Positions 1-64,000 of a stretch of 64,000 nt of DNA are shown in pieces. The position numbers and the translations under genes were made by a program. Location of the stretch: the sequence record OP292654.1; one strand, written 5' to 3'. Below the pieces are notes generated by a model. It did not search any database, had not been told where the DNA came from, and saw only the letters and a program-made list of their open reading frames with translations. Positions within the stretch are counted from its first letter, which is position 1. The number at the start of each line of letters is the position of its first letter.

Positions 1-900
1 TATCTGTTCCTGAAGTCCAATGAAAATCTCAGTACTGAAAAATCTAGAACTCACTTCAGCTAAAATCTGAAAAGTACTCTATCCTAAATCTCGATTCTAG
101 AAATTTTGAAGTACCTTTGACCCTCCAGCCTAAATCTCAATAGTACTCGAAATCATTTCTGTACTAGACTATCTCCGAAAGAATATAGAACAAGATGTTG
201 TAACTACAGTTCGAACCACCAGCATATATGTGTATATGTACAGTACTGTAAATGTATCCAGTACTAGAAGAAATATGAAAATAGTGCTGAAAAGGGCTTG
301 ACGGTACGGGGGCGATAGGGTAATATACACACATGGTTCAGGAGGTGGTTAATAGCTGCCAGTACTGAAGCCTAGCCTGGTTGGTGTAGACTGCCTGGTG
401 ACTTGAACCCTCGTGTTCATAGTTTTTCCTCCTTTCTTGCGTTGCTTAGGAAATTGAGTACTAAGCGTATTTGAGTAGCACTTGATGCACTTCGACAGTA
501 CTAGTATTGTGTTCTTGTAAGGTAGATATACCCTAGAGAGTATAGTACTAGTACTGTTAACTTTTAATTGAGAGAGTCCAAGATACGGATACAATTATAG
601 TACTGTATTGGTATTCGATAGACGGATTTATCCCGTCTGCTGTCAGAAGATGGATAGACTTCTGGAAGTGTAGATAGCTGGATGTATAGACGTATAGACG
701 GCTATCCTTCTGGACGGCTAAAAGGCTAGATGGCTATCCGTCTAGATGGCTAGACGTTTAGACGGCTAAATGGTTTTTCTGTCATTTTTCCATTAGCTCC
801 CCTTCCGCGTCTGGTTAGTACCAGGCAGAATCGAAAGCTGTCTTTTCGTGTTGACGTGGTTATATTATCATAGTGAGAGATGAATGCAAGTACTTTTTTC
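1..900. repeat. Non-coding, AGTACT-dense segment with clustered short TAGA(C/T)GGCTA-like repeats (~615-780); possible genome-terminal region
   Basis: No credible ORF; 11 AGTACT sites counted by hand in the first ~605 bp; repeated TAGACGG/TAGATGG/GGCTA words. Confidence 0.6.
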
Positions 901-913
901 AATAAAAATAAAT

Positions 914-945
914 TTGACAGATGAATCCTGGTTATAGTACTATAT
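914..945 (+). promoter_or_regulatory. sigma70-type early promoter
   Basis: TTGACA 914-919; TACTAT 938-943. Confidence 0.75.
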
Positions 946-952
946 CCACACA

Positions 953-993
953 CCAGCGAAATGGGCGACCCTAGAGGGTGGCAAGATCCGTCC
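953..993 (+). ncRNA. Two-hairpin promoter-proximal element, copy 1
   Basis: CCA-GCGAAA-TGG then ACCC-TAGA-GGGT-GGCAAGATCCGTCC; repeated about 10 times in 0.9-16.3 kb. Confidence 0.6.
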
Positions 994-1013
994 GTAGTTT
1001 TTTATATGAATTT

Positions 1014-1059
1014 TGGACGCAATTCCCCACCCCCTGGGGTTCCCGCTTTCTCGCGTCTA
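1014..1059 (-). ncRNA. Two-hairpin element, inverted copy convergent with copy 1
   Basis: Minus strand reads TAGACGCGAGAAAGCGGGAACCCCAGGGGGTGGGGAATTGCGTCCA. Confidence 0.5.
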
Positions 1060-1066
1060 TGTAGTT

Positions 1067-1095
1067 ATTATGCCAGTACTGAGATCATAACGCAA
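1067..1095 (-). promoter_or_regulatory. Minus-strand sigma70 promoter
   Basis: TTGCGT-N17-CATAAT on the minus strand. Confidence 0.65.
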
Positions 1096-1439
1096 GGACT
1101 TTCGACAATCTTTACAAAACTTTTTAGCCCTTCTATATACGCAATATAAAGGCCGTACAGCGTACCAGGAGATTATGTGTCTTAGTACTGTTAAAGGGCT
1201 TAGAACGCGATACAGGAAACAGTAAGTGCATATAAGGAAGGAAAACGAGGATCGAAAGTATTTTAAAGAAAAAGTGAAATAGTCCTTGCATGGTTCATTG
1301 GTTATGATAGTATAGCTCCAACGACAAGAAACACCGCTCTTTAAAAACCTGGCATTCATTACTGAAACAAACATTTACGCGGTTTCGCGAAAAAGATTTG
1401 AGAAAGTACTTGACTGCTGGATTGAGTAGTGTAGAATGT

Positions 1440-1600
1440 CAATTATCGAAAGGCGGTCAGGTTCGCCGGATGATAGGAAACGGAAACAGGGCTAGAATAG
1501 ATAGTACTGTTTCAGCGTATGACCGGATAAGGCAACGTAGCGTTATAAAGGCTAACTAACTGTTAGCGTCCTATCTACCGCCTGGAGATAAACGAAAAAA
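1440..1600 (+). ncRNA. Candidate structured RNA or leader
   Basis: Nested pairings AGGCGGT 1451-57/ACCGCCT 1577-83 and GATAGGA 1472-78/TCCTATC 1569-75; hairpin GCTAAC/GTTAGC 1551-67; downstream of a TTGACT...TAGAAT promoter (~1410-1437). Confidence 0.4.
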
Positions 1601-1725
1601 AAGTTTCTCGAAAGTTGAAAAAGTCCTTGACCGAAAGAAACGAAATGTAGTAAGATGTAATCACTGAGACGCAAGAGCGAATCAGACAAACAAATTAATC
1701 AATCACTTTTAAGAAGGTACATATC

Positions 1726-2427
1726 ATGGCTAAATCTAACAAAACTGTTGTTGCTTCTTCTGTTGAAACTGCTGTTAAAGCTCCGAAAGTAACCCTGAAC
1801 AGCATCGTCCTGGCGACTACTCCGGCTCTGCCAGCCCTGCCGGAAGGTCAGACCGAGCACACTGCCGAAGTACTGGCACAATTTGAAAGCGACGTGACCG
1901 CGTTTGTCAATACTCAGGCTCAGGCACTGGCTGATTACCTGGTAGACAAGTCGGACAGCGTAGAAATCATTTCCCGCCTGCTGGGTGCGACTGTGACGCT
2001 GATCCCTGCGGTACTGGAACGCGAAGCGGAAAACATCGCTAAACGCAAAGCAGAACGCGAAGCGAACCGCAACGCCGCGAAAGCTCAGCGTGAAGCCGAA
2101 GCCGCTGCCGCTCAAAAGGCACTGGAAGAAGAGAAGAAAGCAATGCTGAAACTTCTGCTCGATTCAGGCATGGATCTGACGATGGCGAAAGCAGCGGTTG
2201 AAGCTGGTGCGAAAGCGAAACTGAAAGCGGCTGCGGCTCCGGTTGTGTCTTACGAGCGTGTGACCGTTGAATATAACGGCAAGCAGTACGAAATGCCGGT
2301 AAAAGGTAACATGGGTAACGAACTGAAAGCAATTCTCGCAGAAAGCAAGCTCGACCGCGACGACTTTATCAAGCAATACAAAGTCGAAACCGAAAGCAAC
2401 GCTGAAACCGAAAACGCTGGCGAATAA
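1726..2427 (+). CDS. Ala/Lys-rich coiled-coil protein, possible H-NS/MvaT-like nucleoid protein
   Basis: Strong SD (AAGAAGG), highly expressed-type codon use, long charged helix, C-terminal ...LAESKLDRDDFI; function is inferred. Confidence 0.85.
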   Translation: MAKSNKTVVASSVETAVKAPKVTLNSIVLATTPALPALPEGQTEHTAEVLAQFESDVTAFVNTQAQALADYLVDKSDSVEIISRLLGATVTLIPAVLEREAENIAKRKAEREANRNAAKAQREAEAAAAQKALEEEKKAMLKLLLDSGMDLTMAKAAVEAGAKAKLKAAAAPVVSYERVTVEYNGKQYEMPVKGNMGNELKAILAESKLDRDDFIKQYKVETESNAETENAGE

Positions 2428-2442
2428 TCCCACGGCGTAAAA

Positions 2443-2465
2443 TAAGGGGGCTAAATGCCCCCTTA
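2443..2465 (+). terminator. Intrinsic terminator-like hairpin
   Basis: TAAGGGGGC-TAAAT-GCCCCCTTA directly after the ORF. Confidence 0.65.
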
Positions 2466-2470
2466 AGCAC

Positions 2471-2514
2471 TTCTAACAGTACTGTAATACAATCGGGTAA
2501 CAGTACTGTTAGAA
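2471..2514. repeat. Perfect 15-bp inverted repeat with AGTACT in each arm
   Basis: TTCTAACAGTACTGT 2471-85 / ACAGTACTGTTAGAA 2500-14. Confidence 0.9.
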
Positions 2515-2572
2515 ACGCTTAGAATCAATCCTAGAGCGTTTTAGATACCCTTTTAATTGAGAGTAAACGCCT

Positions 2573-2842
2573 ATGGAACTTAAAGCAATATCAGACCTGA
2601 TTGATCCACGTACCAGGATCGCAAAGACAATGACGGCAACGGGGCCGCGTACTACAGAGTTTAGCGGCTATCTTGCCTTTGTAGTTGGTGGCGTACTGGT
2701 ACAGCGTCGGATCTATGATATGCCTTACAATCATCAATTTGATTCGTGTATGTATATCATTCACAAGAAAGTAAACTATGCCGTAAATCTTCCATGTAAG
2801 CCCATTAGCGGGGCTTTTAACGTAGAATCATTAAAGGCATAA
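2573..2842 (+). CDS. Hypothetical early protein
   Basis: ORF with GAGAG SD-like signal. Confidence 0.65.
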   Translation: MELKAISDLIDPRTRIAKTMTATGPRTTEFSGYLAFVVGGVLVQRRIYDMPYNHQFDSCMYIIHKKVNYAVNLPCKPISGAFNVESLKA

Positions 2843-2982
2843 GCTAACATACAAAACCCCTTAGAACTCGTCACATAGCGTTTTATAAGGGGTTTTATTT
2901 TTGCATCAAAAAAGTAAATTAGTACTTGCATAGTTCGTTCGAATATGGATAATAGAACTTATCGAAACGAGGAGAAACAAAA

Positions 2983-3645
2983 ATGAACTTATTTAAGTTA
3001 GAGCAATATAGAATGGTTCTGGAAGTACTGGAACAAATGAAAGATTGTTTAGACCGTGGCGAGACTTACACTAATGTTAAAGGCAAGCCGTTTAACGTTA
3101 CTCGTCAGTTTGGTATCTGCTGGCACGTATACGCCCATACGCCTAACCAAAAGATGACAGGGATCGGCACTGACTTTATGTGTGGTGCGTTCGCTGAAAT
3201 GGGGTTAGATTCTGCCTATCCGGTAGAGGGACAAAGTACTATCAATCGCGATCATATGCGTATTGCGTTCACTGCTCAGCGTAACTTGTACGACGACGAC
3301 ACGATCCACGGTGCGAACCGGATCAAGCTGGTGGACCGTCTGATTCAGTACTACCGCGAAAAGATGGAAACGCCTGTTAGTGAAACAATGTACCAGCATT
3401 ACTATAACCTTGCGTTATCAGAAATGAAATGGCGTGATACAGCTAACGAGGCTGTTTGGGATGTTCTGGATTTTGAGAACAATCAGATCTGGCCTAGCCT
3501 GGCCGCCTTGATTGTACAGGAAGATCCAACCCTGGGGGAAGTACTGGAAAACTCTGATATTAACTACCCGGACGATCTGACACTGGAAAACATTGTCACG
3601 ACTAACTTACAGGAACGGATTCAGGAAGCGTTAGAAAAGTTATAA
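2983..3645 (+). CDS. Hypothetical early protein
   Basis: GAGGAG SD, upstream promoter. Confidence 0.85.
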   Translation: MNLFKLEQYRMVLEVLEQMKDCLDRGETYTNVKGKPFNVTRQFGICWHVYAHTPNQKMTGIGTDFMCGAFAEMGLDSAYPVEGQSTINRDHMRIAFTAQRNLYDDDTIHGANRIKLVDRLIQYYREKMETPVSETMYQHYYNLALSEMKWRDTANEAVWDVLDFENNQIWPSLAALIVQEDPTLGEVLENSDINYPDDLTLENIVTTNLQERIQEALEKL

Positions 3646-3656
3646 TCTTTACAATT

Positions 3657-3692
3657 TAGGGCTTGACCGTTTCAAGCCCTATATAGTACTAT
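3657..3692 (+). promoter_or_regulatory. Terminator hairpin containing the -35 of the next promoter
   Basis: TAGGGCTTGA-CCGTT-TCAAGCCCTA followed by TAGTACTAT. Confidence 0.7.
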
Positions 3693-3724
3693 GTCAGTAC
3701 ACCAACAAACGGAGCAAAACGAAA

Positions 3725-4066
3725 ATGATGAGATTAAGCGAACTGAAAGGCGTACTTTTCCAACTGGAACAAATCGCACACAAAAGAGGGAACATTGATC
3801 CGATTGTGGAATTGTTCAACGATGATCTTTACGTTGAAGTAGATCTCCAGGCAATCGCAGATGATCCAGAAGGGCAATTGTTGCGTAACGGTACTATTCA
3901 CCTACCAACAAAAGAAATCGTGCGTCGTGGTTTCGCGATAACCTACGGCACGGATCGCGGCGAGGACTCAATCATAATTGACGCCGAAAGTAAAGCCCAG
4001 GCCGAACAATTATTCAAGAAACATTTTAGTTCATACGAATTAAAATTAGTCATCGAAGCAATGTAA
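3725..4066 (+). CDS. Hypothetical early protein
   Basis: GGAG SD, own promoter. Confidence 0.8.
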   Translation: MMRLSELKGVLFQLEQIAHKRGNIDPIVELFNDDLYVEVDLQAIADDPEGQLLRNGTIHLPTKEIVRRGFAITYGTDRGEDSIIIDAESKAQAEQLFKKHFSSYELKLVIEAM

Positions 4067-4080
4067 ATCTTTACAAAACA

Positions 4081-4120
4081 GGGGTTGACTTCGGTTAGCC
4101 CCTTATGTTAAAGTACTATC
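4081..4120 (+). promoter_or_regulatory. Terminator/promoter fusion with cUUCGg hairpin
   Basis: GGGGTTGAC-TTCG-GTTAGCCCC; TTGACT at 4085. Confidence 0.75.
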
Positions 4121-4123
4121 AAT

Positions 4124-4165
4124 CCAGCGAAATGGTCTAACCCACAAGGGTGGGAAGATCCGTCC
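4124..4165 (+). ncRNA. Two-hairpin element, copy 2
   Basis: CCA-GCGAAA-TGG; ACCC-ACAA-GGGT; GGGAAGATCCGTCC. Confidence 0.6.
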
Positions 4166-4185
4166 AGTGATTTTTATATGAATTT

Positions 4186-4230
4186 TAGACAGATCTTCCC
4201 ACTCTCTAGAGTCTCCCGTTTCGCCGGTAT
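4186..4230 (-). ncRNA. Two-hairpin element, inverted copy convergent with copy 2
   Basis: Minus strand: CCG-GCGAAA-CGG and ACTC-TAGA-GAGT (compensatory changes); promoter TTGCTT-N17-CATAAT at 4237-4265. Confidence 0.6.
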
Positions 4231-4329
4231 GTGGTAATTATGCCAGTACTGAAAAAGAAAAGCAAGGAAAAAGAATCGAAAAAAAGTAATTAAATCGCTT
4301 GATCGGTTCTGTGGTTATGATAATATAGC

Positions 4330-4645
4330 TACATCGAAACGACACGGCGAGCCGCCAAAGGAGTTAAGATTTGAACCATCAGGCTGATATCCTGGTGGCA
4401 GTACGTAGAACCCTAAGACGTATAGCGAACCAATAAGACTATACCAGGAATCACAAAGCGAAAGCACATCTATAAGGTGATTGTGATTAGTACTGAAAGA
4501 TTATCAGGTACTTAATAAATTAAACAAACTACTTATTAAATAGCCGCGTAGGTGTGAAGTTCTAATATCGCATTCGTGCCGTGTTAGACGTTCCGAAAGG
4601 AAACCGATTCACCAATTAATGCCCCTCATGCCAGGGGCATTTTTT
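4330..4645 (+). ncRNA. Candidate ~300-nt structured RNA with its own promoter and terminator
   Basis: ACACGGC 4342-48/GCCGTGT 4578-84; TCCTGGT/ACCAGGA; AATCACAA/TTGTGATT; TTCC-GAAA-GGAA 4591-4602; terminator 4618-4645. Confidence 0.55.
4618..4645 (+). terminator. Intrinsic terminator
   Basis: AATGCCCCT/AGGGGCATT plus T-run. Confidence 0.85.
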
Positions 4646-4745
4646 GTTTTAAAATAAAGTAAATTAAAACGAGATAGTACTTGATCATAAATGTGTATGC
4701 TGTATAATTACCTATATCGAAACAGCACTATTAAGGATTTAAAAA

Positions 4746-5129
4746 ATGACCAGAACTGTTTTTCGTACTGTTAAGTTAGAAGATGTTAAGGGCGTTACTA
4801 TCACGGCGAATCGTTGGTTTAATCGTGGCGATGGTAACACATATCATTCTGTTTATTTGGGTGTGTTGATTCCCGTTGAACGTGCTAACGAGTTAGGAGC
4901 TAATTTATATAAGCGTCCTATTTCAGATGGTACTGTATGGATCGACCTGGCACAAGAAACATTCGAATATGGTTACGAGCGTTGTTATGATCAAACGGCA
5001 TTAGCATTGTTTGATGCGGGTTGTTCTGATACAATCGCAGACACTGGAACCCTATCGCGTTTTTGTCGTGAATCAGGGATCGAATTTGCGGAAAATGTTC
5101 ACGATGTTAAACGAAAAAAAGATTTATAA
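4746..5129 (+). CDS. Hypothetical early protein
   Basis: AAGGA SD, upstream promoter with TATAAT. Confidence 0.85.
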   Translation: MTRTVFRTVKLEDVKGVTITANRWFNRGDGNTYHSVYLGVLIPVERANELGANLYKRPISDGTVWIDLAQETFEYGYERCYDQTALALFDAGCSDTIADTGTLSRFCRESGIEFAENVHDVKRKKDL

Positions 5130-5206
5130 TTGATTGTCAAAAGTACTTGCTTATTACGTGCGAGTACTTTACAATGAGTTATCACTTAAGCGAACGAGGT
5201 TTTAAA

Positions 5207-5392
5207 ATGAAAACTGTTAGACCTACCTGGGGTAATGTGGAATGGCCTTTGTTCACTCAGGAGAACGCGAACAAATGCCCTACGGCTCGTTATGTTGGCG
5301 GCATTTCTCGTTGGCTGTGCGAGTGCCGTTTGCCTCGCGAATGTAACGGAATTATTGCGGTAAACGCAATCAAGGCGGTGAAGCATGGCTAA
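5207..5392 (+). CDS. Small hypothetical protein
   Basis: GAGG SD before ATG 5207 (start moved from 5147). Confidence 0.65.
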   Translation: MKTVRPTWGNVEWPLFTQENANKCPTARYVGGISRWLCECRLPRECNGIIAVNAIKAVKHG

Positions 5393-5567
5393 ACAATACG
5401 CAATCGGGTTAGGTAGCAAGGCTTATCCTATTCCGGCAAAGTCAGAACGTGGGGCAAAGAATGCCGCTACTCGCCGTGCTGCTGATAGTGTAGGATATAT
5501 CAGTACTATCAGCAATATGTACATTGAAACACATACGTTTCATAATGGACGCTGGAAACCTGTATAA
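5385..5567 (+). CDS. Small basic hypothetical protein
   Basis: Overlaps the preceding stop; GGTG SD. Confidence 0.7.
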   Translation: MAKQYAIGLGSKAYPIPAKSERGAKNAATRRAADSVGYISTISNMYIETHTFHNGRWKPV

Positions 5568-5623
5568 TCTTTACAAAAGAGGGGTTGACTATTCAATCCC
5601 TTTTATAGTATTATGTATTCACT

Positions 5624-5665
5624 CCAGCGAAATGGACTAACCCTATAGGGTGGCTAAATGCGTCC
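5624..5665 (+). ncRNA. Two-hairpin element, copy 3
   Basis: TCCA-GCGAAA-TGGA; ACCC-TATA-GGGT; follows hairpin-promoter at 5581. Confidence 0.6.
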
Positions 5666-5758
5666 TGAAAATATTATAAATTAAATCGCAAATAGTACTT
5701 GCTTTGTTTGTTGGTTATGGTAATATCTTTATATCAGATACTCTTTGAGGTTAAGAAA

Positions 5759-6340
5759 ATGCGTTACTGGAAAAACTTTGTTAATAGCTTACACAATAGA
5801 ACCAATGATGAAATTATTTCTATGTGTAAATCTGCTGGTCTACAACAATTAGGCAAAGTTAACAAATGGTCTAGTAGAATTGTATTTGCTATAAATGATA
5901 ATTGGGTTATCAAAATCTGTCTATCCGAAATTGGGGTAGAACAAAATGAATGCGAATACCGGTTATGGGATTCTTTAAGTATCGGATGCGAACATTATAA
6001 AAAGTACTTTGCTAAACTTTATCCTGAAATGTGTGATACTGTTGAATATCGTTTTATTGTTATGCAACGTTTAACTAATAGTACTGAAACAAAGAAAGGG
6101 TTAATAGCAGCCGCGAAACGCTATAGCCCAAATACAAAAAAATTCCGTAATGCTATAAAAGATATTGATTTACATTCTGATTTGTGTAACGAGGGAGACA
6201 TTAAAGCATCTAATTTAGGTAAGGATAAAAACGGAAAAATCAAGCTGTTAGACTATGGCTGTAGTCGTAAAGTGGTAAATGCTTTTTATCGGGCACGGTG
6301 GAATAATGACACTGCGAAAGTAATAAAAACTACAATTTAA
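5759..6340 (+). CDS. Hanks-type/PKL-fold protein kinase-like protein
   Basis: Motifs in order: SSRIVF, WVIKI, alphaC E, DIKASNLG, KLLDYG; start moved to ATG 5759 after GAGG. Confidence 0.75.
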   Translation: MRYWKNFVNSLHNRTNDEIISMCKSAGLQQLGKVNKWSSRIVFAINDNWVIKICLSEIGVEQNECEYRLWDSLSIGCEHYKKYFAKLYPEMCDTVEYRFIVMQRLTNSTETKKGLIAAAKRYSPNTKKFRNAIKDIDLHSDLCNEGDIKASNLGKDKNGKIKLLDYGCSRKVVNAFYRARWNNDTAKVIKTTI

Positions 6341-6401
6341 ACTTGCGTTATATGTCAGATTCAAGTACTATGTAATCACACTAAACGATAGGAGCTACAC
6401 A

Positions 6402-6779
6402 ATGAATAAGATCTTCGCAATCCAGGCTGACATTGTAGGTGCACTTTCCCATATCGAAATGATGGGGAAAACAAAAGCTGAATGTCAAAAAGAAGTTGAC
6501 AGATTGAATAAACGCATCAGTACTGAATTGTCATTAGTACGGGAACGTTTCGCCTGTACTACCCTGATTACTTCTATGTTGTGCGTTGTGAATCAGAATA
6601 AAATGTGCCTCGCGTATGAATACAAGGGCAAGCTTTACAGTACTGCTCACAATGTTAAGGGAATGGCAAATACTAACGTTTTACATGATCTCGGTTTACC
6701 TATGGCTGAATGGGATAAGATGCCAAAATTCAGCGTCTGGATCGCATCAGGTAACGTTTACGATAAGTCGGACGTGTAA
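6402..6779 (+). CDS. Hypothetical early protein
   Basis: AGGAG SD. Confidence 0.8.
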   Translation: MNKIFAIQADIVGALSHIEMMGKTKAECQKEVDRLNKRISTELSLVRERFACTTLITSMLCVVNQNKMCLAYEYKGKLYSTAHNVKGMANTNVLHDLGLPMAEWDKMPKFSVWIASGNVYDKSDV

Positions 6780-7068
6780 CCTATAGGGGGCATATTGCCC
6801 CCTCTTAAAACGTGTTGTAGGGGCTTTATGGATCTATTCTATAGTACTAAACGATTAGTTGTAATTTTTACTTGTAGTTCTGATTCGATTTGTTGTATAA
6901 TCTATCGCAAGGGGCAACGGGTAGATAATTGGACTCAGTTACAATCCTATACAATGAAACGGCCAGGCTTTAAACGTCTGGATGACAAAGGCAAAGTGTT
7001 AGCGTGTCGCATGGTACTAAAAGCAATGCGTAATCGTATGACACAATCACTTAAGGTAACGTTAGAAA

Positions 7069-7377
7069 ATGTCTGATAATATTGATAACTTCGCGAAAGC
7101 ATTTACTTATACAACTACTTTCCAGGATGCAACTGGTAATAGAACAGTTGAATGTGATAATGTGTGCCTGGTTAGTCATGGGTACAATCCAGAAGAGATC
7201 TTTACTTCCTGGTTACATGCTGTTAATGTTCGTTATCAGTACGGAAAAGTAATCACCGTACAGGAAGCATTAGCTTTACCTGCTGGTAAAAATCACTTAT
7301 CACTTAAAGGTAAAGTCGATCTTATTGGTGATACTGCTCAATACATCACACATACCACGGCGATCCGTGATTTGTAA
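7069..7377 (+). CDS. Hypothetical protein
   Basis: ORF with AAGG SD. Confidence 0.75.
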   Translation: MSDNIDNFAKAFTYTTTFQDATGNRTVECDNVCLVSHGYNPEEIFTSWLHAVNVRYQYGKVITVQEALALPAGKNHLSLKGKVDLIGDTAQYITHTTAIRDL

Positions 7378-7433
7378 AGTACTAAAAATAGGGGTTGACT
7401 TCGGTTAGCCCTTTGTAGTATTATGTAATCACT

Positions 7434-7475
7434 CCAGCGAAATGGACTAACCCTATAGGGTGGCAAGATCCGTCC
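7434..7475 (+). ncRNA. Two-hairpin element, copy 4 (consensus)
   Basis: CCAGCGAAATGGACTAACCCTATAGGGTGGCAAGATCCGTCC after hairpin-promoter at 7391. Confidence 0.6.
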
Positions 7476-7650
7476 AAAAAAAAGTTATAAATTAAAATGA
7501 AAATAGTACTTGCTTTGTTTGTTCAATGTGGTAATATGTATCACATGGAAGGGCAAGTGAGGATAAAGAAATGAGTCGTAAAGTAGAGTTTCTTTTGTTT
7601 ATCTTTATTGTTATAATGCTATCTGTCGAATTTAATTAAGAGGATATATC

Positions 7651-7881
7651 ATGGCACAGTTTAAAGCAACAGTAACCACTACCGGAATTGGCACAGCGGG
7701 AACTGATACCGTTTTAGTACTGACAGAATATCATAATCTGGAAGACGCAAGCCGATTAATTCAGTTATGGGCAAATGATCAGTATCATGGTAATATTGCT
7801 GTTTGTACTGAAAAACTGAATAACAGCAATGAAGTGTTTGTGTCTGATTTATCAGGTTATCACAAAGTTATTTTGTTGTAA
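7651..7881 (+). CDS. Hypothetical protein
   Basis: GAGG SD. Confidence 0.8.
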   Translation: MAQFKATVTTTGIGTAGTDTVLVLTEYHNLEDASRLIQLWANDQYHGNIAVCTEKLNNSNEVFVSDLSGYHKVILL

Positions 7882-7969
7882 ATCCATTAATAGTACTTGC
7901 TTTCCTTCTGCGAGTACTATATAATGAACTTACTGAAACGCAATAACCATTAATTAAGAGGAAGTTATC

Positions 7970-8173
7970 ATGGCTCAGAAAGATCGTCGTTACTCAATCG
8001 TAGCAGAGTTCACTGGTCACGTATCAGGCAAGAAACGTTTTGTTATTCGTTTCGAAGGTACTCGCGTTTCCGATCATGCGTCACGTCACGAAGCGGAGCA
8101 AGAAGTAAGCCGCTTTAAGAAGTCCGGCCAGGTTCCAAATGTCCAGGGTTCTCGTGTGCTGGTGGAGGCGTAA
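7970..8173 (+). CDS. Small basic hypothetical protein
   Basis: GAGG SD, promoter with TATAAT. Confidence 0.8.
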   Translation: MAQKDRRYSIVAEFTGHVSGKKRFVIRFEGTRVSDHASRHEAEQEVSRFKKSGQVPNVQGSRVLVEA

Positions 8174-8175
8174 CA

Positions 8176-8367
8176 ATGGCTATCCAGATGGTGAAACGTG
8201 AATACACTATCGGCAACGATGATAACACGGATCATCGGTTGAATCTGCTGGATGTTATCAGTACTGTACCGGATTTGACCAACGATGAATTGTGTGCTAT
8301 CATCGATCTGGAAGTGGGAACATCAATTGATATTGATACTAATATCAAAGTGATCCGCACGGCGTAA
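8176..8367 (+). CDS. Small acidic hypothetical protein
   Basis: GGAGG SD. Confidence 0.8.
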   Translation: MAIQMVKREYTIGNDDNTDHRLNLLDVISTVPDLTNDELCAIIDLEVGTSIDIDTNIKVIRTA

Positions 8368-8424
8368 AACATAAAGTACTGGTGAAATATCCAGTACTGT
8401 TTTTATGTACAGCATTATAATTTT

Positions 8425-8470
8425 TAGACGCATCTTGCCACCCTCTGGGGTTCCCGCGTTCTCGCGTCTA
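8425..8470 (-). ncRNA. Two-hairpin element, stand-alone minus-strand copy
   Basis: TAGACGC...ACCC-CAGA-GGGT-GGCAAGAT-GCGTCTA on the minus strand; no downstream ORF on that strand. Confidence 0.6.
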
Positions 8471-8477
8471 TGTAGTA

Positions 8478-8506
8478 ATTATAGGGGAATCTGGTTCTGT
8501 TGTCAA
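8478..8506 (-). promoter_or_regulatory. Perfect-consensus sigma70 promoter, antisense to the gene cassette
   Basis: TTGACA-N17-TATAAT on the minus strand. Confidence 0.85.
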
Positions 8507-8588
8507 GGAAAAGTTTTTGAATTAAATCCTTGCATTCATTCATCGGATAGAGTACTATTATTGTATCGAAACGAAGGAGTGCTTTTAA

Positions 8589-8783
8589 ATGAGAATTCAG
8601 CCAATCAATCCTGTACATGCTTTGTATCTTGACGAACGTAAACGCGAACGTCCTGATGCACCGAAGTTGACAATGGAAAGAGCGATTGAACATTGTAAAG
8701 CAATCGATCCTTCTTTTGTAGTAGATTTAAGCAAGAAAGATATTCCATCTTTCCTGTATAATTCATCCGGTAAATTAACATGA
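8589..8783 (+). CDS. Small hypothetical protein
   Basis: AAGGAG SD. Confidence 0.75.
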   Translation: MRIQPINPVHALYLDERKRERPDAPKLTMERAIEHCKAIDPSFVVDLSKKDIPSFLYNSSGKLT

Positions 8784-8792
8784 GGTAACACT

Positions 8793-9662
8793 ATGTCAAA
8801 GAAAATGATATCCTGGGGTCTGGTCGGTATCGGTGCGTTGGTGCTCCTGATCGGTTTTATTACGGCGGCGTTTACCACGCAAGAAACAGAGCGTACTGTA
8901 GTACTGCGTAATGGTAAATTCGTCGAAGTGGCACAGCCTGGTTTCCATCTGGTGATGCCGTTCGTTACCAGTACTAAGGATATTTCCGTAACAGGCGAAT
9001 CCCGCCGCTGGGAAAAACTTCAGGCATATAGCCGCGATCAGCAGCCAGCAGATATGGCGGTTTCCGTTTCGTTCAACGTGACGCCTGGCCAGGTTGAGGA
9101 TCTGTATAAGAAATATAACACGGTTGAAGCGATGATCGCACGTGTTATTGATCGCCAGGTTCCCCAAGCCCTGGAAAACGTTTTCGGTCAGTATACAGCG
9201 ATTAGTGCTGTACAGGATCGCACACGGCTGGTGGCTGATGTTAACAAGGCCGTGAAAGAGGCTATGAAGAACGAACCTGTAACGATCTCCAGTATTCAGA
9301 TCGAAGGCTTGTCTTTCTCTCCTGCTTATGATAAGGCAGTAGAAGATCGCATGACAGCACAAGTTGCCGTCGAACAGTCGCAGCAGGATCTGGAAAAGGC
9401 TAAGATCACGTCACAGATTCAGTTGACCAATGCCAAAGCCGCCGCTGATTCTAACTATGCTCAGTTGGTAGCAGAGGCGAACGGTATCAAGGCGAAAGGC
9501 GACGCAGAAGCATCGGCAATCCGTGCTAAAGGTGAAGCGTTGAAACAGGCAGGCGACACACTCGTAGCGTATACCTACGCTACCCGCTGGTCTGGTAATT
9601 CTCCTACTACTGTTGTGCCTAATAGCTCACTAACTGGTGTTTCACTGCCAGGCCAGAAGTAA
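8793..9662 (+). CDS. SPFH/Band-7/prohibitin (HflC-like) membrane protein
   Basis: N-terminal TM helix, ERTVVLRNGK...PGFHLVMPF, coiled-coil A-EA-A tail. Confidence 0.9.
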   Translation: MSKKMISWGLVGIGALVLLIGFITAAFTTQETERTVVLRNGKFVEVAQPGFHLVMPFVTSTKDISVTGESRRWEKLQAYSRDQQPADMAVSVSFNVTPGQVEDLYKKYNTVEAMIARVIDRQVPQALENVFGQYTAISAVQDRTRLVADVNKAVKEAMKNEPVTISSIQIEGLSFSPAYDKAVEDRMTAQVAVEQSQQDLEKAKITSQIQLTNAKAAADSNYAQLVAEANGIKAKGDAEASAIRAKGEALKQAGDTLVAYTYATRWSGNSPTTVVPNSSLTGVSLPGQK

Positions 9663-9682
9663 CATAACAGTACTGAAAAGTC

Positions 9683-9706
9683 AAGCCCCTTAATTGGGGC
9701 TTTTTC
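9683..9706 (+). terminator. Intrinsic terminator
   Basis: AAGCCCC-TTAATT-GGGGCTT plus T-run. Confidence 0.85.
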
Positions 9707-9806
9707 TTTTGCATTTTCTTAAAATAACTCTTGCTTTTTATATTCGTTAGTAGTACTATTATCACATCGAAGCGGTTCATGGTGAATCACACGGAGGGTA
9801 GCAAAT

Positions 9807-10007
9807 ATGTTTATCGGTCCATCAATTCCTTTTCCGCTTATGGCTGCTCGTGAAAGTCGCGAAAACCGTGCTAAGTACTTGAAAGGTGCTAGACAGTGGG
9901 AACATAACCACGAATTCCGCAAGATGGATCTTGATCTTGCTCAGTTGTTTAAAGCCCACGAAAAAGCGTGGATGGTAACATATAACCAGGAGATCGCAAA
10001 TGCTTAA
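9807..10007 (+). CDS. Small hypothetical protein
   Basis: GGAGG SD. Confidence 0.75.
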   Translation: MFIGPSIPFPLMAARESRENRAKYLKGARQWEHNHEFRKMDLDLAQLFKAHEKAWMVTYNQEIANA

Positions 10008-10198
10008 GTTTATACTTATCGCCGTTGTGGTATTCTTTGCTTTACGTGGTTGTACTGTCACGTATTCAAATAATAACTGTACCCTGATAATGGGTCAATC
10101 TGGCAATAGCTATACTTGCGAGTAAACATTATCAAAAGTACTTGCTTTATGTATGCGAGTACTTTATAATGATTACATCAAGTGAACGGAGAATTGAA

Positions 10199-10552
10199 AT
10201 GAAAAGAATCGCAGTAGTAGCAATCGCAGTACTGGCATTTTCCGCTGGCATTCATACAGGCCGTTGGGTGGAAGCTAAAAAGAATCCACCTGTTGTTAAC
10301 GTAACAGTAAATCCGGTCAGTACTGTTGAACCGATTTACAATTGTACTATCAAGACGCATGATGATTCTCGTTATATTTCAAACGAAGAATTTACATTAA
10401 CTGCCACACAAATCATTAATATGGAACGTGGGGATATTGTAGGGCATAATCATGTTGTTACCGTTCCTTTATGGAATACTGATAAGAATGAAATGATGGG
10501 GCTTATCAGTACTGAAAATTCATCATTCAATTGTGTATTGGAAAAGAAATAA
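10199..10552 (+). CDS. Secreted or membrane-anchored hypothetical protein
   Basis: MKRIAVVAIAVLAFSA signal-like N-terminus; GGAG SD (start moved). Confidence 0.8.
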   Translation: MKRIAVVAIAVLAFSAGIHTGRWVEAKKNPPVVNVTVNPVSTVEPIYNCTIKTHDDSRYISNEEFTLTATQIINMERGDIVGHNHVVTVPLWNTDKNEMMGLISTENSSFNCVLEKK

Positions 10553-10944
10553 TGGGTCAAAATGTTCATGGGTTGCCTTATGGCGTAGCTAATGCCCTTA
10601 ACGAATTAGCAAAGAATGTTAAGACTGGTCCAGGTGCTGCTAGAAAATACAGAACAGAAGATGATTATTATAACGAATTTGTTCGTCGTAATGGTAATCA
10701 ATCTGGTTTTCCAGTACCGAAAGATGCATTAAGAAAAAGACTGTACAAACGAGCGAAGGAACGTTATAATAAAGACCATCCTCGCGAGTACAAACTAAAG
10801 ACCGTTAATGATATGGTCATGTTTCTGGCGAATAATGGTCAAATCACGGCTTTATGGCAGCACGTAGGTTTAGACATTGAACGGCACGAAATGGCAAAAA
10901 AAGCTATTGACATTTATCAAACAGGTAAGGGGTTACTTAAATGA
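10552..10944 (+). CDS. Basic hypothetical protein
   Basis: TAATG coupling to the previous gene. Confidence 0.75.
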   Translation: MGQNVHGLPYGVANALNELAKNVKTGPGAARKYRTEDDYYNEFVRRNGNQSGFPVPKDALRKRLYKRAKERYNKDHPREYKLKTVNDMVMFLANNGQITALWQHVGLDIERHEMAKKAIDIYQTGKGLLK

Positions 10945-11113
10945 AATATCGTAGCACATACAAGCCAAAACGCAATAGTTATCTGACGGCTGTTACTGGT
11001 TATTATGGTCGGGCACGAAAATAATACTTGCGTTATTCATTCAGTACTGTTATAGTACTTACATCCAGACGGGAAACAAGTTTCCCTGTAAACCACAAAG
11101 AAGGAAAGAACCA

Positions 11114-11482
11114 ATGACTATTCAGACTCACTACTTCGCTACCAGAACTCTTGCTCGTGCTAACGTTGAAGTACTGAACGGCAAGATCAAAGACTTCGGC
11201 AAAGACGCACCAACTGGTGAACGTTGGGCGGTGCTGGTGGAAGTACCAGAACAGCATTCCGAGATTGAGATGCATCAATCAATGGATACTGCGGTTAACA
11301 GTACTATTGACTTCCTGAAGCGTGAACGCCTGATGATGGATGCCAGTACTATCACTAATCAGCGTCCTGGTATCATCGGCGAACAAACTCTGAAAACGCC
11401 AAATAACAAGCCGTGCCGTGTCTCCTGGCGTCGCAGTATGACGGCGGTACGTCTGGCTAAACACTTACAGAAAGTCTCTTAA
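11114..11482 (+). CDS. Hypothetical protein
   Basis: AAGGA SD, upstream promoter. Confidence 0.8.
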   Translation: MTIQTHYFATRTLARANVEVLNGKIKDFGKDAPTGERWAVLVEVPEQHSEIEMHQSMDTAVNSTIDFLKRERLMMDASTITNQRPGIIGEQTLKTPNNKPCRVSWRRSMTAVRLAKHLQKVS

Positions 11483-11532
11483 AATGCGATACAGGGGGTT
11501 ATGTGCCCCCTGTTTATTCCTGGGGTGTATCA

Positions 11533-11775
11533 ATGAAAAAGATAATGGTAGATGATACACAATTACGAATACATTTTAAAGCTCAGACTAAAGTACTTGA
11601 CAAGGCTATTCGTGTTGTGCGAGAATACAAAGGCGGTAATGTAAGACCGCGAAAGCTGAATTGTGGATTGTTCAGTGTGATCGAAGTATCACGCAATGAA
11701 CGTATTGTGATTGACAATGGCAAACTTAACCTAATGACTCATGAACAATATAACAATTTCATCGCTAGGCGTTGA
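11533..11775 (+). CDS. ParE/RelE-like toxin-fold small protein
   Basis: KA..V..Y..G.V.PR.L....S.I.V....R......LM(T/S)HE.YN pattern typical of small ParE-like proteins. Confidence 0.55.
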   Translation: MKKIMVDDTQLRIHFKAQTKVLDKAIRVVREYKGGNVRPRKLNCGLFSVIEVSRNERIVIDNGKLNLMTHEQYNNFIARR

Positions 11776-11822
11776 CAGAATCCCCTAAATATGATTATAA
11801 TAATCGTATAGGGGATTTTATT

Positions 11823-12290
11823 ATGCCAAACAATTTTAAGAACAAGAACGGGGCGTCCATCGCTGGTCATAGTCAAAAATGGGCTAATGATAATCGCCGT
11901 TCAAACAGTCATGATGCTGGTCAAGGTGATCGCGGTTCACGTAACCAGGGAACAGGACTACAAGGCAAGCTAAACACAATGCCTTCTCAGGGTACAGACA
12001 CTTCCCGCATGAATCCAGAAGAAAAGTTAAAGTACTTTAAATCGTTAGGACTTATGCCAGGCCGTGAACCTACACCAGAACCATCTATTAAAGATCTGCC
12101 TAATGTCTTGCGTAAAATGTTCGAAGGTGAACCAACGTACATTAAAGATATTACTACCGCATTAAAGGCCGTGCCACCAGCACAATATCAAGCCGCTGTC
12201 AAGGCAGTATTTCACGCCGCACACAACACAGAATCAGATGATGTTTATGATAAGTATGAAGCTATCATGAACGCAATACAATCAGTTTAA
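11823..12290 (+). CDS. Hypothetical protein with low-complexity N-terminus
   Basis: GGGGA SD; promoter TTGACA 11772...TATAAT. Confidence 0.8.
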   Translation: MPNNFKNKNGASIAGHSQKWANDNRRSNSHDAGQGDRGSRNQGTGLQGKLNTMPSQGTDTSRMNPEEKLKYFKSLGLMPGREPTPEPSIKDLPNVLRKMFEGEPTYIKDITTALKAVPPAQYQAAVKAVFHAAHNTESDDVYDKYEAIMNAIQSV

Positions 12291-12295
12291 AAAAT

Positions 12296-12335
12296 AAGGG
12301 TTGACTTCGGTTAACCCTTTTGTTATTCTATCAGT
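12296..12335 (+). promoter_or_regulatory. Terminator/promoter fusion
   Basis: AAGGGTTGAC-TTCG-GTTAACCCTT, T-run, TATTCT. Confidence 0.75.
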
Positions 12336-12359
12336 ACTGAAAACAACGGAGCAATTGAA

Positions 12360-12710
12360 ATGAGAAAACTTCTTCTGTTAGGTCTGCTGGTGGCTTCATA
12401 CGCGAACGCTGGTACTCAGGTTTACACTTGCCCAAGTTACACACTGTACCAGGGAACGGGGAACGGCAATTATCAGAAAGTAGATAACTCTGCCGCTGAA
12501 CACATTATTCAAATCACTGTAACTGAACCAGTGATTGAAGTACAGGTGAAAGATACTGATATGGAAGTAGTTCAATTCTGGAAAGATTACAGTATCTATC
12601 GTAATGATACTGGCACAATCGAACAGGCCGGATCTATGTTTACCATGAAAACCGCTGTACCACAAAACGGCGTTTATCTTCCTGTCAAGATCGTTTATCA
12701 TTGTAATTAA
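12360..12710 (+). CDS. Exported (signal peptide) protein, possible periplasmic or superinfection factor
   Basis: MRKLLLLGLLVASYANA signal peptide with ANA cleavage site. Confidence 0.8.
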   Translation: MRKLLLLGLLVASYANAGTQVYTCPSYTLYQGTGNGNYQKVDNSAAEHIIQITVTEPVIEVQVKDTDMEVVQFWKDYSIYRNDTGTIEQAGSMFTMKTAVPQNGVYLPVKIVYHCN

Positions 12711-12784
12711 TTTCATTCCAGGGGTTGACATATGTTCGCCCCTGATCAATAATATCAGTACTGAAAACAAACGAGGGTACTACC

Positions 12785-13006
12785 ATGATTGAAGATATGT
12801 TGAGAGAGTTGTTTGCTGAACCAACTGAAGCAGACCTGAAAGCAAATGAAGTTATCGGGCAGATCTGCGAGTTCAATCAGTTTAACCTGATGGGCGTCCT
12901 CCTTCTGAATAACTTCCTGGGTGGATTCGACCGCCAGATCATCGCCGATAAGGTTAGCCCACTGGCAACGCCTTTCGTACTGGCAGATCATAAACTGATG
13001 CATTAA
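12785..13006 (+). CDS. Small hypothetical protein
   Basis: GAGGG SD, own promoter at 12721. Confidence 0.75.
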   Translation: MIEDMLRELFAEPTEADLKANEVIGQICEFNQFNLMGVLLLNNFLGGFDRQIIADKVSPLATPFVLADHKLMH

Positions 13007-13057
13007 GAAAATAAAGGGTTGACTTCGGTTAGCCCTTTTTGCTATACTGTATTCAAT

Positions 13058-13100
13058 CCAGCGAAATGGACTAACCCTATAGGGTGGCAAGTTGCGTCCA
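13058..13100 (+). ncRNA. Two-hairpin element, copy 6
   Basis: TCCA-GCGAAA-TGGA; ACCC-TATA-GGGT; follows hairpin-promoter at 13013. Confidence 0.6.
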
Positions 13101-13251
13101 ATGGATTTTAGTACTAGAAAGTACTGTATAAATGAACAGGTAATTATTTTTAAATTAAAACGTGAATAGTACTTGCGTTATTCATCCAGTACTGTATAAT
13201 CTTTTACATGGATTAGGGAATGGCCTTAATCATTTAAGCGAGAATATCAAA

Positions 13252-13827
13252 ATGAAATTTAACGAACTGAACGCAGAACAGCAAGCTAAAGCAATTGAAA
13301 AGAACAGAGATATTAACGTTGATTTCCAGGAATGGAATGATTGGGTAAAAGAAGAACATCATTCTAAACTGGAAGCTGTTGGCTTCGACGGAGTAGAATC
13401 AGCGTATTCTGGCTTTTGGTCACAAGGCGACGGTGCAAGCTTCACGGCGACTTCCCTTGACATTGAAAAGTTTTTACGTTCACAAAAACGCTGGACGCAT
13501 TATCGCCCACTTCATGAGATGATCCGTATCAATGAAATATGGGCTAAAGTGGTTCGTACCTCGCATATGTACTGCCACGAAAACACTACTCAGGCAGAGT
13601 TACACGGCGAGCATTACATTGATTTAACTCCACGTCAAGAAACTTTGTATGAAGAACTTGAAAAGGAAATTGATACTTATATCACGCAAGCTGGCCAGGT
13701 CTACTATCGTGCTCTTAATGAAGCATACGACGATCTGACAAGTGATGAACAGGTTAAACAAAGTATCATCGCAAATGATATGGACTTCGAAGAAGATCCC
13801 CGCGAACCTGGCGTAACGTATCTCTAA
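13252..13827 (+). CDS. Conserved hypothetical phage protein with SGFWSQGDGASF motif
   Basis: Start moved to ATG 13252; motif recalled from phage/plasmid hypothetical proteins. Confidence 0.8.
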   Translation: MKFNELNAEQQAKAIEKNRDINVDFQEWNDWVKEEHHSKLEAVGFDGVESAYSGFWSQGDGASFTATSLDIEKFLRSQKRWTHYRPLHEMIRINEIWAKVVRTSHMYCHENTTQAELHGEHYIDLTPRQETLYEELEKEIDTYITQAGQVYYRALNEAYDDLTSDEQVKQSIIANDMDFEEDPREPGVTYL

Positions 13828-14244
13828 AAATAATTAATAACAGGGATTGACTAGTTCAATCCCTTTTGCTATTCTATCAGTACTGAAACAGAGGATAGCA
13901 ACATGAAAAAGAAATATGTAGTTGAGTACACAGAAGAAAGTTTAGCACACGTAGAAGCTAAACATATGGAAGATATTTTAGGCCTGGCTATTAGTACAGT
14001 ACTTTCCTTTATCCTGGTATTCTGCTAATGCGTGAACTTAAATCATTCAGAAACGGCAAAGTTAGATTGTATTCCAATCGCGGAGTACTCACACTTAACC
14101 ACGCAGATATTAATAACTGTACTATGACATTTGTCAAGCCCTGGTATGCTCTTTATTATTACAGCCAGGCAGTTACAAAAGAAATGAAATCATTTGCATA
14201 AAGGGCTTGACACAATAAGCCCTTATTGATATACTGTTATCAAT

Positions 14245-14287
14245 CAGGCGAAACTGACTAACCCTATAGGGTGGCGTAGTGTATTCA
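14245..14287 (+). ncRNA. Two-hairpin element, copy 7 (3' end degenerate)
   Basis: TCAG-GCGAAA-CTGA; ACCC-TATA-GGGT. Confidence 0.55.
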
Positions 14288-14409
14288 AAATCTATTAGTA
14301 CTGGATACATGTACAGTAATTATTTTTAAATTAAAACGTGAATAGTACTTGCATTCAAACGTCCATAGTATATAATGAAGTTATTGAAACAGCACTGGAG
14401 CAAAACAAA

Positions 14410-14649
14410 ATGGCTAAATCAGGAATTGAATTTAAAGTAAGAGTCTGGTCTGATACCGCCGCACGTCCGTTCGATGTTGTAGCACTTGACCACGACAACA
14501 ACAAGCAACACTATCAGCCAGGCGTCGAATTCAGTACTGAAAAAGGTGCGGAAGATCACGCAAACACCTTGACAAACGTACTGAAATCTGAACCTAGCCG
14601 TTCTAATTTCATTCGTGATTACTGGCCTGTTGATGGCGGTATCGAGTAA
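14410..14649 (+). CDS. Hypothetical protein
   Basis: GGAG SD before ATG 14410. Confidence 0.8.
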   Translation: MAKSGIEFKVRVWSDTAARPFDVVALDHDNNKQHYQPGVEFSTEKGAEDHANTLTNVLKSEPSRSNFIRDYWPVDGGIE

Positions 14650-14725
14650 TAAAAATCAAAATAGTACTGGACAACTTGAATAGAATCCAGTACTATTACC
14701 TTACACCAAACGAGAGGAACGAATC

Positions 14726-15568
14726 ATGATTAAAATGTATCAGGGTATCAACGGCAAAGCTATCAAAGAAAATCGCCCACTGACCAGAAGTGAACTCCTG
14801 GAAGTAGTACCGTCAGTATTCCAGTACGATGCACACGAATCACGTTCAGCACGTTTCGCACCAGTGCCAACTATCGACGTGATTGATCGTCTCGCTCAGG
14901 AAAACTATTTCCCGATGTTCGCAACTCAGGCACGTGTACGCGACGAATCAAAACGCGAATTCACTAAGCATATGTTGCGTTTCCGTCAACCTGGACAGAA
15001 AGAAGGTGAAGCAAACGAAATCATCCTTCTTAATGCGAACGATGGCACAAGTGCTTACCAGTTGATTAGCGGGCAATTCCGTTTCGTATGTGCTAATGGT
15101 CTGGTAATGGGTAATACCCAAAGCAATACTAAGATCTATCACAAAGGCCAGAACATCATGGATGACGTGATCGAAGGTGTATTCGAGGTTGTTAAAGACT
15201 TCGACCTTATCGACCGTTACAAAGGCGAAATGTCACGCATCCAGTTAGACGACAAACAACGCAAGTCATTTGCCGTTGCTGGTTACTTCGCTAAAGAAGG
15301 TTTACCAAAACCAGGCGAAGCTATCAACTTCCTGTACAGTCCTGAACAGTTGTTGAATACTCGCAACGTTAACAGTACTGATCGCAACAGCAACAGCCTG
15401 TACAGTACGTTTAACATCGTACAGCAAAACGTAATGGCTGGAGGGCAAACAGGCCGTAGCGATTCAGGCCGTCGCCGTACAACTCGCGGCGTGACTAACA
15501 TCGACAAGAATTTAGACTTTAACTCTAAATTGTGGCAGTTGGCAACTTCATTAGTAGATGCCGCATAA
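14726..15568 (+). CDS. DUF932/DUF945 family protein (YafZ/YubP-like)
   Basis: RSARF..VPTIDV..RL; FTKHMLRFR; IILLNANDGTSAYQL..G.FRFVCANGLV. Confidence 0.85.
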   Translation: MIKMYQGINGKAIKENRPLTRSELLEVVPSVFQYDAHESRSARFAPVPTIDVIDRLAQENYFPMFATQARVRDESKREFTKHMLRFRQPGQKEGEANEIILLNANDGTSAYQLISGQFRFVCANGLVMGNTQSNTKIYHKGQNIMDDVIEGVFEVVKDFDLIDRYKGEMSRIQLDDKQRKSFAVAGYFAKEGLPKPGEAINFLYSPEQLLNTRNVNSTDRNSNSLYSTFNIVQQNVMAGGQTGRSDSGRRRTTRGVTNIDKNLDFNSKLWQLATSLVDAA

Positions 15569-15645
15569 AGTACTAATAAGGGGTTGACAAGTATCAGCCC
15601 CTTTGCTATTCTATCAGTACTGAAACAACAACAGGAAGTAAACGA

Positions 15646-15954
15646 ATGTCTAGATTAACCTTTTTTGTACGTCATGACCTGGTAGAGTATAACGGTCAAG
15701 AAGCCTCAAGCTTTTATATCGTCGGTCAAGATACAGAAACAGGCCGTCGCATTGCCCTGAAAACTTCTCACGAAATGACTCAGGAACTCCACGAACAACA
15801 GGCAGTTCGCGAGAAACAGAATCGCCGTATCCTGGCAATTGAGAAACATCTCGCCGCTGGTGGAAGCCTGAACCCTGATCACTGGAATGAGATTGAACCG
15901 GTGTACGGTTCAGAAGCCTGGCAGCTTGCGGATCGTATGGGCTTGTTAGATTAA
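15646..15954 (+). CDS. Hypothetical protein
   Basis: AGGA SD, hairpin-promoter at 15578. Confidence 0.8.
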   Translation: MSRLTFFVRHDLVEYNGQEASSFYIVGQDTETGRRIALKTSHEMTQELHEQQAVREKQNRRILAIEKHLAAGGSLNPDHWNEIEPVYGSEAWQLADRMGLLD

Positions 15955-16025
15955 TCAAATAAGGGGTTGACAACAGTTAGCCCCTGTCATATACTATCAG
16001 TACTGAAACAACGGAGAGTAATAGA

Positions 16026-16223
16026 ATGGCTACTGAAAGAATCAAGCAACTCGCAAACAACGTCCTCGCACGTAAGCACCTCGGCATTAATGAGGCAATG
16101 GAATCAGTACTCGGCGAGTATACCAAAGAAAACGCCAACGTGTACAATGATGTTTTCGATGAAGTCCAGAACATTCTGCATCCACACGGCCAGGGCGAAG
16201 ACGCAGTGCATTGCGATTTTTAA
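16026..16223 (+). CDS. Small acidic hypothetical protein
   Basis: GGAG SD, hairpin-promoter at 15961. Confidence 0.8.
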   Translation: MATERIKQLANNVLARKHLGINEAMESVLGEYTKENANVYNDVFDEVQNILHPHGQGEDAVHCDF

Positions 16224-16273
16224 TTCAGAAAGGGGTTGACTTCGGTCAGCCCTTTTGTTATAGTACTATCAAT

Positions 16274-16315
16274 GCGGCGAAACGCACTAACCCTCTAGGG
16301 TGGCAAGATCCGTCC
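16274..16315 (+). ncRNA. Two-hairpin element, copy 8
   Basis: TGCG-GCGAAA-CGCA; ACCC-TCTA-GGGT; GGCAAGATCCGTCC. Confidence 0.6.
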
Positions 16316-16407
16316 AAAAAATAATATAAATTAAATCGTAAAAAGTACTTGCTTTCTTCCGCTGGTGGACATATACTTAACACATAAACCAACACGAGGG
16401 CACGAAC

Positions 16408-16680
16408 ATGAGAGTAACAACACTGATTAAGAAACTGTTTGGCGAAAACTCTATCCAGGACTACATGGATACACTGGACGAAGAAGATAAAAAGCCAGTA
16501 CTGGAGTACTATAGTATCCAGCGTGACGAAGATGCATGCGAACCAGATTACTTTGTTAAACTGTTCGTTGATGGTCTGTACACTATCAGGGATATTAACG
16601 GGAATATGATTATCCATACTCATAATACCCCAGCATTAAAAAATAAGTTAAAAGAGCTTGCGTCCAGTACTGAACAGTAG
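16408..16680 (+). CDS. Hypothetical protein
   Basis: GAGGG SD. Confidence 0.8.
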   Translation: MRVTTLIKKLFGENSIQDYMDTLDEEDKKPVLEYYSIQRDEDACEPDYFVKLFVDGLYTIRDINGNMIIHTHNTPALKNKLKELASSTEQ

Positions 16681-16737
16681 TATATTAAACACATCGGGAA
16701 GCAATACCGCTTCCCACTCTTAATCAGGAGATTCATC

Positions 16738-17148
16738 ATGGCTACATTCACTACTAACTCTTACAACGATGTTCTGGTACTGGCTAAAACCTTTGGCGTG
16801 GACGCCCTGGAATACGCAGTACAGAACAGTACTGTAGACGTTGCTTTCCCTGCCCTGGTCAGAGAGTGTAAACGTTGGGCGACTCGTCAGGTTATCGAGT
16901 TACAGAACGTCAATGATGGCAACGTAGAATACAGTGTTGATGCTGTATTCAAGGCAGAGTATGAGCCAGCTATCAATCAGTATATCACTAACCTGGATGA
17001 TATTACTATCACCCGGACAGGATTTGGTTCGTTCACTAAGAACGCACGTCAGGCAATGAATGACGGCGACATTAACGCCGACACGTTAGCATTCATCGTG
17101 AATGCTATCCGCGAGAAGGGTGAAGCCCGTATCATCCTCAGTCTCTAA
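16738..17148 (+). CDS. Hypothetical protein
   Basis: AGGAG SD. Confidence 0.85.
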   Translation: MATFTTNSYNDVLVLAKTFGVDALEYAVQNSTVDVAFPALVRECKRWATRQVIELQNVNDGNVEYSVDAVFKAEYEPAINQYITNLDDITITRTGFGSFTKNARQAMNDGDINADTLAFIVNAIREKGEARIILSL

Positions 17149-17215
17149 AGTACTTGACAGTACTCAACAGCCCTGCTAATCTAGCGGGGCTTATTCTTTT
17201 ATAGGAGTACTAAAC

Positions 17216-17416
17216 ATGTTCACTGTCATTGGTTGCTTAGGATCTATTGTAGGTCAGGCTAACAGTACTGACGAGGCTATCACTATCGTTCAGCAACAGA
17301 TACCACTAAGCGATAAGAAGCTACGCACGTTAGGCAACGCCCTTCAGCGGCTGGCTGCTGGCTCAGAGTACCACGTGGAATACGGTGGCTCAGGCTGTAC
17401 TGTACGCCGCTCATAG
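17216..17416 (+). CDS. Small hypothetical protein
   Basis: AGGAG SD. Confidence 0.75.
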   Translation: MFTVIGCLGSIVGQANSTDEAITIVQQQIPLSDKKLRTLGNALQRLAAGSEYHVEYGGSGCTVRRS

Positions 17417-17646
17417 AGCGTTATACGCAGGATTTAAGTACTTTAGGAATTATCTGAAAAAAAGTTAAGCCAGATAAAAAATGCTTGACTTTTAAAATGA
17501 ACAGGTAATCCCTTGACTTTTCTGTATATAACGTTAAAAGACTATGCTAAAAAATTTGACTTAGTAAAGGCCAGTAATGCTTAGCGGCCTTATAAACGGG
17601 GTATAAGTATTACCCCTAACAATAATTCCCCAATTAAGGAAAACAT

Positions 17647-18252
17647 ATGGAAAGCACAGCTTGTGGTTTGGCAAACCGTGAATGGAATTCTCGCCTGAAT
17701 CGTATTAAACAAAATGCTCATAACGGTTTATCCCTCGTAAACCTCGGCGAAGATTACTACACGAAGTTCCTCAAAATCTCGGAAGTACTGATACAGTTAC
17801 TTCTACAAATCGAAGATAAACTTCAAAATGGTCGAACCAGCGTCCTCAGCGATCAGGTCGAACACACTCTTTTAGAAATTGGCGGTACTATAGGTCTTAC
17901 TGTGACATATACTGTACAAGCTAATTCTTCCGCAATCACTATTGGTGACTTCTTTGATCCACACGTTCGCATTGGTATGCTTCGTACTGAATATGATTAT
18001 GAAGTACTGGAAGGTTATTCATTTGTCGGCCAGGGAATGATAGTACTCCAGGGTGCTGATACAGGGTACTATTCATCTAATGGCCTCGGTATGTTTGAAA
18101 CGTTAAAAGAAAGCATTGAGTACTTAAAGAATGACAAGTACCGTACTTTCATGATTTACGGGAAGCACATTGACACACCTATTGATTTAGTGTCATACAA
18201 AGGTGTTGTTGAACAGATTATTGAGAAAGCATCGGAGTTAGGATACATCTAA
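17647..18252 (+). CDS. Hypothetical ~200-aa protein, first of the tandem array
   Basis: AAGGA SD; size matches array members. Confidence 0.8.
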   Translation: MESTACGLANREWNSRLNRIKQNAHNGLSLVNLGEDYYTKFLKISEVLIQLLLQIEDKLQNGRTSVLSDQVEHTLLEIGGTIGLTVTYTVQANSSAITIGDFFDPHVRIGMLRTEYDYEVLEGYSFVGQGMIVLQGADTGYYSSNGLGMFETLKESIEYLKNDKYRTFMIYGKHIDTPIDLVSYKGVVEQIIEKASELGYI

Positions 18253-18253
18253 T

Positions 18254-18856
18254 ATGGATTACGAAAAGTACGAAAAACTGAAAGAAATGTTTCTTGGAAC
18301 GTGGGAACACCTTGTACCTAAGATGCCTATTCAAGATAAAGCATTTGTTCAGTTAACTGATGAATACGGTGCTTCAGTAGCACGATGGAGTGATGGTGAT
18401 GAATACCAGTACATCTTAAAGTTATTTGGTAACGGTGGAGGTTGGCAAGAGGACATTGTTTTCAGTATGTCATTTAACACTAGTACTCAATACTTAAGTA
18501 CTTTTGATCTTAACACTGATGGTATGCGTATTGCGTTCTGGAAAGAATCACATCCACGGTACTACGCATTATATGATCCTACTAATGCTAGGAATGGTCA
18601 GCAGCATACTTTCATATCTTTTCCTTTCCCTGAAGAATATTTCTTCCAGCGTATGACAGTACAGGAAACGTTACCTGAAGAAGATTACGCATTGTGGGAT
18701 GAACAGTGTGAGAAGATGATTAATGTACTAACCAGGAATGACCATCCTGCTTATTCTATTGGGATGGTACTGAAAGATTACAGTTTAGATGTACAGACAG
18801 TACTGGATTTACTAGTACCTTACTTAGAAGGAAAACATGATGCTTCAGACAATTAA
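18254..18856 (+). CDS. Paralogue-array protein (EExxFQxLT family)
   Basis: FPFPEEYFFQRMTV. Confidence 0.85.
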   Translation: MDYEKYEKLKEMFLGTWEHLVPKMPIQDKAFVQLTDEYGASVARWSDGDEYQYILKLFGNGGGWQEDIVFSMSFNTSTQYLSTFDLNTDGMRIAFWKESHPRYYALYDPTNARNGQQHTFISFPFPEEYFFQRMTVQETLPEEDYALWDEQCEKMINVLTRNDHPAYSIGMVLKDYSLDVQTVLDLLVPYLEGKHDASDN

Positions 18857-19463
18857 TTTTCAATATACACTGATTACACATTTACGTGAACTGTACTTGA
18901 AGATGTTTCCCAATATTGAGACATTGAAGACAGCGGGATATGGTAGTACTTTTGCTTATCGTACTACTAAGTACTATCCAGCATTTGGTTCTTCAGTAAC
19001 ATGTAACATTGTTGTCAACTATGATAATGCTAATTTAAGTTTTCATGGTGACAGGTTATATAAAAGTAATTCTGAGCAACTAGTTTCTATGACTACTCAT
19101 GAGCAGCGTCCACAATTAATTAGTACTTATGATGGTCATAGTCTTCGTACTGTTCCTAACGCAGAAAACCCATATTACTTCATGAAGGGCAATCATCCCA
19201 CAAAGGTATTTGAGATGCTTCATGAGAATGATCCAGAAGAATTAGAAGTTATGGAGTTCATGCTTATGTCTAAGTATGGTATGGTAGATTTAACTGCTAT
19301 ACTACTGAATCAGGTTCTTATCAATGAAGACGTTGGTATTCAGAAGTATACTATCAACCTACCGCCATTTGTTGGATTAGGTGAAGAACGAGAATCAGCG
19401 TTAAATGATTTGTATTACAGTACTGTATTAGGATTAGAGCATGAAGCCTCCAAAGTTGGATGA
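18837..19463 (+). CDS. Paralogue-array protein (divergent)
   Basis: ~200 aa, overlapping coupling, weak motif EELEVMEFMLM. Confidence 0.8.
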   Translation: MMLQTINFQYTLITHLRELYLKMFPNIETLKTAGYGSTFAYRTTKYYPAFGSSVTCNIVVNYDNANLSFHGDRLYKSNSEQLVSMTTHEQRPQLISTYDGHSLRTVPNAENPYYFMKGNHPTKVFEMLHENDPEELEVMEFMLMSKYGMVDLTAILLNQVLINEDVGIQKYTINLPPFVGLGEERESALNDLYYSTVLGLEHEASKVG

Positions 19464-20079
19464 AGTTGTACGACTAATGAAAGTACTGGATGACCTGTAT
19501 TGTATGTACAGGTTAGATGATGGATTAGGATTTACATTTCAGGTTAAGCAGTTAAGTACTGGTACAAATTATCGTATATCTGTAAATTCAAGCATAGCAT
19601 ACATAGAGATGCTTGATAAACCATTTGAGGGATGTACTGAATTTTTGTATTACGATGCGAATACCGAGCCATTCACGCCTGAAATATGGGATGATGTAAG
19701 AGCGATATTTCCCACACGATACCCATATTGGATGGCAAGTCGTGGAATCCGTCGTGCAAGTTTAGGAAGGTTAGATATGATGGCTCAGACATATCCTGTA
19801 CTACCGGCTGATATAAGTCTTGAACCTGATATAATTGATCCGATAATCTTTCAGAACCTCACACGTTATACAATGAATGAAGTCCTGACTCAGTTAATTG
19901 CTGTACAGATATATCCTCACAGGATGACTGAGTTTGAGAGGGATGAAAAAGGTTTCTTTAGTACGATGAAGTTAGATTATCGAGTACTGGATATTTTGAC
20001 GGAACAAGAGATATTAGAGTTAATAGAAGTTATTGAGACAGAGATACAGGAGCGGAAAGATGGTACAGACAACGTTTAA
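19441..20079 (+). CDS. Paralogue-array protein
   Basis: DPIIFQNLTR. Confidence 0.8.
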   Translation: MKPPKLDEVVRLMKVLDDLYCMYRLDDGLGFTFQVKQLSTGTNYRISVNSSIAYIEMLDKPFEGCTEFLYYDANTEPFTPEIWDDVRAIFPTRYPYWMASRGIRRASLGRLDMMAQTYPVLPADISLEPDIIDPIIFQNLTRYTMNEVLTQLIAVQIYPHRMTEFERDEKGFFSTMKLDYRVLDILTEQEILELIEVIETEIQERKDGTDNV

Positions 20080-20719
20080 GAACCTTTATGTACAAGATGC
20101 GTTTAAAGATGTATTGAAGATGTTGATGACACCATTTGAGACAAAAGTTCTAAATGACATATCATTCAAGAACGAAAATGTTCGTTGTCGTTTAGTACGA
20201 GCACGTGATGACAGGATGACATTCAATGCTTATGCTATTGGTGAAGATACAGATTATGAAATAATTCATTGTACATGTTTTTACGATACAGGCACAGTAG
20301 TATCTAATTTGCGTTCATCTCATTTCCGATTAAATTCGAATTGTGAGAACATAGGATTCAGTACGTACCGAAAGGGTAGTACCGAATTGTTAATAAGTCA
20401 TGCGATTAATATACAAAATATTGAGCATTGTACATTACAATATCCATTACACGAGGAACAAGTGTTTCAGGAGTTAACACGGTTTCCAGTACCTTTAGAA
20501 TCAGATATTGATTTATTCATGAATATTGGTTCATATGTAATGGAAGGTATTACGAAGTTCAAGGCATATTCATTCAACGCAGGATGGATTGCGGAAGATC
20601 AAATAGATGAAACAAACAAAGAAAGTATGGTACAATCAGTACGAGAAGTATTGGACGGATTGATTCAGGTTGAGAAAGACCGTATCGCAAAAGGTGATGA
20701 TTTTCAAGGAGATAAATAA
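20060..20719 (+). CDS. Paralogue-array protein
   Basis: YPLHEEQVFQELTR. Confidence 0.85.
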   Translation: MVQTTFKNLYVQDAFKDVLKMLMTPFETKVLNDISFKNENVRCRLVRARDDRMTFNAYAIGEDTDYEIIHCTCFYDTGTVVSNLRSSHFRLNSNCENIGFSTYRKGSTELLISHAINIQNIEHCTLQYPLHEEQVFQELTRFPVPLESDIDLFMNIGSYVMEGITKFKAYSFNAGWIAEDQIDETNKESMVQSVREVLDGLIQVEKDRIAKGDDFQGDK

Positions 20720-20810
20720 GTCTTCACCTTAAAAAAGCTGTTCAAAAAATAACCTAAAAAAATTTCCGCTTCTCATTATAGATATTAAGATATAATGGGC
20801 GGCGGCGACC

Positions 20811-21416
20811 GTGCGAGGGAAGCGTGTGAGAAATTGTGAGTTATTGAAGCAGTTTTATGAAGAACAGAATGTTTTAATTCAGATTGTGGATAATTTAGTA
20901 CTTGATAGTGTAAAGAAAGGTTCTTTCAGTACAAGTAATATGGGCGGCAAGAGTGGTACATTAGAGTACAGATTAGTTTGTACTTCTCATTGGGTACAAC
21001 TAAAAATCTTTGATACTAATTACGTATTTGAATACAGTATGGATTTCGAGTTCGATAGTTGGGATTGTTGTCAATTCTTTGGTGAACCATTAAGTTCAGG
21101 TATTAACTTCGGTAGAGTACAGGATGATGATAAGATATGGATACAAGACATAGAACGTCTGAAAGTACTTCAGTATCCTGTACCAGAGGAACAGTACTTT
21201 CAGTACTTAACTTTATTTGATATGAGTACTGAGGATTTATATCAGTACTTTGTGAACATTAAGAAAGAACATCAATGCGTATTACAGTTAATGGCAGAAG
21301 ACAGTACTGGTATTGAACAGTTCACTAATTTTCTTAATGATCCTGGTAGTACAAAGAAAGTACGAGATGATATTAGGATGATAGAGTACGCATTTAGACA
21401 GACGGCAAAATTATGA
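20811..21416 (+). CDS. Paralogue-array protein
   Basis: YPVPEEQYFQYLTL; start uncertain. Confidence 0.8.
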   Translation: MRGKRVRNCELLKQFYEEQNVLIQIVDNLVLDSVKKGSFSTSNMGGKSGTLEYRLVCTSHWVQLKIFDTNYVFEYSMDFEFDSWDCCQFFGEPLSSGINFGRVQDDDKIWIQDIERLKVLQYPVPEEQYFQYLTLFDMSTEDLYQYFVNIKKEHQCVLQLMAEDSTGIEQFTNFLNDPGSTKKVRDDIRMIEYAFRQTAKL

Positions 21417-21994
21417 TAGAAGTACTGAAAACATTACATGAGATAGTGAAAGAACTACCTAAGTTAAGAGATAAACCATTTGTTCTTAAAACAAGTGATA
21501 CTAATATCGAGCATGATTATGTGAGTACTGGTTATCAGATACAGCATTCTTTTAGTGTTAAAGAATCTGACAATCCCGCTCACCACCAAAAGCAAATAAA
21601 TTTCACATTAAGTAGAAGTTCTATTTGTCATGTAGCAGCATCAGTACAAACATTATGTTCATTAAGTGTTGTGTATGATGTAGCTTGGTTTTTCAATAAT
21701 ATTTCCAAGATACATCATCAAATTTCTATGAATAACATTCCTGAGAGTAATGCGTACTTTATGAGTACTGGTGGTAATGTAGTTGCTATATTACCAGAAC
21801 AGATTACAGAGGAATGGATGTTCCAGTTATTAACTTTACATGATATACCGTACTTTGAAGATATGACTGAATATGATGCTATTCACAATACTATCAGAGA
21901 ACTTCCATTCAAAATGAGTTTCAATTTCACCTACAATGAACTGTACTGGAGTACGTTCTTAGAACAAATAAAAAGGTACTTAGATGAAGCGTGA
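21413..21994 (+). CDS. Paralogue-array protein
   Basis: ITEEWMFQLLTL. Confidence 0.85.
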   Translation: MIEVLKTLHEIVKELPKLRDKPFVLKTSDTNIEHDYVSTGYQIQHSFSVKESDNPAHHQKQINFTLSRSSICHVAASVQTLCSLSVVYDVAWFFNNISKIHHQISMNNIPESNAYFMSTGGNVVAILPEQITEEWMFQLLTLHDIPYFEDMTEYDAIHNTIRELPFKMSFNFTYNELYWSTFLEQIKRYLDEA

Positions 21995-22580
21995 AGATTT
22001 CAGTACTCCTGAAACGTTTTATATGATTCGTTATGTATATCAGTTGTATCTTCAGATGGAAGAAAAGTATTCTCATTTGAAGGATATTGAAGAAAGTTAT
22101 AATTTTGAATTCATTAACTTCAGAGGTACTGGTCAGAATGTTGTAATGCGACCCAATTACTTCGCTGTATATGATGAAACGGACACAGAATATCCAGTAT
22201 TTCATATAGAAAGTATTTCACGAGAACACGCAGTTTGGGCTGAATTTTCCTTGTCAGACAGTGAGTTTCAGTGGTACAATGCTAGATACAATGATAGTTT
22301 ATGTATTGTTGTCGGAGATCACCCTAAGAATTGGCAGAAGCGTTACATTGGACTGAATAGTAGTTCTAATGCGAATGAAGTCTTTGATGAATATGGTGAA
22401 GAATATTTCTTCCAACAACTAACAGTACAGAACATTATTCCATACGAATTATTCCAGCAAGAAGTTAACTGGTACTATAATCTAGTTCTTCCTAATTTAT
22501 TACGTGAAGATCTTATGATTAATATTCCCAATATGGAATTATTCAATTTAAAAACACTTGAAGGGTTCAGGGTAATATGA
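21984..22580 (+). CDS. Paralogue-array protein
   Basis: YGEEYFFQQLTV. Confidence 0.85.
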   Translation: MKREDFSTPETFYMIRYVYQLYLQMEEKYSHLKDIEESYNFEFINFRGTGQNVVMRPNYFAVYDETDTEYPVFHIESISREHAVWAEFSLSDSEFQWYNARYNDSLCIVVGDHPKNWQKRYIGLNSSSNANEVFDEYGEEYFFQQLTVQNIIPYELFQQEVNWYYNLVLPNLLREDLMINIPNMELFNLKTLEGFRVI

Positions 22581-23011
22581 TTGTATTTCATGCTAGTACT
22601 GTGAAGATTGAGGAATTCTATATTCCTTATGGTGGTTTACATGTAGGTGGATACCAGAGTGCTATTGAATGTGCTTTACGTAAGTTATATGAAGGCCGTG
22701 GTAAAGGACATAGCATTGACCACATACACATTCATCAGTGCGAACTTATCAGTACTAACCCTTATGAATCTTTTGATGAAGGTTCAGATGATGGATGGCG
22801 TAAATTACATAATGTACTTCTACGTGATAATGTCATTTTCGATTCTATTAAATATATCAACGAATATGAACCGGACATTATGCCATCCTTCTGCCTTTTT
22901 GATACAACAAATATTAAAATTTTAGACCATAGCACAATGCATATGGACGTAGCAGAAGATATACTAAATGGACAATTTACATTCGAAGGCTATAAAGGAA
23001 GCTATTACTAG
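22577..23011 (+). CDS. Possible ADP-ribosyltransferase-fold protein
   Basis: N-terminal VFHAS, GGLHVG, and DSIKYINEYE...SFCLFD pattern resembling phage ART-like domains. Confidence 0.45.
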   Translation: MIVFHASTVKIEEFYIPYGGLHVGGYQSAIECALRKLYEGRGKGHSIDHIHIHQCELISTNPYESFDEGSDDGWRKLHNVLLRDNVIFDSIKYINEYEPDIMPSFCLFDTTNIKILDHSTMHMDVAEDILNGQFTFEGYKGSYY

Positions 23012-23666
23012 CGATGATGACTTTATGGCAGAACTACAAGCAGAATTCGCTGCTCAGATAACCACAGAAATTGATCTTGAATTAACAAAACGAATAATTC
23101 AATTTTGTTATGAGGATTATGAGGATGTGTTTCTTAAAGAATTATATCTAGTTCGACAAATGTTACCACTACTGGAAATTATAGAGAACTATTGTATTTC
23201 TAATCCAGACTTTACTGACATTTATTCTGATTGTGGTCAATTTCGTATTCAGCATGTGAAGGATAATTGTGTACATGTCTATATGAAATTTACATCTAAC
23301 AATCATTCTTCATGGCATGATGCTGCGTTAATTCACTTCAGTGATATTAATGATGGGAATGTTGTTACTCAGGACAAGTTTTCGTATTCTCCATTGAATA
23401 AAGGTATGAAAGTACTTGACTGTACTGATTACCGATTGGATGATAATTTGGAACATGATGAAGCATGGTACTTCCAAAAATTGACTCAGGTAGATTTGCC
23501 GCCAGAAGAATATTTTATTGGAGTTCAACGGACTTTAGAAAATCTTTGGGCTGGTAATTTTGTGTCATTGACGATCAATATGGACAGGATTTTTAATGAC
23601 AGTCATATTGAATCATATAGAAAATTAGTACATAAATTGGAAGAAGATAATGCTGAATATAATTGA
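22968..23666 (+). CDS. Paralogue-array protein
   Basis: HDEAWYFQKLTQ. Confidence 0.85.
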   Translation: MDNLHSKAIKEAITSDDDFMAELQAEFAAQITTEIDLELTKRIIQFCYEDYEDVFLKELYLVRQMLPLLEIIENYCISNPDFTDIYSDCGQFRIQHVKDNCVHVYMKFTSNNHSSWHDAALIHFSDINDGNVVTQDKFSYSPLNKGMKVLDCTDYRLDDNLEHDEAWYFQKLTQVDLPPEEYFIGVQRTLENLWAGNFVSLTINMDRIFNDSHIESYRKLVHKLEEDNAEYN

Positions 23667-24093
23667 AAACATCGATCCTATCAATTTTATTATCCAGGAT
23701 GTTTTAAGTAACATTAATGGATTAGAACTTGCTCCTAAGAATAACTTTTACATAGGCGAAGGATATTCCTTGGATGTTCAGGAAGTACGTAAGAATGTTT
23801 ACAAGTTAAAAGTACGAACACAGAACTTACAAGATTTATGTAACATTGGTATTGACAAGAAGAATCTTGTAATACGTTACAGTCCTGAATTTTTCTTCGT
23901 TCAGGCGGGAACAGAATTGAGTACTAATCTCTTTGAAGGTTCCTTTAGTTTAGAAGAACTCCCTACTGCTTTTGAAAATAATGGTCAGGTTTTTGGCTTG
24001 CCAGTTCAATTTGATTATGATACCATGCAGGAAACGATTACGATGTGCCGTAGAGTCCATGAGGAATTCTTGCGGAAATTAACCACGTCATAA
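23650..24093 (+). CDS. Hypothetical protein
   Basis: Coupled ORF. Confidence 0.75.
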   Translation: MLNIIENIDPINFIIQDVLSNINGLELAPKNNFYIGEGYSLDVQEVRKNVYKLKVRTQNLQDLCNIGIDKKNLVIRYSPEFFFVQAGTELSTNLFEGSFSLEELPTAFENNGQVFGLPVQFDYDTMQETITMCRRVHEEFLRKLTTS

Positions 24094-24173
24094 CAAAACC
24101 GTACTCAAGGATGGGTATAAATACTTTTAGAGCACCAGATCGGTGTATTAAAAGAGTTCAAGGGAGTGAACGC

Positions 24174-24650
24174 ATGAATATTATTCACAAAGAGAACGGG
24201 CCGATTGATGATGTGATCTCAAAAGAAGCCTTTGAAGTACATGGGATTATGTTTAACATCAAGGACATTGTACAATGCCTTTTTCTATGTAGTTCGACAA
24301 TGTACGAATTTTTCAATAATCCAATGTGTAATTGCTTTGCTGTTACGATTAACAGTACTGATAAATGGATTATGGCAACACCCATGACAATGAATACAGA
24401 ATTCAATGAATGTGTGATGCGGAACAATAAAGATAAGACTCCACAATCTGAAGTGGAGAAACTAAGAAACACATATACAAAACCTGATGATAAACATATT
24501 TTGATGTTCTTATCTAAAGGCTATGTCATGGATAATTTTACAGTACGTGAAAGTTATCACGATTTCCTCTTTACAGAGGGTGAGCCACATGTTATGATTA
24601 CCGCTGAAGACATAGAAAGTTTAACACTAAAGAACCCATACGTGGAGTAA
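24174..24650 (+). CDS. Hypothetical protein
   Basis: GGGAG SD before ATG 24174. Confidence 0.75.
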   Translation: MNIIHKENGPIDDVISKEAFEVHGIMFNIKDIVQCLFLCSSTMYEFFNNPMCNCFAVTINSTDKWIMATPMTMNTEFNECVMRNNKDKTPQSEVEKLRNTYTKPDDKHILMFLSKGYVMDNFTVRESYHDFLFTEGEPHVMITAEDIESLTLKNPYVE

Positions 24651-24653
24651 GAA

Positions 24654-24833
24654 ATGGCTAAGTCCAAGAAGAAAAGTACTCAAGAAGTACCTGACGTTCA
24701 GAACTTCGTTGCGAAGCATATGAACACTTTCAACAAAGCAGCAACGCATGTTGATCGTAAAAAAGATTCGAAGAATGGAAAGATTAAACACAAAGGACGC
24801 TATGATGCGTCCTTTGACGTTTCTAAGGGTTAA
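24654..24833 (+). CDS. Small basic protein missing from the ORF track (MAKSKKK...NFVAKHMNTFNKAATHVDRKK...KHKG)
   Basis: GGAG SD; N.VAK....FNKA..H.DRKK..KHK pattern recalled from small basic phage proteins. Confidence 0.7.
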   Translation: MAKSKKKSTQEVPDVQNFVAKHMNTFNKAATHVDRKKDSKNGKIKHKGRYDASFDVSKG

Positions 24834-25695
24834 TACTTTGTTGGACTTTAAAGCACATTCACTTAAGGAACATCTGGATCATATATTCAATGGTCCAATT
24901 GATTCCCCACTTATGTTAGGTCATGATTCACCAAGAACGAACCGTGGCAACACTGGATTCACACAAGATATAAAAACTCATGAAGGTACATTTATTAAAG
25001 CTAGAAGTGTTGTACATCCAACGTTACGAGAATTTAATATCCTCGGAAATCGTATGCACTATCATCTGAGTACTTTTAAGGAGATAATCAGTTTTAAAAA
25101 TGTTTATTCTAAGATTAAAATAAACAAGAAAGGTGAAACTAGGGTTCATTCTAAATCGTACCATTTCGGTGAAAGAAATATTGAAGTTAACTATGAGGAC
25201 AGAACTTATAAATCTATTTGTTTTGGTTCTCATACTTATACTCGTCGTATACTAAAAAATGGAATAACTAATTATTCTATTACATTTCCGTATACTGGTT
25301 GTGAATTGTATGAAACTTATAATAGTAAAGGAGTATGTACAGAAAGTCTCTTTCATTTTCCTTATGAATCAGGAAATGGTTCAATTCAACTTCATCTAAT
25401 TAATGGTTCAGTTGAGTTCTTCTGTAAAGGTGATTCAAAAACTGATTATATGTTAAAGAATATTAAATTACCAGAACTGAAAGATGCGAGTATTGTTAAT
25501 CTGTACAATGAATATAACTGTTTCTTTATTGATTTAATGATTCCAGATTCTGGATTATATGAAGCATATCAATATGGTTTAGAACAGTTGCGTACTTTAG
25601 TACAGGAAAGGTCTGAAACTGCTCCTTACGATAAGGATGTATTTCGGAATATGTTAGCACAAATTAGCGAGAACACAATAAAATATGAAACGTAA
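24748..25695 (+). CDS. Hypothetical protein (true start probably downstream of 24800)
   Basis: Long ORF. Confidence 0.75.
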   Translation: MLIVKKIRRMERLNTKDAMMRPLTFLRVNTLLDFKAHSLKEHLDHIFNGPIDSPLMLGHDSPRTNRGNTGFTQDIKTHEGTFIKARSVVHPTLREFNILGNRMHYHLSTFKEIISFKNVYSKIKINKKGETRVHSKSYHFGERNIEVNYEDRTYKSICFGSHTYTRRILKNGITNYSITFPYTGCELYETYNSKGVCTESLFHFPYESGNGSIQLHLINGSVEFFCKGDSKTDYMLKNIKLPELKDASIVNLYNEYNCFFIDLMIPDSGLYEAYQYGLEQLRTLVQERSETAPYDKDVFRNMLAQISENTIKYET

Positions 25696-26014
25696 ATTGA
25701 AGTTCATTAATGATGCTCCTAAGTACATATGGTTAGGCAAACGTGGGAAACCTCGTATTGCTGAAGAAGTAGAATTCCATGATGGAAGTACTATATACAT
25801 TTCGGATGCTCCTAACTACAAGGCTGCGATGGAACGTATTTTTAATTCATCAATTCAGATGGATGAAAATAGTGCTGCGAAGTACATGTTCGCCCTGGCT
25901 CATGTGATGGATGATGAAGATGAAGATAATTTCTATCTGCTATTGACAGACTTCAGCGAATGGCATACAATGCTAAGTACAGATTATTCCGACACAAAAG
26001 ATGAAACGGAATAA
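25685..26014 (+). CDS. Hypothetical protein
   Basis: Coupled ORF. Confidence 0.75.
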   Translation: MKRKLKFINDAPKYIWLGKRGKPRIAEEVEFHDGSTIYISDAPNYKAAMERIFNSSIQMDENSAAKYMFALAHVMDDEDEDNFYLLLTDFSEWHTMLSTDYSDTKDETE

Positions 26015-26059
26015 ATTATTGTGGTATAATGTACACACCTAAAACGAGAGGGTTATAAA

Positions 26060-26452
26060 ATGAACACATCACATTCGGGTTACTTAAAGGCGATTACTGG
26101 TGTAGTACTAATTAGGAAAGATGGTACTGACATGCTTTGTTGCGTAGAAGATCTCACCCGTACTAAGCACTTCACTATTGGTCAGATCTTCAACGCAGTA
26201 CGTGTACTGTATGGAAAGTCAGTAGAGCAATACGGGAAGTTGTGGCCTCATTACAAAGATGAAAATGAGAACATCTCGAACGACTGGAAAGCCCTGTCGC
26301 AAGCTCATGAAAACTGTGATACTGATTACGAGTTCCTGGTGGAAGCATGTAAGCAGTTGAACGAAGAAGTACCGGAAATTGTTGCTAAAGCAGAAGTTGA
26401 AAAACGTATTCAAATGCTTAAAGACGCAATTACCGAATACACCGCAGAATAA
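26060..26452 (+). CDS. Hypothetical protein
   Basis: GAGG SD; upstream TGGTATAAT. Confidence 0.8.
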   Translation: MNTSHSGYLKAITGVVLIRKDGTDMLCCVEDLTRTKHFTIGQIFNAVRVLYGKSVEQYGKLWPHYKDENENISNDWKALSQAHENCDTDYEFLVEACKQLNEEVPEIVAKAEVEKRIQMLKDAITEYTAE

Positions 26453-26475
26453 ACAAAAACTCAAGGAAGATTATT

Positions 26476-26832
26476 ATGTCAAACGGAAATGACAAATTCA
26501 ACATGTTCGAAGATTTTGAAGAACCAAAAGTACGTAAAGTACTACACGATGACTCTTATGATTCAAATGATGTTGAAAACGAATATGGTGACACTGATGA
26601 AGTTGAAATTGTAAGTGTTACTATGAAAACTGAAAGTCGTAAAAAGTTCGCAGCTTCAGTAATTGCTCGTTCTCAAGAAGAATATGAGACTTACATTGAA
26701 GGTGTATACTTCGAGACGCATAAGCATCCTGTTACTGGTGAAGATTATCAAGTTAAGGTTACAGTACTAAAACCTGAAATCAACCCACAAGAACTTCTAC
26801 GTCCAGCTTACGCTTACAGTACTAACCATTAA
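26476..26832 (+). CDS. Acidic hypothetical protein
   Basis: AAGGA SD; terminator at 26837-26856. Confidence 0.8.
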   Translation: MSNGNDKFNMFEDFEEPKVRKVLHDDSYDSNDVENEYGDTDEVEIVSVTMKTESRKKFAASVIARSQEEYETYIEGVYFETHKHPVTGEDYQVKVTVLKPEINPQELLRPAYAYSTNH

Positions 26833-26868
26833 TAGAAGGGGCTTTTGCCCCTTTTTTGCGTATAAGGT

Positions 26869-27201
26869 TTGAATCTCATGTTAATGTATTTTGCTATTAC
26901 CTATTTTACTATTGGTATCCTGTTCGCATTATATATCATTGGAGCACATTTCCGTGCTTGCTTCGAATATATTCGCCAGCTTTATACTGCTAAGTATGTT
27001 CGTCCTAACGATATTGAAACGTACTTTGGAGTACAATATTGGGGTTGGAGCAACAATGATAGCTGGGGCGAAGTACTTATCATGAGTACTATGCCAGCTC
27101 TCCTATTTGCTATGATTGGGTTTATTGCGTGGCCTATTGGTAGTTTCTTTTTCCTGAACCGCAGCATTCAACGTGCTCGTGAACGTATTGAGAATGAATA
27201 A
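26869..27201 (+). CDS. Membrane protein (2 TM)
   Basis: Two hydrophobic segments. Confidence 0.75.
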   Translation: MNLMLMYFAITYFTIGILFALYIIGAHFRACFEYIRQLYTAKYVRPNDIETYFGVQYWGWSNNDSWGEVLIMSTMPALLFAMIGFIAWPIGSFFFLNRSIQRARERIENE

Positions 27202-27956
27202 TGAAAATTAAAGAGTACATGGATTATCAACATTCTACGTACACTGAAATTATGAACATCGGCAAAAATATTGATCCCAAGTTACTTGGGATCTTAAATT
27301 ATGAAGATTTGTTCAATGATAAGTACAGGAATAGGCAGTACCAAGAATGGTATTATGAATTAATCCATCCAAAGGTTTCTGAATTCAGAAACAATTGTGC
27401 TATGTATCTTCATAACGTATTATCTAATATTATCAATGAAGCATCCTTAGTACTACCCAATACTGGTTATCTTACTAGTACTGGTGAAGAAACAATGACA
27501 TTTGATTGTCGTATCCCATCTGATTACATACCATGTGTAGAACTTGAAGGAATTATTGAAGGCGTTCGTGCTCTTGAATACAAGTATCAGATTCGCCCAT
27601 ATTGGAATCGTAGTCCTTATACTCTAACTGGTAATAACGAAACAATAACTGTTATGACTTATGGTGGAGTAATTGAATTCATTGATGAAAATCGTAAACA
27701 ATTTAGTCGCAGTTTTGGTGAAACAAATTTAGGTAAACTTGAACGTTCAGTTCATTTACGTAATACTAAGTTCGATTATGATATTCACATACCCCAATTA
27801 ACACCTTCTGAAGATCGTTCGGTGTCTGGAAAATATGAAGAAGCAGTACGTCGCCATTTGATTCTACAGAAGCTTATGGAAAATGAATGTACTGGTATCA
27901 TGTATAGCAGTACTATTGATGAAGAAGGTAATGTAACTTTACAAGAGATTGATTAA
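27201..27956 (+). CDS. Hypothetical protein
   Basis: TAATG coupling. Confidence 0.8.
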   Translation: MKIKEYMDYQHSTYTEIMNIGKNIDPKLLGILNYEDLFNDKYRNRQYQEWYYELIHPKVSEFRNNCAMYLHNVLSNIINEASLVLPNTGYLTSTGEETMTFDCRIPSDYIPCVELEGIIEGVRALEYKYQIRPYWNRSPYTLTGNNETITVMTYGGVIEFIDENRKQFSRSFGETNLGKLERSVHLRNTKFDYDIHIPQLTPSEDRSVSGKYEEAVRRHLILQKLMENECTGIMYSSTIDEEGNVTLQEID

Positions 27957-28750
27957 TGTTTTTACGGTTCTTCCTTTCATACAATGATGCTGGTGACTTT
28001 AGGGTTGCTGGGAGTGCAGGCTCCCAGCGGCAAACTGGTTCATCACATAACAACTATAAAGTACCTGAGATTATTTCATTTGAACGTTTAAAATCTGGAC
28101 TTGCTAGAAAGCTTAATCGTGAATCTCAGTACGTACAAAATTCTATCAGTACACGTGAAATCCTTATTAACGTTGAAGACGTAGCAATGTTCCAGCTTGA
28201 AGCATTGTGCGTGGCAGAGTACTCGTACTGTACCTACAACTTAGAAACACTTAAGATTGGTTTCGGTAATACTCCATATAATGCGTATATGGCTACGTGG
28301 GCTGGCGATACTAATAATCGTGCCAGGTCTGTTGGTGGATTTGTAAATGGTAATGAGTCTGAACACTTCTTCAATTATTATCCAGTACGTGTTCAAAAAG
28401 ACGAACCTTTCACTTATACATGCCCTGATAATTTCTATCCTCAAGTACTAGATGAATTGCGTCCGTACATTTCATATGAAAAGAATTATTTGTTCAAAGA
28501 AGTTACTGACATTCTTGAACGTGAAACTAATTTCATTGATTTACTCTTTAATGGGATGATAGAAAAGGATACTGATAAGATTCAGTACACTGGTACGTCT
28601 TTACAGTACAACGCAGTGATGAAAACCTTTGAGTTCTTTATGAATGATGATAAAGACATTATGGAGAACAAAGAAAATCACACTTCTGGATTAAAGCTAA
28701 TGGGTGCTTTGTGTTGGCAAATGATGCAAATATCCGGTGAAACGTTTTAA
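27956..28750 (+). CDS. Hypothetical protein
   Basis: TAATG coupling. Confidence 0.8.
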   Translation: MFLRFFLSYNDAGDFRVAGSAGSQRQTGSSHNNYKVPEIISFERLKSGLARKLNRESQYVQNSISTREILINVEDVAMFQLEALCVAEYSYCTYNLETLKIGFGNTPYNAYMATWAGDTNNRARSVGGFVNGNESEHFFNYYPVRVQKDEPFTYTCPDNFYPQVLDELRPYISYEKNYLFKEVTDILERETNFIDLLFNGMIEKDTDKIQYTGTSLQYNAVMKTFEFFMNDDKDIMENKENHTSGLKLMGALCWQMMQISGETF

Positions 28751-28770
28751 AAATTTGTGCTATAATGTAT

Positions 28771-28799
28771 AGGACGGTGCTACGGCATCGTCCTTTTTT
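28771..28799 (+). terminator. Intrinsic terminator directly after a TGcTATAAT motif
   Basis: AGGACGGTGC-TACG-GCATCGTCCT plus T-run. Confidence 0.75.
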
Positions 28800-28809
28800 A
28801 ATTGAGAAA

Positions 28810-29385
28810 AACTCTGAATGACCTTGAGAACAAGGATAGTTTTGACCCTGATAATCGAAAAGTAGAATATCAGTTGAGTAGTTCATTCAGTACGAACAGC
28901 AAAAGAAACCCGTTAGATGTTGGCATAGTTTGTACCACTCACGGCAATGCGGCTGTATAAAGCATGACAGTACTACATAAGTTCATGCCTGGATAGACAT
29001 ATAGGATCGCACCTACCTAATGTATAAGGGAGTTAAAATTAGCGATTGATTTATACAATATAGATCCGTCTCGATTTTGACAAATACAATGCTGTTCATG
29101 TGGCTATTGTATTAAGTGTAGTAAGACTACGACCGTTGTATGAACCGCGATAGGGAGAAACAGGACAACCCGCTTCCGCTCTAATAAGAAATTCGTGACA
29201 TGAAATTGCTATGACTATCATCGTCAGATTAATTCGTTCCTCTTTCGGGGGATGAAAATGCGTCAACAAATCTCGTCAGTAATAGTACTGAACGTTTATT
29301 AAGTAAGAGAGCGTAAATCTCAAAAGAACGTAACGTAAGTGAAGTTCAGAAGAGATTTACTGGAGCTACCGCAGGTAGTTCCTTG
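28810..29385 (+). ncRNA. Candidate large (~580-nt) structured non-coding RNA; strand inferred
   Basis: No ORF of 60 aa or more in an otherwise gap-free gene array; about 10 hairpins or long-range stems. Confidence 0.6.
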
Positions 29386-29430
29386 TATAATGTGAATCAG
29401 CTAAGTACTGATTCAAAATGTGAGATGTAA

Positions 29431-29958
29431 ATGAAAATTGTATATAAATGCAAGACAACTGGAGTCTTAATGGACTCTGTAGATTTGAATAGTTTTGATG
29501 GCTATCGTATTCAGATAGACCATAATAAGATTAGTAAGGTAACTGAAATGCGGTATAATGAAGTACTAGCACGAATAGATTACCGACCGACACTAACACC
29601 GATTATTCATACAGTTGAATACAATGGACACATAGAAGAACGGTACAATAATAATCGTGTAAGTAATCTTTCATATCGCTTTGATGGTAAACTTTATGGT
29701 GAATATCAGAAGTATTCTGCTCAAGGTGAATTACTTGATAGGAAATATTTTGTCAATGGAATTGACGTAACTAATGACATAATTAAGTTCATTGGATATA
29801 CGGATGATATTTCTAATTTCAAGTACTATGAATTTCGTGAGGACGAAATGTTTAATATAATGGCTAAGTACGGTCATTATTTTAGGTTCGTTGAGGAATC
29901 AGGAAGAAAGAGTACTGACTTCGATTATATTACACAGTACTGTTATAGTAGTTTATAA
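29431..29958 (+). CDS. Hypothetical protein with MORN-variant-like repeat
   Basis: YRFDGKLYGEYQKYSAQGELLDRKYFVNG. Confidence 0.7.
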   Translation: MKIVYKCKTTGVLMDSVDLNSFDGYRIQIDHNKISKVTEMRYNEVLARIDYRPTLTPIIHTVEYNGHIEERYNNNRVSNLSYRFDGKLYGEYQKYSAQGELLDRKYFVNGIDVTNDIIKFIGYTDDISNFKYYEFREDEMFNIMAKYGHYFRFVEESGRKSTDFDYITQYCYSSL

Positions 29959-29973
29959 CATAAGGAAATCTTC

Positions 29974-30519
29974 ATGGAAGAAGAAAAGAACACACAATCT
30001 GTGCACTTTAGTTCAGCATCAAATACTTGGGATACTCCCGATGATTTTTATGAGAAACTAAATGCTGTATGGAACTTCACATTAGATCCTGCTGCGATGG
30101 ATGATACAGCAAAATGTGAGAAGTACTACACACCTGAAACAGACGGCCTAGCACATTCATGGGAAGGCGAAACTGTTTGGTGTAATCCTCCTTACGGTCG
30201 AGAAATCAGTAAATGGTTTAAGAAGATGCATGAGGAATTTACAGAGAACGGTACTACTATCGTAGCTCTACCACCAGCACGTACTGATACTACTTACTTT
30301 CATAAGTATGTAGCTACTGCTGCCACTGCTATTTGTTTTGTGAAAGGTCGTTTAAAATTCGATAACCGGAGTTTACCTTCTTGGACTGAAGATGGTTCAC
30401 ATAAGAAATCCGGTGCTCCATTCCCAAGTATGTTAGTTATCTATGATAACAATCTTACTGAAGAAAAGATTGAAGTACTGAAAAGTCTTGGGTTTGTAGT
30501 TCAACCATACACTGAGTAA
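29974..30519 (+). CDS. Phage DNA N6-adenine methyltransferase (T1/HP1 Dam-like family)
   Basis: W.TP..F...L, F.LDPAA, VWCNPPY, PARTDT.YFH, I.F+KGRL.F. Confidence 0.9.
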   Translation: MEEEKNTQSVHFSSASNTWDTPDDFYEKLNAVWNFTLDPAAMDDTAKCEKYYTPETDGLAHSWEGETVWCNPPYGREISKWFKKMHEEFTENGTTIVALPPARTDTTYFHKYVATAATAICFVKGRLKFDNRSLPSWTEDGSHKKSGAPFPSMLVIYDNNLTEEKIEVLKSLGFVVQPYTE

Positions 30520-30522
30520 ATT

Positions 30523-31059
30523 ATGAAGACTTGCGTAATGACATTTGGACGGTTTAATCCCGTCCATCAAGGACACGGTAAACTTTTGAATACAGCGTTA
30601 ACTATTCATAAAAACAATCCGTATTCTGAGCTTAAAATATATTCTAGTACTACCGAGAATGATACTAATATTCTTCCGTACCAGTTCAAGTTAGATATGA
30701 TTAAAGATTATTATCCTTGGACAGCACAATACATTCAGGAAGAACATAGCAGTACTTTGTTTGGAATATTAGAAGAACTTGATGAATCATATAGTGATAT
30801 AATCATTGTTAGTGGTTCTGATAGGACATTTGAGTTTCAAAAACTCCTTGACAAGTACAACGGATTATTGTATAACTTTGATAGCATTAATTCTGTATGT
30901 GCTGGAAAACGTGATGACAATAAATTTAGCAGTACTAATGTTCGCAAGTCCATAATGAACAAAGACTTTGGTGAATTCTGTTCTCTTATGCCCTATGGTT
31001 CATATGGTAGGAACAAAAAGTACTTTGACGAAATAAGTAAACTGATGGGTGTAAAATGA
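30523..31059 (+). CDS. Cytidyltransferase-like (HxGH) nucleotidyltransferase
   Basis: TFGRFNPVHQGH, GSDR, SSTNVR. Confidence 0.85.
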   Translation: MKTCVMTFGRFNPVHQGHGKLLNTALTIHKNNPYSELKIYSSTTENDTNILPYQFKLDMIKDYYPWTAQYIQEEHSSTLFGILEELDESYSDIIIVSGSDRTFEFQKLLDKYNGLLYNFDSINSVCAGKRDDNKFSSTNVRKSIMNKDFGEFCSLMPYGSYGRNKKYFDEISKLMGVK

Positions 31060-31346
31060 TCTTCAAGACTAAACGTATGTTTTGGGATGAAAATGAAAGT
31101 ACTGGATACCGACACATCTCAGTAGAACATAATGACCGAGTATTAATGGTTGTAACGGCTCATAGGATTGCTGGTGAATGGATGACTCAGGTAGTACCGA
31201 TGGGCTTTTCATTCAAGCAGGACGAGGTACAGACGTTCTCTGATATGTTTTCAGTACTGCCTGGGCTGATGGAATTTTTATGCACTGAATCTTTAACAAT
31301 CGACGAAATTCAAAATTTCCTTGACAGCATCGAAGGAAATGTGTAG
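31056..31346 (+). CDS. Hypothetical protein
   Basis: Coupled ORF. Confidence 0.7.
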   Translation: MIFKTKRMFWDENESTGYRHISVEHNDRVLMVVTAHRIAGEWMTQVVPMGFSFKQDEVQTFSDMFSVLPGLMEFLCTESLTIDEIQNFLDSIEGNV

Positions 31347-31379
31347 GATTAAATTTTCACACCTAAAAGGAAATTAACT

Positions 31380-31946
31380 ATGCCGCAAAGTCGTATGACT
31401 AAAACGTTCGCGAAGTACTTGCGTATGGGTATCATTCCACGTACCGTTCGGGGGAACTGGAAAGATGGTGACTACATGTACAGCCTGTACCATGATAATG
31501 TACAATACGCTATAGATGACATGGGAGACTATGAAATCGACTCAGACGTATCGTACATACTGGAATGCCTCGAAGCACGTGAACTGATGATTGAACGTCA
31601 TCATGAAGTGATTGCTGCGATCTACGCAGAGGCTAAATCCAAAATCGGTTCAGATGTATGGGTGCGTGTAGGTTGTGGACAACAACTGAATTGTACTTTT
31701 GGTGATCGCGATGGTGAGTTTGCTCACTTCATGATGGACTTCATTGATCCTGCTGCTTTTGATGCTGCTGTATCACGTTTGAAGAAACTGATTGGAGAAC
31801 AAACTGGCGAAGAACCAGAGTTCACACCAGCAGAGAACTTCGTCCTGATGGTAACTGGACAAGGCAACAACTTCATCTTCGAAGATTTCAGCCATCCGAA
31901 AGTAGATGTACTGAACCTCGATGATATTGAAGGTGGACATAAGTAA
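31380..31946 (+). CDS. Acidic hypothetical protein
   Basis: AAGGA SD. Confidence 0.8.
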   Translation: MPQSRMTKTFAKYLRMGIIPRTVRGNWKDGDYMYSLYHDNVQYAIDDMGDYEIDSDVSYILECLEARELMIERHHEVIAAIYAEAKSKIGSDVWVRVGCGQQLNCTFGDRDGEFAHFMMDFIDPAAFDAAVSRLKKLIGEQTGEEPEFTPAENFVLMVTGQGNNFIFEDFSHPKVDVLNLDDIEGGHK

Positions 31947-32131
31947 AATTTGAGCGAGAATTTCTCGCTCTTTTCATTGGAAAATAATATGCGTGATCAT
32001 AAGAAAGAAGACCGTGAATACTTAAATCAATTCAAGGACAAAACTGTTGGTGAACTCCTGGACATTTTAAGTACTGAAGCTGATAAACTCAAAACCTTAA
32101 TCAAAGGTATTGTTGAACGAGCTAAGAAAAA

Positions 32132-32473
32132 ATGATTAATATAACTCCTGAACAATTTCAGCAGTTGTGTAATGGCGAAAGTATTATCATTTCTGATGAA
32201 GATGGTAGTACTTTAACTATTTCGTCAGAAGTTGCTGTTAAACAAAAAGAAATTCGTGAACGTAATGAAAATATCAAACGTCTCATGAAAGAAATGGAAG
32301 AACAAACTGAGTCTGAAGAAGCTACTGAAAATAGGGAAGTACGATGGGGTACATGCCCCGTTATCACTGGTGAGCAAAGTAAAGCTATTCGTAAGATGTT
32401 AGTAGAAAAACATAAACTTGAAAAACAAAATAACTCCGCCTTATACAAGGATAATAACAATGGAAAAGACTGA
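32132..32473 (+). CDS. Hypothetical protein
   Basis: Coupled ORF. Confidence 0.7.
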   Translation: MINITPEQFQQLCNGESIIISDEDGSTLTISSEVAVKQKEIRERNENIKRLMKEMEEQTESEEATENREVRWGTCPVITGEQSKAIRKMLVEKHKLEKQNNSALYKDNNNGKD

Positions 32474-33155
32474 ATATGCTAAACTCCGTACTAAAATCCT
32501 TGGCATCATCGAAGGACTAACTTTGTCTGATGCACGGTACTTTAACGTGCGTCGAGCTATTGTATACGCAGAAGGTGTACATAGTAATCAACGCCGTGAT
32601 GGTACTCCTGAGTTCTCACATCAATTGGAAATGCTTTCGTTAGCACTGAGTTTACACAACTCGCTGATTGATCCGTATTCAGTTTATATGGCTATCATTG
32701 TACATGATACCATTGAAGACTATCCTGAAACTCAACCAACACTACAAGACATGTTTCCTGATTCAGTACAGTACAGCCAGCGTCTTGCTAAGTTCAAAGA
32801 TGCTTCGCAATATGAAGATCTGTATTATGGTTATTTCGGTCGCCTTGCTGAATGTGAAGTATGTTCAGTAGTGAAGCTGATCGACCGCATTCATAATCTC
32901 AGTACTGCTGTAGGTGTTTTCAGCAATGAGAAACTTACTGAGTACTGTAATGAAGTAGAAAAATACTTCATGGATATGATGCATAAAGCGAAAAGTAACT
33001 TTAATCAACGTGAAGTATATGAAGTACTAAAATTCATGTTGATTAATCAAGTAAGTACTATTCGCAAGTTCCTGTCTATAATTGATGTTCAGGAAGAAGA
33101 ACGTAAGAAAACTTATACCGCAGAACAATTGGTAAACCGCCTCAAAGGGATTTAA
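32460..33155 (+). CDS. RelA/SpoT-type HD hydrolase (small alarmone hydrolase/Mesh1-like)
   Basis: A..VHSNQRRDG.P...H, AIIVHDTIED, VKLIDRIHNL. Confidence 0.85.
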   Translation: MEKTEYAKLRTKILGIIEGLTLSDARYFNVRRAIVYAEGVHSNQRRDGTPEFSHQLEMLSLALSLHNSLIDPYSVYMAIIVHDTIEDYPETQPTLQDMFPDSVQYSQRLAKFKDASQYEDLYYGYFGRLAECEVCSVVKLIDRIHNLSTAVGVFSNEKLTEYCNEVEKYFMDMMHKAKSNFNQREVYEVLKFMLINQVSTIRKFLSIIDVQEEERKKTYTAEQLVNRLKGI

Positions 33156-34270
33156 TGCAATACGAACGCTATAAGACCATTCTTCTCCGTATTCTCGGAG
33201 AAGATATGGTTTCACTTCTAAAAAAATCAAATGCTATCATCGCAGGTGGTAGCATTACTTCATTGTTCAGCCAATCTCAAATTAATGACTTCGATATATA
33301 TTTCCGTTCAAAGGAAGATATGGTCGTATTCATTCGTAATGCGTATCAAACGCCAGGAGATCCGAATAAGAAAGAAAACCTTTACGCTCTTTCTGACGAA
33401 CAAATAGTAAAATTCGAAAAGCCTTTCAATATTACCTGTCAAAATCGAACTGATCGAAGTATTACATTTACCCAAAATGGAAACACTATTCAGTTAATTC
33501 ATTTTGCGTACTTCGAGAACGCTGAAGAAATCTTTGAAAGCTACGACTTCCATATCAATATGGCTGCATATGACTTCACCACTGATGACTTCATTCTACA
33601 TCCGTATTTCTTAGAAAGTGTTGCTGCTCGTAGGTTAACATTCAATGAGAAAACTCGTTATCCTATTATGAGTACTTTGCGTGTTCAGAAATATATTGAA
33701 CGTGGTTATACAATCAATCGTAAAGAAATGTTCAAGATTGGATTAACTTGTAGTATGTTGAATCTGGATTCGTGGGAGAAACTTATTGATCAGTTGAGTG
33801 GATTCTATGGTGTTAATGTGTCTGAAATATTTGACACAACAGTACCGTTTACAATGGAAGCCGCATTAGATATGCTTGATAAGGTTTATGAATTGCCTGA
33901 AAGTGAACCCGTCATTCCAAACTTTGAACAGATTATGTTCTTCATTGCTGGCAATCCATTTGAAGGACAGAATATCGTTTACCGCTTCCTTAACATTGTT
34001 GAAGAAAATGGTAAACAGTACTACAAAGATGAAAGTACTGGTATTCTTTTCCCTACGGATGGTACGCCAGTTAATGTTCAAAAAACTGAATCATGGCATA
34101 ATGGTATGCCGATTGATTATACTGTTGAATCATTCTATCCTTGGATGATGAATACAAAACGGGTATACGCACTATTACAGTTAGGTAAAGATGTTGAAGT
34201 GACTCGTGGTGCTGTAAATTATCATGTTAAAGGTAATGTTAGTGTAATTGGTATCAAGAATCAAAAATAA
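33155..34270 (+). CDS. Pol-beta-superfamily nucleotidyltransferase-like protein
   Basis: IIAGGSI...INDFDIYF; SYDFHINMAAYD. Confidence 0.7.
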   Translation: MQYERYKTILLRILGEDMVSLLKKSNAIIAGGSITSLFSQSQINDFDIYFRSKEDMVVFIRNAYQTPGDPNKKENLYALSDEQIVKFEKPFNITCQNRTDRSITFTQNGNTIQLIHFAYFENAEEIFESYDFHINMAAYDFTTDDFILHPYFLESVAARRLTFNEKTRYPIMSTLRVQKYIERGYTINRKEMFKIGLTCSMLNLDSWEKLIDQLSGFYGVNVSEIFDTTVPFTMEAALDMLDKVYELPESEPVIPNFEQIMFFIAGNPFEGQNIVYRFLNIVEENGKQYYKDESTGILFPTDGTPVNVQKTESWHNGMPIDYTVESFYPWMMNTKRVYALLQLGKDVEVTRGAVNYHVKGNVSVIGIKNQK

Positions 34271-34317
34271 ATTTTTAAGGGAGTACTAGCAGATTTATTC
34301 ACAAGGAGTGTGGAGCG

Positions 34318-35049
34318 ATGATTGATCGTATTAAATTTGCAACAGAAATGGCGAATGAACTCAATATGTCAAACTTTCAAACATTGACTTCCGTTATGGC
34401 AGAATACGCGACTGCTGGAAGTGTAGATGGTGTACAGTGTGGACAAGCTAATATGTTGGCAGATGTATTCAGTACTTTAAACAGTACTCAATACTCAGTT
34501 AAAACATATAAGGATGATTTCGTAGCACATTTCATGAACGGTGTAGTTCAGGAAGAAAGACGATATACTGATCCTATTATAGAACGTAGGATTTCTGGAG
34601 TAACCAATCCTAATGGTGATCCAGTTGAAGTACTAAGAGAGGTACTTCAGGATATAAAAGATAATGAATCTAAAAGTTTAGAACACTATGGAGTCACTAA
34701 TACTGAGACTATCTTAGTGGGTTATTCAGAGGATGAATCACATTATTACTTTCGTCTAACTGAAATGCCATATGAATATGAAGAACCAGCTATGGTTGAA
34801 GTGAAGTATTTCACTGAACGTAGTAAGAACTTCAATAGACATGATGGGAACCGTACAAGTATAGTTGGATATAACGATGAAGGAATTCAGGTTTATGAAT
34901 GGGTTCACCCAAACAATTCAACTTATACAAGATGTTTGAAGAAGCGTTACTGTTTAGAAGATGCTGATTCATTCTATTTCAAAATTGAAAAACAATCATA
35001 TTCTCGTCCTGATGATTCAGTACTGATGGGTATGGTTCAACTATTCTAA
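34318..35049 (+). CDS. Hypothetical protein
   Basis: GGAG SD; terminator ~35054-35075. Confidence 0.8.
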   Translation: MIDRIKFATEMANELNMSNFQTLTSVMAEYATAGSVDGVQCGQANMLADVFSTLNSTQYSVKTYKDDFVAHFMNGVVQEERRYTDPIIERRISGVTNPNGDPVEVLREVLQDIKDNESKSLEHYGVTNTETILVGYSEDESHYYFRLTEMPYEYEEPAMVEVKYFTERSKNFNRHDGNRTSIVGYNDEGIQVYEWVHPNNSTYTRCLKKRYCLEDADSFYFKIEKQSYSRPDDSVLMGMVQLF

Positions 35050-35088
35050 TGTTTGCCCCTTAATTGGGGCTTTCTTTAAGGAAAAGAA

Positions 35089-35388
35089 ATGACTATAAGC
35101 GTAAGATACATGCCAGAAGATATTCGTTTACTTCTAAAAGCAAAATACATAGATGATGGTGCTACAGTAACGAAACCAACTGGACAAAAGAAATATGCTT
35201 TACGTAGAAGTATTAAAATCTACGGAGAGAATCAGCAGGAAATTGCATGTGATGTTGATAATGTGTTCTTAGTTGATGAACAAGGAAACATTAACATGAT
35301 TTCTGATAGTACTGAATTGATGGTTCATATGAATGTTGGTGATTTATATTATGACTTACAAGATGTAGTTATGTGGGATGACAAATGA
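35089..35388 (+). CDS. Hypothetical protein (paralogue of the next gene)
   Basis: DGATVTKPTGQKKY. Confidence 0.8.
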   Translation: MTISVRYMPEDIRLLLKAKYIDDGATVTKPTGQKKYALRRSIKIYGENQQEIACDVDNVFLVDEQGNINMISDSTELMVHMNVGDLYYDLQDVVMWDDK

Positions 35389-35678
35389 TTGATTTAACTA
35401 ATATTGATTATGTCACAGTACTAGTTCCGGCTGGAAGAATTGAAGAAGGTACAGTTGTACAAAAACCATCTGGAGAAGTACTTTACACAATAACTCACGA
35501 AAAGCCAGCACAACATTTACTGAGAACAAATTATAACCGTTATGGTCGTGATGTTGATATGGTTTATTTGCGTCATGATAACGGAATATGTTATCATTAC
35601 CCAGCAGATCTGATGCTCAAGGTACGCATGTACAAATATGACCTTCAGAAAAATATCGACGACACTTGCGAATATTGA
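35385..35678 (+). CDS. Hypothetical protein (paralogue of the previous gene)
   Basis: EGTVVQKPSGEVLY. Confidence 0.8.
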   Translation: MIDLTNIDYVTVLVPAGRIEEGTVVQKPSGEVLYTITHEKPAQHLLRTNYNRYGRDVDMVYLRHDNGICYHYPADLMLKVRMYKYDLQKNIDDTCEY

Positions 35679-35739
35679 GTTGACAGACAGGCTGCTTTAG
35701 TGTAGACTGTTCCCTTACTTAATTAATGAGGATTAAAGA

Positions 35740-36888
35740 ATGTGTACTGAAACTATTTTTAACGATCTGATGGCTTTAACCGCTAAGAACGATGCGTTTT
35801 CGTGGAAAGACTTCACCTCTGTTGGTGGCGGTATCTTCCGTATTTTCTCATATCGCCTGGCGAGTTATTCAGATTTCCTTGAGCCTAGTGCTCTTGAAGG
35901 TCGCGGCTCTATGTTTAAAGTAGATGCTGAAGGTAATTATATTACCATTGCTTCGCGACCACCGAAGAAGTTCTTTAATGCGTATGAGAATCCATTCACT
36001 ATGTTTGATAAAAGTACTCCAAGTACTGAAATCGCTGTTGTGATGGATAAACTGGACGGGTCAATCATCAGTACCTTTATGGATGAAGATTATAAAGTCC
36101 GTACCAAATCTCAGGCATCATTACAATCGGATCACGCGATTAACAGTACTGCGATGCTTCATGCGGATAAAGCATTCTATGAGGATGTATATCAGGCAGA
36201 AATCCTTGGTTACACGGTGAATATGGAATATACATCACCGGAGTATCGTATTGTTCTTCCGTATCAAGAAGACGGATTAACAGTACTGAACGTTCGTCAT
36301 CGTCATACTGGTGAAATGCTGGTGGGTAATGCTTTGAAAGAAGTATTCCCTGAATTATACGCACGTTCAGTATCAGCCAAGTTTGGTGATATTGACGAAA
36401 CTTTCCCGATGAAGGAAACGTTATTTGATAGCATCGAAGCATGTCGTGCGATGACCGATGTTGAAGGTTTCGTACTGATCCTGAAAGATGGTCGCATTTG
36501 TAAGATCAAAACTGATTGGTATTGTGCTCTGCACTTTACTAAAGACGGCATCAACGTTGATTCTCGTTTGTACGAAACAGTAGTACAGGGAGCGTCAGAT
36601 GATCTGAAACAGATGTTCAGTACTGACGTGTACGCAATGAAAAAGATTGAAAAAATGGAACAGCTTGTATTTTCGTGCTATAATGCTTTAGTCACTGAAA
36701 GTGAAGCGTTTTACAATCAGAACAAGCATCTTGAACGTAAGGAATATGCTTTACAAGTTCAGAAGGTTCTGCCTAACGAACTCGGTAAGCCAGGTATTGC
36801 GTTCAGCCTTTATCAAAACAAGCCCGTTGATTATAAAGGTGTGATGTTGAAATACATGAAAGAAGTACTGAAGGATTTCGAAGTCTAA
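35740..36888 (+). CDS. rnlA: RNA ligase 1 (T4 Rnl1-like)
   Basis: RPPKKFFN, KLDGS (motif I), EYTSP, EGFVL, KIKTDWY. Confidence 0.92.
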   Translation: MCTETIFNDLMALTAKNDAFSWKDFTSVGGGIFRIFSYRLASYSDFLEPSALEGRGSMFKVDAEGNYITIASRPPKKFFNAYENPFTMFDKSTPSTEIAVVMDKLDGSIISTFMDEDYKVRTKSQASLQSDHAINSTAMLHADKAFYEDVYQAEILGYTVNMEYTSPEYRIVLPYQEDGLTVLNVRHRHTGEMLVGNALKEVFPELYARSVSAKFGDIDETFPMKETLFDSIEACRAMTDVEGFVLILKDGRICKIKTDWYCALHFTKDGINVDSRLYETVVQGASDDLKQMFSTDVYAMKKIEKMEQLVFSCYNALVTESEAFYNQNKHLERKEYALQVQKVLPNELGKPGIAFSLYQNKPVDYKGVMLKYMKEVLKDFEV

Positions 36889-36920
36889 CAGTACTTCTAA
36901 ATAGCCTACCACAAGGAGTA

Positions 36921-37160
36921 GTGATGGCTAAACCAAAGTATAAAGCAACAAAGGGCGAAGTACGAACTCCTGAAGAACACAGAAGAATACTACAAGAGAT
37001 AGACGCTTTACAGTCTGAACGCTCAAGGAAAGGGGTTCAGAAATCTGCCAAGCGTCTTAAAAATACTTTTGGAGTTAGTTCATCTGCGTATAAGAAGGAT
37101 CGTAAGCCCAAAAACAAAAAACCAAAAATTTATGATTTAGGAAGATACGCACGTGAGTAA
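36921..37160 (+). CDS. Small very basic protein
   Basis: AAGGAG SD; K/R-rich. Confidence 0.7.
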   Translation: MMAKPKYKATKGEVRTPEEHRRILQEIDALQSERSRKGVQKSAKRLKNTFGVSSSAYKKDRKPKNKKPKIYDLGRYARE

Positions 37161-37377
37161 ACAAGTAACATTACAAACGTCTAAAGTACTATACCGAGAT
37201 CAGGAATTTTCAGTTATCCCAAATACAGCACTGCCGACATATACAATGCGTCAGATGCTTGAATATGTAAGAAATATAGGTGACGTGGCCTTTATTGTCG
37301 ATGGTGAATTCTACTTCGACGAAGGAGCTTTCTTCAATTTGACAATGAAGTACCATGAAAAGTACATTATAATCTAA
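37153..37377 (+). CDS. Hypothetical protein
   Basis: Coupled ORF. Confidence 0.7.
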   Translation: MSKQVTLQTSKVLYRDQEFSVIPNTALPTYTMRQMLEYVRNIGDVAFIVDGEFYFDEGAFFNLTMKYHEKYIII

Positions 37378-37388
37378 AGGAGAATCTC

Positions 37389-37646
37389 ATGAAAGTACAA
37401 GTGCAACATAGCATCGTCCAGGATATGACCGTAATCAAATTTAATTCGTTAAAAGATTACTTCCGTGGGCTTGACTTTCTCGATTCAAGTGGGTTAGAAT
37501 GGACACCGTTGAAATACAGTTCACGTGAGGATACGGCGAGCATTCGTTTATCCGAAAATGTACTGAAAAAATTCTCTGATAAATTTGGAATAGGAAAAGA
37601 AAATGCCACAAGTAACAGTAACAATCGGACTGCCAGGGTGCGGTAA
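37389..37646 (+). CDS. Hypothetical protein
   Basis: AAGGAG SD. Confidence 0.7.
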   Translation: MKVQVQHSIVQDMTVIKFNSLKDYFRGLDFLDSSGLEWTPLKYSSREDTASIRLSENVLKKFSDKFGIGKENATSNSNNRTARVR

Positions 37647-38529
37647 GACCACCTGGGCGAATGAACAAGTGAAATCAGCACGGTCAAAGACTGTTATTGT
37701 AAACCTTGATGACATTCGCCAGACAATGGCTGGTTCACATAGCAACTACAAGTTCCGTAAAGACAACGAACAGTACGTGCAAAACGCTCAGTACAGTGCT
37801 GCGGTACATGCGGCTGCTAACAAGTGGAACATCATTGTTGGTGACACTGGACTGAATCCTTCCGTTCGTGCGAAGTGGAAAGAGTTCGCTAAAGAGCACG
37901 GTTACACTTACAAAGAACAAAACTTCTTTGAAGAATTCAAGAAAGGTAAAACTTTCATTCATGAGTTCTTCGCAGTTAAAGAGTATGTTAAACTGTGTAA
38001 AGAACGTAACCTGCTGCGTGAAAAATCAGTACCGGAAGAAGTAATTGACGGTATGGCAGAGAAGTACTTCTACAGTGCTTTCACTGCTCCAGTACCTACG
38101 AATACCGATCTTCCAGAAGCCATCGTTGTTGATATTGACGGTACTTTGGCTCACATGAATGGCAAACGTGGTCCATACGAAGAAAAGAAAGTCTCTGTTG
38201 ATGATCCAGACGCAGAAGTAATTCTGTCTGTACTGGCAGAAAAGAACTATCTTGGTCGTACTGTGATCATCATGAGTGGTCGTCACGAAACCTGTAAAGA
38301 AGATACTGAAGCATGGTTACAGAAGTACGGTATTCCATACGACCATATCTTCATGCGTGGTGCTGAAGACAGTCGCTCCGATGACATTGTTAAGTACGAA
38401 CTGTACATGAACAATGTCTTTGATAAGTTCGATGTGAAAAAAGTTTATGATGACCGCGATCAAGTTGTTCGTATGTGGCGTAAACTGCTGAAGTTGAAAG
38501 TACTTCAAGTCGAGTACGGTAACTTCTAA
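37603..38529 (+). CDS. pseT: Polynucleotide 5'-kinase/3'-phosphatase
   Basis: GLPGCGKTT P-loop; HAD motifs DIDGTLA, SGR, YDDR. Confidence 0.93.
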   Translation: MPQVTVTIGLPGCGKTTWANEQVKSARSKTVIVNLDDIRQTMAGSHSNYKFRKDNEQYVQNAQYSAAVHAAANKWNIIVGDTGLNPSVRAKWKEFAKEHGYTYKEQNFFEEFKKGKTFIHEFFAVKEYVKLCKERNLLREKSVPEEVIDGMAEKYFYSAFTAPVPTNTDLPEAIVVDIDGTLAHMNGKRGPYEEKKVSVDDPDAEVILSVLAEKNYLGRTVIIMSGRHETCKEDTEAWLQKYGIPYDHIFMRGAEDSRSDDIVKYELYMNNVFDKFDVKKVYDDRDQVVRMWRKLLKLKVLQVEYGNF

Positions 38530-38533
38530 CCCA

Positions 38534-38564
38534 AAAAGGGATACTTCGGTATCCCTTTCTTTTT
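38534..38564 (+). terminator. Intrinsic terminator with UUCG loop
   Basis: AAAGGGATAC-TTCG-GTATCCCTTT plus T-run. Confidence 0.85.
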
Positions 38565-39152
38565 AATTAAACAATATAAGGAGTACAACATGATTCACGT
38601 TGTATATACGATTTATAAAAAAGATAGCAAAGAACCTTACGATATTATCGCACAAAGTTCTGAAACTTACATCACCGCAATTGGTAGTACACTAGGTGTT
38701 GGTGGTCGTATGGATTCTCTTCGTAATATCTATCCAGAATCTGAATATGATATTTCCGTTGATGTACTTACCAGTTCTGGAAATCAAAATGAGTGATAAG
38801 ATAGTATTTGCTTGTGTAGTACTAGGATTTTTTGATGAAAATAACTACTCTTGGAGTGATATGTTTATTAACGCATCTCCAGAAGAAATTCATAATAGTC
38901 TTAAGACTAAGATTGATGTTTTCCGAAATAATCCAAACTACGAAATTTGTGATATAACCATTCATACTAAACATCATGGTTTTGATGAAGATGAATTCAT
39001 TGATGACTATTATGATATTATCATGGATGGAATGTATGACTGATTTCTTAAAGTACTTAGAAGAAGCAAGCCGAATTGTGGCTACTTGGCCTAAGTGGAA
39101 ACAAGATGGTTCAGATGTAACTAAATTTATTAAAACTGATAAGGATTAAAAT

Positions 39153-39317
39153 ATGAGCATTCTTTTCACCCTGATTTGGTTCGCGGCATTCATTCTGGTT
39201 ATTGTTTTCGCTAACAATCAGAATCGTAATGTTTTCATTTGGGGTTTAGTAGCATTAGTATTCTCCCCACTACTGGCACTTCTTGGCCTGTGGTTATTTG
39301 GTAAAAATTATGGCTAA
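39153..39317 (+). CDS. Small 2-TM membrane protein missing from the ORF track
   Basis: MSILFTLIWFAAFILVIVFANNQNRNVFIWGLVALVFSPLLALLGLWLFGKNYG; AAGGA SD. Confidence 0.65.
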   Translation: MSILFTLIWFAAFILVIVFANNQNRNVFIWGLVALVFSPLLALLGLWLFGKNYG

Positions 39318-39585
39318 CGAAGTACAATTTGTATTCCCCGAAGACCAATCAGAAGAAGTACAATTCGATTACATATCAGATATGATGGATGCTATCGAAG
39401 AAAGTACTTTTCATGAATTGGTCTTAAAAATTGATATTAACTATAAAAAAGAATGGATGATTGAAATCTACGAACATGCGGAAGAAGATGATCGTGATTC
39501 ATTTGATAGCTTAGAAATGGTTGATTGGTATACTGGAAAAACATTGAAGGATGTTTTTGATTATTTTATGGAGCGTTATATATGA
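39310..39585 (+). CDS. Acidic hypothetical protein
   Basis: ORF; start moved to MANEVQF. Confidence 0.7.
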   Translation: MANEVQFVFPEDQSEEVQFDYISDMMDAIEESTFHELVLKIDINYKKEWMIEIYEHAEEDDRDSFDSLEMVDWYTGKTLKDVFDYFMERYI

Positions 39586-39935
39586 GTGACGAACGTACAT
39601 TTGGAAAACTTCAGAATGAATTAGAAATTAACGGTTCATTTCGTAATGATGCTGACCGCGATTCTTTCATTCGTGACCTCCGAACTATGTATGATCTAGT
39701 TGTAGAATTCGACCGTGAATACTATGGCGATGATGAAGACGTAGACCCTAATGATTTATTTGAAAACTACACCCCTCTAACCTTAGAAGTACTAGACAAT
39801 ATATCTAAATCAATTCCGGTTGATGGTGATATGGTTTCTGAAGAAATCGAATTCATGATTAGCATTCTTGATGCTGGTGATCAAGACGATGCATTTGGTA
39901 GTAACGGTTGGCGTTATCGTTTAGGATGGGATTAA
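39582..39935 (+). CDS. Acidic hypothetical protein
   Basis: GGAG SD. Confidence 0.75.
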   Translation: MSDERTFGKLQNELEINGSFRNDADRDSFIRDLRTMYDLVVEFDREYYGDDEDVDPNDLFENYTPLTLEVLDNISKSIPVDGDMVSEEIEFMISILDAGDQDDAFGSNGWRYRLGWD

Positions 39936-40129
39936 TGATTGACATTCTTATTATTGTAGGAATTGCTTATCTAATTGGATTAGCCTTGACAATTATTGTA
40001 GGTAATACAATTGGTAAAAGCTGGGATGAACCACTTGGTTTTTGTATTGTAGCTGGTGTAGCAGTACTGTGGCCTGTTCTCGTTCCTGCCATTATCTATG
40101 AAGAATATAAGGACAGGAAAAGTAAATGA
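39935..40129 (+). CDS. Small 2-TM membrane protein
   Basis: Hydrophobic, LWP motif. Confidence 0.7.
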   Translation: MIDILIIVGIAYLIGLALTIIVGNTIGKSWDEPLGFCIVAGVAVLWPVLVPAIIYEEYKDRKSK

Positions 40130-40362
40130 CCACATTCCTCTCGATACTATGTATAGTACTGGTGGTTTATATCATCGGTGCTATCGTATCATTTGTACAT
40201 CATTTCGGTGAACTAACTGACGAAATTGATGTTGATAGTAGTCTAGGTATTATTTTTGCTTTATTCGCTTTCTTGATGGCGGTATTCGCAGGTGTGTTCT
40301 GGCCTATGATAATCTATCTAAAGATTGAAGAATATTTCAAAAAGGATAAGACTAATGTCTAA
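40126..40362 (+). CDS. Small 2-TM membrane protein
   Basis: Hydrophobic, FWP motif. Confidence 0.7.
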   Translation: MTTFLSILCIVLVVYIIGAIVSFVHHFGELTDEIDVDSSLGIIFALFAFLMAVFAGVFWPMIIYLKIEEYFKKDKTNV

Positions 40363-40714
40363 AATTTATGTAACTCCTGATGGTACAGAATTCACTTCTA
40401 AAGAAAGTGCTATGGAATATCAGGAACTTAAAAATTCTGATGACCAAGAATTTGCGTCACAAAGATTACAATATCTTAAACTAGCTGAAACTTCAGCTAT
40501 TGCTTTAGATGCTTTGCTTACTTTTCGTGAAAATTGCGAACATAAGTATGTTAAAGTTGAAGCCCATTCTGATACTGGTAATTGGTGTAAATCTGACGAT
40601 TCATATTGGTACAGCATTGAATGTAAATGCTGTGATAAACGTTGGAATGAAGATCAAAGTACTAGTCAATATCGTCGCGGTAATGACAAAAATGTTGAAT
40701 GGGTTGGAAGATGA
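40355..40714 (+). CDS. Hypothetical protein with Cys motifs
   Basis: CEH...C...CKCC. Confidence 0.7.
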   Translation: MSKIYVTPDGTEFTSKESAMEYQELKNSDDQEFASQRLQYLKLAETSAIALDALLTFRENCEHKYVKVEAHSDTGNWCKSDDSYWYSIECKCCDKRWNEDQSTSQYRRGNDKNVEWVGR

Positions 40715-40958
40715 TTGTAGCATTACACATTATTAGTGAATCATCAGATCACTATACTGAGTTGTTCGTTAACAAAACAGTTGAAGAAATTAAAACTGAA
40801 TTGTATGAGGGCATGGAATGGTTTGCACCTGTTGGTGACTATTATTATGCGTTTGATGATGAAACAACTGATGCAGAAGAAAAAGCAGTTAAACAAATGA
40901 TTTCACAATGGGTAGATGATTCGTGGAATCGTGAAGATAATGAAGAAGAAGATTACTA

Positions 40959-41207
40959 ATGAGTGAATTAACTCCACGTGAACAACTGGCTGTAGCAGTA
41001 AACAAAATTGACCAAGCAATTGCCGATGCTATCGCAATTGCCGATGAACACGGTCTAAGCTTTGATCTTGATGTATCTTATGGTATGGGTGGTACATATT
41101 ACCCACCAGCAATGCTTCAGGATGAAGAAGATGGTTCGTGGTTAGTGGAAGAATACTATCTTGACGCAGATCAAGGTGGTTGGGTAGCATCAAGTCAAAC
41201 TTGTTAA
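40959..41207 (+). CDS. Small acidic protein (W..SS..C C-terminus)
   Basis: GGWVASSQTC. Confidence 0.75.
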   Translation: MSELTPREQLAVAVNKIDQAIADAIAIADEHGLSFDLDVSYGMGGTYYPPAMLQDEEDGSWLVEEYYLDADQGGWVASSQTC

Positions 41208-41216
41208 GGTACTGTA

Positions 41217-41459
41217 ATGAGCAAAGCAAAACGTTTATCTCAAATTGAGAAAGAAATTAAAGCACTAATCAAAGAAGGTGAAGAACTGGCTAATGAAACT
41301 GGTCAGGAATTCAGCGTCATGGATGAAACATTCTATCCAGGCAGCAAGATTAAAGAAATGTGCGATGAAGATTCAGATAACTATCAATATCTGGATGATT
41401 GGTACGCTGAAGAATACGGTGATACTGGTCGTTGGATGGGTAGCTCTGACTTCTGCTAA
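41217..41459 (+). CDS. Small acidic protein (W..SS..C C-terminus)
   Basis: GRWMGSSDFC. Confidence 0.75.
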   Translation: MSKAKRLSQIEKEIKALIKEGEELANETGQEFSVMDETFYPGSKIKEMCDEDSDNYQYLDDWYAEEYGDTGRWMGSSDFC

Positions 41460-41508
41460 TATCATTGGGGAATTATATTCCCCATTTTAATTTAAACTGG
41501 AGATAATT

Positions 41509-42168
41509 ATGACAGTTATCGAAGCAATTGAAGCACGTATTGAAGAATTAACTAAAAAACGTGAATCTAACAAACAAGCTATGCAACCACTGTATAAAGA
41601 AAACAGCATGTTAACTGATGAAATTCAGGAACTACAGGCTCAAGTACTGAAATTACAAGCAGAGGCTATTAGTACTGAAGAAGATATGATCAAGTTCTAT
41701 ATCAAGGATGATGGTATGTCTCATGGTATGGATCATTATCATGCTCGTAAACGTTTCTTTGAATCTATCGGCCTTGATGTAAGTGGTTATTATCCAAAAA
41801 CTGAACAATGTGGGTTCCAAGTAAGCATTGATAGCTCTGGTTCTAATATTGACAGTACTGTTGCTGGTATTAACAAAGTACTTCCATACATGATTCCGTT
41901 CGATGGTTCTGAATATGATCGTGGTGAAATCATTCACTTCAGTATTTTTGAATACACTTGTTCTGAATATGGTTCTTATAGTCTTATCTACGATAAAGAT
42001 AAAGAAGAATGGGCTATTTCTATTATCGCATGGCATCGCCGCCGTGAAGTAAAAGCATTTAAACTTTTACGTGAAGCATTAGAATATCTTGCTGAACACC
42101 ATCATTCTGATTATCCAGAAGATGAAGAAGAAGACGACGATGAATTTGACGGCTATCATATGCCTTAA
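41509..42168 (+). CDS. Hypothetical protein with N-terminal coiled coil
   Basis: GGAG SD. Confidence 0.8.
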   Translation: MTVIEAIEARIEELTKKRESNKQAMQPLYKENSMLTDEIQELQAQVLKLQAEAISTEEDMIKFYIKDDGMSHGMDHYHARKRFFESIGLDVSGYYPKTEQCGFQVSIDSSGSNIDSTVAGINKVLPYMIPFDGSEYDRGEIIHFSIFEYTCSEYGSYSLIYDKDKEEWAISIIAWHRRREVKAFKLLREALEYLAEHHHSDYPEDEEEDDDEFDGYHMP

Positions 42169-42171
42169 CCA

Positions 42172-43086
42172 TTGGTGATTATTATGTTGATTATTGGTAG
42201 TAATAGTGAAGTTAATTTCATGCGTAAAAATAATATTCGTGATTTTGACGCAATGATGACTCATGCAGAATATGAAAAATGGTCTGCACGATTACAAGAT
42301 ACTGTAGAAATTGAACGTACTGAAGATTATGCACATCTGTTATATACAGACAGTGAAATGCCAGAATTTCAGAAAAATATTGAAATCTATTTTGGTCATT
42401 CTAATAACAGTACTGAACAATTGATCAATTATTGTAATGCTGATAATCGTACTGTTCGTGCTGGGTTAAATGTTATGTACGCAATTAAAATGTCACATCG
42501 CTATCTGCGTAATTCACCGCACTTCATTAAAACGCATCGTGATATTATGATGATGCGTAAGATGGGTGCTAATATGGATGATCCTGTATTATACGAAATC
42601 TTCAAACTTCGTGAGAAAGAAACGTATAACTACAAACATCCAGTACTGGATCAGGCTAAAGCCTCATTCTTTAGTGGTGATGGGGTTAATTACATATATG
42701 ACCATGATACTATTCATGAAGCAATTATGATTGACGATAAACCAGCGTACATGAATTATATTGTTGAAGGTGCTGATGTAATGACGAGTAAAGAGAAATT
42801 CTTTGCTCAACCTGAACGTATTAAATTGCTCGGTGTTTATGAGGAAACTTGTGTTCTAGCTTTAGAGCGTTCACAAATTCCTAATAACTTCGAGATTGAT
42901 CCTCGCAGTTCTTTTGTAACTGCGTTAATTAAAGTGTGTACCAGCATTACCTCTGGATGGTTCAGGGAATACGCTTGGGAAAACTTTAACACTATCATTA
43001 CTATGTATCGTGAACGTGGTGAAACTGATTATGTAAATAGGTTCCACCAGAACGAAGAAGTACTGAAACCACATGAGGTAAAATGA
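42172..43086 (+). CDS. Nucleotidyltransferase-like conserved phage protein
   Basis: LIIGS...RDFD; YDHDTIHEAI; start uncertain. Confidence 0.6.
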   Translation: MVIIMLIIGSNSEVNFMRKNNIRDFDAMMTHAEYEKWSARLQDTVEIERTEDYAHLLYTDSEMPEFQKNIEIYFGHSNNSTEQLINYCNADNRTVRAGLNVMYAIKMSHRYLRNSPHFIKTHRDIMMMRKMGANMDDPVLYEIFKLREKETYNYKHPVLDQAKASFFSGDGVNYIYDHDTIHEAIMIDDKPAYMNYIVEGADVMTSKEKFFAQPERIKLLGVYEETCVLALERSQIPNNFEIDPRSSFVTALIKVCTSITSGWFREYAWENFNTIITMYRERGETDYVNRFHQNEEVLKPHEVK

Positions 43087-43328
43087 TGAACATCAATTGG
43101 GATTTATTGATTTGCCTATATGGGTTGGGTGCTGCCATTTCGTTCATTACCTATATAATTTTTCTTCATAAACAAGAAGAACGTGATATTAGTATGAATG
43201 CCTTACAATTGTTTGGTATGTTACTACTTATCATTATTTTTTGGTGGCTTGAAGTAATTTGTCAAATAGGTTTATTGTTATACAAATGGTTATCTAAACC
43301 TATTATTAAAAAGAGGAAAGCCACATGA
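43083..43328 (+). CDS. Small membrane protein
   Basis: Two hydrophobic segments. Confidence 0.7.
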   Translation: MMNINWDLLICLYGLGAAISFITYIIFLHKQEERDISMNALQLFGMLLLIIIFWWLEVICQIGLLLYKWLSKPIIKKRKAT

Positions 43329-44104
43329 GCTTTGTAAAAGTTATTGACATTCCTGATGATAAAAATGTTTATTTCATTGGTGATATTCATGGGAACTTCG
43401 AATTGTTCCAACGTTCATTGAATGAACTAGGCATCACTGATGATGATGTATTAATTAGTGTTGGTGATTTAGTTGACCGTGGTCAATATAATGCCAAAAC
43501 TTTATTCGAATTCCTGAATAAAGAAAACCGTCATATGGTTCTAGGCAACCATGAACGTATGATGATGGACGCACGTAATAGCCGTGAATGGGATATGTGC
43601 TGGAAACAAAATGGTGGTCAGAAAACTCTTGATGAAATTGGTCAGCCTGGTATTAATCACTTCTGTACTTTACTAGAAGAAGTACCATATTTGATTGAAG
43701 TAAATCATCGTGGATATAAAATTGGTGTAGCACATGCTGGTATACCACACTATCCAAGCATCAATACATGGGATCTCATTAAGGAATATACTGAAAATAA
43801 TCCTGAGTACCGTTATCAGTTGATTTGGGATCGTGATGCGATTCAGTACGCAATTTATGATCATCAAGTACCACCAAAAGAAAAATTAGAAGCTGTAGTT
43901 GAAGGTGTTGATTATGTAATTCATGGTCATACTGGAGTTGAAGAACCTTTGGTATTTGGGAACCGTGTCTGGTTAGATACCCAATTCCGAAATGGTTCAT
44001 TTACTATTGGACAGATGGATACAGAAACAATGACGATGAAATTTGTCGCCGCTGTTCCTGATGCATGGGGTCCACAAGCAGGTTTCACAATCAAGGAATA
44101 CTAA
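43325..44104 (+). CDS. Ser/Thr protein phosphatase (lambda NinI/PrpA-like)
   Basis: GDIHG, GDLVDRG, GNHE, HAG, HGHT. Confidence 0.92.
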   Translation: MSFVKVIDIPDDKNVYFIGDIHGNFELFQRSLNELGITDDDVLISVGDLVDRGQYNAKTLFEFLNKENRHMVLGNHERMMMDARNSREWDMCWKQNGGQKTLDEIGQPGINHFCTLLEEVPYLIEVNHRGYKIGVAHAGIPHYPSINTWDLIKEYTENNPEYRYQLIWDRDAIQYAIYDHQVPPKEKLEAVVEGVDYVIHGHTGVEEPLVFGNRVWLDTQFRNGSFTIGQMDTETMTMKFVAAVPDAWGPQAGFTIKEY

Positions 44105-44574
44105 TGCGTTTATATAGCATCACAAATATGTATATGGCTGGCATTCATGCTGGCATCCAGACTCAGCATAGTACTGCTGAGTTGTTTGTAAAATATCCAA
44201 TGACTAATTCAGCAACTTCCCATTTAGGAAATGTTGTGTACACTTGGGCTAAGTATGCTAAAACTACTGTTGTTTTAAATGGTGGTATGCATGATGCTTT
44301 GTGTAGTCTTCTGGAATTGATGGAAGAATGGGAACGACATGACCCACAAGAAGTAATGCCGTTCGCCCCGTTCTTCGAACCAGGTGTAAATAACGCACTG
44401 ACAAGTATCAGTATTGTTATGGATGATGTTGCTGTTGATTATATGTCACGTATTCGCAGTACTAAACCTGATACTGAAGAATACGCACAATTAAAACTGG
44501 AAATGCATGACTCATACGGTCGTTACGGTATTCCAGTACTTGAAGCAATCGCATTTTTACCACTAGCAAAATAA
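44104..44574 (+). CDS. Pth2-like peptidyl-tRNA hydrolase family protein
   Basis: GIHAGIQTQHS, W...KTTVVLNGG, FFEPGVNNALTS. Confidence 0.6.
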   Translation: MRLYSITNMYMAGIHAGIQTQHSTAELFVKYPMTNSATSHLGNVVYTWAKYAKTTVVLNGGMHDALCSLLELMEEWERHDPQEVMPFAPFFEPGVNNALTSISIVMDDVAVDYMSRIRSTKPDTEEYAQLKLEMHDSYGRYGIPVLEAIAFLPLAK

Positions 44575-44587
44575 GAGAGCAAAAACT

Positions 44588-45814
44588 ATGGCTGTTATTC
44601 CTGAGAAGTTTTATGTTACACGTGTATATCGTTCAGCAGAAGAAATGCTTGGTTGGATGGTTGTAGCAGATAACGAAGAAACAAAAAAATTCAAACAAAC
44701 AAAAGAACGTGCTGATCGTTGGGCTACTCCATATCATAATTCTACTCAGAAAGCTATGGAACCAATCTATGTTGATAATACCCCACGTACTGGTTTCCGT
44801 ATGGTTACTAACGTAAGTCGTTATAGTACTTCTAACGTTGTGTGGCGTATTATGCATCCAGAAGGTTTCGAGTTCGAGATTACTTCTGATAATCTTTGTG
44901 ATCTTCTGGAAACGAACACTATTGTTGAGGGTGAATTCCAGGATGCGTTGTTCTTCACACATAATAAGAAATTGGTTAATGAGAAAACAAAACTGTTCGC
45001 AGATTTGATTGCTCGTGAAGAACATAAACAAGAGCAAAAGAAGAATGCTCAAGAAGTTGAAGTTGGTGATATTCTAACTTTTCCATTAGAGCAAACTACT
45101 GCTAATTCTGGTAATCAGCAACAAAGCCCAGCTTCAGTAACTGTTGTGTATTGTGGTAAGTATCATGCTATCAACATTTCTAAAAATAATAGTTCTGAAT
45201 TCACATCAAAAAGCTCTCTTAAATTTGTTGTGAAGAATACTGCTGATAATCGTTATTATGCTCTTAGTAAACTGCCAGATTTTAATATTGGTGGTAATGT
45301 TGAAGTTGATCGTGCCACTGTTATTTCAGAAATGAATGAACAAATTCGTAATACACACGAATACACTGGTTCAGCATATTATCAGATTAACTATATTCCA
45401 AATGCTTTGGAAATTATGTTCCTGAACGAGAAGCCATATAAGCTTGAAGATACTCATGTAGAATATCATGAAGTACCGTTCAGTACTGTAAATTACTTAG
45501 AAAATAATAAAATTTATCGTATTGACCAAAATAACAAAATGACTTCATTCCGTCAGGAATACACTCAACAAACATATAACGGTCCACGTACTGATTATTC
45601 TCATTACAGTTCACGTGATCCACAAACCAGTTACTTCAACTATTATAGTAATGTAAATTATACATTAGCTGGGATTGTTTGTGTTCGTATTACTGGATAT
45701 AATGAAAATGGTTCACCTATTACTAATGTAGGTCGGTATTCTTCATATCGCAATAGTGATTACACGAACTATCCACTACCTCAAACAATTGAAGTAGGTT
45801 ATTACACTCTATAA
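44588..45814 (+). CDS. Conserved hypothetical phage protein
   Basis: Long ORF; HPEGFEFEITSDNL. Confidence 0.8.
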   Translation: MAVIPEKFYVTRVYRSAEEMLGWMVVADNEETKKFKQTKERADRWATPYHNSTQKAMEPIYVDNTPRTGFRMVTNVSRYSTSNVVWRIMHPEGFEFEITSDNLCDLLETNTIVEGEFQDALFFTHNKKLVNEKTKLFADLIAREEHKQEQKKNAQEVEVGDILTFPLEQTTANSGNQQQSPASVTVVYCGKYHAINISKNNSSEFTSKSSLKFVVKNTADNRYYALSKLPDFNIGGNVEVDRATVISEMNEQIRNTHEYTGSAYYQINYIPNALEIMFLNEKPYKLEDTHVEYHEVPFSTVNYLENNKIYRIDQNNKMTSFRQEYTQQTYNGPRTDYSHYSSRDPQTSYFNYYSNVNYTLAGIVCVRITGYNENGSPITNVGRYSSYRNSDYTNYPLPQTIEVGYYTL

Positions 45815-45823
45815 GGAAATAGA

Positions 45824-47242
45824 ATGTCTGTTTTAGATATTATCTTAGAAATTAAAGAAACTTCTAGTACTAATGCTAAGAAGGAAATTCTCACTGAGAA
45901 TATCAATAACGTAGACCTCAAACGTGCCATTCATTTGGCACTTGAGCCATCTATTGTTAGTGGGATTAAAAAGATTCCAGAACCATTTGAGACAGACCAA
46001 AAGCTGACTCTAAGTGAAGCACTGGATCAATTGGACAATCTATATAACCGTGAAGTAACTGGTAATGCTGCTCGTCACTTTCTAAGTGAACTACTCGGTT
46101 CTTTAGATGAAGACGACGCTGAAGTTATTCGTCGGGTAGTACTGAAGAATCTTGATTGTGGTATTCAAGAAAAAAATGCTAATGATGTATATGGTAAGGA
46201 TTTCATTAAAGATGAACCTTATATGCGTTGTTCATTAGTAACAGAAAAGACTATTCCAAATATCACTTCATTCAAAACTCATGGCTATGCTGTCTCTGAG
46301 ATTAAGATGGATGGTCAATATTTGAACAGTGCTGTAGTTAATAACACCTTGCTTTGTACCTCACGAAATGGTAAAATCTATGACTTCCTGGGACATAAAG
46401 ACCAGGACATGATTGAATTAGCTACTGCTGTACAGAATATTGATGACCGTTTTGAAAGTGGTGTAGTCTTTAACGGTGAATGCCTAGTACTTGATACTAA
46501 CGGGAATATTCTTCCACGTGAAACCGGTAATGGTATTATTCAGAAAGCTGGAAAAGATAGTATTTCTGACTCAGAAGCTATGCGTGTAGTATTCGTACTA
46601 TGGGATGTAATACCATTTGATTGTTTCCGTAATGGGTTATGGAATGTTGAACGTAAAGAGCGTCGTGAACTTCTGGAAGCAGCGATCAGTACTATTGATT
46701 CAGAGTTTGTTCGTTTAGTTGAGTACCGTAAAGTTTCTGACATTGGTGAAGCATTCGACCATAATACTCAAGCAATTGAGAATGGAGAAGAAGGTGTTAT
46801 TCTAAAATGTGAAAGTGGCATTTGGAAGTCTCATACTTCACCTAAACAGCTTAAATTGAAACTGAAGATGCAAATTGATTTGCGTGTAATTGGTTACAAT
46901 GAAGGCGAAGGAAAACGTAAAGGTATGATTGGCTCCTTGATTTTAGAATCAGAGGATGGTATACTTGAAGTCGGTTGCGGTACTGGTATCAAAGAAAAAG
47001 GTGCTGAGTGGACATTCCAAACGATGATGGATCGTTGGGATGAAATTGAGAACTGTATTTGTACCGTTGAAAGTACTGCGATTACTGTTGATAAGCGTAC
47101 TGGTCGTCCGAGTTTGTTCTTACCTGTTTGGGTAGAATTCCGCTTCGATAAAGACACTGGTGATACTTATGAGCGTATTCAAGAAATTCGTGACAGTGCT
47201 GTACATGTTTTACGCGAGAAATTAGCTCGTTTAGAAGGATAA
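45824..47242 (+). CDS. ATP-dependent DNA ligase (T4 gp30-like)
   Basis: EIKMDG, FNGEC, LWDVI, EGVILK, FLPV. Confidence 0.93.
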   Translation: MSVLDIILEIKETSSTNAKKEILTENINNVDLKRAIHLALEPSIVSGIKKIPEPFETDQKLTLSEALDQLDNLYNREVTGNAARHFLSELLGSLDEDDAEVIRRVVLKNLDCGIQEKNANDVYGKDFIKDEPYMRCSLVTEKTIPNITSFKTHGYAVSEIKMDGQYLNSAVVNNTLLCTSRNGKIYDFLGHKDQDMIELATAVQNIDDRFESGVVFNGECLVLDTNGNILPRETGNGIIQKAGKDSISDSEAMRVVFVLWDVIPFDCFRNGLWNVERKERRELLEAAISTIDSEFVRLVEYRKVSDIGEAFDHNTQAIENGEEGVILKCESGIWKSHTSPKQLKLKLKMQIDLRVIGYNEGEGKRKGMIGSLILESEDGILEVGCGTGIKEKGAEWTFQTMMDRWDEIENCICTVESTAITVDKRTGRPSLFLPVWVEFRFDKDTGDTYERIQEIRDSAVHVLREKLARLEG

Positions 47243-47302
47243 AAAGTCCTTGACAGGCGGCGGATTTCTGGTAGAATGATTCACATCAAAGGGAGATTCA
47301 CT

Positions 47303-48088
47303 ATGAAATTCGCTGTTATGTCCGACATGCACGGATATATTAATTTTATCCATGAACTGGAAGATCAGAAAGATACTATTCTGCTGATTCCTGGTGATTT
47401 GGGAGAAGTTTGTCGTACTTCTTACGGCGAACATGTTCAAATTCTGGCTGATAAGTACAAAGAAGTACTGTTGGTTCCAGGCAACCATGAATACTACAAA
47501 GGTAATATTCATCGAACCCATGATCGTTTAACTAAGCTGGATGATTCAATTGAGAACTTCCATTTCTTACAAGATAACTTCCACATCTTTGATGATGTAA
47601 TGGTTATTGGAAGTACTTTGTGGACTGATTTTGACGGGAGCAATCCATTGACCCGTTATCTGGCATCTATTGAGATGAACGATTACAAACATATTAGGCA
47701 CGGACCAGTGACCGTGCCGTGGCAACGCAAGCTGAAACCTGAAGACGTTGAGGCTATGCACCACATATCCAAAACTTATATCAAAAAAGCGGTTGACAAC
47801 GTTCGTGAAACGTGCGATACTATGAAAGTACTGGTGATGACTCACCATGCTCCTAGTTTCCAAAGTGTACCTGAAATGTATATCGGTGATAAACTGAATG
47901 GTTGTTATTGTTCATTCATGGATTATTATATCGGTGAGTTGAATCCGCAAGTTTGGGTACATGGTCACATACATCAATCAGCAGATTATATGATTGGCGA
48001 TACTCGCGTAATCTGTAATCCTCGTGGTTATGGTCAACGTGCGTCTGAAAATCCAAACTTTAACAGTAACTTAACGTTCGAGGTATAA
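47303..48088 (+). CDS. Calcineurin-like metallophosphoesterase
   Basis: SDMH, PGD, PGNHEYY, THHAP, HGHIH; upstream TTGACA...TAGAAT. Confidence 0.88.
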   Translation: MKFAVMSDMHGYINFIHELEDQKDTILLIPGDLGEVCRTSYGEHVQILADKYKEVLLVPGNHEYYKGNIHRTHDRLTKLDDSIENFHFLQDNFHIFDDVMVIGSTLWTDFDGSNPLTRYLASIEMNDYKHIRHGPVTVPWQRKLKPEDVEAMHHISKTYIKKAVDNVRETCDTMKVLVMTHHAPSFQSVPEMYIGDKLNGCYCSFMDYYIGELNPQVWVHGHIHQSADYMIGDTRVICNPRGYGQRASENPNFNSNLTFEV

Positions 48089-48090
48089 TC

Positions 48091-48516
48091 GTGGCAGGTA
48101 ATGACTCTTTAATGCGTCTTATGCAAATGGTTGCTAAGAACACGCAAGTAACTGTTAATGGTCAAACAACCATTTTTAGTGAAATGGTAGTAAAGAAAAC
48201 TTCTGATGGCGGTACTGTCGTTATGATTGACGGGATACCAGTTGTTGGAGATGATGTTGAAATAAACATCGAAGTAAATGGTGATGTTGAATCCATTACT
48301 CTAGGTTCAGGCACAATTACTTGTGCGAATGTAACCAATGGAATTAGTACTGTCTCCGGTGATGTATGCTGTAATGATGTTCAAGGTAACATCACCACTA
48401 CATCTGGAGACATTGATTGTGATGATGTTGCTGGGAATGTGAATACTATTTCTGGCGATGTTAACTGTGATGATATTAATGGTAACGTAAGTACCATTTC
48501 TGGCGATATTTACTAA
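48091..48516 (+). CDS. Beta-solenoid repeat protein (DUF4097/bactofilin-like)
   Basis: Repeats of (S/T)T(V/I)SGD(V/I).C.D(V/I).GN. Confidence 0.7.
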   Translation: MAGNDSLMRLMQMVAKNTQVTVNGQTTIFSEMVVKKTSDGGTVVMIDGIPVVGDDVEINIEVNGDVESITLGSGTITCANVTNGISTVSGDVCCNDVQGNITTTSGDIDCDDVAGNVNTISGDVNCDDINGNVSTISGDIY

Positions 48517-48527
48517 AGGATAAAATT

Positions 48528-49208
48528 ATGACCGATACCAACAAAAATGTAGCACCAACTTCTATCTCTATCCCGTTCGTACTGGAAAAATCCGCTGAAG
48601 GTGAGCGTTCGTATGATCTGGCATCACGTATGATGCAAGAGCGTATCATTATGATTGATACTGATTTCAACGAACACATGGCTCATATTATCAAGATGCA
48701 GTTGATGTATCTGGATTCTCGCAGTTCACAGCCAATTACCATCTTCGTTACCTCCCCTGGTGGTTCCGTACATGATGGCCTCGGCATTAAAGATGTTGCG
48801 AAGAACTGTCGTTCACCGATCAAAACTATCGTAATGGGTTATGCTGCTTCTATGGGTTGCTACACTCAGTCAGTAGTTGGTACGCCAGGTATGCGTCTGA
48901 TGGGTGCTGATGCGTTCATTATGGCACACCAGGTATCATCTGGTACTAAGGGTCTTATCACTGACCAGAAGATTGCTCTGGCTCATTCAGACCGTCTGAA
49001 TACCCTTCTGACGACTCAGATCGCTGAAGCGGTAGGTCAGGACTACGAACAGTTTATGAAAGACTGTGACCGTGACCTGTGGCTGAATGCTGAAGAAGCA
49101 CTTCAGTACGGTACTAAAGGTTTTGTTGATGGTATTCTGGTTGGTGAGCGTAATGCTAAAGGCCAGTACAAAGTTAAGCGTCGCGATGGCTCATTTGATT
49201 GGGTGTAA
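48528..49208 (+). CDS. clpP: ClpP-like ATP-dependent protease proteolytic subunit
   Basis: SYDLASRMMQERII, TSPGGSV, AASMG, HQ, RDLWLNAEEALQYG. Confidence 0.9.
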   Translation: MTDTNKNVAPTSISIPFVLEKSAEGERSYDLASRMMQERIIMIDTDFNEHMAHIIKMQLMYLDSRSSQPITIFVTSPGGSVHDGLGIKDVAKNCRSPIKTIVMGYAASMGCYTQSVVGTPGMRLMGADAFIMAHQVSSGTKGLITDQKIALAHSDRLNTLLTTQIAEAVGQDYEQFMKDCDRDLWLNAEEALQYGTKGFVDGILVGERNAKGQYKVKRRDGSFDWV

Positions 49209-49498
49209 TGATGACTAAACAATTAGTTCGCGGGAACGAGGTTCCCGCTAATTCTGAAACTCTAAGTACTTCAGAATTTATGGATGTGGCACTTGAACAA
49301 ATTGCGAGTACCGCATTGGCAGTGAAAGGTTCAGATGAAGCTGAACCAGTACTGGATGCTATGTCAGATATTCTCGAATTAATGCGTGAATTCCTGGTAG
49401 CTAAAAATATTCAACCAGATTTTCTGTTTGAACACGCAAGTGAATTACGTAACACCAAAGGAACTTTCGATAAGAAAGTGGCAGTACCAAAGGACTAA
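49208..49498 (+). CDS. MazG-superfamily (phosphoribosyl-ATP pyrophosphohydrolase-like) small protein
   Basis: DAMSDILELM....A..I....L.......R..KG.F. Confidence 0.5.
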   Translation: MMTKQLVRGNEVPANSETLSTSEFMDVALEQIASTALAVKGSDEAEPVLDAMSDILELMREFLVAKNIQPDFLFEHASELRNTKGTFDKKVAVPKD

Positions 49499-49504
49499 AT
49501 TTTT

Positions 49505-49957
49505 ATGGCTACAAATGATCAATACACTCTAGGATATACGTTCTTTCAGGACAAACGAAATGAACCTCTAACTCCTGAAGCATTAAAACAAATGCATCCG
49601 TTCTTCCGTCGCGGTTATCGTACTGCTCAGGAAGATCAAATGAAGAAGAATAATCAAAACTTCCCATTTGTTCTTTCTGAGATTCCGACTCGTGGGGAAG
49701 TATTTGTACCGGATTGGAACGATATTCTGGCGGCAACACGCCGTCCACGTTTCGCTAAGCTACATAATATCCCTGCTCTGGCTCCAGTACTAAATGAGCT
49801 AATCAAGGCTGTAGAAAATAACAAAGACAAAATTCGCCGTTACTCAGATGTTATACGTATGGTTGATGAAGGATTTGATATTATTCTTCAGTACGGATAT
49901 GATAGTGGTATCCTAGATGAACATGATCTCAGTAAGTACAATTACGTACCGAAATAA
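49505..49957 (+). CDS. Hypothetical protein
   Basis: ORF. Confidence 0.75.
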   Translation: MATNDQYTLGYTFFQDKRNEPLTPEALKQMHPFFRRGYRTAQEDQMKKNNQNFPFVLSEIPTRGEVFVPDWNDILAATRRPRFAKLHNIPALAPVLNELIKAVENNKDKIRRYSDVIRMVDEGFDIILQYGYDSGILDEHDLSKYNYVPK

Positions 49958-50048
49958 TCTTAAAGGCTGCTGGATATGATAGTGGTATCCTAGATGAACA
50001 TGATCTCAGTAAGTACAATTACGTACCGAAATAATCTTAAAGGCTGCT
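49895..50048. repeat. Perfect 77-bp tandem duplication (probable assembly artefact)
   Basis: 49895-49971 is identical to 49972-50048. Confidence 0.95.
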
Positions 50049-50078
50049 TCGGCGGCCTTTTTCTATTAAGGAAATGAA

Positions 50079-50657
50079 ATGAAATTACGTGTATATACGG
50101 CACAAGAAACTGATAATCTTATTGCGAATATTAAACTAATTTGTAATCATATTGTCGATGTTAACAAAGACGCAATAGAACTGTTCGATGCTAAGTATAA
50201 AGAATACTTGGCAGCATTCAAACCAGGTTTAATCTTTAAACGTAAACCTCTTACTCGAAATAAATTCATTTCTAAGTGCTTCTATAATCAAAGTACTATG
50301 ACTTCAATTTATGATCATAAAGATTCATATATGGCTTCATATATCTTTTTCGAAGAAAACTTTACTGAAACATTCGAGTACTGTCGATTTGAACCTAAAC
50401 TGCGTTACTTTGATAATCACTTTACCAAATATGGTGTTCAGGGCTGGACGCAAGAGGATACGGAAGTACTAAATCGTGCTGGTGGTAGTACTAACTATTT
50501 CTTTGAACGTTGGACTTTCCGTGAATGGTATGCTATTCTCGTGAAATACGCACATCGTCCTTTTGAGTTTGATAAGGATGATGTAGAAATTTTAGAAATT
50601 ATCGAACGTAAAACTAAACGAGCTAAAGAATATTACGAGGCTAAGAATGCTGTATAA
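50079..50657 (+). CDS. Hypothetical protein (paralogue of the next gene)
   Basis: KYAHRPFEFDKDDV. Confidence 0.8.
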   Translation: MKLRVYTAQETDNLIANIKLICNHIVDVNKDAIELFDAKYKEYLAAFKPGLIFKRKPLTRNKFISKCFYNQSTMTSIYDHKDSYMASYIFFEENFTETFEYCRFEPKLRYFDNHFTKYGVQGWTQEDTEVLNRAGGSTNYFFERWTFREWYAILVKYAHRPFEFDKDDVEILEIIERKTKRAKEYYEAKNAV

Positions 50658-51144
50658 AGAATTGACTGAACGTAATACTAATGTTTGGATTAACAATCTT
50701 GAAAAAGTAATTAAACTAAATGAATTGCTGTTGGAAAAATCAAAAGACCGTCACATTATTATGTTGAATGAGTATCAGGAAAAATACCGTTCCAATTTTT
50801 TAGGTAAATTTCTTTATAAAGAACAGTGTGAACTTATTGGCTCACGAATTTATGAAGGATATAATTCACTTTTCGCTCTAAAATTAATGACTCCATATAC
50901 TGAAGCTGAATTGATTATGGAAGATCATACTGACGAGTACTTTTACCAAAAGAAAGAAGAACTCGAAAAGACGTTCGAACGCTGGAGTAAATACGCAGAC
51001 CGCCCATTCAAGATAGAAGAAAAAGATGTTATCTACTATCAAGAACTGGTAGCGTATCATAATGAAACTATTGAAGTGGCAAAAGGACTTGGATTAGACT
51101 ATGAAGCATTCAACTTGGATGAATATCGCAGCAATCGTGGCTGA
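50647..51144 (+). CDS. Hypothetical protein (paralogue of the previous gene)
   Basis: KYADRPFKIEEKDV. Confidence 0.8.
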   Translation: MLYKELTERNTNVWINNLEKVIKLNELLLEKSKDRHIIMLNEYQEKYRSNFLGKFLYKEQCELIGSRIYEGYNSLFALKLMTPYTEAELIMEDHTDEYFYQKKEELEKTFERWSKYADRPFKIEEKDVIYYQELVAYHNETIEVAKGLGLDYEAFNLDEYRSNRG

Positions 51145-51580
51145 TGAAAGTAAATGTATCTCACAGCATGTAGGTGCTGTTATCGTAAAGAATGACCGAA
51201 TTGTTAGTACTGGATACAATGGTTCTCCAACTAAGCAAGAAAATTGTTGTGATGCTAATTCACATTTAGTACATAACGGGGAATTCCAAAATTGGGTTTC
51301 CGATGAAGCAAAACATGAGCATCATGAATGGAGTCAACTCCATGAACTTCATGCTGAACATAATGCACTTTTATTTGCGAATCCAGTTGACAGAGACGGT
51401 GCAACCCTGTATTGTACTCTACAGCCGTGCTACGTCTGTTCTCTGCTCATTGCGGGTAGTGGGATAAAACGTGTCATTTATGATAAAGAATATCACCGGA
51501 CACCTGAACAAGCACTTGACGTGCTCAGAAATGCTGGTATAATTGTAGAAAGACTATCGGACATAGAGGATACAAAATGA
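51101..51580 (+). CDS. cd: dCMP deaminase
   Basis: VGAVIVK, STGYNG, HAEHNA, PCYVC. Confidence 0.92.
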   Translation: MKHSTWMNIAAIVADESKCISQHVGAVIVKNDRIVSTGYNGSPTKQENCCDANSHLVHNGEFQNWVSDEAKHEHHEWSQLHELHAEHNALLFANPVDRDGATLYCTLQPCYVCSLLIAGSGIKRVIYDKEYHRTPEQALDVLRNAGIIVERLSDIEDTK

Positions 51581-51843
51581 AAACTATCATTATCTTAATC
51601 ATGATTCTTCTCGCAATTGCTTTCGTCGCAGCAGTACTGTACTCAGTTGCCAAAGACAAAAAGCCAGTTACGAAGAAAAACATTCAGAACCACAAAGTGC
51701 GGTTTGACGCAGCACAAGAAAAGTACTTCATCGTGAACGAAATGGACACGTATGATGAACCTGTAACTAATGCTTTCGGGTTCCGTGTGATGTACAAAGA
51801 CAAGGTGAAAGCCGACTTTGTATGTCAAAAATTGAATTCATAA
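51577..51843 (+). CDS. Membrane-anchored small protein
   Basis: N-terminal TM. Confidence 0.75.
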   Translation: MKTIIILIMILLAIAFVAAVLYSVAKDKKPVTKKNIQNHKVRFDAAQEKYFIVNEMDTYDEPVTNAFGFRVMYKDKVKADFVCQKLNS

Positions 51844-51870
51844 AAAAAGGACGCTTCGGCGTCCTTTTTT
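51844..51870. terminator. Bidirectional intrinsic terminator
   Basis: AAAAAAGGACGC-TTCG-GCGTCCTTTTTT between convergent genes. Confidence 0.9.
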
Positions 51871-51883
51871 GTTTTAAGTAATA

Positions 51884-52540
51884 TTAAGCTGTAACTGTAA
51901 TAACAGTAGTATCAGTAAATGATCCATCTACAGTAGTAACAGTAATAGTCGCAGAACCAACTGCTACCGCAGTAACTAGTCCAGTAGAACTAACTGTTGC
52001 GATGCTTGGTGCTGAAGACACATAAGTAACTGCTGAATTTGTTGCGTTAACTGGTGCTACAGCAGCAGTAAGTTGCTGTGTAGTTGTTCCAGCTAGACTT
52101 AAAGTTGCGGTAGCTGGAGTTAAACTAACGCCAGTAACGTAAACTGTCAAATCACCTTGACCAGTATAATCAGAAAGATATTGTACTGAACCGTCTTGTA
52201 GAACTACTTTGTTTAGTAGTAAACGAACAGCAAATCCAACAACATCACCCTCTGTATCAACTACACTGATACAGAAAGTACCATTAGCTAGTTTACCTGC
52301 TAGTGTTGAAGCACTATCAGAAACAGAAAGATTAGCACCGTTAGCATCAACACCAGTGATTTTCACGAATGGATATAGAGTAGTACCATCAGCACTGATT
52401 AGATCAAATACGTGGATGGAACGTTGTTTGCTAATGCGAACATTAGTCAATTGTGTACCATCGGATAAAACAGCAGCATCTACATTGATACCATCTACAC
52501 CGAATGGAGATTTATTACGACCAGCAATTGGTTTTCCCAT
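51884..52540 (-). CDS. Ig-like (Big_2) domain protein, probable virion decoration or tail accessory
   Basis: C-terminal VTGVSL...LTAAVAP.NATN..V.Y.SS.PSIATV...G.VTAV..G.ATIT; AGGAG SD. Confidence 0.88.
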   Translation of the reverse strand: MGKPIAGRNKSPFGVDGINVDAAVLSDGTQLTNVRISKQRSIHVFDLISADGTTLYPFVKITGVDANGANLSVSDSASTLAGKLANGTFCISVVDTEGDVVGFAVRLLLNKVVLQDGSVQYLSDYTGQGDLTVYVTGVSLTPATATLSLAGTTTQQLTAAVAPVNATNSAVTYVSSAPSIATVSSTGLVTAVAVGSATITVTTVDGSFTDTTVITVTA

Positions 52541-52742
52541 TTTTAGTCTCCTAAGAAAGTTATATAATTATATTCAGTATTTATTAAGATACCGAAAACT
52601 AGCTATTGCTATTAATATTTACTTTTGAAGCACAAAAAGTGCTTGACGATCTCAAAGAAATTTGATAGTATCATATTGTTCTAGCAAATTGGCGACCAAA
52701 AAACTTGGAACGCCATTGATTTTTATGCTATAATGTACACAT

Positions 52743-52789
52743 CAAGGCGTTGTAGCCTTGTCTCAATAATGACTAAGGGAGTCTTAGAA
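52743..52789 (+). promoter_or_regulatory. Shared two-hairpin leader of the NMNAT-Nudix gene
   Basis: CAAGGC-GTTGTA-GCCTTG then CTAAG-GGAGT-CTTAG, 2 nt before ATG. Confidence 0.7.
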
Positions 52790-53857
52790 ATGAAAAACGA
52801 AAAAGTTTATGTATATATTGGTCGTTTCCAAATGGCACATGCTGGTCATGAAGCTACCATTAAACACGCATTAGAAAATTCAGACCGTTTGGTAATCCTG
52901 GTTGGTTCTTCTGATATGGCACGTGATTCAAAGAATCCGTTCACTTTCGATGAACGCAAGCAAGTACTGGATGCTATGTCTAGTCGTTTAGCACAAGCAG
53001 AATGGGCTAAAGGACGTTCGGTTAAGGTTAATATCCTTCCAATCCACGACTACGTATATAACAACAGCAAATGGCTGATGGAAGTTCATGAGCAAGTTAA
53101 ATCTGTAACTCAGAGTGAAAATATTTTCATTACTGGTTGTCAGAAAGAAGCTGACTCAAGTACTTTCTACCTGAACTTCTTCCCTCAGTGGAATCAGGAT
53201 TTTATTGCTGAAGAAAAAGCTGATGAAGCAACTATTAACAGTACTGCTATGCGTCAACAATTCTTCAGTACTAAACAAGTTCCAGAAAGTCTGCCAGAAG
53301 AAACTAAAGAGTTTCTTGAGAAGTTCATGAAAACTAAACCAATGGTTTTCGATAATCTGATTGGCGAATTCAACTTTGTACAACGTTATCGTTCAGAGAT
53401 GAAAGAAAAACTTCCATATGACAATATCCCGTTCTTGACGGGTGACGCATTGGTAATCTGTGCTGGTCATGTACTGTTGGTTAAGCGTCGCACTTTCCCA
53501 GGCAAAGGTTTATACGCACTTCCTGGCGGTTTCTTTGACGCATGGCAAGACAAAGATCAGGTTCAAACCGCACTACGTGAACTCAAAGAAGAAACAAAGA
53601 TTGATGTTCCGATGAAAGTACTTGAAGGTTCAATTCGTGAAAGTATGGAATTCGGTGATTTCAATCGTTCACTTCGTTGGCGTATCATTACTCGCTGTGC
53701 TCATATCCAGCTTCAGGACAATACTTTACCAAAAGTAAAAGGTTCTGATGATGCTGAAAAAGCATTCTGGATGCCGCTTGGTGAGTTGGTTAAGAATCGT
53801 GATAAATTCTTTGAAGACCATTTGAGTATCATTGATACTTTCCTGGGAATTCTGTAA
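52790..53857 (+). CDS. Bifunctional NMN adenylyltransferase/ADP-ribose pyrophosphatase (NadM-Nudix, NatV-like)
   Basis: YIGRFQMAHAGH, KNPFTFDER, NSTAMR; Nudix LPGGF...ALRELKEET, GSDDA. Confidence 0.92.
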   Translation: MKNEKVYVYIGRFQMAHAGHEATIKHALENSDRLVILVGSSDMARDSKNPFTFDERKQVLDAMSSRLAQAEWAKGRSVKVNILPIHDYVYNNSKWLMEVHEQVKSVTQSENIFITGCQKEADSSTFYLNFFPQWNQDFIAEEKADEATINSTAMRQQFFSTKQVPESLPEETKEFLEKFMKTKPMVFDNLIGEFNFVQRYRSEMKEKLPYDNIPFLTGDALVICAGHVLLVKRRTFPGKGLYALPGGFFDAWQDKDQVQTALRELKEETKIDVPMKVLEGSIRESMEFGDFNRSLRWRIITRCAHIQLQDNTLPKVKGSDDAEKAFWMPLGELVKNRDKFFEDHLSIIDTFLGIL

Positions 53858-53904
53858 GAGTTTTGGAGTACTGAAAGGTACTCCATTTTAATTGAGAGGA
53901 TGAT

Positions 53905-54423
53905 ATGTTATTTTGTCAACCAGAACGCTTTTATAAAGAAATGAAATATATTTCTGATAATCGTGAAAGTTTTATCAAAAAAATCTGCTTGACAGAATAC
54001 CAAATACCTGATAAGATTGAATATATTGATCCAATTCAATATCTAATTAAGATGGTTCTGAGTGAACCAGAAACCGAAGACCCGAATCGTGTATTCGCAC
54101 TACGAACTTATGGCACAAATAATGGTCTAGAACCGCATAAGAGTGATCGAATGGCACAAACGTACTTTGGTCAGATAGAACGTGGCAATTTATTCATATC
54201 TCGAAGTGTTTCGGATATTGTAGTACAGGATAATGGTACAATTCATTACCGGGACTCTGATGAATTTGGTGATGAATACGAGTTTTCACTCGACGCAATT
54301 GCGTTGAACCTGTACAACAATCCATATGATATACCTTCATATATTAGGCTAAATCCTAATATGTTTGAACCTAATAATTTATTGGCTAAAATACCAGTAA
54401 ATTTACTACAGCATTTGGTATAA
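53905..54423 (+). CDS. Hypothetical protein
   Basis: GAGG SD. Confidence 0.75.
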   Translation: MLFCQPERFYKEMKYISDNRESFIKKICLTEYQIPDKIEYIDPIQYLIKMVLSEPETEDPNRVFALRTYGTNNGLEPHKSDRMAQTYFGQIERGNLFISRSVSDIVVQDNGTIHYRDSDEFGDEYEFSLDAIALNLYNNPYDIPSYIRLNPNMFEPNNLLAKIPVNLLQHLV

Positions 54424-54432
54424 ACCAAATAA

Positions 54433-54483
54433 TGAAAGCGTTGTAGCTTTCACTTAAACTTAATAACTAAGGGAGTCTTAGAT
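54433..54483 (+). promoter_or_regulatory. Shared two-hairpin leader of the NAMPT gene
   Basis: TGAAAGC-GTTGTA-GCTTTCA then CTAAG-GGAGT-CTTAG, 2 nt before ATG. Confidence 0.7.
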
Positions 54484-55998
54484 ATGACTATTACTAACAA
54501 AAATTTTAATGACGTTATTGATTTCTCTGATAACGTAAACTTTATCCTCAACGTTGACTCGTATAAAACTGGTCACGGCTTTATGATGAAAGAGGGCGTA
54601 GTAGCTCTTGAAAGTAACATCATTGCTCGTAAACCGTCCAAGTACGCAACGCACGTTGTAATGGCTGGTCTTCAGTACTACATTCAGAAGTACTTGAACA
54701 TCACTATCACACTTGAGGATATTGACGAAGCTGAACTTGAAACCGAACAACGTGGCGACGATTTTGATCGCGGTTTTTGGGAACATATTCTGGAAGTACA
54801 CGGCGGTAAAATTCCTGTACATATCCGTGCTGTTCCTGAAGGTACTGTAGTTCCGGTTGGTTGCCCTTTGGTACGTTCTTTCAGTACTGATCCTCGTGTT
54901 TGCGTTATCGCAAGTTATATCGAGACTCAGTTACAACGTGCTGTATGGTTCCCTACAACTGTAGCAAGTAATGCTCGTAGCATTAAAGAGTTTTTGGCAG
55001 ACACAATGGAACGTCATGCGGGGCATCGCTTCGTGGACTACCATCTTCACAACTTCGGTGATCGCGGTGCTTCCAGCTATGAATCAGCAATTCTGGCGGG
55101 TATGTCTCACGCAATGATCTTCAGTGGTTCTGATTGTCTGTCTGCGAACCGTTACATTAAAAAGTACTTCCACACTGATAAAGCATATCTGAGTTCCGTA
55201 ACTGCTTCTGAGCATAGTGCTACCTGCTCTAACTCTGACGCAGACAAACGCGATGACTTCAATATGGCTCTGAAAATGGTTCGCCTGTGGGAGAAAAAAG
55301 TTGATGCGTATATTGCTAAAGGTTCAGTTGGTGTTCCACCAATCGTTTCAGTAGTAATTGATACGTATGATGCTTACCGCTTCGTTCGTGAATTCATCGG
55401 TACTCGTCTGAAAGAGATGATCCTTGAAATCGCGGCTCGTTGTCCTGGTGCTAAACTTGTCATGCGTCCAGATAGTGGTGATCCAACTACTATGCCTATT
55501 GAGATCCTGGATATTCTGGCAGATAAATTCGGTACTACTGTGAATGCTAATGGCTTCAAAGTACTGCCAAGTTTCATCGGTGTAATTCAGGGTGACGGTA
55601 TCAACGAAGACAGCATTCGCCAAATCGTTGCGAATCTGGAAGCTAAGAACTACTCTATTGAGAACCTTGTGTTCGGTATGGGTGGTAAACTGGTTCATCC
55701 AGAAAAAGGTCGCGATACCTATTCATTCGCAATGAAAGGTTCTGCTCAGCAATTGGCTGACGGTACTTGGGAAGATCTGTTCAAAGACCCAATTACCGAT
55801 GTGGGTAAACGTTCTCTGCGTGGTCGCGTGACTACCTATGAATGTACTAATTCCCACAAGATCATTGCTGAACGCATTGAGCTTCAAGAAGTCAACCACT
55901 TCATTAAAGATATGATGGTTGATATGTACATTAACGGTGAGATTTTCAATCTCAGTAACTTCGATGAAGTCCGTGAACGTGCTAACAAAGGTTTGTAA
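54484..55998 (+). CDS. nadV: Nicotinamide phosphoribosyltransferase
   Basis: DSYKTGH, LHNFGDRG, ASEHS, DTYD, RPDSGDP, IQGDG, FGMGG. Confidence 0.93.
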   Translation: MTITNKNFNDVIDFSDNVNFILNVDSYKTGHGFMMKEGVVALESNIIARKPSKYATHVVMAGLQYYIQKYLNITITLEDIDEAELETEQRGDDFDRGFWEHILEVHGGKIPVHIRAVPEGTVVPVGCPLVRSFSTDPRVCVIASYIETQLQRAVWFPTTVASNARSIKEFLADTMERHAGHRFVDYHLHNFGDRGASSYESAILAGMSHAMIFSGSDCLSANRYIKKYFHTDKAYLSSVTASEHSATCSNSDADKRDDFNMALKMVRLWEKKVDAYIAKGSVGVPPIVSVVIDTYDAYRFVREFIGTRLKEMILEIAARCPGAKLVMRPDSGDPTTMPIEILDILADKFGTTVNANGFKVLPSFIGVIQGDGINEDSIRQIVANLEAKNYSIENLVFGMGGKLVHPEKGRDTYSFAMKGSAQQLADGTWEDLFKDPITDVGKRSLRGRVTTYECTNSHKIIAERIELQEVNHFIKDMMVDMYINGEIFNLSNFDEVRERANKGL

Positions 55999-56052
55999 TA
56001 TTTTAGGAGAGCTTCGGCTCTCCTTTCTTTTAATTTACCGAGAGTAACACAT

Positions 56053-56514
56053 ATGAATATTTTAGAGTCTTATTCAAGAAATACTTGTGCTTTAGCAAAT
56101 ATGTATTTTGACAATCCAAAAGTTGAAGGTATAATGAAAAAATTCCAAGATATTTTTGGTAATACACATCTTTCATATTGTGTATATTGGTCTAGTAAAA
56201 TCTTTAAAAAGGAATTACTACGAAAAAACTTCGTTGAGTACCATGATTTTATTGGTTACATAAAAAGTGAACGTAAAAATCATGGAAAGACCTCAGCAAA
56301 TAATAATTATAGTACTGTTATTGAATTTAATCGTGATAATCAACGGATAACTTGGAAATTTAATCCATCTAAATCTCTTCGCAAAAAACTTTCAGGTGCG
56401 TTTCGCGTTCTTTCAGTTAATACTGATGGAAATAACATACATATGGTATATTCCAAAAATGGAAAATCAAAATATATCAAATTCGATTATAATAATATCG
56501 AGGTTTTGATATGA
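56053..56514 (+). CDS. Hypothetical protein
   Basis: ORF after terminator. Confidence 0.7.
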   Translation: MNILESYSRNTCALANMYFDNPKVEGIMKKFQDIFGNTHLSYCVYWSSKIFKKELLRKNFVEYHDFIGYIKSERKNHGKTSANNNYSTVIEFNRDNQRITWKFNPSKSLRKKLSGAFRVLSVNTDGNNIHMVYSKNGKSKYIKFDYNNIEVLI

Positions 56515-56747
56515 TAGATTTTCTTAAAGATATTGCCCTAACTATAATGGCAGTTGGTTTTGGGTTAGCCGTACTATTTCCAGTACTATTGAACATGTTT
56601 GTTGCTATTGGAATGATGGCAATAGTTCATACAACTAACTGGAAAGATACATTAATACAATATAGTTTATACATAGTAACAGTACTGGCAACTATCGCTT
56701 TTGGTGCTTATTATGCTATAACAATTTACTACATTTGGATATACTAA
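56511..56747 (+). CDS. Small membrane protein
   Basis: Hydrophobic. Confidence 0.7.
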   Translation: MIDFLKDIALTIMAVGFGLAVLFPVLLNMFVAIGMMAIVHTTNWKDTLIQYSLYIVTVLATIAFGAYYAITIYYIWIY

Positions 56748-57670
56748 TGGGTTCTTTTAATACTTCTTGTGCTGTATCTCAACTTCCTATTGGTGAAAAA
56801 GATGAAGTTGTAATTTTGTTAGCAGTCGCTGCTCCTGGTATAGACCGTACCAAAATCTTATACAACGATCATTTCTACAACCTTATAGGCTTGCCTATGA
56901 CTGGTTATTATAACGATTATGGTAAGTATAAGCTTGAAGAAACTACAAGGAATCGTGAAATTTGGGAAATTTATAATCGGTTTCTTTGTTCTAATTTGAA
57001 AAAAGAAGATTTCCTTCTTGAAGAAGATATGGATAACCCTGAATCTTGGTCATTTACATTTGATGATGTTCAGGATATTATCTGGAATGATGGCATCAAT
57101 ATTCAATATACAGGTTATGATCAAGTTACCGTTCATGAATTGCCTATTTCGATTTATGCCGTACATAAACATATCTACGAAACTTTAAGTTCAGAATTCA
57201 CGTACTATGCTGGTACATTCAGTACTAATGAATGTGTAGAGAAAATCCGCAGTCATCCACATTATGATTATTTCATTAATCATGAAACTTTTATTCCTGA
57301 ATATGAAGCAAAAGTTGTTGATGAAAATCCTGAAGAAGAAACGTTCGAAGAAAAGGTATGGGCTGAAATTACTATGGCATTGATGTTGGCAGATTTCCAG
57401 CGTCCACCATTACCTTTTTATGAAGATGTTCATATTGAACGTTCCGGTGTTCAGCGTAAATTTGATTTCAAGTTGACTGATTATTTGGTATATGCTGAAG
57501 AAATTATTGGTTTATCTGTATTTGAAACGAACCTTCGTCAACTTAACATTCAGGTAGTTCCATCAATTACTGGTGGTCAATCATTTAATTACAATACACA
57601 CATTGCTTTTCATAATAGTGTTGCTGAGTTAGCTGAAAAGTACCGTGTTGACAAAGAACGGGATTATTAA
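56746..57670 (+). CDS. Conserved hypothetical phage protein
   Basis: MGSFNTSCAVSQLPI...YNDYG. Confidence 0.8.
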
Positions 57671-57672
57671 AT

Positions 57673-57870
57673 ATGTTAACATACATGCTATTTCTAACAG
57701 TACTGGCGTATTTCGTAATTTGTTTTCTGACTTATTCAGAGTATAAATCGAAATTCAAAGAACGTCCTATGACGTTCAAGAAAGGATTTTATATCTTTGC
57801 TGGGTTATCTTTATTCGTTATAGCAGGTGTGTTCCTATTTGTATTAGGATACTTGATTTTAACGATGTAA
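57673..57870 (+). CDS. Small membrane protein
   Basis: 2 TM. Confidence 0.7.
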   Translation: MLTYMLFLTVLAYFVICFLTYSEYKSKFKERPMTFKKGFYIFAGLSLFVIAGVFLFVLGYLILTM

Positions 57871-57879
57871 GGATATATA

Positions 57880-58326
57880 ATGGCAGGGAAAGGTTACGTG
57901 GGTCTAGATCTAGATATTGATCAAGCAAAAGAGATCCAAAAAATATTTAAAATTGCTGGGGTTGATTGCTTGACACCCTCTCAGTTTCATGTTACAGTGA
58001 TGCAAGATGAAAGTAATCCTGAAATAGATTTACTTTCAAATGATAAGACTTATACAGCAAAGATTACTGGTGTTGAAAGACTTGGTAAGCCAGGTGGTGA
58101 ATGGGAAGCGATAGTACTGTTACTTGATGCTCCAGAAATTCAGCAACGCCATAAAGAGCTAGTCAATGCTGGGTTTAAACATAAATTCGATGACCTAAAA
58201 TGTCATATGAGTATTGTTTATAAACCAAAAGATACAGATGAAGATCTGATCAATTTAGTCTACAATCTTGGGGTTCTTCCCGAAGAATTAACCTTTGGGA
58301 ATGAGCAATTGAAAGTCACCGTTTAA
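57880..58326 (+). CDS. 2H phosphoesterase, T4 gp57B/Acb1 anti-CBASS-like
   Basis: GYV; HVTV; IVLLLD....QQRH; G.KH.FDD...HMSIVY, matching the Acb1 layout. Confidence 0.8.
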   Translation: MAGKGYVGLDLDIDQAKEIQKIFKIAGVDCLTPSQFHVTVMQDESNPEIDLLSNDKTYTAKITGVERLGKPGGEWEAIVLLLDAPEIQQRHKELVNAGFKHKFDDLKCHMSIVYKPKDTDEDLINLVYNLGVLPEELTFGNEQLKVTV

Positions 58327-58338
58327 TGGAAAACGAAC

Positions 58339-58557
58339 ATGACTCCAGAAGAATTAGAAGCACACTTAAAAAAGCTACATTCTGGCAAATGGGTTGATGA
58401 ACATCCAGCAGCTAATAACTCAGTAACTTGTACTCGCTGTTTCCATGTATATGTAATCAAGGACGCACCACGTACTGTTCCAGGTACTGATGGATATTAC
58501 ATCAAAGAACCTAAGTGTCCAAGTTGTGGATGCCGACTATATTTCTCACACTTATAA
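58339..58557 (+). CDS. Small zinc-ribbon protein
   Basis: CTRC...CPSC. Confidence 0.75.
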   Translation: MTPEELEAHLKKLHSGKWVDEHPAANNSVTCTRCFHVYVIKDAPRTVPGTDGYYIKEPKCPSCGCRLYFSHL

Positions 58558-58566
58558 GGGTAAACA

Positions 58567-59358
58567 ATGAATCTCGAACGCTTTCTAGCGAATAAAGGCC
58601 GACCGCGACTGGTATTCGCAACTGGTGCAGGACTATCTAAAGAATCTGGTATTCAGACTTTCCGTGATGCCGCCGGAGAAGGCTTGTGGGATGGTGTAAG
58701 TGTCGATACTGTTTGTAACATTGCGACATTTGACATTAACTATGATCTGATTCATCGTTTCTATAATCAGATGCGTGTTGGTCTGAAAGACTATGAACCA
58801 AATATTGGTCATGAGTTTATCGCACGTATGCAACAAATCTATGGTGATGATAATGTGATTCACATTACTGCCAACGTAGATGATCTGGCTGAACGTGCTG
58901 GCGGTACTGCGATGCACGTACACGGTTTCTTAACAGAAATTGTAGAACCGTATAGTACTAATAGTCCGAACTACGAAGTTCGTGACATTGGTTATACTGA
59001 ACACACACCAACCAAAGGTGTTATTTCTAAACCGAATATTGTAATGTTCGGTGAAACCTTCTGGTTCAAAGATGGTGTTCGCAAGAACATTTATGATGAT
59101 CTGTATAAAGTACTGGACAGTTTAACTGCCGAAGATACAGTAATTGTAATTGGTTCTTCTGATACTGTAATTCCGTGGAGCATCTATGCGGGTCTTGCGA
59201 CCAATGCTGAAGTCGTTAATGTGAATCCAGAAGCACATGATAACGATGACTACTTTACTTATAACTTGTACCAGCCAATTACTGAGGCTGTTGAACTTCT
59301 TGAACAGTACGCACATCAGCGTTTACATGTTCCTGATTTTACCAAAGAAGAATACTAA
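58567..59358 (+). CDS. Sir2/CobB-family NAD-dependent deacylase
   Basis: TGAGLSKESGIQTFR, TANVDDL.ERAG, HVHG, KPNIVMFGE. Confidence 0.9.
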   Translation: MNLERFLANKGRPRLVFATGAGLSKESGIQTFRDAAGEGLWDGVSVDTVCNIATFDINYDLIHRFYNQMRVGLKDYEPNIGHEFIARMQQIYGDDNVIHITANVDDLAERAGGTAMHVHGFLTEIVEPYSTNSPNYEVRDIGYTEHTPTKGVISKPNIVMFGETFWFKDGVRKNIYDDLYKVLDSLTAEDTVIVIGSSDTVIPWSIYAGLATNAEVVNVNPEAHDNDDYFTYNLYQPITEAVELLEQYAHQRLHVPDFTKEEY

Positions 59359-59369
59359 GGGTACTCAAA

Positions 59370-60275
59370 GTGGCTATGTATCAAGAAATCCCATTCGGCA
59401 CACGTTCTGAACGTTATGATTGTGTGTTCGTATGGATTTATGCGAAAAACTGTACTCCATATGCGAACTATCCGTATAATGACATTCCTAACGTGAGCTT
59501 AGTACTGTCAGAACTACGTTATGATGGTTTGCTGGGGGCAGTAGGTGGAATGGTAGAACACGATGATCCAAATCTGGAAATCGCTGTTATGCGTGAAGCC
59601 AAAGAAGAAATTGATTATGATTTACCAATTGAACGCTTACAGCCGTTGGTAAGTTATAAAAATACCGTAATCGGTTCCCACAATCATGCGTTTTCTTTAG
59701 AAGTATCTTATGAAGAACTTCTGGAGATTCGTAACAACGCACATAATGGCGTACACTTTGCTGCGGAAAATGCAGGTGTGAACTTATTACATACGTGTCG
59801 TTACCTCAAGGGTAACAAGATTGAATGTGGATGGAACATTCTGTTAGAACAAAACTTTGTCGGTACTGCTAAGATGGAACTGATGAAACTTGTTCGTACA
59901 AAGAATCTGCTAATTGATTACGTGGATGACGATAAAACTGACACTTCATATAAGATGTTCTTAGATGATCTTCGTGATGCTGAAAAGTACTATCCTAATG
60001 AAGAAATGGTAGTTTGTCGCACGTATAAAGAAGCAGTTGATTACGTCAATGAACATGGTTTGCCGTCATTTATCTCTTTCGACCACGATTTAGGTGATAC
60101 CGAAAATGAAGATGAAGAAACTGGCTATACCTTTGCGAAATTTTTAGTCGAGTACATGATGGACAATCAAATTGGGAAACCATTTGAATATCATGTTCAT
60201 AGTGCTAATCCAATCGGTGCGATGAATATCGTTGCTTATCTGGATAACGCATTTAAATTTATTCGGAGCTTATAA
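59370..60275 (+). CDS. Fusion: N-terminal Nudix hydrolase plus C-terminal cyclic-phosphate-processing receiver-like domain
   Basis: GGMVE...MREAKEEI; FLDDLR...ISFDHDLG...TGY...HSANPIG. Confidence 0.8.
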   Translation: MAMYQEIPFGTRSERYDCVFVWIYAKNCTPYANYPYNDIPNVSLVLSELRYDGLLGAVGGMVEHDDPNLEIAVMREAKEEIDYDLPIERLQPLVSYKNTVIGSHNHAFSLEVSYEELLEIRNNAHNGVHFAAENAGVNLLHTCRYLKGNKIECGWNILLEQNFVGTAKMELMKLVRTKNLLIDYVDDDKTDTSYKMFLDDLRDAEKYYPNEEMVVCRTYKEAVDYVNEHGLPSFISFDHDLGDTENEDEETGYTFAKFLVEYMMDNQIGKPFEYHVHSANPIGAMNIVAYLDNAFKFIRSL

Positions 60276-60580
60276 TGAAACGTTTAATCTGGAGTTTAAT
60301 ATTTTCTGCTGTACTGACATGGGGTTTCTACACCATTGTTACTAACACTAAAAGTACTGAACACCAGAACGTTTATTATAACGTCGGGCAAATTTATGGC
60401 TTAGGCCAATGTACTTCTGACAATAAATGCTCGTTTCAATACACCGATAAATTCGGTGCTAATAAGTCGGCTATCTCAGATACACCAGTTTTCTTAGGAC
60501 AATTGGTGTATCAAGAATGTTGGTATGAAGAAGCAAAAGGAGATCGTTGCTATGTGGATTATCAACCTGCCAAAAACTAA
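60275..60580 (+). CDS. Membrane-anchored or exported small protein
   Basis: N-terminal TM; paired Cys. Confidence 0.75.
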   Translation: MKRLIWSLIFSAVLTWGFYTIVTNTKSTEHQNVYYNVGQIYGLGQCTSDNKCSFQYTDKFGANKSAISDTPVFLGQLVYQECWYEEAKGDRCYVDYQPAKN

Positions 60581-60651
60581 CTGTATTTTGGAGCATTAAA
60601 TACAGTTAGGAAAACAACGTGTTACCACACACAAACACAAAAAGGATGTTT

Positions 60652-62097
60652 ATGAAAAAATATGTTCTTGACACAAACGTGATTCTTGGTGATCCTAACG
60701 CAGTCCTGGCGTTCGAAGGTTCACATGTAATTCTACCGTTCAAAGTACTGGAAGAATTAGATTCCATCAAGAGTCGTAAAGTTGATATTTCACGTGATGC
60801 TCGTGTTGCTATCCGCAACATTAGTACTATCCTTGAAACAGCAACTCATGAAGAAATCAGCACTGAAGGTGTTCAGATTTCTAAAACCCACCCTCACATC
60901 AACGTAGATACTCGTCTATTCGTACTAACAATTGAAGAACTTACAGCTATCTGGCATTTGGCGAACCCAAATATTGGTGAATCTGATAGCTTCGATCCTA
61001 AGCTTGAAACTCTTTTCAAAAGTACTGTGCCGGATGATGAAATCATCCTCGTTGCTAAACTATCCCAAGCAGTTCTCGTAACCCGCGACATTAATATGCG
61101 TATTAAAGCACTGGCATACGGTGTTGAAGTACAAGATTATCGTCATGATGTAACTATCGAAGACTCTGACCTAATCCATACTGGTAATCATGAATTAGAA
61201 GTAGAAGATTTCTGGTCAGAAATTGGTGACGTAGTTTACTCAAATCAGGAAGGCTCAAAACTCATTCATATGATTCCAGAAGAAAATGTTAAACACATTC
61301 TTCCAGATGATTTGTGTATCGGTGACTATGTTTATGATCAAGCAGATGGTCTATTCGTATTTGAAGGTTATGCTTCAGTACTTGATCATGATGATGATCG
61401 TGATATGGTTTGTTTCAGCGATGTAGGTTTAGCGAAAGCTCTATCTCGTAAAGTATGGGGAATTAAAGCCAAGAACATTCAGCAAGCTATGGCAATCAAC
61501 TCTATCATGGATAAAGATGTACATCTAACTATCCTACTAGGTCCAGCAGGTACTGGTAAGACGTTGATCACCGTTGCTTCTGCTCTTGAATTAGTACTAG
61601 AGAAGAAGAAATATGACCGTATTATTTTCTCTAAAACTCAAGATTCTCAGTTCGAAGAAATCGGCTTCTTGCCTGGTTCAGAACTGGAAAAAGTAATGCC
61701 ATTCTGTGGTGCTGCGGTGGATGCCCTTGAGTATCTACACAAAGATGATGCGAACCCACAAGGTTCAATTGAAGAAATTATGAAACGTAATGTCTTCCAA
61801 TTTAAAGCATTGAACTTTGTTCGTGGTCGTAGTTTCATCAATACAATCTTGATTGTCGATGAATTCCAGAACATTACTCCTGCTCAGGCAAAAACAATTC
61901 TAACTCGTGCTGGTGAAAACTGTAAAGTAATCATCATGGGTAACTTATCTCAGATTGACAATAAGTTCATCAGTCCTACCAACTCAGGTTTGACTTATGT
62001 AACTGAAAAGTTCAAAGATTGGGAAGGTTGCCGTATCATTGAGCTAGAGGGCGTACAGCGTTCAGTTCTTGCTGCGTTTGCGGAAGAAAATCTATAA
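60652..62097 (+). CDS. phoH: PIN-PhoH family protein
   Basis: YVLDTNV, EELD, D..I, TRD.NMR.KA (PIN); GPAGTGKT, RGRS, DEFQN, GNLSQID (PhoH). Confidence 0.92.
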   Translation: MKKYVLDTNVILGDPNAVLAFEGSHVILPFKVLEELDSIKSRKVDISRDARVAIRNISTILETATHEEISTEGVQISKTHPHINVDTRLFVLTIEELTAIWHLANPNIGESDSFDPKLETLFKSTVPDDEIILVAKLSQAVLVTRDINMRIKALAYGVEVQDYRHDVTIEDSDLIHTGNHELEVEDFWSEIGDVVYSNQEGSKLIHMIPEENVKHILPDDLCIGDYVYDQADGLFVFEGYASVLDHDDDRDMVCFSDVGLAKALSRKVWGIKAKNIQQAMAINSIMDKDVHLTILLGPAGTGKTLITVASALELVLEKKKYDRIIFSKTQDSQFEEIGFLPGSELEKVMPFCGAAVDALEYLHKDDANPQGSIEEIMKRNVFQFKALNFVRGRSFINTILIVDEFQNITPAQAKTILTRAGENCKVIIMGNLSQIDNKFISPTNSGLTYVTEKFKDWEGCRIIELEGVQRSVLAAFAEENL

Positions 62098-62130
62098 CAA
62101 CTTTAGGGGATACATTGTATCCCCTTTTTA

Positions 62131-62325
62131 ATGGACAATAATATGAAAGTATCATTCTACGCTAAAGCTGATCCGCAAGTTGGTGATTCAGATATAGTAT
62201 TCTATAAGTGTATTAAAGTTCGGCACTTCTGGTGCTTCAAATTCAGTACTGAAATATCTTACGGTACTGAAACAGAGATGAAAACACTTGCTGATAATCT
62301 CACAAAAATTTATGGAACGTCCTGA
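62131..62325 (+). CDS. Small hypothetical protein
   Basis: ORF. Confidence 0.55.
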   Translation: MDNNMKVSFYAKADPQVGDSDIVFYKCIKVRHFWCFKFSTEISYGTETEMKTLADNLTKIYGTS

Positions 62326-62332
62326 TTTTTTG

Positions 62333-62484
62333 TGCTATAATGTGTATATTAAACAGCAAAATGGCTCTCCATTTCTGGCCTGTAGAATGACAAACAACAT
62401 AAATAGTTACATAACAATAATAATATTTTGACTCCATGTTGTTTTATTACATTCTTTATAGGCCACGCAATGTGGCCTTTTTTA
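62333..62484 (+). promoter_or_regulatory. Promoter plus structured leader with overlapping terminator (attenuator-like)
   Basis: TGCTATAAT 62333-41; long stem 62376-62465 shares GGCCA with terminator AGGCCAC/GTGGCCT-T6. Confidence 0.5.
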
Positions 62485-62497
62485 TTGGATAAAGAAA

Positions 62498-63196
62498 ATG
62501 AATATCACACCTGAACAACAATTAGTACTGGATAAGATTCACGAATATTTCAACGAATTGGGATACCATAATATCATTATCTATGGTTCTTATGTTGAAC
62601 AGTTTCACGGTTTCGATGTTCAACCAAATGACATTGACGTAACTCTTGTGATCGATGAAGAACCACCAGAGAAACGTCACAAAACATTCTACTTGGGATT
62701 CACTGAACTTCCAATTAATGTAGAAATTATGCATCGCAAATCATTCGAAGGTGAACTTCGTTCGATGCAACCAAAGTACTTCATGTGTATTTGTAATCCA
62801 GCTATTCAGAAAGATATTGATATTGCGTTTGATTCTAAATTACCTCATGAAGTGCGTTCATGTATTAGTTCAATTGCTTCTAAAGCATTTGACAAAGGTA
62901 AGAAGAAACTCACCGTAGAAGAAGATTACGATGAAGTACTTGGACTGAAAAATATTTGTCATGCTTTCAAGTTCCCATATTACGCTAAGTGGAAATATCA
63001 TCCTGATACAGCAACCACTAAAGAGCAAGATATTGAGTACTTGAATGAGATTCATAATACAGTGTATGAACTGTACAAAAACAGTACTGGAACACTTGAC
63101 GAGCGTTGTCAGGTTGTGTTAAACTACGCAAAAGCAACGCATAATGCGACAATGACAGGATTCCGAATCCTATTCCCTAAAGAGGTGAAATCATGA
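62498..63196 (+). CDS. Pol-beta-like (minimal) nucleotidyltransferase
   Basis: IYGSYV...PNDIDV...INVE. Confidence 0.7.
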   Translation: MNITPEQQLVLDKIHEYFNELGYHNIIIYGSYVEQFHGFDVQPNDIDVTLVIDEEPPEKRHKTFYLGFTELPINVEIMHRKSFEGELRSMQPKYFMCICNPAIQKDIDIAFDSKLPHEVRSCISSIASKAFDKGKKKLTVEEDYDEVLGLKNICHAFKFPYYAKWKYHPDTATTKEQDIEYLNEIHNTVYELYKNSTGTLDERCQVVLNYAKATHNATMTGFRILFPKEVKS

Positions 63197-63399
63197 TGTT
63201 CGTACTGGCAACAGTTTTATTTTTACTTTTCCTCACAATTGGTGTAGGATTAATAGTACTTGGGGTAGCTCTGTACATGTTCGCATGGGCTGCCAATGGT
63301 AAACATACTTTAGCACCTGTACTTATTTTCGGTTCAGCAGTATCATTTGGATTGTTTACTATCTGGATGGCTTGCATTAACTACATTCAGGTGCTATAA
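63193..63399 (+). CDS. Small membrane protein
   Basis: Hydrophobic, GAGG SD. Confidence 0.7.
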   Translation: MMFVLATVLFLLFLTIGVGLIVLGVALYMFAWAANGKHTLAPVLIFGSAVSFGLFTIWMACINYIQVL

Positions 63400-63641
63400 T
63401 GTCACCTGAAAAGATGTTAACTGATTTGATGGCAGTTGGACCAACCATTCTTCACTTTATTATTTCTATATTAGGAATTGCTTTAGTGATTGGTGGTATG
63501 CGTGACATAAACAAATCAACGCATTTTCAACATATAGTAGAAGTGCCAATTGGATTTACTGGTGTAATCGTTGGTCTAGTACTAATGTATTACGGTGGAG
63601 CATTCCCTGTTATCTGGAGAATCATTAAATGGGTGAGTTAG
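63399..63641 (+). CDS. Small membrane protein
   Basis: 2 TM, TAATG coupling. Confidence 0.7.
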   Translation: MSPEKMLTDLMAVGPTILHFIISILGIALVIGGMRDINKSTHFQHIVEVPIGFTGVIVGLVLMYYGGAFPVIWRIIKWVS

Positions 63642-64000
63642 CATTCGCTTTGATTGAAATGATTGTAGAACTGTTATGTATGGGTGCGGCGGGTCGTTGG
63701 ATTCTGCTTTGTCTTATCACGCTCGGAGCTATTGTGGGCTTCGGGTATTGGGCTTATATTAGCTAAGGAACACAAATGAAACAATTCACTAAGGGTCGTA
63801 TGTCATTCCGTTAAGGTACTTTAACTTAACGAAGGAGGACATATGTTCTTTGATCAAACCTTTAAAATCTACTTCGATGATGGACGTTTTGTAGAAACAG
63901 ACGATTTGTTGGGATGGCTTCGTACCTATCCTGGCGGTGCTGAGAAATTTTACTACCGCATGAAATGGTTATGTAAATATGACCGTCCAAAGTGGGGATA

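Follow-up and report, generated by a model that had tools for sequence, protein, structure and literature searches.

In the RaK2/CBB/GAP32-like jumbo phages, the hexamer AGTACT is a word under selection in the DNA itself. The window that we analysed is a stretch of 64,000 nucleotides, bases 1-64000 of Xanthomonas phage XbC2, which is a RaK2/CBB-like jumbo myovirus with a genome of 367,901 bp (~368 kb). Within this window AGTACT occurs 257 times (4.0/kb), as against 17.6±4.1 copies (maximum 26) in 100 dinucleotide-preserving shuffles, and it is the top hexamer both by count and by over-representation (12.2x zero-order). Across the whole genome there are 1105 copies versus 122 expected (9.0x), making it the commonest hexamer. 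A preceding sequence-only reading had claimed an excess of this palindrome over an expected one copy per 3 kb or so; the excess is confirmed by the shuffles, and the expectation agrees with the 38.1% GC of the window. No Rfam families were found in the window. The dispersed set of sites is as follows:

Positions 1..64000, no strand assigned: scattered AGTACT, 257 copies in all three reading frames and between genes, in unique contexts, part of the 1105 copies of the genome.

The excess is not an artefact of codon usage, amino acid composition or low-order k-mers; it survives control for codon, amino-acid and GTAC bias, the control that the sequence-only reading had named as its refuting test. 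For the codon shuffles genes were delineated with a greedy ATG-ORF caller (574 ORFs, 91% coding), whose calls match GenBank for the first genes, with 2 extra doubtful minus-strand ORFs in 1-1725. The genome contains 976 coding copies as opposed to 246±15 when synonymous codons are shuffled within genes (z ~49) and 142±13 when whole codons are shuffled, and in the window alone the 190 coding copies compare with 47±6 and 22±5, respectively. Each reading frame contributes (493/148/335 versus 128/40/78 in synonymous shuffles, i.e. 3.7-4.3x each), as do genes on both strands (O/E of 4.0 on the plus and 3.6 on the minus strand), all 20-kb bins (2.8-5.5) and, uniformly, the different gene classes. 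There is virtually no chance that the excess is a mere by-product of codon usage, dipeptides, GTAC or dinucleotide bias, repeats or the avoidance of other palindromes. GTAC is indeed the most over-represented tetramer, and codon and dipeptide composition do lift the coding expectation from ~110 (zero order) to the above 142 and 246. However, the enrichment of GTAC is just 2.4x, with AGTACT supplying 36% of its occurrences genome-wide and 42% of those in the window; the coding copies exceed the shuffles in all frames, refuting this reading; non-coding DNA is at least as rich in the word (4.0/kb genome-wide); and the next most enriched palindromic hexamer reaches only 1.7x. Repeats are ruled out as a source because all 1105 sites have unique 22-mer contexts. 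Markov models of orders 0-4 predict 21, 18, 40, 106 and 222 copies in the window, and the apparent success of orders 3-4 is owed solely to AGTAC and GTACT, whose own counts the motif inflates.

An examination of the form of the word revealed that in the genome the contiguous AGT|ACT alone is enriched; spaced half-sites (AGT-Nk-ACT) and GTAC pairs show no enrichment. Its flanks are themselves palindromic, with C-1/G+1 favored ~1.5x and T-4/A+4 1.3-1.4x over the local background, and G-1/C+1 disfavored (~0.5x). Accordingly, CAGTACTG is the top octamer of the genome (41x), and the enrichment is graded from CAGTACTG through AGTACT to NGTACN, a hierarchy typical of a binding energy landscape. To our knowledge, the only E. 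coli factor with an AGTACT core in its site is the nucleoid-occlusion protein SlmA (GTGAGTACTCAC), and reading of the word by the host SlmA, such that phage DNA would activate it and block division, might be considered: the hosts of the clade are mainly Enterobacterales, which possess SlmA, the motif is absent from sister clades on Pseudomonas, and phages commonly prevent their hosts from dividing. Yet the flanks oppose the SlmA site, with G-1 (0.40x) and C+1 (0.34x) being the least used and the outer GT/AC showing no preference. The 12-mer GTGAGTACTCAC itself has no exact occurrence and merely 12 sites within 2 mismatches versus 29 expected, and the T4-like phage RB69 infects E. coli without the motif. 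We hence consider this explanation very improbable. The sites are Poisson-spaced, with exponential gaps and a variance/mean of 1.04 for 1-kb counts; at these scales neither helical nor other periodicity nor motif deserts were found along the genome, and no distance between pairs of sites was favored within 150 bp.

The word attains its highest density in the direct terminal repeat, whose inner border is exactly where the record of the related phage Kaldavass begins. This 17.6-kb repeat has 96 copies (5.5/kb), 55 of them in 4.8 kb of non-coding DNA (11.5/kb versus 2.7/kb in other non-coding DNA). The 11 copies that had been counted by hand at the left end are present, and this terminus has its homologous counterpart in the left end of phage CBB, where some of the XbC2 copies (242-247, 457-462 and 550-555) are conserved. 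The features of this region are:

Positions 1..17581, no strand assigned: direct terminal repeat, left copy (PhageTerm call in the XbC2 paper, PMC11273794).
Positions 31..604, no strand assigned: 11-copy AGTACT cluster in gene-free DNA at the physical left end.
Positions 5142..5175, plus strand: two-box early promoter, AGTAC-TTGCTT (-35), AGTACT at about -19..-14, TACAAT (-10); box starts 21 bp apart.
Positions 7892..7925, plus strand: two-box early promoter, AGTAC-TTGCTT ... AGTACT-a-TATAAT; boxes 21 bp apart.
Positions 10137..10170, plus strand: two-box early promoter, AGTAC-TTGCTT ... AGTACT-t-TATAAT; boxes 21 bp apart.
Positions 13168..13200, plus strand: two-box early promoter, AGTAC-TTGCGT ... 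AGTACT-g-TATAAT; boxes 20 bp apart.
Positions 1405..17154, plus strand: promoters of the same class carrying a single box, in which an AT-rich upstream element precedes an AGTAC joined directly to TTG(A/C).
Positions 1405, 2921, 4676, 5694, 7505, 14344, 16344 and 17149, plus strand: AGTACT starts of these one-box promoters.
Positions 12324..16004, plus strand: second promoter class, -35 TTGAC(T/A) within a terminator-like hairpin and AGTACT 3 nt past the -10.

In the second class the layout TAT(T/A)CT-atc-AGTACT places the word at about the transcription start (box starts at 12333, 13879, 15616 and 15999), and a related TA(A/T)AGTACT overlaps the -10 at 4112 and 16262. The register of AGTACT on early promoters is fixed and conserved across the clade, and it is confined to promoters of the terminal repeat: of the unbiased matches to TTGNNN-N16-18-TATAAT, 5/7 in the repeat have an upstream AGTAC versus 0/40 in the other 350 kb. 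Among the terminal-repeat promoters of CBB, AGTAC lies on the -35 in 8/18 and AGTACT at -19..-14 in 13/18, the latter position being occupied in 3/7 of those of XbC2. When 2.9 M IMG/VR contigs were scanned, AGTACTTG-N12-15-AGTACT-N-TAWAAT was recovered in 95 unique instances, nearly all in RaK2-like contigs of 345-378 kb, including RaK2, 121Q, CBB, GAP32, BF and fHe-Yen9-04. The earlier suggestion that AGTACT abuts the -35 of one promoter class is real, all 12 of its AGTAC-TTG(C/A) positions being present within ±1 nt, with the qualification that the class does not extend beyond the repeat. The companion claim of an overlap with many -10 boxes is overstated because TAGTACTAT occurs only 5 times in the window, to which 4 further promoters with AGTACT-N-TA(T/C)AAT can be added. 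Moreover, just a few tens of the 1105 copies are associated with promoters, and the register does not cover the ~1000 intragenic ones. AGTACT is not a general sigma70 promoter element (nearby in 14/60 promoter-like sites genome-wide versus 16.5% of non-coding windows drawn at random), the word AGTACTTG shows no enrichment beyond that of AGTACT itself (71 versus ~66), and TTGCTT does not represent a T4 MotA box, as its spacing of 15-17 nt to the -10 misfits the published 11-13 nt.

Comparison of related genomes indicates that AGTACT in XbC2 and its clade is maintained by selection at the level of DNA rather than protein, and the selection postulated in the sequence-only reading is thereby borne out by synonymous-site conservation as well as by the codon shuffles. 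Kaldavass, which is ~89% identical over the aligned window region and has 162 copies in 50 kb, retains 79% of the AGTACT sites versus 56% of control hexamers. Third codon positions are 92.1% identical between the two phages inside AGTACT versus 79.6% in the same codons outside it (p=2.5e-9), i.e. synonymous change is 2.6-fold rarer within the sites. This conservation exceeds the control at every divergence down to RaK2, with the number of sites remaining constant. All RaK2-like genomes sampled display the excess (4.5-11.7x), and it is absent from the PA5oct-like, T4-like and KVP40-like relatives tested (MIJ3, PA5oct-like, 0.4x; RB69, T4-like, 0.5x; VH7D 1.0x). Phages usually lose short palindromes, and hardly any group has gone further in this than the RaK2-like clade: 25/64 palindromic hexamers are absent from the XbC2 genome and GCGC is purged completely (0 versus 450 expected). 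The earlier remark that such an excess is unusual for a phage therefore holds with particular force, as XbC2 shows an extreme form of restriction-site avoidance and yet AGTACT goes the opposite way.

It is conceivable that a functionless word could accumulate through a process that is directional but neutral, for instance mismatch repair with a bias akin to very-short-patch (VSP) repair or a context bias of the polymerase. The uniform O/E over gene classes, frames and strands and the Poisson spacing would fit a genome-wide mutational process, and repair restoring AGTACT would also mimic conservation. Nevertheless, the depletion of one-mismatch neighbors predicted for VSP-like repair is absent: the 18 such neighbors have O/E of 0.48-3.28, none being strongly depleted and those that keep GTAC being enriched. 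Gains and losses between XbC2 and Kaldavass involve all six positions and many substitution types with no single mismatch class, and the known effects of VSP repair are far smaller than 9x. As the fourfold extra density in the non-coding DNA of the terminal repeat and the fixed promoter register need selection in any case, a neutral origin appears quite improbable.

As AGTACT brackets the first-expressed promoters, it has the look of a hitherto undescribed word that a DNA-binding factor recognises. We tentatively propose, as the best reading but at somewhat less than even confidence, that it is the recognition hexamer of a putative dyad-symmetric DNA-binding protein; at early promoters it would work as an operator, and along the chromosome it would form a dense mark. 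Both the existence of this protein and the effect of its binding are inferred; the reader would be dimeric and made or carried by the phage. The terminal repeat is expressed before the rest of the DNA. Its boxes are fused to the -35, sit at -19..-14, or lie on the -10 or the transcription start, where a protein occupying them would collide with RNA polymerase; this suggests an operator controlling the pre-early promoters, in the simplest case by shutting them off. The remaining ~1000 copies, one per ~330 bp, are randomly placed and present in all frames and gene classes. They would load the same protein chromosome-wide, phage DNA being a roughly 50-fold denser target than the 50 kb of E. coli DNA that were sampled. 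For a regulator, 1000 additional sites bring no evident benefit, and this genome-wide layer accordingly needs a second function, which could be organisation of the genome, its protection or buffering of the regulator. Comparable behavior is known from phi29 p6 and SPO1 TF1, which bind along the phage chromosome most strongly near its ends, repress early promoters and recognise phage over host DNA. The likeness of these proteins to the putative AGTACT reader is in the mode of working and not in family membership; p6 responds to bendability and TF1 to hydroxymethyluracil DNA, and neither reads a hexamer.

No reader was identified among the candidates examined, namely 2 annotated small regulators and 10 terminal-repeat or adjacent proteins out of ~560. 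The HTH_37 protein XbC2_536 and the PrlF-like XbC2_499 are detectable only within Mimasvirus, a narrower distribution than that of the motif, and the ten terminal-repeat and adjacent proteins gave matches to SPFH and DUF932 only. Certain observations count against a binding protein: the Poisson spacing reveals no architecture, the boxes at promoters could descend from a single duplicated promoter cassette instead of having been selected independently, and a strand-level process needing both orientations would also favor a palindrome.

A different possibility, raised in the sequence-only reading, is that AGTACT is enriched as a self-mark, being the target of a phage DNA methyltransferase (MTase; candidate at 29974-30519) or of another base modification. 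The candidate belongs by family to the Dam-family N6-adenine MTases (PF05869), and XbC2 encodes three DNA MTases, XbC2_56 (PF05869), XbC2_148 (PF01555) and XbC2_400 (PF00145). Six-base palindromes are typical targets of such enzymes, the closest analogue HIP1 is methylated (PMC5861425, PMC4390886), and incomplete EcoRV digestion was reported in the XbC2 paper (PMC11273794). On the other hand, there are only 9 copies of GATATC in the genome, by which alone EcoRV patterns would be sparse. Kaldavass, with the same AGTACT excess and a 99.4%-identical MTase orthologue, has a Nanopore methylome of GATC, CCWGG and TGCAT, i.e. three other motifs for three MTases, and in Hallingskeid, a member of the AGTACT-rich clade that has two MTases, modification is confined to GATC and CCWGG (PMC11780129). 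Further, protection by methylation predicts neutrality of the sites and not a 9-fold excess under purifying selection. The proposal thus finds no support in these methylomes, and we deem it improbable for XbC2.

A Chi-like, packaging or DNA-organising role, as suggested in the sequence-only reading, is conceivable. The word could alternatively be a DNA-transaction signal, which might attenuate a helicase-nuclease in the manner of Chi or be favored as a site by a primase, nickase, recombination endonuclease or phage type II topoisomerase. On a linear genome replicating by recombination a palindrome would be readable from either direction, and AGTACT resembles Chi (GCTGGTGG), KOPS and uptake sequences, all genome-wide architecture words, in being an over-represented oligomer scattered in coding DNA and kept by selection or drive; it would share with them a reading by DNA-processing machinery that distinguishes self from foreign DNA. 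Like Chi it is dense there, and it is densest at the physical ends (11 copies in the first 605 bp). XbC2 also encodes Mre11/Rad50-like, Cas4-like (PDDEXK) and helicase proteins and a type II topoisomerase. The true Chi, GCTGGTGG, stands at ~2x its codon-shuffle expectation and has 7 plus-strand copies in the terminal repeat and 1 opposite at 216; this excess and placement suggest that end-protection signals do seem to be selected in XbC2. However, known Chi sequences are asymmetric, and like KOPS and uptake sequences they are strand- or orientation-biased with known readers, whereas AGTACT is a perfect palindrome with palindromic flanks. A hexamer is unnecessary for three-base primase sites, a fixed register relative to the -35 and -10 in ~95 promoters is unexpected for such a signal, and motif-associated nicks are absent from the reported Kaldavass Nanopore reads (PMC11780129). 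On balance we regard this alternative as rather unlikely.

The closest parallel is HIP1 (GCGATCGC), the highly iterated palindrome of cyanobacteria (PMC5861425, PMC4390886), which is likewise a short palindrome many-fold over-represented throughout a whole clade. Both words occur inside genes in all frames and between genes, and both are conserved above background among relatives, which in the case of HIP1 speaks for selection and against biased repair as the cause (Xu, Lawrence & Durand 2018, PMC5861425; Elhai 2015, PMC4390886). The differences are that HIP1 is an octamer of cellular genomes methylated by cognate orphan MTases and reported to be quasi-periodic over 10-90 kb, while AGTACT is a viral hexamer, apparently unmethylated in two clade members, Poisson-spaced (1-kb counts, pair distances up to 150 bp, 368-kb genome) and endowed with an added position-fixed role at early promoters.

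We found no description of the excess in the papers on XbC2, Kaldavass, CBB and RaK2 or in the jumbo-phage comparative review, and a literature search on AGTACT, ScaI or palindromes in jumbo phages returned nothing relevant. Measurable purifying selection keeps AGTACT as the commonest hexamer in no fewer than six phage genera, which infect many enterobacterial hosts. If a reader protein exists, it would constitute a new kind of phage chromosome recognition system and a tractable counterpart to the 30-year-old HIP1 puzzle, for which the two-box promoters provide an immediate experimental handle. More doubtfully, the density of AGTACT may be the means by which RaK2-like jumbo phages, whose bases are ordinary and which lack a nucleus-like shell, mark their chromosome as their own, with a phage protein nucleating on or coating phage DNA, allowing self and host DNA to be treated differently and timing the pre-early promoters of the terminal repeat. 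If true, this would distinguish self from host DNA in protection, transcription shut-off or nuclease targeting. The density is ~3 per kb in phage DNA versus ~0.06 per kb in E. coli K-12 (3 copies in the sampled 50 kb), and together with ScaI/RsaI fingerprints it offers a simple marker of the clade in metagenomes.

The genome of Xanthomonas phage XbC2, a jumbo myovirus (367,901 bp; genus Mimasvirus) belonging to the RaK2/CBB/GAP32 group, begins with the window sequence, which is identical (100%) to bases 1-64000 of OP292654.1. The over-representation of AGTACT noticed by the sequence-only reading is borne out by counting, with 257 copies in the window as against 17.6±4.1 in dinucleotide-preserving shuffles; the 11 copies that it reported at the left end lie between 31 and 604. 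The whole genome contains 1105 copies against 122 expected from composition, no hexamer being commoner, and the palindromic extension CAGTACTG (176 genome copies, 41x) is the top octamer by enrichment. This excess is not a coding or low-order artefact. When the amino-acid sequence and per-gene codon usage were held fixed by synonymous shuffles, the kind of control that the earlier reading had named, the excess persisted in coding DNA (976 versus 246±15 expected), even though this null is conservative because AGTACT raises the usage of its own codons. Relative to it the enrichment is 3.8x, 3.7x and 4.3x in the three reading frames, the observed/expected ratio lies between 2.8 and 5.5 in every 20-kb bin and is equal for genes on both strands, and the density in non-coding DNA is at least equal to that in coding DNA. 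All sites have a unique 22-mer context, and repeats are therefore not the source of the excess. AGT and ACT are not enriched at spacings other than contiguous. The tetramer GTAC is itself enriched 2.4x, hexamers with GTAC minus one outer base 1.8-3.3x, and hexamers altered in the core lie close to 1. In the flanks, a C immediately upstream and a G immediately downstream of the site occur about 1.5x as often as the local background predicts, and G upstream and C downstream are under-used about 2x. Thus, the preference is graded and dyad-symmetric.

Restriction-site avoidance is extreme in XbC2. In its 368 kb GCGC is absent (450 expected), as are 25 of the 64 palindromic hexamers, among them GGTACC and CGTACG even though GTAC is in excess, and all of GGYRCC, GRGCYC, CYCGRG and GGTCTC/GAGACC; GATGTC/GACATC occur 0/1 times and GGGAC 6 times against 168 expected. 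Kaldavass and XaC1 display the same pattern. Against this wholesale avoidance a single palindrome at 9x stands out, the next most enriched palindromic hexamer reaching 1.7x. An examination of other phages extends the observation, confirmed in XbC2, to the whole clade:

AGTACT excess in the phage genomes compared
Kaldavass, GAP32, CBB, Serratia BF, Yersinia fHe-Yen9-04, 121Q, RaK2 and ten IMG/VR contigs (sampled RaK2-like genomes): 4.5-9.8x
XaC1 (more distant): 11.7x
Pseudomonas phage MIJ3 (PA5oct-like): 0.4x
RB69 (T4-like): 0.5x
VH7D (KVP40-like): 1.0x
One distant IMG/VR contig: 0.9x

As the excess is found in RaK2-like phages and not in the outgroups, the word originated on the stem lineage of the clade. 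Phages of Klebsiella, Escherichia, Salmonella-like, Cronobacter, Serratia, Yersinia, Erwinia and Pectobacterium hosts have retained it, which indicates a cause carried by the phages and not the system of any one host. In 50 kb sampled from E. coli K-12 there are 3 copies.

The positive selection suggested by the sequence-only reading is supported by 48 kb of XbC2 aligned with Kaldavass at 89% identity, where 79% of AGTACT sites are shared unchanged by the two phages, as against 56% of same-frame control hexamers. Third codon positions are identical in 92.1% of cases within sites versus 79.6% for the same codons elsewhere (p=2.5e-9), so that changes are about 2.6-fold fewer. Across the DNA-polymerase region retention exceeds the control at all divergences compared, as far out as RaK2, and individual sites turn over while their number stays approximately constant. 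The differences at sites private to either XbC2 or Kaldavass fall on all six positions, and one-mismatch neighbours of AGTACT are not depleted. This pattern of conservation favours selection over replenishment by biased repair, a logic applied earlier to HIP1, the highly iterated palindrome of cyanobacteria, by Xu, Lawrence and Durand (PMC5861425).

One mechanism proposed for such selection was self-marking by a phage methyltransferase, with the gene at 29974-30519 as candidate. This gene indeed codes for a Dam-family N6-adenine methyltransferase (PF05869), and two other DNA methyltransferases (PF01555 and PF00145) are encoded by XbC2. Orthologues of all three are present in Kaldavass, the PF05869 one being 99.4% identical, and a Nanopore comparison of native and amplified Kaldavass DNA reported modified GATC, CCWGG and TGCAT (PMC11780129). 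Hallingskeid, which falls in the AGTACT-rich 74-75% DNA-polymerase group, has two methyltransferases and modified GATC and CCWGG (PMC11780129). AGTACT is not among the motifs reported for either phage; with about 1100 copies, a modified AGTACT would be difficult to overlook, and its methylation is therefore unlikely, judging from the methylomes of these two relatives. TGCAT, the unexplained modified motif of Kaldavass, is strongly depleted in XbC2 (TGCA 0.32x).

Along the genome AGTACT shows a Poisson scatter (variance/mean 1.04), with neither preferred distances between sites nor deserts. A second layer is seen in the direct terminal repeat, which is non-permuted and 17,581 bp long according to PhageTerm (PMC11273794), so that window 1-17581 is this repeat and base 1 a physical end. 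In agreement with this, the record of Erwinia phage Kaldavass, the closest relative, begins exactly at window 17582, and sequence conservation with the left terminus of phage CBB is seen in the first 22 nt of XbC2. Non-coding DNA of the repeat contains 55 copies in 4.8 kb (11.5/kb) versus 2.7/kb in other non-coding DNA; part of this excess is the terminal cluster, and most of the remainder lies on promoters. In a first promoter class an AT-rich upstream element is followed by AGTAC, which runs directly into TTGC(T/A)T; frequently another AGTACT stands one base ahead of TATAAT, at 20-21 bp (two helical turns) from the first box. In a second class AGTACT lies 3 bases past the -10 or overlaps it. 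The 12 promoters earlier described as having AGTAC on the -35 were all recovered (12/12), and the overlap with the -10 box, TAGTACTAT, is present in 5 cases, below the "many" that had been claimed. An unbiased search with TTGNNN-N16-18-TATAAT gave the following:

Promoter matches with AGTACT boxes
XbC2 terminal repeat: AGTAC on -35 in 5/7, AGTACT at -19..-14 in 3/7
CBB terminal repeat: AGTAC on -35 in 8/18, AGTACT at -19..-14 in 13/18
Other 350 kb of XbC2: AGTAC on -35 in 0/40, AGTACT at -19..-14 in 0/40

When IMG/VR was scanned for two-box promoters (AGTAC(T) on the -35 and a second AGTACT before the -10), 95 distinct instances were recovered, almost all in RaK2-like contigs of 345-378 kb, with 7 in 11 kb of RaK2 and a few in unrelated short GC-rich contigs. 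This two-box layout (AGTACTTGACAGCG...GGAGTACTGTATAAT) occurs in IMG/VR contigs of 42.6 and 25.4 kb that are GC-rich and not RaK2-like in appearance. The boxes lie at about -40/-35, -19/-14, -9/-4 and -3/+3, positions at which a protein on the DNA would be in competition with RNA polymerase, and we infer that an operator switching off the pre-early promoters explains them better than a site for an activator. Some promoters are fused to terminators, the -35 TTGAC(T/A) forming part of a GGGG...CCCC hairpin (its loop or its stem) with a T run behind it:

Window 4073-4120, 7383-7430, 12289-12340, 13007-13050, 15572-15625 and 15955-16005: hairpin-fused promoters

It is possible that AGTACT is instead a Chi-like or other strand-level signal, as Chi itself (GCTGGTGG) is enriched in XbC2, with 33 genome copies versus about 3 expected from composition and 23 in gene-sense orientation versus 11±2.5 in codon shuffles, and is concentrated in the terminal repeat:

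3327, 8158, 9227, 11233, 12386, 15856 and 16361, + strand: Chi copies, 7 within the 17.6-kb terminal repeat
216 and 12174, - strand: Chi copies, that at 216 being an opposite copy 216 bp from the left end

The + strand copies would face an exonuclease coming in from the right end, and the arrangement suggests that both ends are protected from RecBCD. However, a duplex-binding protein is preferred for AGTACT because of its fixed promoter register. As the likeliest mechanism, though at somewhat less than an even chance, we tentatively suggest that a putative dyad-symmetric DNA-binding protein uses AGTACT as an operator at terminal-repeat promoters and, in its high-density copies, as a chromosome mark. 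Two annotated small DNA-binding proteins considered as its candidates are restricted to Mimasvirus and were rejected. A reading as sites for SlmA, the E. coli nucleoid-occlusion protein that binds GTGAGTACTCAC, was also rejected, since the phage flanks avoid the SlmA context. No RNA family matches were obtained in the window. The closest known phenomenon is HIP1, from which AGTACT differs in host, length and spacing, in apparently lacking methylation and in its promoter role; no earlier description of the AGTACT excess was found in the literature searched.

Certain other elements of the genome deserve mention. Near the left terminus a gene-free, iteron-like block (650-776) of 8/16-bp units, TAGACGGCTA / TAGATGGCTA, has at least 90% identity to CBB versus ~60-70% for its surroundings, and may serve in packaging or replication. 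Between the first two terminal-repeat genes lies an inverted repeat (2464-2521) with 22-nt, 91% complementary arms, each with ACAGTACTGT. The repeat also codes for an SPFH/Band-7 protein (8793-9662; a virion structural protein in the CBB annotation) and a DUF932 protein (14726-15568). Just inside its border are 11 consecutive ORFs of similar size (17647-24093; 435-660 bp), 5 of which were tested and gave no Pfam matches; XaC1 has a longer array at the equivalent position. The record gives Xanthomonas vesicatoria as host; the genome is 37.5% GC, and its closest relatives, with 85-97% protein identity, are phages of Erwinia, Cronobacter, Pectobacterium and Serratia. It would be worth verifying the host assignment or host range. 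One of the 34 phage tRNAs (genome 292074-292147, "tRNA-Pyl" in GenBank) has the anticodon CTA and may be an amber suppressor.

Follow-up and report, generated by a model that had tools for sequence, protein, structure and literature searches.

Two head-to-head loci near the left end of the Xanthomonas phage XbC2 genome were found to consist of members of one family of ~50-nt elements, which start at the predicted +1 of their own promoters and carry a covarying hairpin fold. The reading that we favour, although we give it somewhat less than an even chance, is a multi-copy early small RNA that would act in trans, with each pair being two such genes placed face to face. With no counterpart in Rfam or in the papers found, the element counts as a new RNA family, although its general type, the structured early ncRNA or leader of phages, is known. 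The window, which is the whole stretch of 64,000 nucleotides that was analysed, holds 10 copies, all within the first 17 kb (7 on the + strand and 3 on the − strand; covariance model). The initial annotation had described the two loci, and these were borne out; it had missed that the family extends to these 10 copies, mostly in tandem upstream of genes, that the pairs are conserved across genera and that the + promoter cassette is of the PeSL type known from T4-like phages.

A promoter-linked element in the early region of XbC2

The window corresponds to the first 64 kb of XbC2 (OP292654.1; 367,901 bp), a Rak2-like jumbo phage of the genus Mimasvirus. Positions 600–4700 were 100% identical to the same positions of the XbC2 record and 90% identical to Erwinia phage Kaldavass, which covered 90% of this 4.1-kb query. 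Direct terminal repeats start at record position 1 in the relatives CBB (22.4 kb), fENko-Kae01 (19.7 kb) and Muenster (20.0 kb). Because the records of relatives open with such long repeats, the studied region is most likely the early terminal-repeat region of XbC2. A second repeat copy does not seem to be in the XbC2 record, since positions 600–4700 match it at one place only. The element is absent from the right end of the record. Every annotated gene in the first 20 kb of XbC2 lies on the + strand and is hypothetical, and family searches with early proteins 1–10 gave nothing informative beyond a weak kinase-like match for gene 8.

We built a covariance model from the seven + copies, which recovered all 10 copies of the window (E 1e-6 to 1e-26), with no eleventh copy in the 64 kb when filters were off and none in 17–64 kb. 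The 5' motif CCAGCGAAATGG.C.A.CC occurred five times in the window versus 0.05 times expected, and the CA at predicted −1/+1 is invariant in all 10 copies. The same model detected ~40 further copies in Kaldavass, pEa_SNUABM_12, fHe-Yen9-04, CBB, fENko-Kae01, Muenster, XaC1 and GAP32, and others in uncultivated viral contigs of ~371 kb. Copies at the same locus are kept across genera whose flanks no longer align at the DNA level.

Each element opens with 5'-A.. and hairpin H1, followed by a linker of 2–4 nt, hairpin H2, a G and a tail of ~12 nt ending in UCY. H1 has a stem of 3–5 bp with at least 12 different sequences and an invariant G[C/A]GAAA loop. Its three inner pairs showed 0 unpaired cells and 9–16 double changes each, and its covariation reached 0.364, versus 0.105 for shuffled alignments (0/500) and ~0.02–0.03 for slid controls, in an alignment that was fitted to H1/H2 by the covariance model itself. 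RNAalifold independently returned H1 and H2. H2 (ACCC-N3-4-GGGU) is 100% paired, including the compensated variants ACUC/GAGU and ACCU/AGGU. Taken singly, the copies fold with ordinary stability (z −0.4 to −2). As the arms of H1 vary yet always pair, the data argue for a hairpin working as RNA (or single strand) rather than a duplex protein site, and the fixed register between copies and promoters likewise points to a role at the RNA level.

A further helix, H3, would join GGGUGN to the tail (NNRYCY), and is 90.5% paired on columns that the covariance model left unpaired. H2 and H3 are mutually exclusive because both use GGGU. Changes in H3 are almost only G-C/G-U and U-G/U-A, with covariation at the innermost pair, and the two helices have similar energies in many copies, while H3 is weak in several; H3 is therefore best described as a plausible alternative helix, not an established one. 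Together with a U-run, H3 was flagged as terminator-like at 976–993 and 4148–4165. The U-run is absent after tandem copies, minus copies and the pair + copies of Eneladusvirus. Several other candidate features were rejected. An outer helix around H2 (GGAC/GUCC or AGACGC/GCGUCU) appeared in single-sequence MFE folds only and is absent with CGCA or UGUCU H1 strands, and a third hairpin within the tail alone had no common register, H3 with its use of GGGUGN fitting better. A mini-ORF (AUG-GAC-UAA) inside H1, a T3/T7-promoter resemblance of CTAACCCTATAGGG, sarcin-ricin-loop mimicry by CGAGAGAAAUCG, complementarity of the tail to the 16S 3' end and a loop-tail pseudoknot were all dropped, as none is conserved across copies.

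Promoter linkage is nearly universal. Of 50 copies from 8 genomes, 49 had a sigma70-type promoter (at least 8/12 matches) whose end lay 4–6 nt upstream of the model start, versus 14% of random positions, and at the stricter threshold (at least 9/12) the figures were 41 of 50 versus 4%. The element thus starts at the predicted +1, and H1 begins 2–5 nt from the predicted 5' end of the RNA. In most + copies the −35 lies inside the GC hairpin that ends the upstream gene. Such GGGGTTGACTTCGGTTAGCCCC-type hairpins follow genes 4, 7, 11, 25, 27 and 31, and the promoters fused to them (TTGAC[AT]-N17-18-TAnnnT) score 9–11/12. This is the PeSL design of T4-like phages, a composite of a terminator stem-loop and a near-consensus sigma70 early promoter (Arbiol 2010, PMC2839356; Comeau 2014, PMC4122927): here too the stem-loop closing the upstream gene is GC-rich and fused to such a promoter, and the cassette recurs between genes of a plastic early region. 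The PeSL hairpin is absent at the + promoter of the first pair (pair A) and at the minus promoters. Unlike PeSL as published, which consists of terminator and promoter only, the cassette continues with ~50 more transcribed nt, conserved downstream of +1, that hold a covarying hairpin and invariant loops; some element copies also stand behind other promoter types, and the head-to-head pairs are conserved.

The PeSL likeness bears on a reading in which the copies would be recombination cassettes with no RNA function, the element being an extended PeSL repeat and the pairs relics of insertion or inversion. The upstream part of the cassette (GC hairpin with −35, then −10) matches the PeSL design, a query starting with the cassette also matches KVP40/nt-1-like T4-like Vibrio phages over its first 41–59 nt (compare PMC4122927, PMC2839356), and a PeSL remnant lies to the right of pair A (1112–1145). 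However, H1 changes sequence yet stays paired, which homology-driven recombination does not require, same-locus copies persist where the flanks no longer align, and 60–75% identity over 50 nt makes a poor recombination substrate. We consider this reading improbable.

Convergent pairs, tandem copies and a lone minus unit

At both loci (914–1095, pair A; 4081–4265, pair B), + and − sigma70-type promoters converge over one element per strand (covariance model matches at 948–998 + and 1010–1060 −, and at 4119–4170 + and 4182–4232 −), as the initial annotation had described, and all motifs that it named were located at their positions. In pair A, the + promoter (914–943; TTGACA at 914–919, N18 and TACTAT at 938–943 as best −10) has A/T-rich DNA upstream and a predicted +1 at A950. 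The + element follows at 948–998 (H1 CCA/GCGAAA/UGG; H2 ACCC-UAGA-GGGU; tail ..CCGUCC; 63.8 bits, E 2e-19) and is separated by a spacer that is T-rich on + (999–1009) from the − element (1010–1060; H1 CGC/GAGAAA/GCG; H2 ACCC-CAGG-GGGU; 28 bits, E 4e-7 to 1e-6). The − promoter (1067–1095; TTGCGT-N17-CATAAT) has a TGn extended −10, CAGTACTG in its spacer and a predicted +1 at A1060. The inter-copy spacer and the possible H3 at 976–993 together look like a weak intrinsic terminator for the + RNA.

Pair B starts with a + promoter of PeSL type (4081–4114), whose −35 (TTGACT, 4085–4090) sits within GGGGTTGACTTCGGTTAGCCCC, the GC hairpin ending gene 4, and whose −10 is TAAAGT (4109–4114). Its + element (4119–4170; 68.9 bits, E 3e-21) faces a − element (4182–4232; 45.9 bits, E 5e-13) with the compensated H2 variant ACUC/GAGU, behind a − promoter at 4237–4265 (TTGCTT-N17-CATAAT, TGn extended −10). 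The predicted − RNA of this pair would reach the gene-4 hairpin after ~160 nt, and GGGGTTGACTTCGGTTAGCCCC, with UGUUUUG after it on the − strand, is a possible terminator for that RNA. TATGCCAGTACTGA, which is the reverse complement of the − promoter's CAGTACTG plus −10 region, and the conserved spacer TTTTTATATGAATTTT were found at both loci, and the hairpin arms GGGTGGGAAGATC and GATCTTCCCACTC were located at 4148–4204. The statement that no ORF lies between the promoters holds for the annotated CDS of the XbC2 record but not for a mechanical 62-aa ORF at 961–1149. Small annotated CDS in two relatives (Kaldavass, and CBB_7 in CBB) overlap the pairs by coordinates; these are probably spurious.

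The pairs occur twice per genome and are syntenic, bracketing the first gene module (genes 1–4 in XbC2). Both are present in XbC2, Kaldavass, pEa_SNUABM_12, fHe-Yen9-04 and CBB. In GAP32, pair A is accompanied by the minus copy of pair B, and pair A was found in XaC1, fENko-Kae01 and Muenster with a diverged partner seen by eye. Inversion of the gene 1–4 module between the pairs was dropped as a possibility, the module having a single orientation in all genomes.

Read-through RNA folds into a long hairpin at either locus (−46 to −55 kcal/mol, z −4 to −8.6), as had been predicted. Partners of a pair are, however, only 59–67% alike, versus 58–75% for unrelated copies of the same genome, and each partner keeps its own, different, internally paired H1 stem. 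The long inter-copy hairpin is therefore a by-product of two family members standing head to head, and it would still form in any read-through RNA. Consequently, neither dsRNA generation nor a cruciform, both offered earlier as functions of the loci, holds up as a selected feature, since likeness between partners is no higher than between non-partners. For an RNAP sink or staged DNA entry, also suggested there, no support emerged. These data also bear on a DNA-level signal, in which the ~110-bp imperfect palindrome would act as a cruciform or protein site during packaging, entry of the DNA or arrest of replication forks. In its favour are the length of the inverted repeat and the position of pair A, which in CBB, fENko-Kae01, Muenster, XaC1 and XbC2 keeps a conserved distance of ~1 kb to the left boundary of the terminal repeat. 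Yet the arms are only ~60–67% alike, no more than non-partners, 7 of the 10 copies lie outside palindromes, and every copy is tied to a promoter in fixed register, and we regard such a signal as very improbable. Both this reading and that of recombination relics fit the covariation and partner-likeness data poorly.

The geometry of the pairs also recalls primer control of replication. Promoter, structured RNA and AT-rich DNA would then form an R-loop origin as at T4 oriF/oriG/oriE, and the pairs would resemble the primer and antisense inhibitor of ColE1 (RNA II/RNA I), whose promoters face each other ~110 nt apart. The predicted +1-to-+1 distance is ~110–113 nt in both pairs, AT-rich DNA follows every copy, and pair A lies ~200 bp from iteron-like repeats (620–770), in a block that is ~78% conserved across genera and ~1 kb from the left physical end. 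On the other side, ten origins per genome would be a high number, RNA I and RNA II do not share a 5' module as the two RNAs of a pair do, the upstream region of the following promoter accounts for the AT-rich DNA behind tandem copies, and T4 origin transcripts are not known to need a specific RNA fold. Rak2-like phages of this group do carry T4-like replication proteins (PMC5259590), which agrees with primer control. Overall, this explanation has a low probability.

The seven + copies of the window have a PeSL-type promoter on one side and a gene on the other, with no terminator before the gene. Besides the pair members, they comprise the copies at 5619–5670 (PeSL-type promoter at 5585–5614, gene 8 downstream), 7429–7480 (the best-scoring copy; promoter at 7395–7424), 13053–13104, 14240–14291 (tail diverged) and 16269–16320 (H1 UGCG/CGCA). 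A second putative promoter follows at 5699–5726 (+; TTGCTT-N16-TAATAT) and at 7510–7537 after the first two of these. Across genomes, a conserved promoter-like motif (AGT[AC]CTTG..., extended −10) occurs 22–63 nt downstream of 20 of 24 tandem copies and never within 100 nt after pair or lone copies; it could be a middle-type promoter.

The third context is a lone minus unit, in which the element (8421–8471, −) stands behind a perfect 12/12 promoter (8506–8478; TTGACA-N17-TATAAT) and has downstream of it an AU-rich spacer plus a bidirectional terminator hairpin (8375–8398; AGTACTGG...CCAGTACT), which would end the RNA at ~95 nt (z −3.15). The promoter, element and CAGTACTGG hairpin of this unit recur in Kaldavass, pEa_SNUABM_12 and fHe-Yen9-04, the U-rich tail of the hairpin in Kaldavass and pEa_SNUABM_12 only, and the element is the sole conserved structured domain. 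The organisation of an sRNA gene (own promoter, no ORF, own terminator) is thus seen in the lone minus unit and plausibly in the − unit of pair B, but not in the tandem copies, which have no terminator. The initial annotation's proposal of dedicated sRNA cassettes fits the evidence: the promoter placing every copy at the predicted +1, the strong compensatory variation of H1 and the promoter-element-terminator layout of the lone unit agree with it.

The same contexts define the main rival, a cis-acting 5' leader, which could be a 5' stabiliser, a put/nut-like antiterminator for passage through hairpin terminators, or an H2/H3 switch; the minus copies would then yield long antisense transcripts. 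The start at +1 with H1 close to the 5' end would suit such a leader, as would the 7 of 10 copies upstream of genes in the same direction with no terminator between, the hairpin that closes nearly every early gene, and the relation of H2 to H3, which exclude each other and in many copies differ little in energy. Promoter-proximal RNAs are also known from HK022 (put) and lambda (nut). The seven tandem + copies reach the next gene without an intervening terminator; the RNA made from them may be no more than an mRNA leader. Against a leader, promoters in the early region are spaced every 1–4 genes, so that read-through is not needed, and a further putative promoter precedes the gene after 20 of 24 tandem copies. 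This second promoter does not exclude a leader, because it could be of a middle type. Furthermore, three conserved minus copies per genome have no downstream gene, two of the three in the window reach a terminator-like hairpin within 100–160 nt, and neither a boxA-like sequence nor an Rfam match was found. Weakened by the gene-less minus copies and the promoter density, the leader is to our judgement unlikely, though far from negligible.

Candidate roles and comparison with public data

For the favoured trans-acting small RNA, the proposed course is as follows. Host RNAP (sigma70-type) would fire each unit from its early promoter, giving a structured RNA of ~50 nt from +1. The terminal-repeat region would supply it within minutes of the start of infection. 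This RNA would act in trans, most likely bound by a protein (as decoy or regulator), and we infer from the sequences that the element is the functional domain of the multi-copy small RNA. A trans-acting, protein-bound RNA is favoured because the lone minus unit stands alone, the copies are many and their promoters are the strongest early ones; protein binding is the most likely mode because loops and shape are conserved rather than a long single-stranded seed. Each pair would then be two independent transcription units of one family set head to head, whose RNAs may either stop in the spacer or run into the antisense of the partner. In the latter case the two RNAs would be mutually antisense, and the long hairpin could be trimmed by RNase III. 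Collision, antisense pairing and processing of the hairpin in read-through RNA may thereby limit and end both transcripts, so that a duplex or cruciform would be a consequence and not the product under selection.

A more specific variant, which we regard as rather unlikely, is a bistable (H2/H3) early regulatory RNA of ~50 nt, fired on DNA entry from ~10 strong terminal-repeat promoters and capturing a host or phage protein. Candidate partners would be nucleases of defence systems, RNA-decay factors or transcription factors, and the conserved convergent pairs would yield both the element and its antisense, the latter serving as a built-in timer or neutraliser.

We further compared the element with public resources. 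Rfam 15 gave 0 matches at the gathering threshold over the whole window, and a permissive scan of 850–1150 returned only miRNA-precursor models (14–22 bits vs gathering thresholds of 84–107) and PreQ1 (12 bits vs 39). No tRNA or tmRNA was found in the window. There was no blastn match in 5,426 E. coli genomes that would indicate host mimicry. Scanning 185,579 bacterial and archaeal species genomes (one each) for the exact pattern gave 54 single matches, about the estimated chance number, none scoring above 21 bits with the model, and no cellular copy of the element appears convincing. The CBB paper describes sigma70-like, TGAAACG-type and late promoters, and the element is not among them.

Public RNA runs with this region are wastewater or other metagenome-type libraries, with contigs of relatives at depth 1–15 and no strand or end information. 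One 184-nt contig of depth 64.8 corresponds to 4345–4528, the non-coding stretch after pair B. Another contig, carrying the sequence of the copy at 16269, ends exactly at the 3' end of the element plus 23 A; oligo-dT priming is the likely explanation, since the genome already has an A-run at this copy.

Significance and known systems

Relative to Rfam and the literature found, the promoter/terminator cassette (PeSL) is known, while the transcribed element, its covarying fold and the conserved convergent pairs appear to be new. Rak2-like jumbo phages of Klebsiella, E. coli, Erwinia, Yersinia, Cronobacter and Pectobacterium are under study for therapy and biocontrol, and their ~20-kb terminal repeats are full of uncharacterised early genes, with no regulatory RNA in the literature found. 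The family offers a cheap and concrete handle on the first minutes of infection, because its covariation is clear, its position is fixed to the +1 of the strongest early promoters and its loci are shared between genera. Exact 5' ends follow from it as predictions, and it supplies a 50-nt bait for pull-downs and natural compensatory variants. The PeSL idea is extended by a transcribed module, and where relatives have tiny 'hypothetical protein' annotations across these loci, such calls probably do not mark genes.

Among known systems, multi-copy phage RNA decoys (pseudo-ToxI mimics of type III antitoxins; RNA anti-CRISPRs) are short structured RNAs that are made from strong promoters and bind a host protein. 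The element shares with them its short structured RNA, several copies, strong promoters and location in non-coding phage DNA. Unlike decoys, its copies are dispersed rather than tandem; it has no Rfam match to any of them, and no host counterpart with the exact pattern was found among the 185,579 species genomes.

HK022 put carries two stem-loops and lambda nut a boxB hairpin. Like both, the element would be a short RNA whose small stem-loops lie immediately behind early promoters, and the purine-rich G[C/A]GAAA loop of H1 recalls the GAAAA/GAAGA loop of boxB. It differs in having no sequence or model match to them, ~10 copies per genome versus 2, and some copies with no downstream gene; on reading, no boxA-like CUCUUUA was seen, and the stems of put are considerably longer than H1 and H2.

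In ColE1 RNA I/RNA II and coliphage 186 pR/pL, promoters converge over ~60–110 bp, giving mutually antisense 5' regions and transcriptional interference. The pairs share these face-to-face promoters and mutually antisense 5' regions. In contrast to both systems, the two transcripts here open with the same structured module, and the phage, a lytic jumbo phage, has two such arrangements per genome; we know of no origin or lysis-lysogeny switch at these loci.

PA5oct, a Rak2-related jumbo phage, makes two abundant ncRNAs from its terminal repeat according to RNA-seq, ncRNA001 and ncRNA002, of 236–451 nt and 2–5% of phage reads (PMC7318152). Of the two, ncRNA001 was the one compared, and it has no match to the element; at 236–451 nt, these RNAs are also unlike the element of ~50 nt in length. 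As abundant non-coding RNAs made from a long direct terminal repeat in a phage related to Rak2, they nevertheless offer a parallel in favour of the proposed small RNA.

Left end of the record and the surroundings of pair A

Near its left physical end, XbC2 carries about 10 iteron-like repeat units at 620-770 (TAGACGGCT / TAGATGGCT), which are a candidate packaging or origin site. They fall in a non-coding block (~629-990) that keeps ~78% identity in Eneladusvirus phages, where alignment elsewhere is sparse, and whose counterpart in those phages lies at an equal distance from the record start.

Beyond these repeats lies pair A (914-1095), two head-to-head copies of the ~50-nt RNA element, each with its own promoter. 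At the opposite end of the record (OP292654.1 357194-367543), we found a block of structural-type genes on the minus strand, with the first start codon 358 bp before the record end; the neighbourhood of this block is the same in Kaldavass. In a concatemer or a right terminal repeat, the minus-strand promoter of pair A would point toward the structural-type block, ~1.45 kb across the junction. The recorded host of XbC2 is Xanthomonas vesicatoria, while that of its closest relative (90% identity) is Erwinia aphidicola, and all other relatives have Enterobacterales hosts.

From pair A to gene 1, ~620 nt (1100-1725) are free of annotated CDS and hold three promoter-like sites in tandem (~1285, ~1410, and ~1627). 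A gap of comparable length occupies the equivalent position in pEa_SNUABM_12 and CBB, with one small CDS (CBB_2) annotated there. At 1112-1145, the arrangement ATCTTTACAAAAC-TTTTTAGCCCTT-CTATATAC resembles a remnant of PeSL, the composite GC stem-loop terminator and sigma70-type early promoter cassette of T4-like phages; by sequence, it looks like a cassette minus the 5' half of the hairpin. The motif TAATCTTTACAAA is also present 5' of several intact PeSL cassettes, where it overlaps the stop codon upstream.

Candidate RNA downstream of pair B and contigs from possibly-RNA runs

Just past pair B (4081-4265), the second head-to-head pair, a stretch of 4297-4645 has no annotated CDS and possesses its own promoter (CTTGAT..TAATAT, ~4297-4327) and a strong terminator (4618-4641) followed by a T-run, making it a candidate ncRNA of ~320 nt. 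A 184-nt contig at 4345-4528 had the top depth (64.8) in one possibly-RNA run. There is no space for this ncRNA in pEa_SNUABM_12 and CBB, in which the next gene begins ~60-140 nt past pair B.

In run X5, a possibly-RNA library, a contig homologous to the tandem-class element copy at 16269-16320 (plus strand) spans the upstream gene, the promoter, and the element, and ends precisely after ..CCGTCC with 23 A residues. Two sources could explain this tail: oligo-dT priming on the A-run of the genome, or polyadenylation of a 3' end that coincides with the element boundary. By coordinates, small "hypothetical protein" CDSs overlap head-to-head pairs in Kaldavass (L012 9188-9376) and CBB (CBB_7, L015 3793-3966), and these are probably spurious calls on RNA elements. 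Separately, gene 8 (5759-6340) gave a weak protein-kinase-like match (E = 0.0017, under Pfam's cut-off); putative kinases are annotated in the terminal repeats of relatives.

Palindromes and other promoter and repeat families

AGTACT occurs 257 times in the whole window versus ~21 expected from base composition, and the runner-up among 6-bp palindromes occurs 51 times. CCCGGG, CCATGG, CAGCTG, AGCGCT, and ACGCGT have zero occurrences across the same window. We located CAGTACTG (n = 52, whole window) in promoter spacers adjoining the -10, at the +1 of PeSL-type promoters (as TATCAGTACTGAAAC), immediately 5' of the -35 (as AGTACTTGC) in the second promoter type, a promoter-like motif downstream of tandem plus-strand element copies, and in terminator stems such as the bidirectional hairpin at 8375-8398. 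AGTACT/CAGTACTG may be a regulator site or a structural motif.

At 49895-50048, a 77-nt unit is present as two identical copies in tandem. The window also contains TG[GA]AACG-N-TG.TATAATG repeat families at 25996, 28738, 36650, 52700, and 62307. These families match the promoter class with "TGAAACG instead of TTGACA" reported for CBB and GAP32.

Follow-up and report, generated by a model that had tools for sequence, protein, structure and literature searches.

Phage HK022 carries directly behind its early promoters the nascent two-stem-loop RNAs putL and putR. The putL structure has its first base at nucleotide 3 of the transcript and works without a protein (PMC9378689). The put RNAs number two per genome, belong to lambdoid phages, and are described as ~70-73 nt long with long bulged stems and a triplex. 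Lambda-type nut sites (boxA plus boxB, with N and the Nus factors) likewise follow early promoters and include a short hairpin whose purine-rich, five-base loop is conserved. Multicopy decoy or sponge RNAs, such as the CsrB/RsmZ-type sponges, the RNA anti-CRISPRs, and the pseudo-ToxI of Pectobacterium phage phiTE, are short structured RNAs with conserved loops, present in many copies and at high level; those of phages are made early and neutralise a host protein. Decay that depends on the 5' end, through RNase E and RppH, is an established rule, and 5'-terminal stem-loops no more than 1-2 nt from the 5' end protect E. coli mRNAs such as ompA. In T4-type phages, the promoter-early stem-loop (PeSL) is a recombining terminator/promoter cassette that fuses strong sigma70-like early promoters to terminator stem-loops, is repeated between small early genes, and ends at the next gene's Shine-Dalgarno sequence and start codon (PMC2839356, PMC4122927).

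The window analysed here is the 64-kb left end of the jumbo phage Xanthomonas phage XbC2 (OP292654.1), whose published direct terminal repeat measures 17,581 bp. An earlier note had placed a family of promoter-proximal two-hairpin elements at 953, 4124, 5624, 7434, 13058, 14245, and 16274 on the plus strand and at 1014, 4186, and 8425 on the minus strand, and we found all seven plus-strand and all three minus-strand copies there (Table 1). A covariance model, R1, recovered exactly these 10 copies from the 64 kb (55.9-75.5 bits, E values from 7e-15 to 4e-21), with the next-best match in the window at E = 0.43, and it also found the family in related phages. All 10 lie within the direct terminal repeat, which is the early region, a dosage of 10 copies in 17.6 kb; the element was absent from the other 96 kb examined outside the repeat. 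The module is restricted to this repeat, the location of the early genes. Compared by description with put, the element is shorter (~48 nt) and has stems of 3-5 bp; each terminal repeat holds about 10 copies, and one-third of the copies are antisense. It differs from a nut site in its six-base loop, its copy number, and its orientation pattern, and no N-like protein was found among the 30 terminal-repeat ORFs. Most sense copies are driven by promoters of the PeSL kind; however, the description of PeSL holds no transcribed two-hairpin module, so we regard the element as a unit additional to it. Unlike decoy RNAs, the copies are dispersed rather than tandem, and Rfam returned no CRISPR repeat, ToxI, or Csr/Rsm family match on them. 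The likeness to ompA-type stabilisers is the 5'-terminal hairpin; the conserved loop, second hairpin, and alternative helix are features that stabilisers do not need.

Table 1. Element copies, their promoters, and neighbouring features in the window
Feature	Position	Strand	Description
Copy 1	948..995	+	Sense; convergent pair 1; 63.4 bits
Copy 1 promoter	914..943	+	sigma70-like; 10/12 matches
Copy 2	1013..1060	-	Leftward; convergent pair 1; hairpin 1 loop GAGAAA; 55.9 bits
Copy 2 promoter	1067..1096	-	-35 within motif AGTCCTTGC; -10 CATAAT; read from sequence
Copy 3	4119..4167	+	Sense; convergent pair 2; 65.1 bits
Copy 3 promoter	4085..4114	+	-35 inside terminator-like hairpin; PeSL-like terminator/promoter fusion
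Copy 4	4185..4232	-	Antisense; convergent pair 2; hairpin 2 covaried to ACTC/GAGT; 61.9 bits
Copy 4 promoter	4238..4267	-	Read from sequence
Copy 5	5619..5667	+	Sense, solitary; 68.3 bits
Copy 5 promoter	5585..5614	+	
A/T-rich spacer and second promoter-like block	5668..5726	+	Directly after copy 5; -35 in motif AGTACTTGC
Copy 6	7429..7477	+	Sense, solitary; 75.5 bits
Copy 6 promoter	7395..7424	+	Terminator/promoter fusion
A/T-rich spacer and second promoter-like block	7479..7537	+	After copy 6
Terminator hairpin	8375..8398	.	Bidirectional, T-runs on both sides; starts 25 nt after copy 7
Copy 7	8424..8471	-	Antisense, solitary; 59.1 bits
Copy 7 promoter	8478..8506	-	Perfect TTGACA-17-TATAAT; 12/12 matches
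Copy 8	13053..13101	+	Sense, solitary; 75.0 bits
Copy 8 promoter	13019..13048	+	Terminator/promoter fusion
A/T-rich spacer and second promoter-like block	13142..13200	+	After copy 8
Copy 9	14240..14288	+	Sense, solitary; hairpin 1 TCAG/CTGA; 60.8 bits
Copy 9 promoter	14207..14235	+	Terminator/promoter fusion
A/T-rich spacer and second promoter-like block	14318..14376	+	After copy 9
Copy 10	16269..16317	+	Sense, solitary; hairpin 1 TGCG/CGCA; 71.1 bits
Copy 10 promoter	16236..16264	+	Terminator/promoter fusion
A/T-rich spacer and second promoter-like block	16318..16376	+	After copy 10

Comparison of the copies shows that the module forms two hairpins at the RNA level. Hairpin 1 combines a freely varying 3-5-bp stem with a conserved purine-rich loop. 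Its stems in the window are those listed earlier (TCCA/TGGA three times, CCA/TGG twice, TCAG/CTGA, TGCG/CGCA, and CCG/CGG). The loop GCGAAA proposed for it holds in 8 of the 10 copies, but the variant reported as GCGAGA is really GAGAAA at 1014 (CGC-GAGAAA-GCG) and GAGAAC at 8425 (CGC-GAGAAC-GCG). Hairpin 2 pairs a nearly invariant ACCC/GGGT stem around a free loop; it reads ACCC-N4-GGGT in nine copies and ACTC/GAGT in 4186(-), with the loops TATA, TAGA, ACAA, TCTA, CAGA, and also CAGG. The claimed common tail of 14 nt is exact in three copies and within three mismatches in eight; the window holds 10 tail matches against 1.99 expected, two of them at chance level outside the region. The comparison likewise shows an alternative partner for the 3' half of hairpin 2, the tail. 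The resulting helix 3 excludes hairpin 2, with which it has four bases in common, and at copy 9 its pairing is kept through G-U and U-A pairs despite a divergent tail.

The claim of strong covariation also survives in a larger alignment. Among the ten window copies, 93.8% of cells are paired versus 80.0% in shuffles, and the covariation score is 0.400 versus 0.121 when shuffled and at most 0.047 when partners are slid; for 83 distinct copies the score is 0.456 versus 0.137 and at most 0.053. Across those 83, double-sided changes at the three inner pairs of hairpin 1 number 24, 32, and 31, against 0, 0, and 2 breaks, and the Kaldavass ortholog of copy 6 carries two compensatory base-pair changes in this hairpin. 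Hairpin 2 is 99.7% paired (15 G-U pairs, five double changes), with a loop of 3 or 4 nt across the family, and many copies have it as a perfect 12-bp palindrome. Each of the five helix 3 pairs is kept in 79-83 of the 83. In the 3' strand of this helix, transitions number 127 and transversions 6; the neighbouring columns have 121 and 188. A G-U pair has no counterpart on the complementary strand, which marks the structure as one of the sense RNA alone. Folded one sequence at a time, the copies reach no significant energy (z-scores +0.2 to -1.5), so the case for structure is a comparative and not a thermodynamic one.

As proposed earlier, the elements start just after sigma70 promoters, and a sigma70-like -35/-10 pair precedes each of the 10 copies. 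PeSL-like terminator/promoter fusions drive six of the seven sense copies in the window, copy 1 being the exception. An A fills alignment column 3 in all 83 distinct copies, and the -10 hexamer ends 7 nt upstream of this invariant A in 57 of 87; the lock of the 5' end to the promoter is seen with both promoter architectures. The element starts 1-2 nt past the invariant A, and in every copy just 1-2 unpaired nucleotides stand 5' of hairpin 1. Some early promoters have no element, making two promoter tiers.

In each related Rak2-like jumbo phage examined, from four named genera with phages of E. coli and Klebsiella among them, the covariance model finds 6-12 copies. A search of 2.9 million viral contigs with the core pattern gave matches confined to contigs of 345-378 kb, and the matching phage records, 69 in number, are all Rak2-like jumbo phages. 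Copies precede orthologous genes in different genera and are retained at orthologous sites between genera with merely ~70% DNA identity; the element is conserved at such sites across these phages in either orientation. Core pattern, records, and orthologous placement together argue for clade-wide selection. The family was called undescribed, and this stands: Rfam 15 gave no match by gathering threshold or by E-value, and the element is absent from the genome papers of CBB and XbC2.

In eight genomes, 26 of 70 copies are antisense to genes, with no plausible ORF found downstream of the antisense copies. Downstream of each of eight solitary antisense copies, at 25-27 nt, lies a terminator-like hairpin; these copies come from four named genera and the XbC2/Kaldavass lineage, and the hairpin sequences differ. 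Copy 7, with its own promoter and terminator, forms an ORF-less unit of ~100 nt. Between the element and the gene, 26 of 44 sense copies have the -35 motif of a second promoter, in most cases at +25 to +30. The early region, described before as packed with intrinsic terminators, is enriched for terminator-like sites (30 versus 13.6 +/- 3.8 expected). In the window, five of the seven sense copies have no terminator between them and the next gene.

Our tentative preference is that the element RNA itself may be the selected product, a high-copy ligand or decoy. The copies would then possibly be self-contained cassettes, each a strong sigma70-type early promoter with a ~48-nt structured RNA module from the first base of the transcript. 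The earlier proposal of a put/nut-like or an sRNA/sponge system was right about a structured, promoter-locked family; the evidence leaves its two halves undecided, with the weight moved away from a purely cis role. We favour the RNA as product because about one-third of the copies face away from genes and the solitary antisense copies run into a nearby terminator. The second promoters after sense copies also count for a product over the downstream gene, as does the dosage of 10 copies per repeat and 6-12 in related genomes for a ligand; antisense orientation, terminators after eight copies, second promoters, and the lack of an N-like protein together count against a purely cis role. Such a ligand would be made within the first minutes of infection. 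Its conserved loop, together with the invariant segment of hairpin 2 and helix 3, would bind a partner (RNA polymerase, a phage protein, or a host protein that binds RNA or acts in defence), and the RNA would titrate or mark this partner. Sense copies would put an identical tag on mRNA 5' ends. With only 1-2 unpaired 5' nucleotides, the hairpin should also shield these RNAs from RNase E/RppH decay, and alternation between hairpin 2 and helix 3 may uncover or mask the surface that the partner binds. Several observations count against a ligand. Pfam, PHROGs, and PDB sequence searches found no RNA-binding protein among the terminal-repeat ORFs, the short hairpins are only marginally stable alone, and the five sense copies with no terminator ahead of the next gene are not predicted to yield a discrete short RNA. 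The leftward copy of pair 1 could really be an mRNA leader, given the operon that it faces in Kaldavass and GAP32, and the fixed terminator spacing could reflect genome compaction rather than function.

A close rival, possible but rather unlikely in our judgment, is a put-like processive antiterminator, in which the nascent two-hairpin RNA binds its own polymerase and makes that polymerase resistant to the early region's many intrinsic terminators. Transcripts from element promoters would then be long, and those from other promoters would end at the next terminator, so that promoters with and without the element make a sensible two-level design. Its position directly after early promoters in the terminator-rich region, its two stem-loops with conserved unpaired bases, and the protein-independent start of putL at nucleotide 3 (PMC9378689) all fit, as do the counterparts of copy 2 in Kaldavass and GAP32, which face an operon ~1.3 kb ahead across non-coding DNA. 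However, the solitary antisense copies aim at a terminator with no gene past it, and the promoters of most sense copies, six of the seven in the window, have their -35 within a terminator-like hairpin. In HK022 the effect persists for at least 10 kb, a range against which seven sense copies in 17 kb seem a large number. The stems are shorter than the long bulged ones of put, and the phage is not lambdoid. Antitermination gives way to a less probable account in which the module is a 5' stabiliser or processing leader: its terminal hairpin would block 5'-end-dependent decay of selected early RNAs, with the conserved parts a nuclease or chaperone site that sets lifetime. The protection established for ompA, the near absence of unpaired nucleotides before hairpin 1, and the presence of the module on mRNAs as well as short RNAs agree with this, but a plain stabiliser needs neither conserved loop, invariant hairpin 2 stem, nor helix 3, only some early promoters carry the element, and the antisense ORF-less copies could stabilise nothing but themselves.

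The bases shared by hairpin 2 and helix 3, both conserved, would also suit a factor-controlled attenuator, in which the downstream gene is gated by a factor on hairpins 1 and 2 that prevents helix 3, whose formation would otherwise signal termination or a pause. In the sense copies of both convergent pairs, helix 3 (976-993 in copy 1, 4148-4165 in copy 3) is followed by a T-run and scored terminator-like; the five other sense copies have an A-run there instead, the T-run is missing in most relatives too, and downstream genes have their own promoter past the element, which makes attenuation improbable. Least probable is that the RNA has no function, the likeness stemming from recombining mobile PeSL-type promoter/terminator cassettes or from hairpin 2 as a palindromic DNA operator. 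The PeSL-like fusions at six of seven sense-copy promoters, akin to the recombining cassette of T4-type phages (PMC2839356, PMC4122927), and the 12-bp palindrome speak for it. Against it, the hairpin 1 stem varies freely but nearly always on both sides together, the 3- or 4-nt loop alters half-site spacing, and copies persist at orthologous sites at ~70% DNA identity. The G-U pairs of hairpin 2 and helix 3 become C-A on the other strand, excluding duplex symmetry, and this strand-specific pairing already largely refutes a reading without RNA function.

Reading all ten sites bore out the coordinates, stems, loops and tail that an earlier note had described for a two-hairpin RNA element at the left end of the genome of Xanthomonas phage XbC2. 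The element comprises hairpin 1, with a variable stem and a purine-rich loop, hairpin 2, with an ACCC/GGGT stem and a free loop, and a 3′ tail. In two of the minus-strand copies, the loop does vary as had been claimed, with a slightly different parse of the hairpin: these copies have a CGC/GCG stem with a GAGAAA or GAGAAC loop. A search for the 14-nt tail allowing up to three mismatches gave 10 matches where 1.99 were expected, and eight of these were true copies. Standard pairs occupied 93.8% of the pair cells in the ten copies compared with 80.0% in shuffles. The covariation reported from the ten copies was likewise reproduced (score of 0.400 vs. 0.121 for shuffled sequences and at most 0.047 with slid partners), and RNAalifold independently yielded the same hairpins 1 and 2. 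Covariance model R1 retrieved exactly the ten copies from the 64 kb (55.9-75.5 bits; next match E = 0.43), with none at 17.6-64 kb, and a second covariance model found zero copies in the final 50 kb of the record (OP292654.1; 367,901 bp, genus Mimasvirus). Bases 1-17000 of the window match the start of the XbC2 record with 100% identity. XbC2 has a nonpermuted direct terminal repeat of the T5 type, 17,581 bp in length (PMC11273794), and thus all copies in the 114 kb examined fall within this repeat. In the related phage CBB, the annotation gives the homologous region as a terminal repeat of 22,456 bp. Every gene annotated within 20 kb of the left end of XbC2 is on the + strand, and these genes are small and of unknown function.

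We extended the structural analysis to a wide alignment of 83 distinct element sequences. The three inner pairs of hairpin 1 showed 24, 32, and 31 double-sided changes with 0, 0, and 2 breaks, and hairpin 2 was paired in 99.7% of cells, with 15 G-U pairs and 5 double-sided changes; sequence relatedness inflates such pairing and covariation statistics, and slid-partner controls, 8-20 times lower, are the fairer yardstick. The hairpin 2 stem is ACCC/GGGT in 63 of the 83 copies and GCCC/GGGT in 14, and as the hairpin 1 loop, 39 copies have GCGAAA and 20 have GAGAAA, with other A-rich sequences of 6-8 nt in E. coli and Klebsiella phages. At one orthologous site, XbC2 and its close relative, Erwinia phage Kaldavass, are separated by two compensatory pair changes in hairpin 1. 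Moreover, five positions of the tail can base-pair with the 3′ half of hairpin 2 and the G that follows it, forming an alternative helix 3, which is mutually exclusive with hairpin 2. Its pairs are kept in 79-83 of the 83 copies, and its tail positions carry 127 transitions vs. 6 transversions, compared with 121 vs. 188 in neighboring unpaired columns. G-U accounts for over half of the helix 3 pairs, so that this helix is possible only on the sense RNA and not on the opposite strand or in duplex DNA. The tail mostly does not follow single hairpin 2 covariation events, and hairpin 2, therefore, looks more strongly constrained than helix 3.

Several further candidate features were rejected. Single-sequence folds gave two other helices, one between the 3′ strand of hairpin 1 and the tail and one between the 5′ end and the tail in minus copies; by inspection, both fail where the hairpin 1 stem has covaried. 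Helix 3 does not qualify as a general terminator, since most copies have no T-run. Neither mini-ORFs nor start codons within the element are conserved, and relatives do not share a -10-like pause signal seen in the loop of hairpin 2. Some relatives carry a CsrA-type GGA motif in the helix 3 loop, but XbC2 lacks it.

We then considered where the element lies relative to its promoters. All 83 distinct copies have an A at alignment column 3, and in 57 of 87 copies the end of the -10 hexamer lies 7 nt upstream, which places the element at the extreme 5′ end of the predicted RNA, with hairpin 1 preceded by one or two unpaired bases. This spacing is kept across two different promoter architectures, one with the -35 within a terminator-like hairpin (a PeSL-like fusion) and the other with the -35 inside the motif AGT(A/C)CTTGC. 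PeSL terminator/promoter fusions have been described in T4-type phages (PMC2839356, PMC4122927). Such a cassette joins a terminator stem-loop to a sigma70-like early promoter and sits between small early genes, a description that fits these promoters but not the element. GC hairpins with a T-run that carry the -35 are listed with the other features of the region in the table; there are others of the same kind.

Features of the left end of the XbC2 genome (window positions)
Feature	Position	Strand	Remarks
Copy 7 unit, promoter	8478-8506	-	
Copy 7 unit, element	8424-8471	-	
Copy 7 unit, terminator	8375-8398		
GC hairpin + T-run carrying -35	4080-4106		TTGAC in 5′ arm
GC hairpin + T-run carrying -35	7390-7416		TTGAC in 5′ arm
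GC hairpin + T-run carrying -35	12296-12319		TTGAC in 5′ arm
GC hairpin + T-run carrying -35	13842-13864		TTGAC in 5′ arm
Iteron-like array	678-768		~16-nt units, forms of CTAGATGGCTA and TAGACGGCTA
Region without annotated gene	1061-1725		several promoter-like blocks and repeats
Region without annotated gene	4233-4745		several promoter-like blocks and repeats
SPFH/Band_7 protein	8793-9662		
27-aa ORF	10941-11024		very basic (8 K+R, zero acidic residues)
ParE-like toxin-domain protein	11533-11775		
YeeU-like antitoxin homolog	13252-13827		label from annotated homolog in Klebsiella phage Muenster
DUF932 protein	14726-15568		
Gene 5′ of long-stem terminator	16738-17148		
Long-stem terminator	17169-17191		10 pairs, longest stem of the region

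A survey of 70 copies in eight genomes revealed three genomic contexts. Solitary sense copies follow the order promoter, element, A/T-rich spacer of ~25-30 nt, second promoter-like block, and gene. In solitary antisense copies, promoter and element are followed after 25-27 nt by a terminator-like hairpin (eight of eight such copies in the survey), with no ORF downstream; these eight span four named genera and the XbC2/Kaldavass lineage, and their terminator-like hairpins differ in sequence. Copy 7, the solitary antisense copy of XbC2, and its counterparts in the four named genera have the make-up of stand-alone sRNA genes, each with a promoter of its own and an intrinsic terminator but no ORF; this is not the case for the five solitary sense copies. 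The third context is the convergent pair, with elements tail to tail ~20 nt apart, present twice in each Mimasvirus and Eneladusvirus genome examined. In Kaldavass and GAP32, the leftward copy of the first pair points at a leftward operon ~1.3 kb off; in XbC2, the corresponding copy would be directed at that operon by way of the right-hand repeat.

The covariance-model search of related phages that the earlier note had suggested found copies in each relative examined: 12 in Erwinia phage pEa_SNUABM_12, 10 in Kaldavass, 9 each in GAP32 and Yersinia phage fHe-Yen9-04, 7 each in CBB and E. coli phage vB_Ec-M-J, 6 in the first 14 kb of Klebsiella phage Muenster, and further copies in two 371-kb metagenomic contigs. 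The element is conserved from Erwinia phages through E. coli and Klebsiella phages, and some phages that bear it are recorded on E. coli K-12. BLAST with one convergent pair as the query matched only Rak2-like jumbo phages (69 phage records), and among 2.9 million viral contigs, the core pattern was present only in those of 345-378 kb. Copies precede orthologous genes in different genera (for example, homologs of the genes at 13252, 14410, and 16408), which indicates that they are old and kept in place and are not recent duplicates.

We compared the element with known RNAs. The earlier note had regarded it as undescribed, and in keeping with this, Rfam 15 at gathering thresholds gave zero matches in the 64 kb. 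In E-value mode over 17.5 kb, the only models matching the element were miRNA models, which hit the convergent pairs as palindromes and lay far below threshold; no put-like match was found in Rfam, and CRISPR-DR or ToxI models gave no element match at E up to 10. Unlike CRISPR-repeat or ToxI-type repeat arrays, the copies are not tandem. No tRNA or tmRNA was found in the window, and a search of 5,426 E. coli genomes with a copy from an E. coli phage gave no match that would point to host mimicry. Lambda-type nut sites comprise a boxB hairpin with a purine-rich loop and a linear boxA; the hairpin 1 loop has six bases and is purine rich. In the search for an N-like arginine-rich protein, no Pfam N family was found among 30 terminal-repeat ORFs of the 368-kb genome. 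The XbC2 and CBB genome papers make no mention of the element, and our literature search found no transcriptome for the Rak2-like jumbo phage clade.

The element is a strand-specific RNA structure that is 5′-terminal, high copy, restricted to the early terminal repeat, conserved in the clade, and independent of orientation. From this orientation independence, we infer that the RNA itself and not the downstream gene is the selected unit. Our preferred reading, held tentatively, is that the element is a high-copy ligand or tag: the early promoters would yield many element RNAs as the product under selection, and a partner would bind them early in infection. A search of terminal-repeat ORFs for this partner (Pfam, n = 30; PHROGs, n = 10; PDB sequence, n = 2) gave no RNA-binding candidate, and its matches were only Band_7, ParE-like, DUF932, a weak kinase match, and families of unknown function. 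Close behind the RNA-product reading, we rank a put-like antiterminator, which we consider somewhat doubtful. HK022 put confers termination resistance on RNA polymerase in cis, without a protein, via the beta′ zinc-binding domain. The placement of the element is put-like, after an early promoter with the invariant A 7 nt past the -10 and hairpin 1 starting 1-2 nt later; the published putL structure likewise starts at about nucleotide 3, with two stem-loops, and is protein independent (PMC9378689). However, the antisense units end at a terminator, the copy number is very high, and the element is much smaller and differently built: put is described as an RNA of ~70 nt whose two stem-loops are long and bulged, with a triplex in stem I (PMC9378689), whereas the element spans ~48 nt and its stems have 3-5 and 4 bp.

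The remaining explanations appear weaker. That the element is a plain 5′ stabilizer, for which its terminal position would be apt, is unlikely, and an attenuator that switches between hairpin 2 and helix 3 is more improbable still. A DNA-level or purely recombinational explanation is very hard to credit for a structure confined to the sense RNA. More speculatively, and somewhat less probably than the ligand or tag reading, the element might represent a new compact class of functional RNA that giant phages use in the first minutes of infection. It would then be either a nascent-RNA modifier of host RNA polymerase, smaller than any yet known and resupplied at many promoters, or a decoy RNA (~20 gene copies per virion genome) that disables a host RNA-binding or defense protein. 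If true, a small RNA decoy or a put-like polymerase modifier would each be a new example on a very short list. Rak2-like jumbo phages are among the largest phages of enterobacteria, and early gene control in them is, to our knowledge, essentially unstudied. An element that is multicopy, strongly covarying, and conserved, that occupies the exact 5′ terminus of immediate-early transcripts, and that is restricted to the terminal repeat with the early genes bears the marks of a central early function. The covariance model and ~80 sequences are sufficient for a new RNA family entry.

The early repeat showed additional features. Its Band_7, ParE-like, YeeU-like, and DUF932 genes are reminiscent of the anti-defense genes of first-entering regions. 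The 27-aa ORF, with no homolog found in relatives, may be spurious or encode a small basic peptide. The iteron-like array lies in the leftmost part of the terminal repeat, where 1.7 kb is free of genes, and may be a set of protein-binding sites for packaging or replication. The two regions without annotated genes, stretches of 600-700 nt that follow each convergent pair, may encode further noncoding RNAs. The recorded host of XbC2 is Xanthomonas vesicatoria, yet all its relatives infect Enterobacterales; across the matched third of the first 17 kb, Kaldavass is 87% identical to XbC2. Xanthomonas is a high-G+C genus and XbC2 has a G+C content of ~38-40%, so that, together with the hosts of its relatives, the assignment looks odd. 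The palindrome AGTACT occurs 96 times in the first 17.6 kb, where base composition predicts ~5, and another 161 times over the following 46 kb; the sites fall in -35 regions, promoter spacers, and -10 boxes as well as at transcript starts and in terminator stems. The long-stem terminator lies near the end of the terminal repeat.

Follow-up and report, generated by a model that had tools for sequence, protein, structure and literature searches.

In the Rak2/GAP32 group of jumbo phages, hundreds of early genes are unknown, and the locus described here raises the question of whether a stretch left empty in the annotation of one such phage contains a gene whose product is an RNA and, if so, how this RNA may act. 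XbC2 (OP292654.1) is a 367.9-kb Rak2/GAP32-like jumbo phage of Xanthomonas; the window, i.e. the whole stretch of DNA that was analysed, comprises bases 1–64000 of its genome (64,000 nt). The segment 4050–4760 matches this genome with 100% identity at unchanged coordinates. The RNA locus lies in a 679-nt unannotated gap (4067–4745) between XbC2_4 and XbC2_5. Since the first 17,581 bp of the XbC2 genome constitute a T5-type direct terminal repeat (PMC11273794), the locus is situated within this repeat.

Analysis of the locus revealed no long ORF, as had been predicted originally (the + strand could encode at most 21 aa and the − strand at most 50 aa), and the short sequence elements named in that prediction are all present, with positions correct to within one base. 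The region ~4332–4650 very probably encodes a structured non-coding RNA (ncRNA) as a transcription unit of its own. The following features were distinguished:

4299–4326, + strand: sigma-70-type promoter (−35 TTGATC at 4299–4304, a 16-nt spacer, TG at 4318–4319, TAATAT at 4321–4326)
4332–4650, + strand: predicted ncRNA gene of ~315 nt, extending from the putative +1 through the U-tract of the terminator
4332–4375, + strand: 5′ leader, poorly conserved, with an exposed AAGGAG
4376–4398, + strand: P1, an 8-bp hairpin (CCAUCAGG/CCUGGUGG) with a conserved loop, CUNAUAU
4399–4404, + strand: 5′ arm of P2, CAGUAC, which may pair with GUACUG at 4490–4495 and close a three-way junction
4412–4448, + strand: P3, formed by CCU/AGG and GUAUAG/CUAUAC; an asymmetric internal loop (AAGAC facing C) separates the two, and the end loop of 12–13 nt is variable
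4449–4488, + strand: P4, with an 8-bp stem (AAUCACAA/UUGUGAUU; arms 4449–4456 and 4481–4488)
4489–4512, + strand: either the 3′ arm of P2 (GUACUG, 4490–4495) or the hairpin P5 (AGUACUG/CAGGUACU), which are mutually exclusive
4513–4617, + strand: variable 3′ domain with an AT-rich segment, a UUCC-GAAA-GGAA hairpin (4591–4602) and a conserved UUCACC
4618–4650, + strand: intrinsic terminator, called by the scanner, with a 9-bp GC-rich stem (4618–4641) followed by UUUUUUGUUUU

The putative promoter is of the extended −10 type (TTGATC-16-TGnTAATAT), and transcription would start from it at about 4331–4334. It was not listed by the consensus scanner because only 8 of its 12 hexamer positions match, which places it below the threshold. 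The promoter is invariant in every XbC2-like homologue (see below), and a counterpart, TTGCAA-17-TAATAT, is found at the equivalent site in Cronobacter phage GAP32. Moreover, blastn searches revealed that the segment 4298–4342 resembles intergenic promoter-like stretches of many T4-like phages of Aeromonas and Vibrio. At the other end of the gene, the strong terminator, also part of the original prediction, was retained in 10/10 copies of the RNA, with compensatory changes in the stem (U-A to C-G and C-G to U-G) and with a variable loop; the equivalent terminator of GAP32 had been called independently by the annotators of that genome. Two-hairpin modules (4081–4265) are located directly upstream of the RNA, and this neighbourhood has been kept in GAP32 too. 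Each of the flanking genes has its own promoter, and the neighbouring proteins matched neither Pfam nor any functionally annotated PHROG.

Ten copies of the RNA were recovered using blastn, IUPAC pattern scans and a covariance model, R1, built on the core (4371–4515). The copies fall into (i) an XbC2-like clade of eight members (XbC2, Erwinia phage Kaldavass, two complete IMG/VR genomes and four metagenome contigs) and (ii) a GAP32-like clade of two (GAP32 and one contig). The carriers infect different hosts (Xanthomonas, Erwinia, Cronobacter), and the clades are ~61% identical over the RNA; with two clades available, the number of independent compensatory events amounts to ~8–10. XbC2 and Kaldavass share 91.8% identity over the RNA gene, compared with 84.6% genome-wide (PMC11780129). 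Exactly one copy was detected in each complete genome (nhmmer and covariance model), and searches of the window and of whole genomes with the core model yielded no further copy.

The RNA was absent from CBB, fHe-Yen9-04, Hallingskeid and XaC1, whose whole genomes were searched with both R1 and nhmmer, as well as from BF, fHe-Yen9-03, RaK2, 121Q and WPEC3, which were searched with R1 only. The best R1 scores among the non-carrier Rak2-like genomes (18.5 and 14.7 bits) were both obtained for AGTAC-rich sequence and are not credible. Pattern scans of IMG/VR, metagenomes and GTDB for more distant homologues yielded the same two clades and three chance matches only, L030 (a Longimicrobiales MAG), L033 and L034, all of which were rejected by the model. 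Across 185,579 prokaryote genomes, a single chance match was obtained. To judge from these searches, the distribution of the RNA is narrow. CBB belongs to the same genus as GAP32 and yet does not carry it. Because this congener lacks the RNA that GAP32 contains, we regard the distribution as patchy, and such patchiness is typical of accessory host-interaction functions.

The conserved core of the RNA comprises 137 nt (4376–4512) and consists of P1 and the subsequent P3/P4 three-way junction, which may be closed by P2. Across both clades, 91 of the 137 columns of the core are invariant, compared with 5/45 in the 5′ leader and 21/105 in the 3′ domain. In the ten-sequence alignment, standard pairs occupy 98.6% of the pair cells, while only 31–44% are obtained when the 3′ partners are slid by 1–3 columns; similarly, nine pairs were found to be changed on both sides, against 0–2 in the slid controls. 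Neither the observed pairing nor the observed covariation was reached by any of 500 shuffles. Within the XbC2-like clade, the paired part of the core has accumulated 2–5 pair-keeping and 0 pair-breaking substitutions per sequence. The excess of G-U over A-C cells (21 vs 4) indicates that the fold under selection is that of the + strand RNA, in agreement with the direction of the promoter and the terminator. The full stretch folds at −80.7 kcal/mol, vs −65.8 ± 5.1 kcal/mol for shuffled sequences (z = −2.9). The structure is therefore conserved and covaries among relatives, which was one of the points on which the original prediction of a discrete structured ncRNA gene with its own promoter and terminator hung, and that prediction is borne out at the level of sequence comparison.

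P1 (arms 4376–4383 and 4391–4398) is paired in 100% of the cells in all 10 sequences; two of its pairs have changed on both sides (U-G to G-C or U-A, and C-G to U-A) and two on one side. The arms of P3 (4412–4414 with 4446–4448, and 4420–4425 with 4439–4444) are likewise 100% paired. In the GAP32 clade, GU/AC of this helix is replaced by AC/GU, with both pairs compensated, and indels occur in the end loop only. The stem of P4, which had been foreseen as AATCACAA/TTGTGATT (4449–4456/4481–4488) around GC-GAAA-GC, was kept with compensatory changes, i.e. U-A to C-G inside the XbC2-like clade and, for U42256 as well as the GAP32 clade, A-U to U-A. It carries two inner hairpins, CAUC/GGUG (4467–4479) and GC-GAAA-GC (4458–4465), the latter likewise kept with compensatory changes. 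In GAP32, P4 has been rewritten as AUGCAU/AUGCAU-type pairs, which are still formed, and the apparent pair breaks of this phage result from misalignment of the rewritten helix. The arms of P5 (4489–4495 with 4505–4512) are paired in 91.4% of the cells, with three G-C to G-U changes, and a small hairpin of the 5′ leader, GGCG/CGCC (4346–4349/4353–4356), in 91.9%.

Other helices originally proposed for the RNA are present in XbC2 but proved less stable in evolution. The stem joining the two ends (ACACGGC at 4342–4348 and GCCGTGT at 4578–4584) is paired in 73% of the cells, with C·A or C·C mismatches in several copies. The stem formed by TCCTGGT (4390–4396) and ACCAGGA (4443–4449) is short of one pair in 5/10 copies; it competes with P1 (CCATCAGG/CCTGGTGG) and with P3, both of which are intact in 10/10 copies, are better supported, and displace it. 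The AT-rich stem TTAATAA/TTATTAA is weakly kept (82.6%). As for the TTCC-GAAA-GGAA hairpin (4591–4602), it is retained, with a compensatory change, inside the XbC2-like clade only, and ~32 nt of the 3′ domain are missing from the GAP32 clade. Among the unpaired positions of the core, 38/63 are invariant across phages of different hosts. Comparison by eye revealed no fit to a K-turn. A canonical 11-nt GAAA tetraloop receptor, also considered by eye, was rejected: P3 contains CCUAAG, the partner strand is unfit, and GAP32 has CCUGAG instead.

The arms of P2 are complementary and invariant in 10/10 copies, and they show no covariation. This invariance is no proof of a helix, because AGTACT-type words abound throughout the genome: CAGTAC occurs 292 times in the 64-kb window, vs 26 expected (an excess of ~11-fold), and the palindrome AGTACT is ~12-fold over-represented. 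The density of AGTACT within the RNA element (2 per 320 nt) is equal to the genome average. The invariance of P2 can be explained by genome-wide selection for motifs of this type. The conformers containing P2 or P5 differ by 1–2.7 kcal/mol in the 10 sequences, with P2 favoured in 9/10. The pair CAGTAC/GTACTG is also present in a candidate RNA located at 28810–29385; R1 gave no match on this locus (a one-way test of the R1 model against that locus), and kinship of the two RNAs through this motif, which is over-represented genome-wide, is unsupported.

Public sequencing runs were examined as assembled contigs, which reveal neither the strand nor the ends of a transcript. The pieces aligning to 3400–5600 in two wastewater metatranscriptomes of a single study were confined to 4223–4625, a restriction that may reflect the flanks of relatives being too diverged to align at 85% likeness. 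Two of these pieces (4223–4401 and 4244–4394) cross the promoter, one runs past the terminator, and one is an unrelated contig sharing 36 nt. A probable DNA run covered all bins of 3400–5600. A cDNA contig spanning 4079–4377, with SMART template-switch adaptors at both ends, represents RNA or DNA across the promoter, and its ends are unreliable. We take the public contigs as a hint of transcription and nothing stronger.

A comparison with Rfam, proposed as a check along with the original prediction, matched no family. There were 0 matches to Rfam 15 at gathering thresholds in the whole window; at E-values up to 10, the segment 4000–4800 gave spurious miRNA and leader matches far below threshold, none of them on the core (4376–4512). 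The families covered include self-cleaving ribozymes, riboswitches, 6S, tmRNA, Y RNA, ROOL, GOLLD and HEARO. ARAGORN detected no tRNA or tmRNA. Neither the XbC2, Kaldavass and PA5oct papers nor full-text searches yielded a description of the RNA. We conclude from the homologues and their covariation that it most probably represents a real, previously undescribed family of a known general kind, i.e. stand-alone phage ncRNAs, with a narrow distribution.

Could the locus instead encode a small protein? A TTG codon at 4371, preceded by AAGGAG, does open the predicted 21-codon ORF (4371–4436) in XbC2 and in two relatives. The frame is not conserved among the homologues: in Kaldavass-like copies the TTG is replaced by TGA and followed by an in-frame TAG, L025 has no start codon, and GAP32 has no equivalent. 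The originally proposed dual-function RNA with a small amphipathic peptide was abandoned on account of this loss of start and frame. On the − strand, four relatives have an open frame of 50–51 aa, whose counterparts in Kaldavass are annotated CDSs. This ORF nevertheless changes frame after ~10 codons between close relatives (XbC2 or U42256 vs Kaldavass or U31414) because of 1-nt indels in the P3 loop, lacks a Shine–Dalgarno sequence, overlaps the promoter, and has a different product in GAP32. A type I toxin–antitoxin system was rejected since no conserved small ORF with a ribosome-binding site is present on the opposite strand. The substitutions are compensatory changes of the type found in RNA, and the decay of both frames marks the locus as non-coding; a 21-aa peptide of a dual-function RNA or a 50-aa toxin-like product is hardly credible. 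It is also very improbable that the selected feature is the DNA itself, or a primer transcript, in the form of a T4-type origin R-loop at 4513–4545 or a binding array for an AGTACT-recognizing factor. The AT-rich segment downstream of a promoter, the AGTACT-type motifs and the descent of Rak2-like phages from T4-like phages (PMC11780129) would suit such an element, but its AT-rich part is the least conserved, the motif density is merely average, and both the compensatory changes and the ratio of G-U to A-C cells reveal selection on the fold of the + strand RNA.

A transcript under selection for its fold could still act in cis, as a riboswitch or attenuator in which the P2/P5 switch sets read-through of the terminator into XbC2_5. 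The two exclusive, nearly iso-energetic conformers sharing GUACUG, a terminator placed ~100 nt ahead of the gene, and the metatranscriptome contig that passes this terminator all fit such a role. We consider it quite improbable, and a cis-regulatory leader was rejected, since the downstream gene is not constant (those of XbC2 and GAP32 are unrelated) and in each of the two phages a separate promoter follows the terminator and precedes the gene; in addition, the expression platform would have to lie in the segment from the core to the terminator, which lacks conservation, and no anti-terminator pairing was found by eye. The layout of the locus is the same in GAP32 (an upstream terminator–promoter fusion with a two-hairpin module, the promoter, the RNA, the terminator and a new promoter), while the protein genes on both flanks are unrelated between the two phages, the homologue of XbC2_4 being located ~14 kb away in GAP32. 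This exchange of flanking genes argues that the RNA is an independent cassette rather than a leader. The main rival is a trans-acting sRNA whose loops or leader pair with host or phage mRNAs and alter their translation or stability. Its size, the promoter–terminator unit, a terminator hairpin with a U-tract resembling an Hfq-binding 3′ end, and conserved single-stranded stretches (e.g. the P1 loop and J2/3) are those of bacterial and phage sRNAs. We nonetheless regard base pairing as unlikely: antisense matches in the genomes of XbC2, Kaldavass and GAP32 reach at most 12–15 nt, at chance level or in AGTACT context, and none recurs from one genome to another, the unpaired core is invariant despite the different hosts, and the 5′ leader, the usual site of the seed, is conserved less than any other part. 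A new class of catalytic RNA, self-cleaving or other, in line with the ribozyme-like alternative of the original prediction, to which a compact multi-helical fold with invariant junction nucleotides and a GNRA tetraloop might point, is as improbable as the DNA element, given that no Rfam ribozyme family was matched even at permissive thresholds, that each genome has a single copy, which is not associated with repeats or mobile elements, and that no cleavage site is indicated.

The best overall explanation, to which we give an even chance of being correct, is that of an early stand-alone ncRNA gene producing a trans-acting, protein-binding RNA. Its more specific part, that the RNA acts in trans by binding a protein during host take-over or counter-defence, was reached by exclusion and is put forward tentatively, as somewhat less than probable. 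It is favoured by the compact junction fold, the invariant unpaired nucleotides, the poorly conserved leader, the patchy distribution and the location among early genes. Early timing is itself suggested by the type of promoter and the position within the terminal repeat. In the proposed mechanism, host sigma-70 RNA polymerase would initiate at the T4-early-type promoter soon after the first DNA enters the cell, because the gene lies within the 17.6-kb direct terminal repeat, and would stop at the strong intrinsic terminator. The working part would be the 137-nt core, in which P1 abuts the P3/P4 junction and P4 bears the GAAA tetraloop hairpin and a second hairpin. Such an RNA may engage a host or phage factor as its decoy, sponge or scaffold, and would function neither by base pairing nor by coding. 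There is a small chance that it represents a new class of counter-defence or take-over RNA, a structured decoy transcribed from the earliest incoming DNA and capturing a host immune or RNA-processing protein, in which the exclusive P2/P5 pairings of self-complementary AGUACU-type segments might act as a conformational switch. Approximately ten small ORFs show the corresponding phyletic profile (present in GAP32, XbC2 and Kaldavass, absent from CBB, fHe-Yen9-04, Hallingskeid and XaC1), and none of them gave a Pfam match or an informative PHROG match.

At the least, these results correct the annotation of several public genomes, in which non-coding genes are hidden either as gaps (XbC2, GAP32) or under spurious small CDSs (Kaldavass). 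The early region of these phages gains a covariation-supported RNA family with defined boundaries and a testable fold. Its position in the terminal repeat, beside other RNA modules, suggests that RNA functions are substantial in the first minutes of infection.

The closest precedent is provided by ncRNA001 and ncRNA002 of PA5oct, a distantly related Pseudomonas jumbo phage; these are ORF-free RNAs of 236 and 451 nt, encoded in the long terminal repeat, which are abundant all through infection (2–5% of phage reads) and whose function is unknown (PMC7318152). The likeness consists in the presence of an ORF-free RNA in the terminal repeat of a jumbo phage. The PA5oct ncRNAs were defined by RNA-seq, with no known promoter (PMC7318152), whereas the XbC2 RNA is defined by covariation together with its promoter and terminator. 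When both PA5oct loci were searched with the filters of R1 switched off, the model scored at most 8.5 bits on the ncRNAs themselves, i.e. homology was not detected.

Within XbC2, the candidate RNA at 28810–29385 and the two-hairpin modules at 4081–4265 (~50-nt, promoter-proximal) share with the RNA described here a host-type promoter, the lack of ORFs and conservation in relatives. The RNA described here differs from both in that it occurs once per genome and in a narrower clade. ROOL and GOLLD of Rfam are large, ornate RNAs, likewise structured and carried by phages as stand-alone units, that long had no known function; compared with these, the XbC2 RNA is smaller (~315 nt, of which the core takes up 137 nt) and does not adjoin tRNA genes.

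Early phage RNAs that occupy a host defence protein include the RNA anti-CRISPRs (Racr), pseudo-ToxI and decoy tRNAs, the last reportedly exemplified by the case of T5 tRNA and a retron (bioRxiv 10.1101/2023.03.15.532788). Their mode of action is the one proposed above for the XbC2 RNA, whose distribution is likewise accessory and patchy, and the parallel is an analogy only. The XbC2 RNA differs in having neither a tandem repeat nor a tRNA-like fold; inspection by eye revealed no resemblance to I-E or I-F CRISPR repeats. Should the decoy reading prove true, this RNA would be the first of its kind that mimics neither a CRISPR repeat nor ToxI and is not a tRNA, and the known repertoire of RNA-based counter-defence would be widened.

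Immediately upstream of the RNA gene of XbC2, the region 4080-4265 carries three elements:

4085-4114, + strand: promoter
4138-4214: long imperfect inverted repeat, located 5' of the RNA
from ~4265, reading leftwards, minus strand: promoter TTGCTT-17-CATAAT

The inverted repeat corresponds to two promoter-proximal hairpin modules placed face to face, and it accounts for the matches to miRNA precursors obtained with Rfam over 4080-4265, which were rejected as spurious. A 25-nt fusion of hairpin and promoter (AGGGGTTGACTTCGGTTAGCCCCTT) is identical in XbC2 (4080-4104) and GAP32 (2797-2821), and the genes that precede it in the two phages are unrelated. On the other side of the RNA, the promoter region of the next gene was located in both genomes:

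XbC2 4676-4745: promoter region of the next gene
GAP32 3264-3327: promoter region of the next gene

The motif AGTACT directly adjoins the -35 box of this promoter (AGTACTTGATC in XbC2, AGTACTTGCAA in GAP32), and a similar 5' UTR (TATATCGAAA...AGGATTTAAAAATG) stands ahead of unrelated genes in the two phages.

XbC2_4 (window 3725-4066) has a GAP32 homologue of 55% identity at 23183-23524, i.e. far from the RNA, and truncated counterparts in Kaldavass and fHe-Yen9-04; tblastn yielded no match in any further phage record, and no homologue was found in CBB. In Kaldavass, the RNA gene and its promoter are overlain by three small annotated CDSs, which are probably spurious calls:

PQ464595.1 4173-4698, minus strand: XGIBIPCR_CDS0041, XGIBIPCR_CDS0042 and XGIBIPCR_CDS0043

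Among the seven phages compared, approximately 10 small, functionally uncharacterised genes follow the presence/absence pattern of the RNA, being found in GAP32, XbC2 and Kaldavass, and not in CBB, fHe-Yen9-04, Hallingskeid or XaC1. Such genes occupy the following GAP32 loci:

271209-271508
296613-297065
312970-313200
337899-338129
347156-347347

The palindrome AGTACT was observed 514 times on both strands of the window 1-64000 (~43 expected), and CAGTAC 292 times (26 expected). A longer form, TTTCAGTACTAA, is repeated across the genomes of XbC2 and Kaldavass. Examples of AGTACT/CAGTAC-type motifs in the window are:

4244-4251
4399-4404
4490-4495
28888-28893
29285-29290

The G+C content of the genus Xanthomonas is far above that of XbC2, which makes the composition mismatch between this phage and its host unusual. 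The whole record (OP292654.1) has a G+C content of 37.5% and shows 84.6% similarity to an Erwinia phage (PMC11273794, PMC11780129); the stated host is Xanthomonas vesicatoria.

Many T4-like Aeromonas and Vibrio phages carry intergenic sequences that match the -10 region of the RNA promoter and the initial transcribed bases (4298-4342; …TATGATAATATAGCTACATCGAAAC) at 82-100% over 23-60 nt, in several records at up to four places per record. These matches suggest that XbC2 and the T4-like phages have a common design of early promoter and initial transcript.
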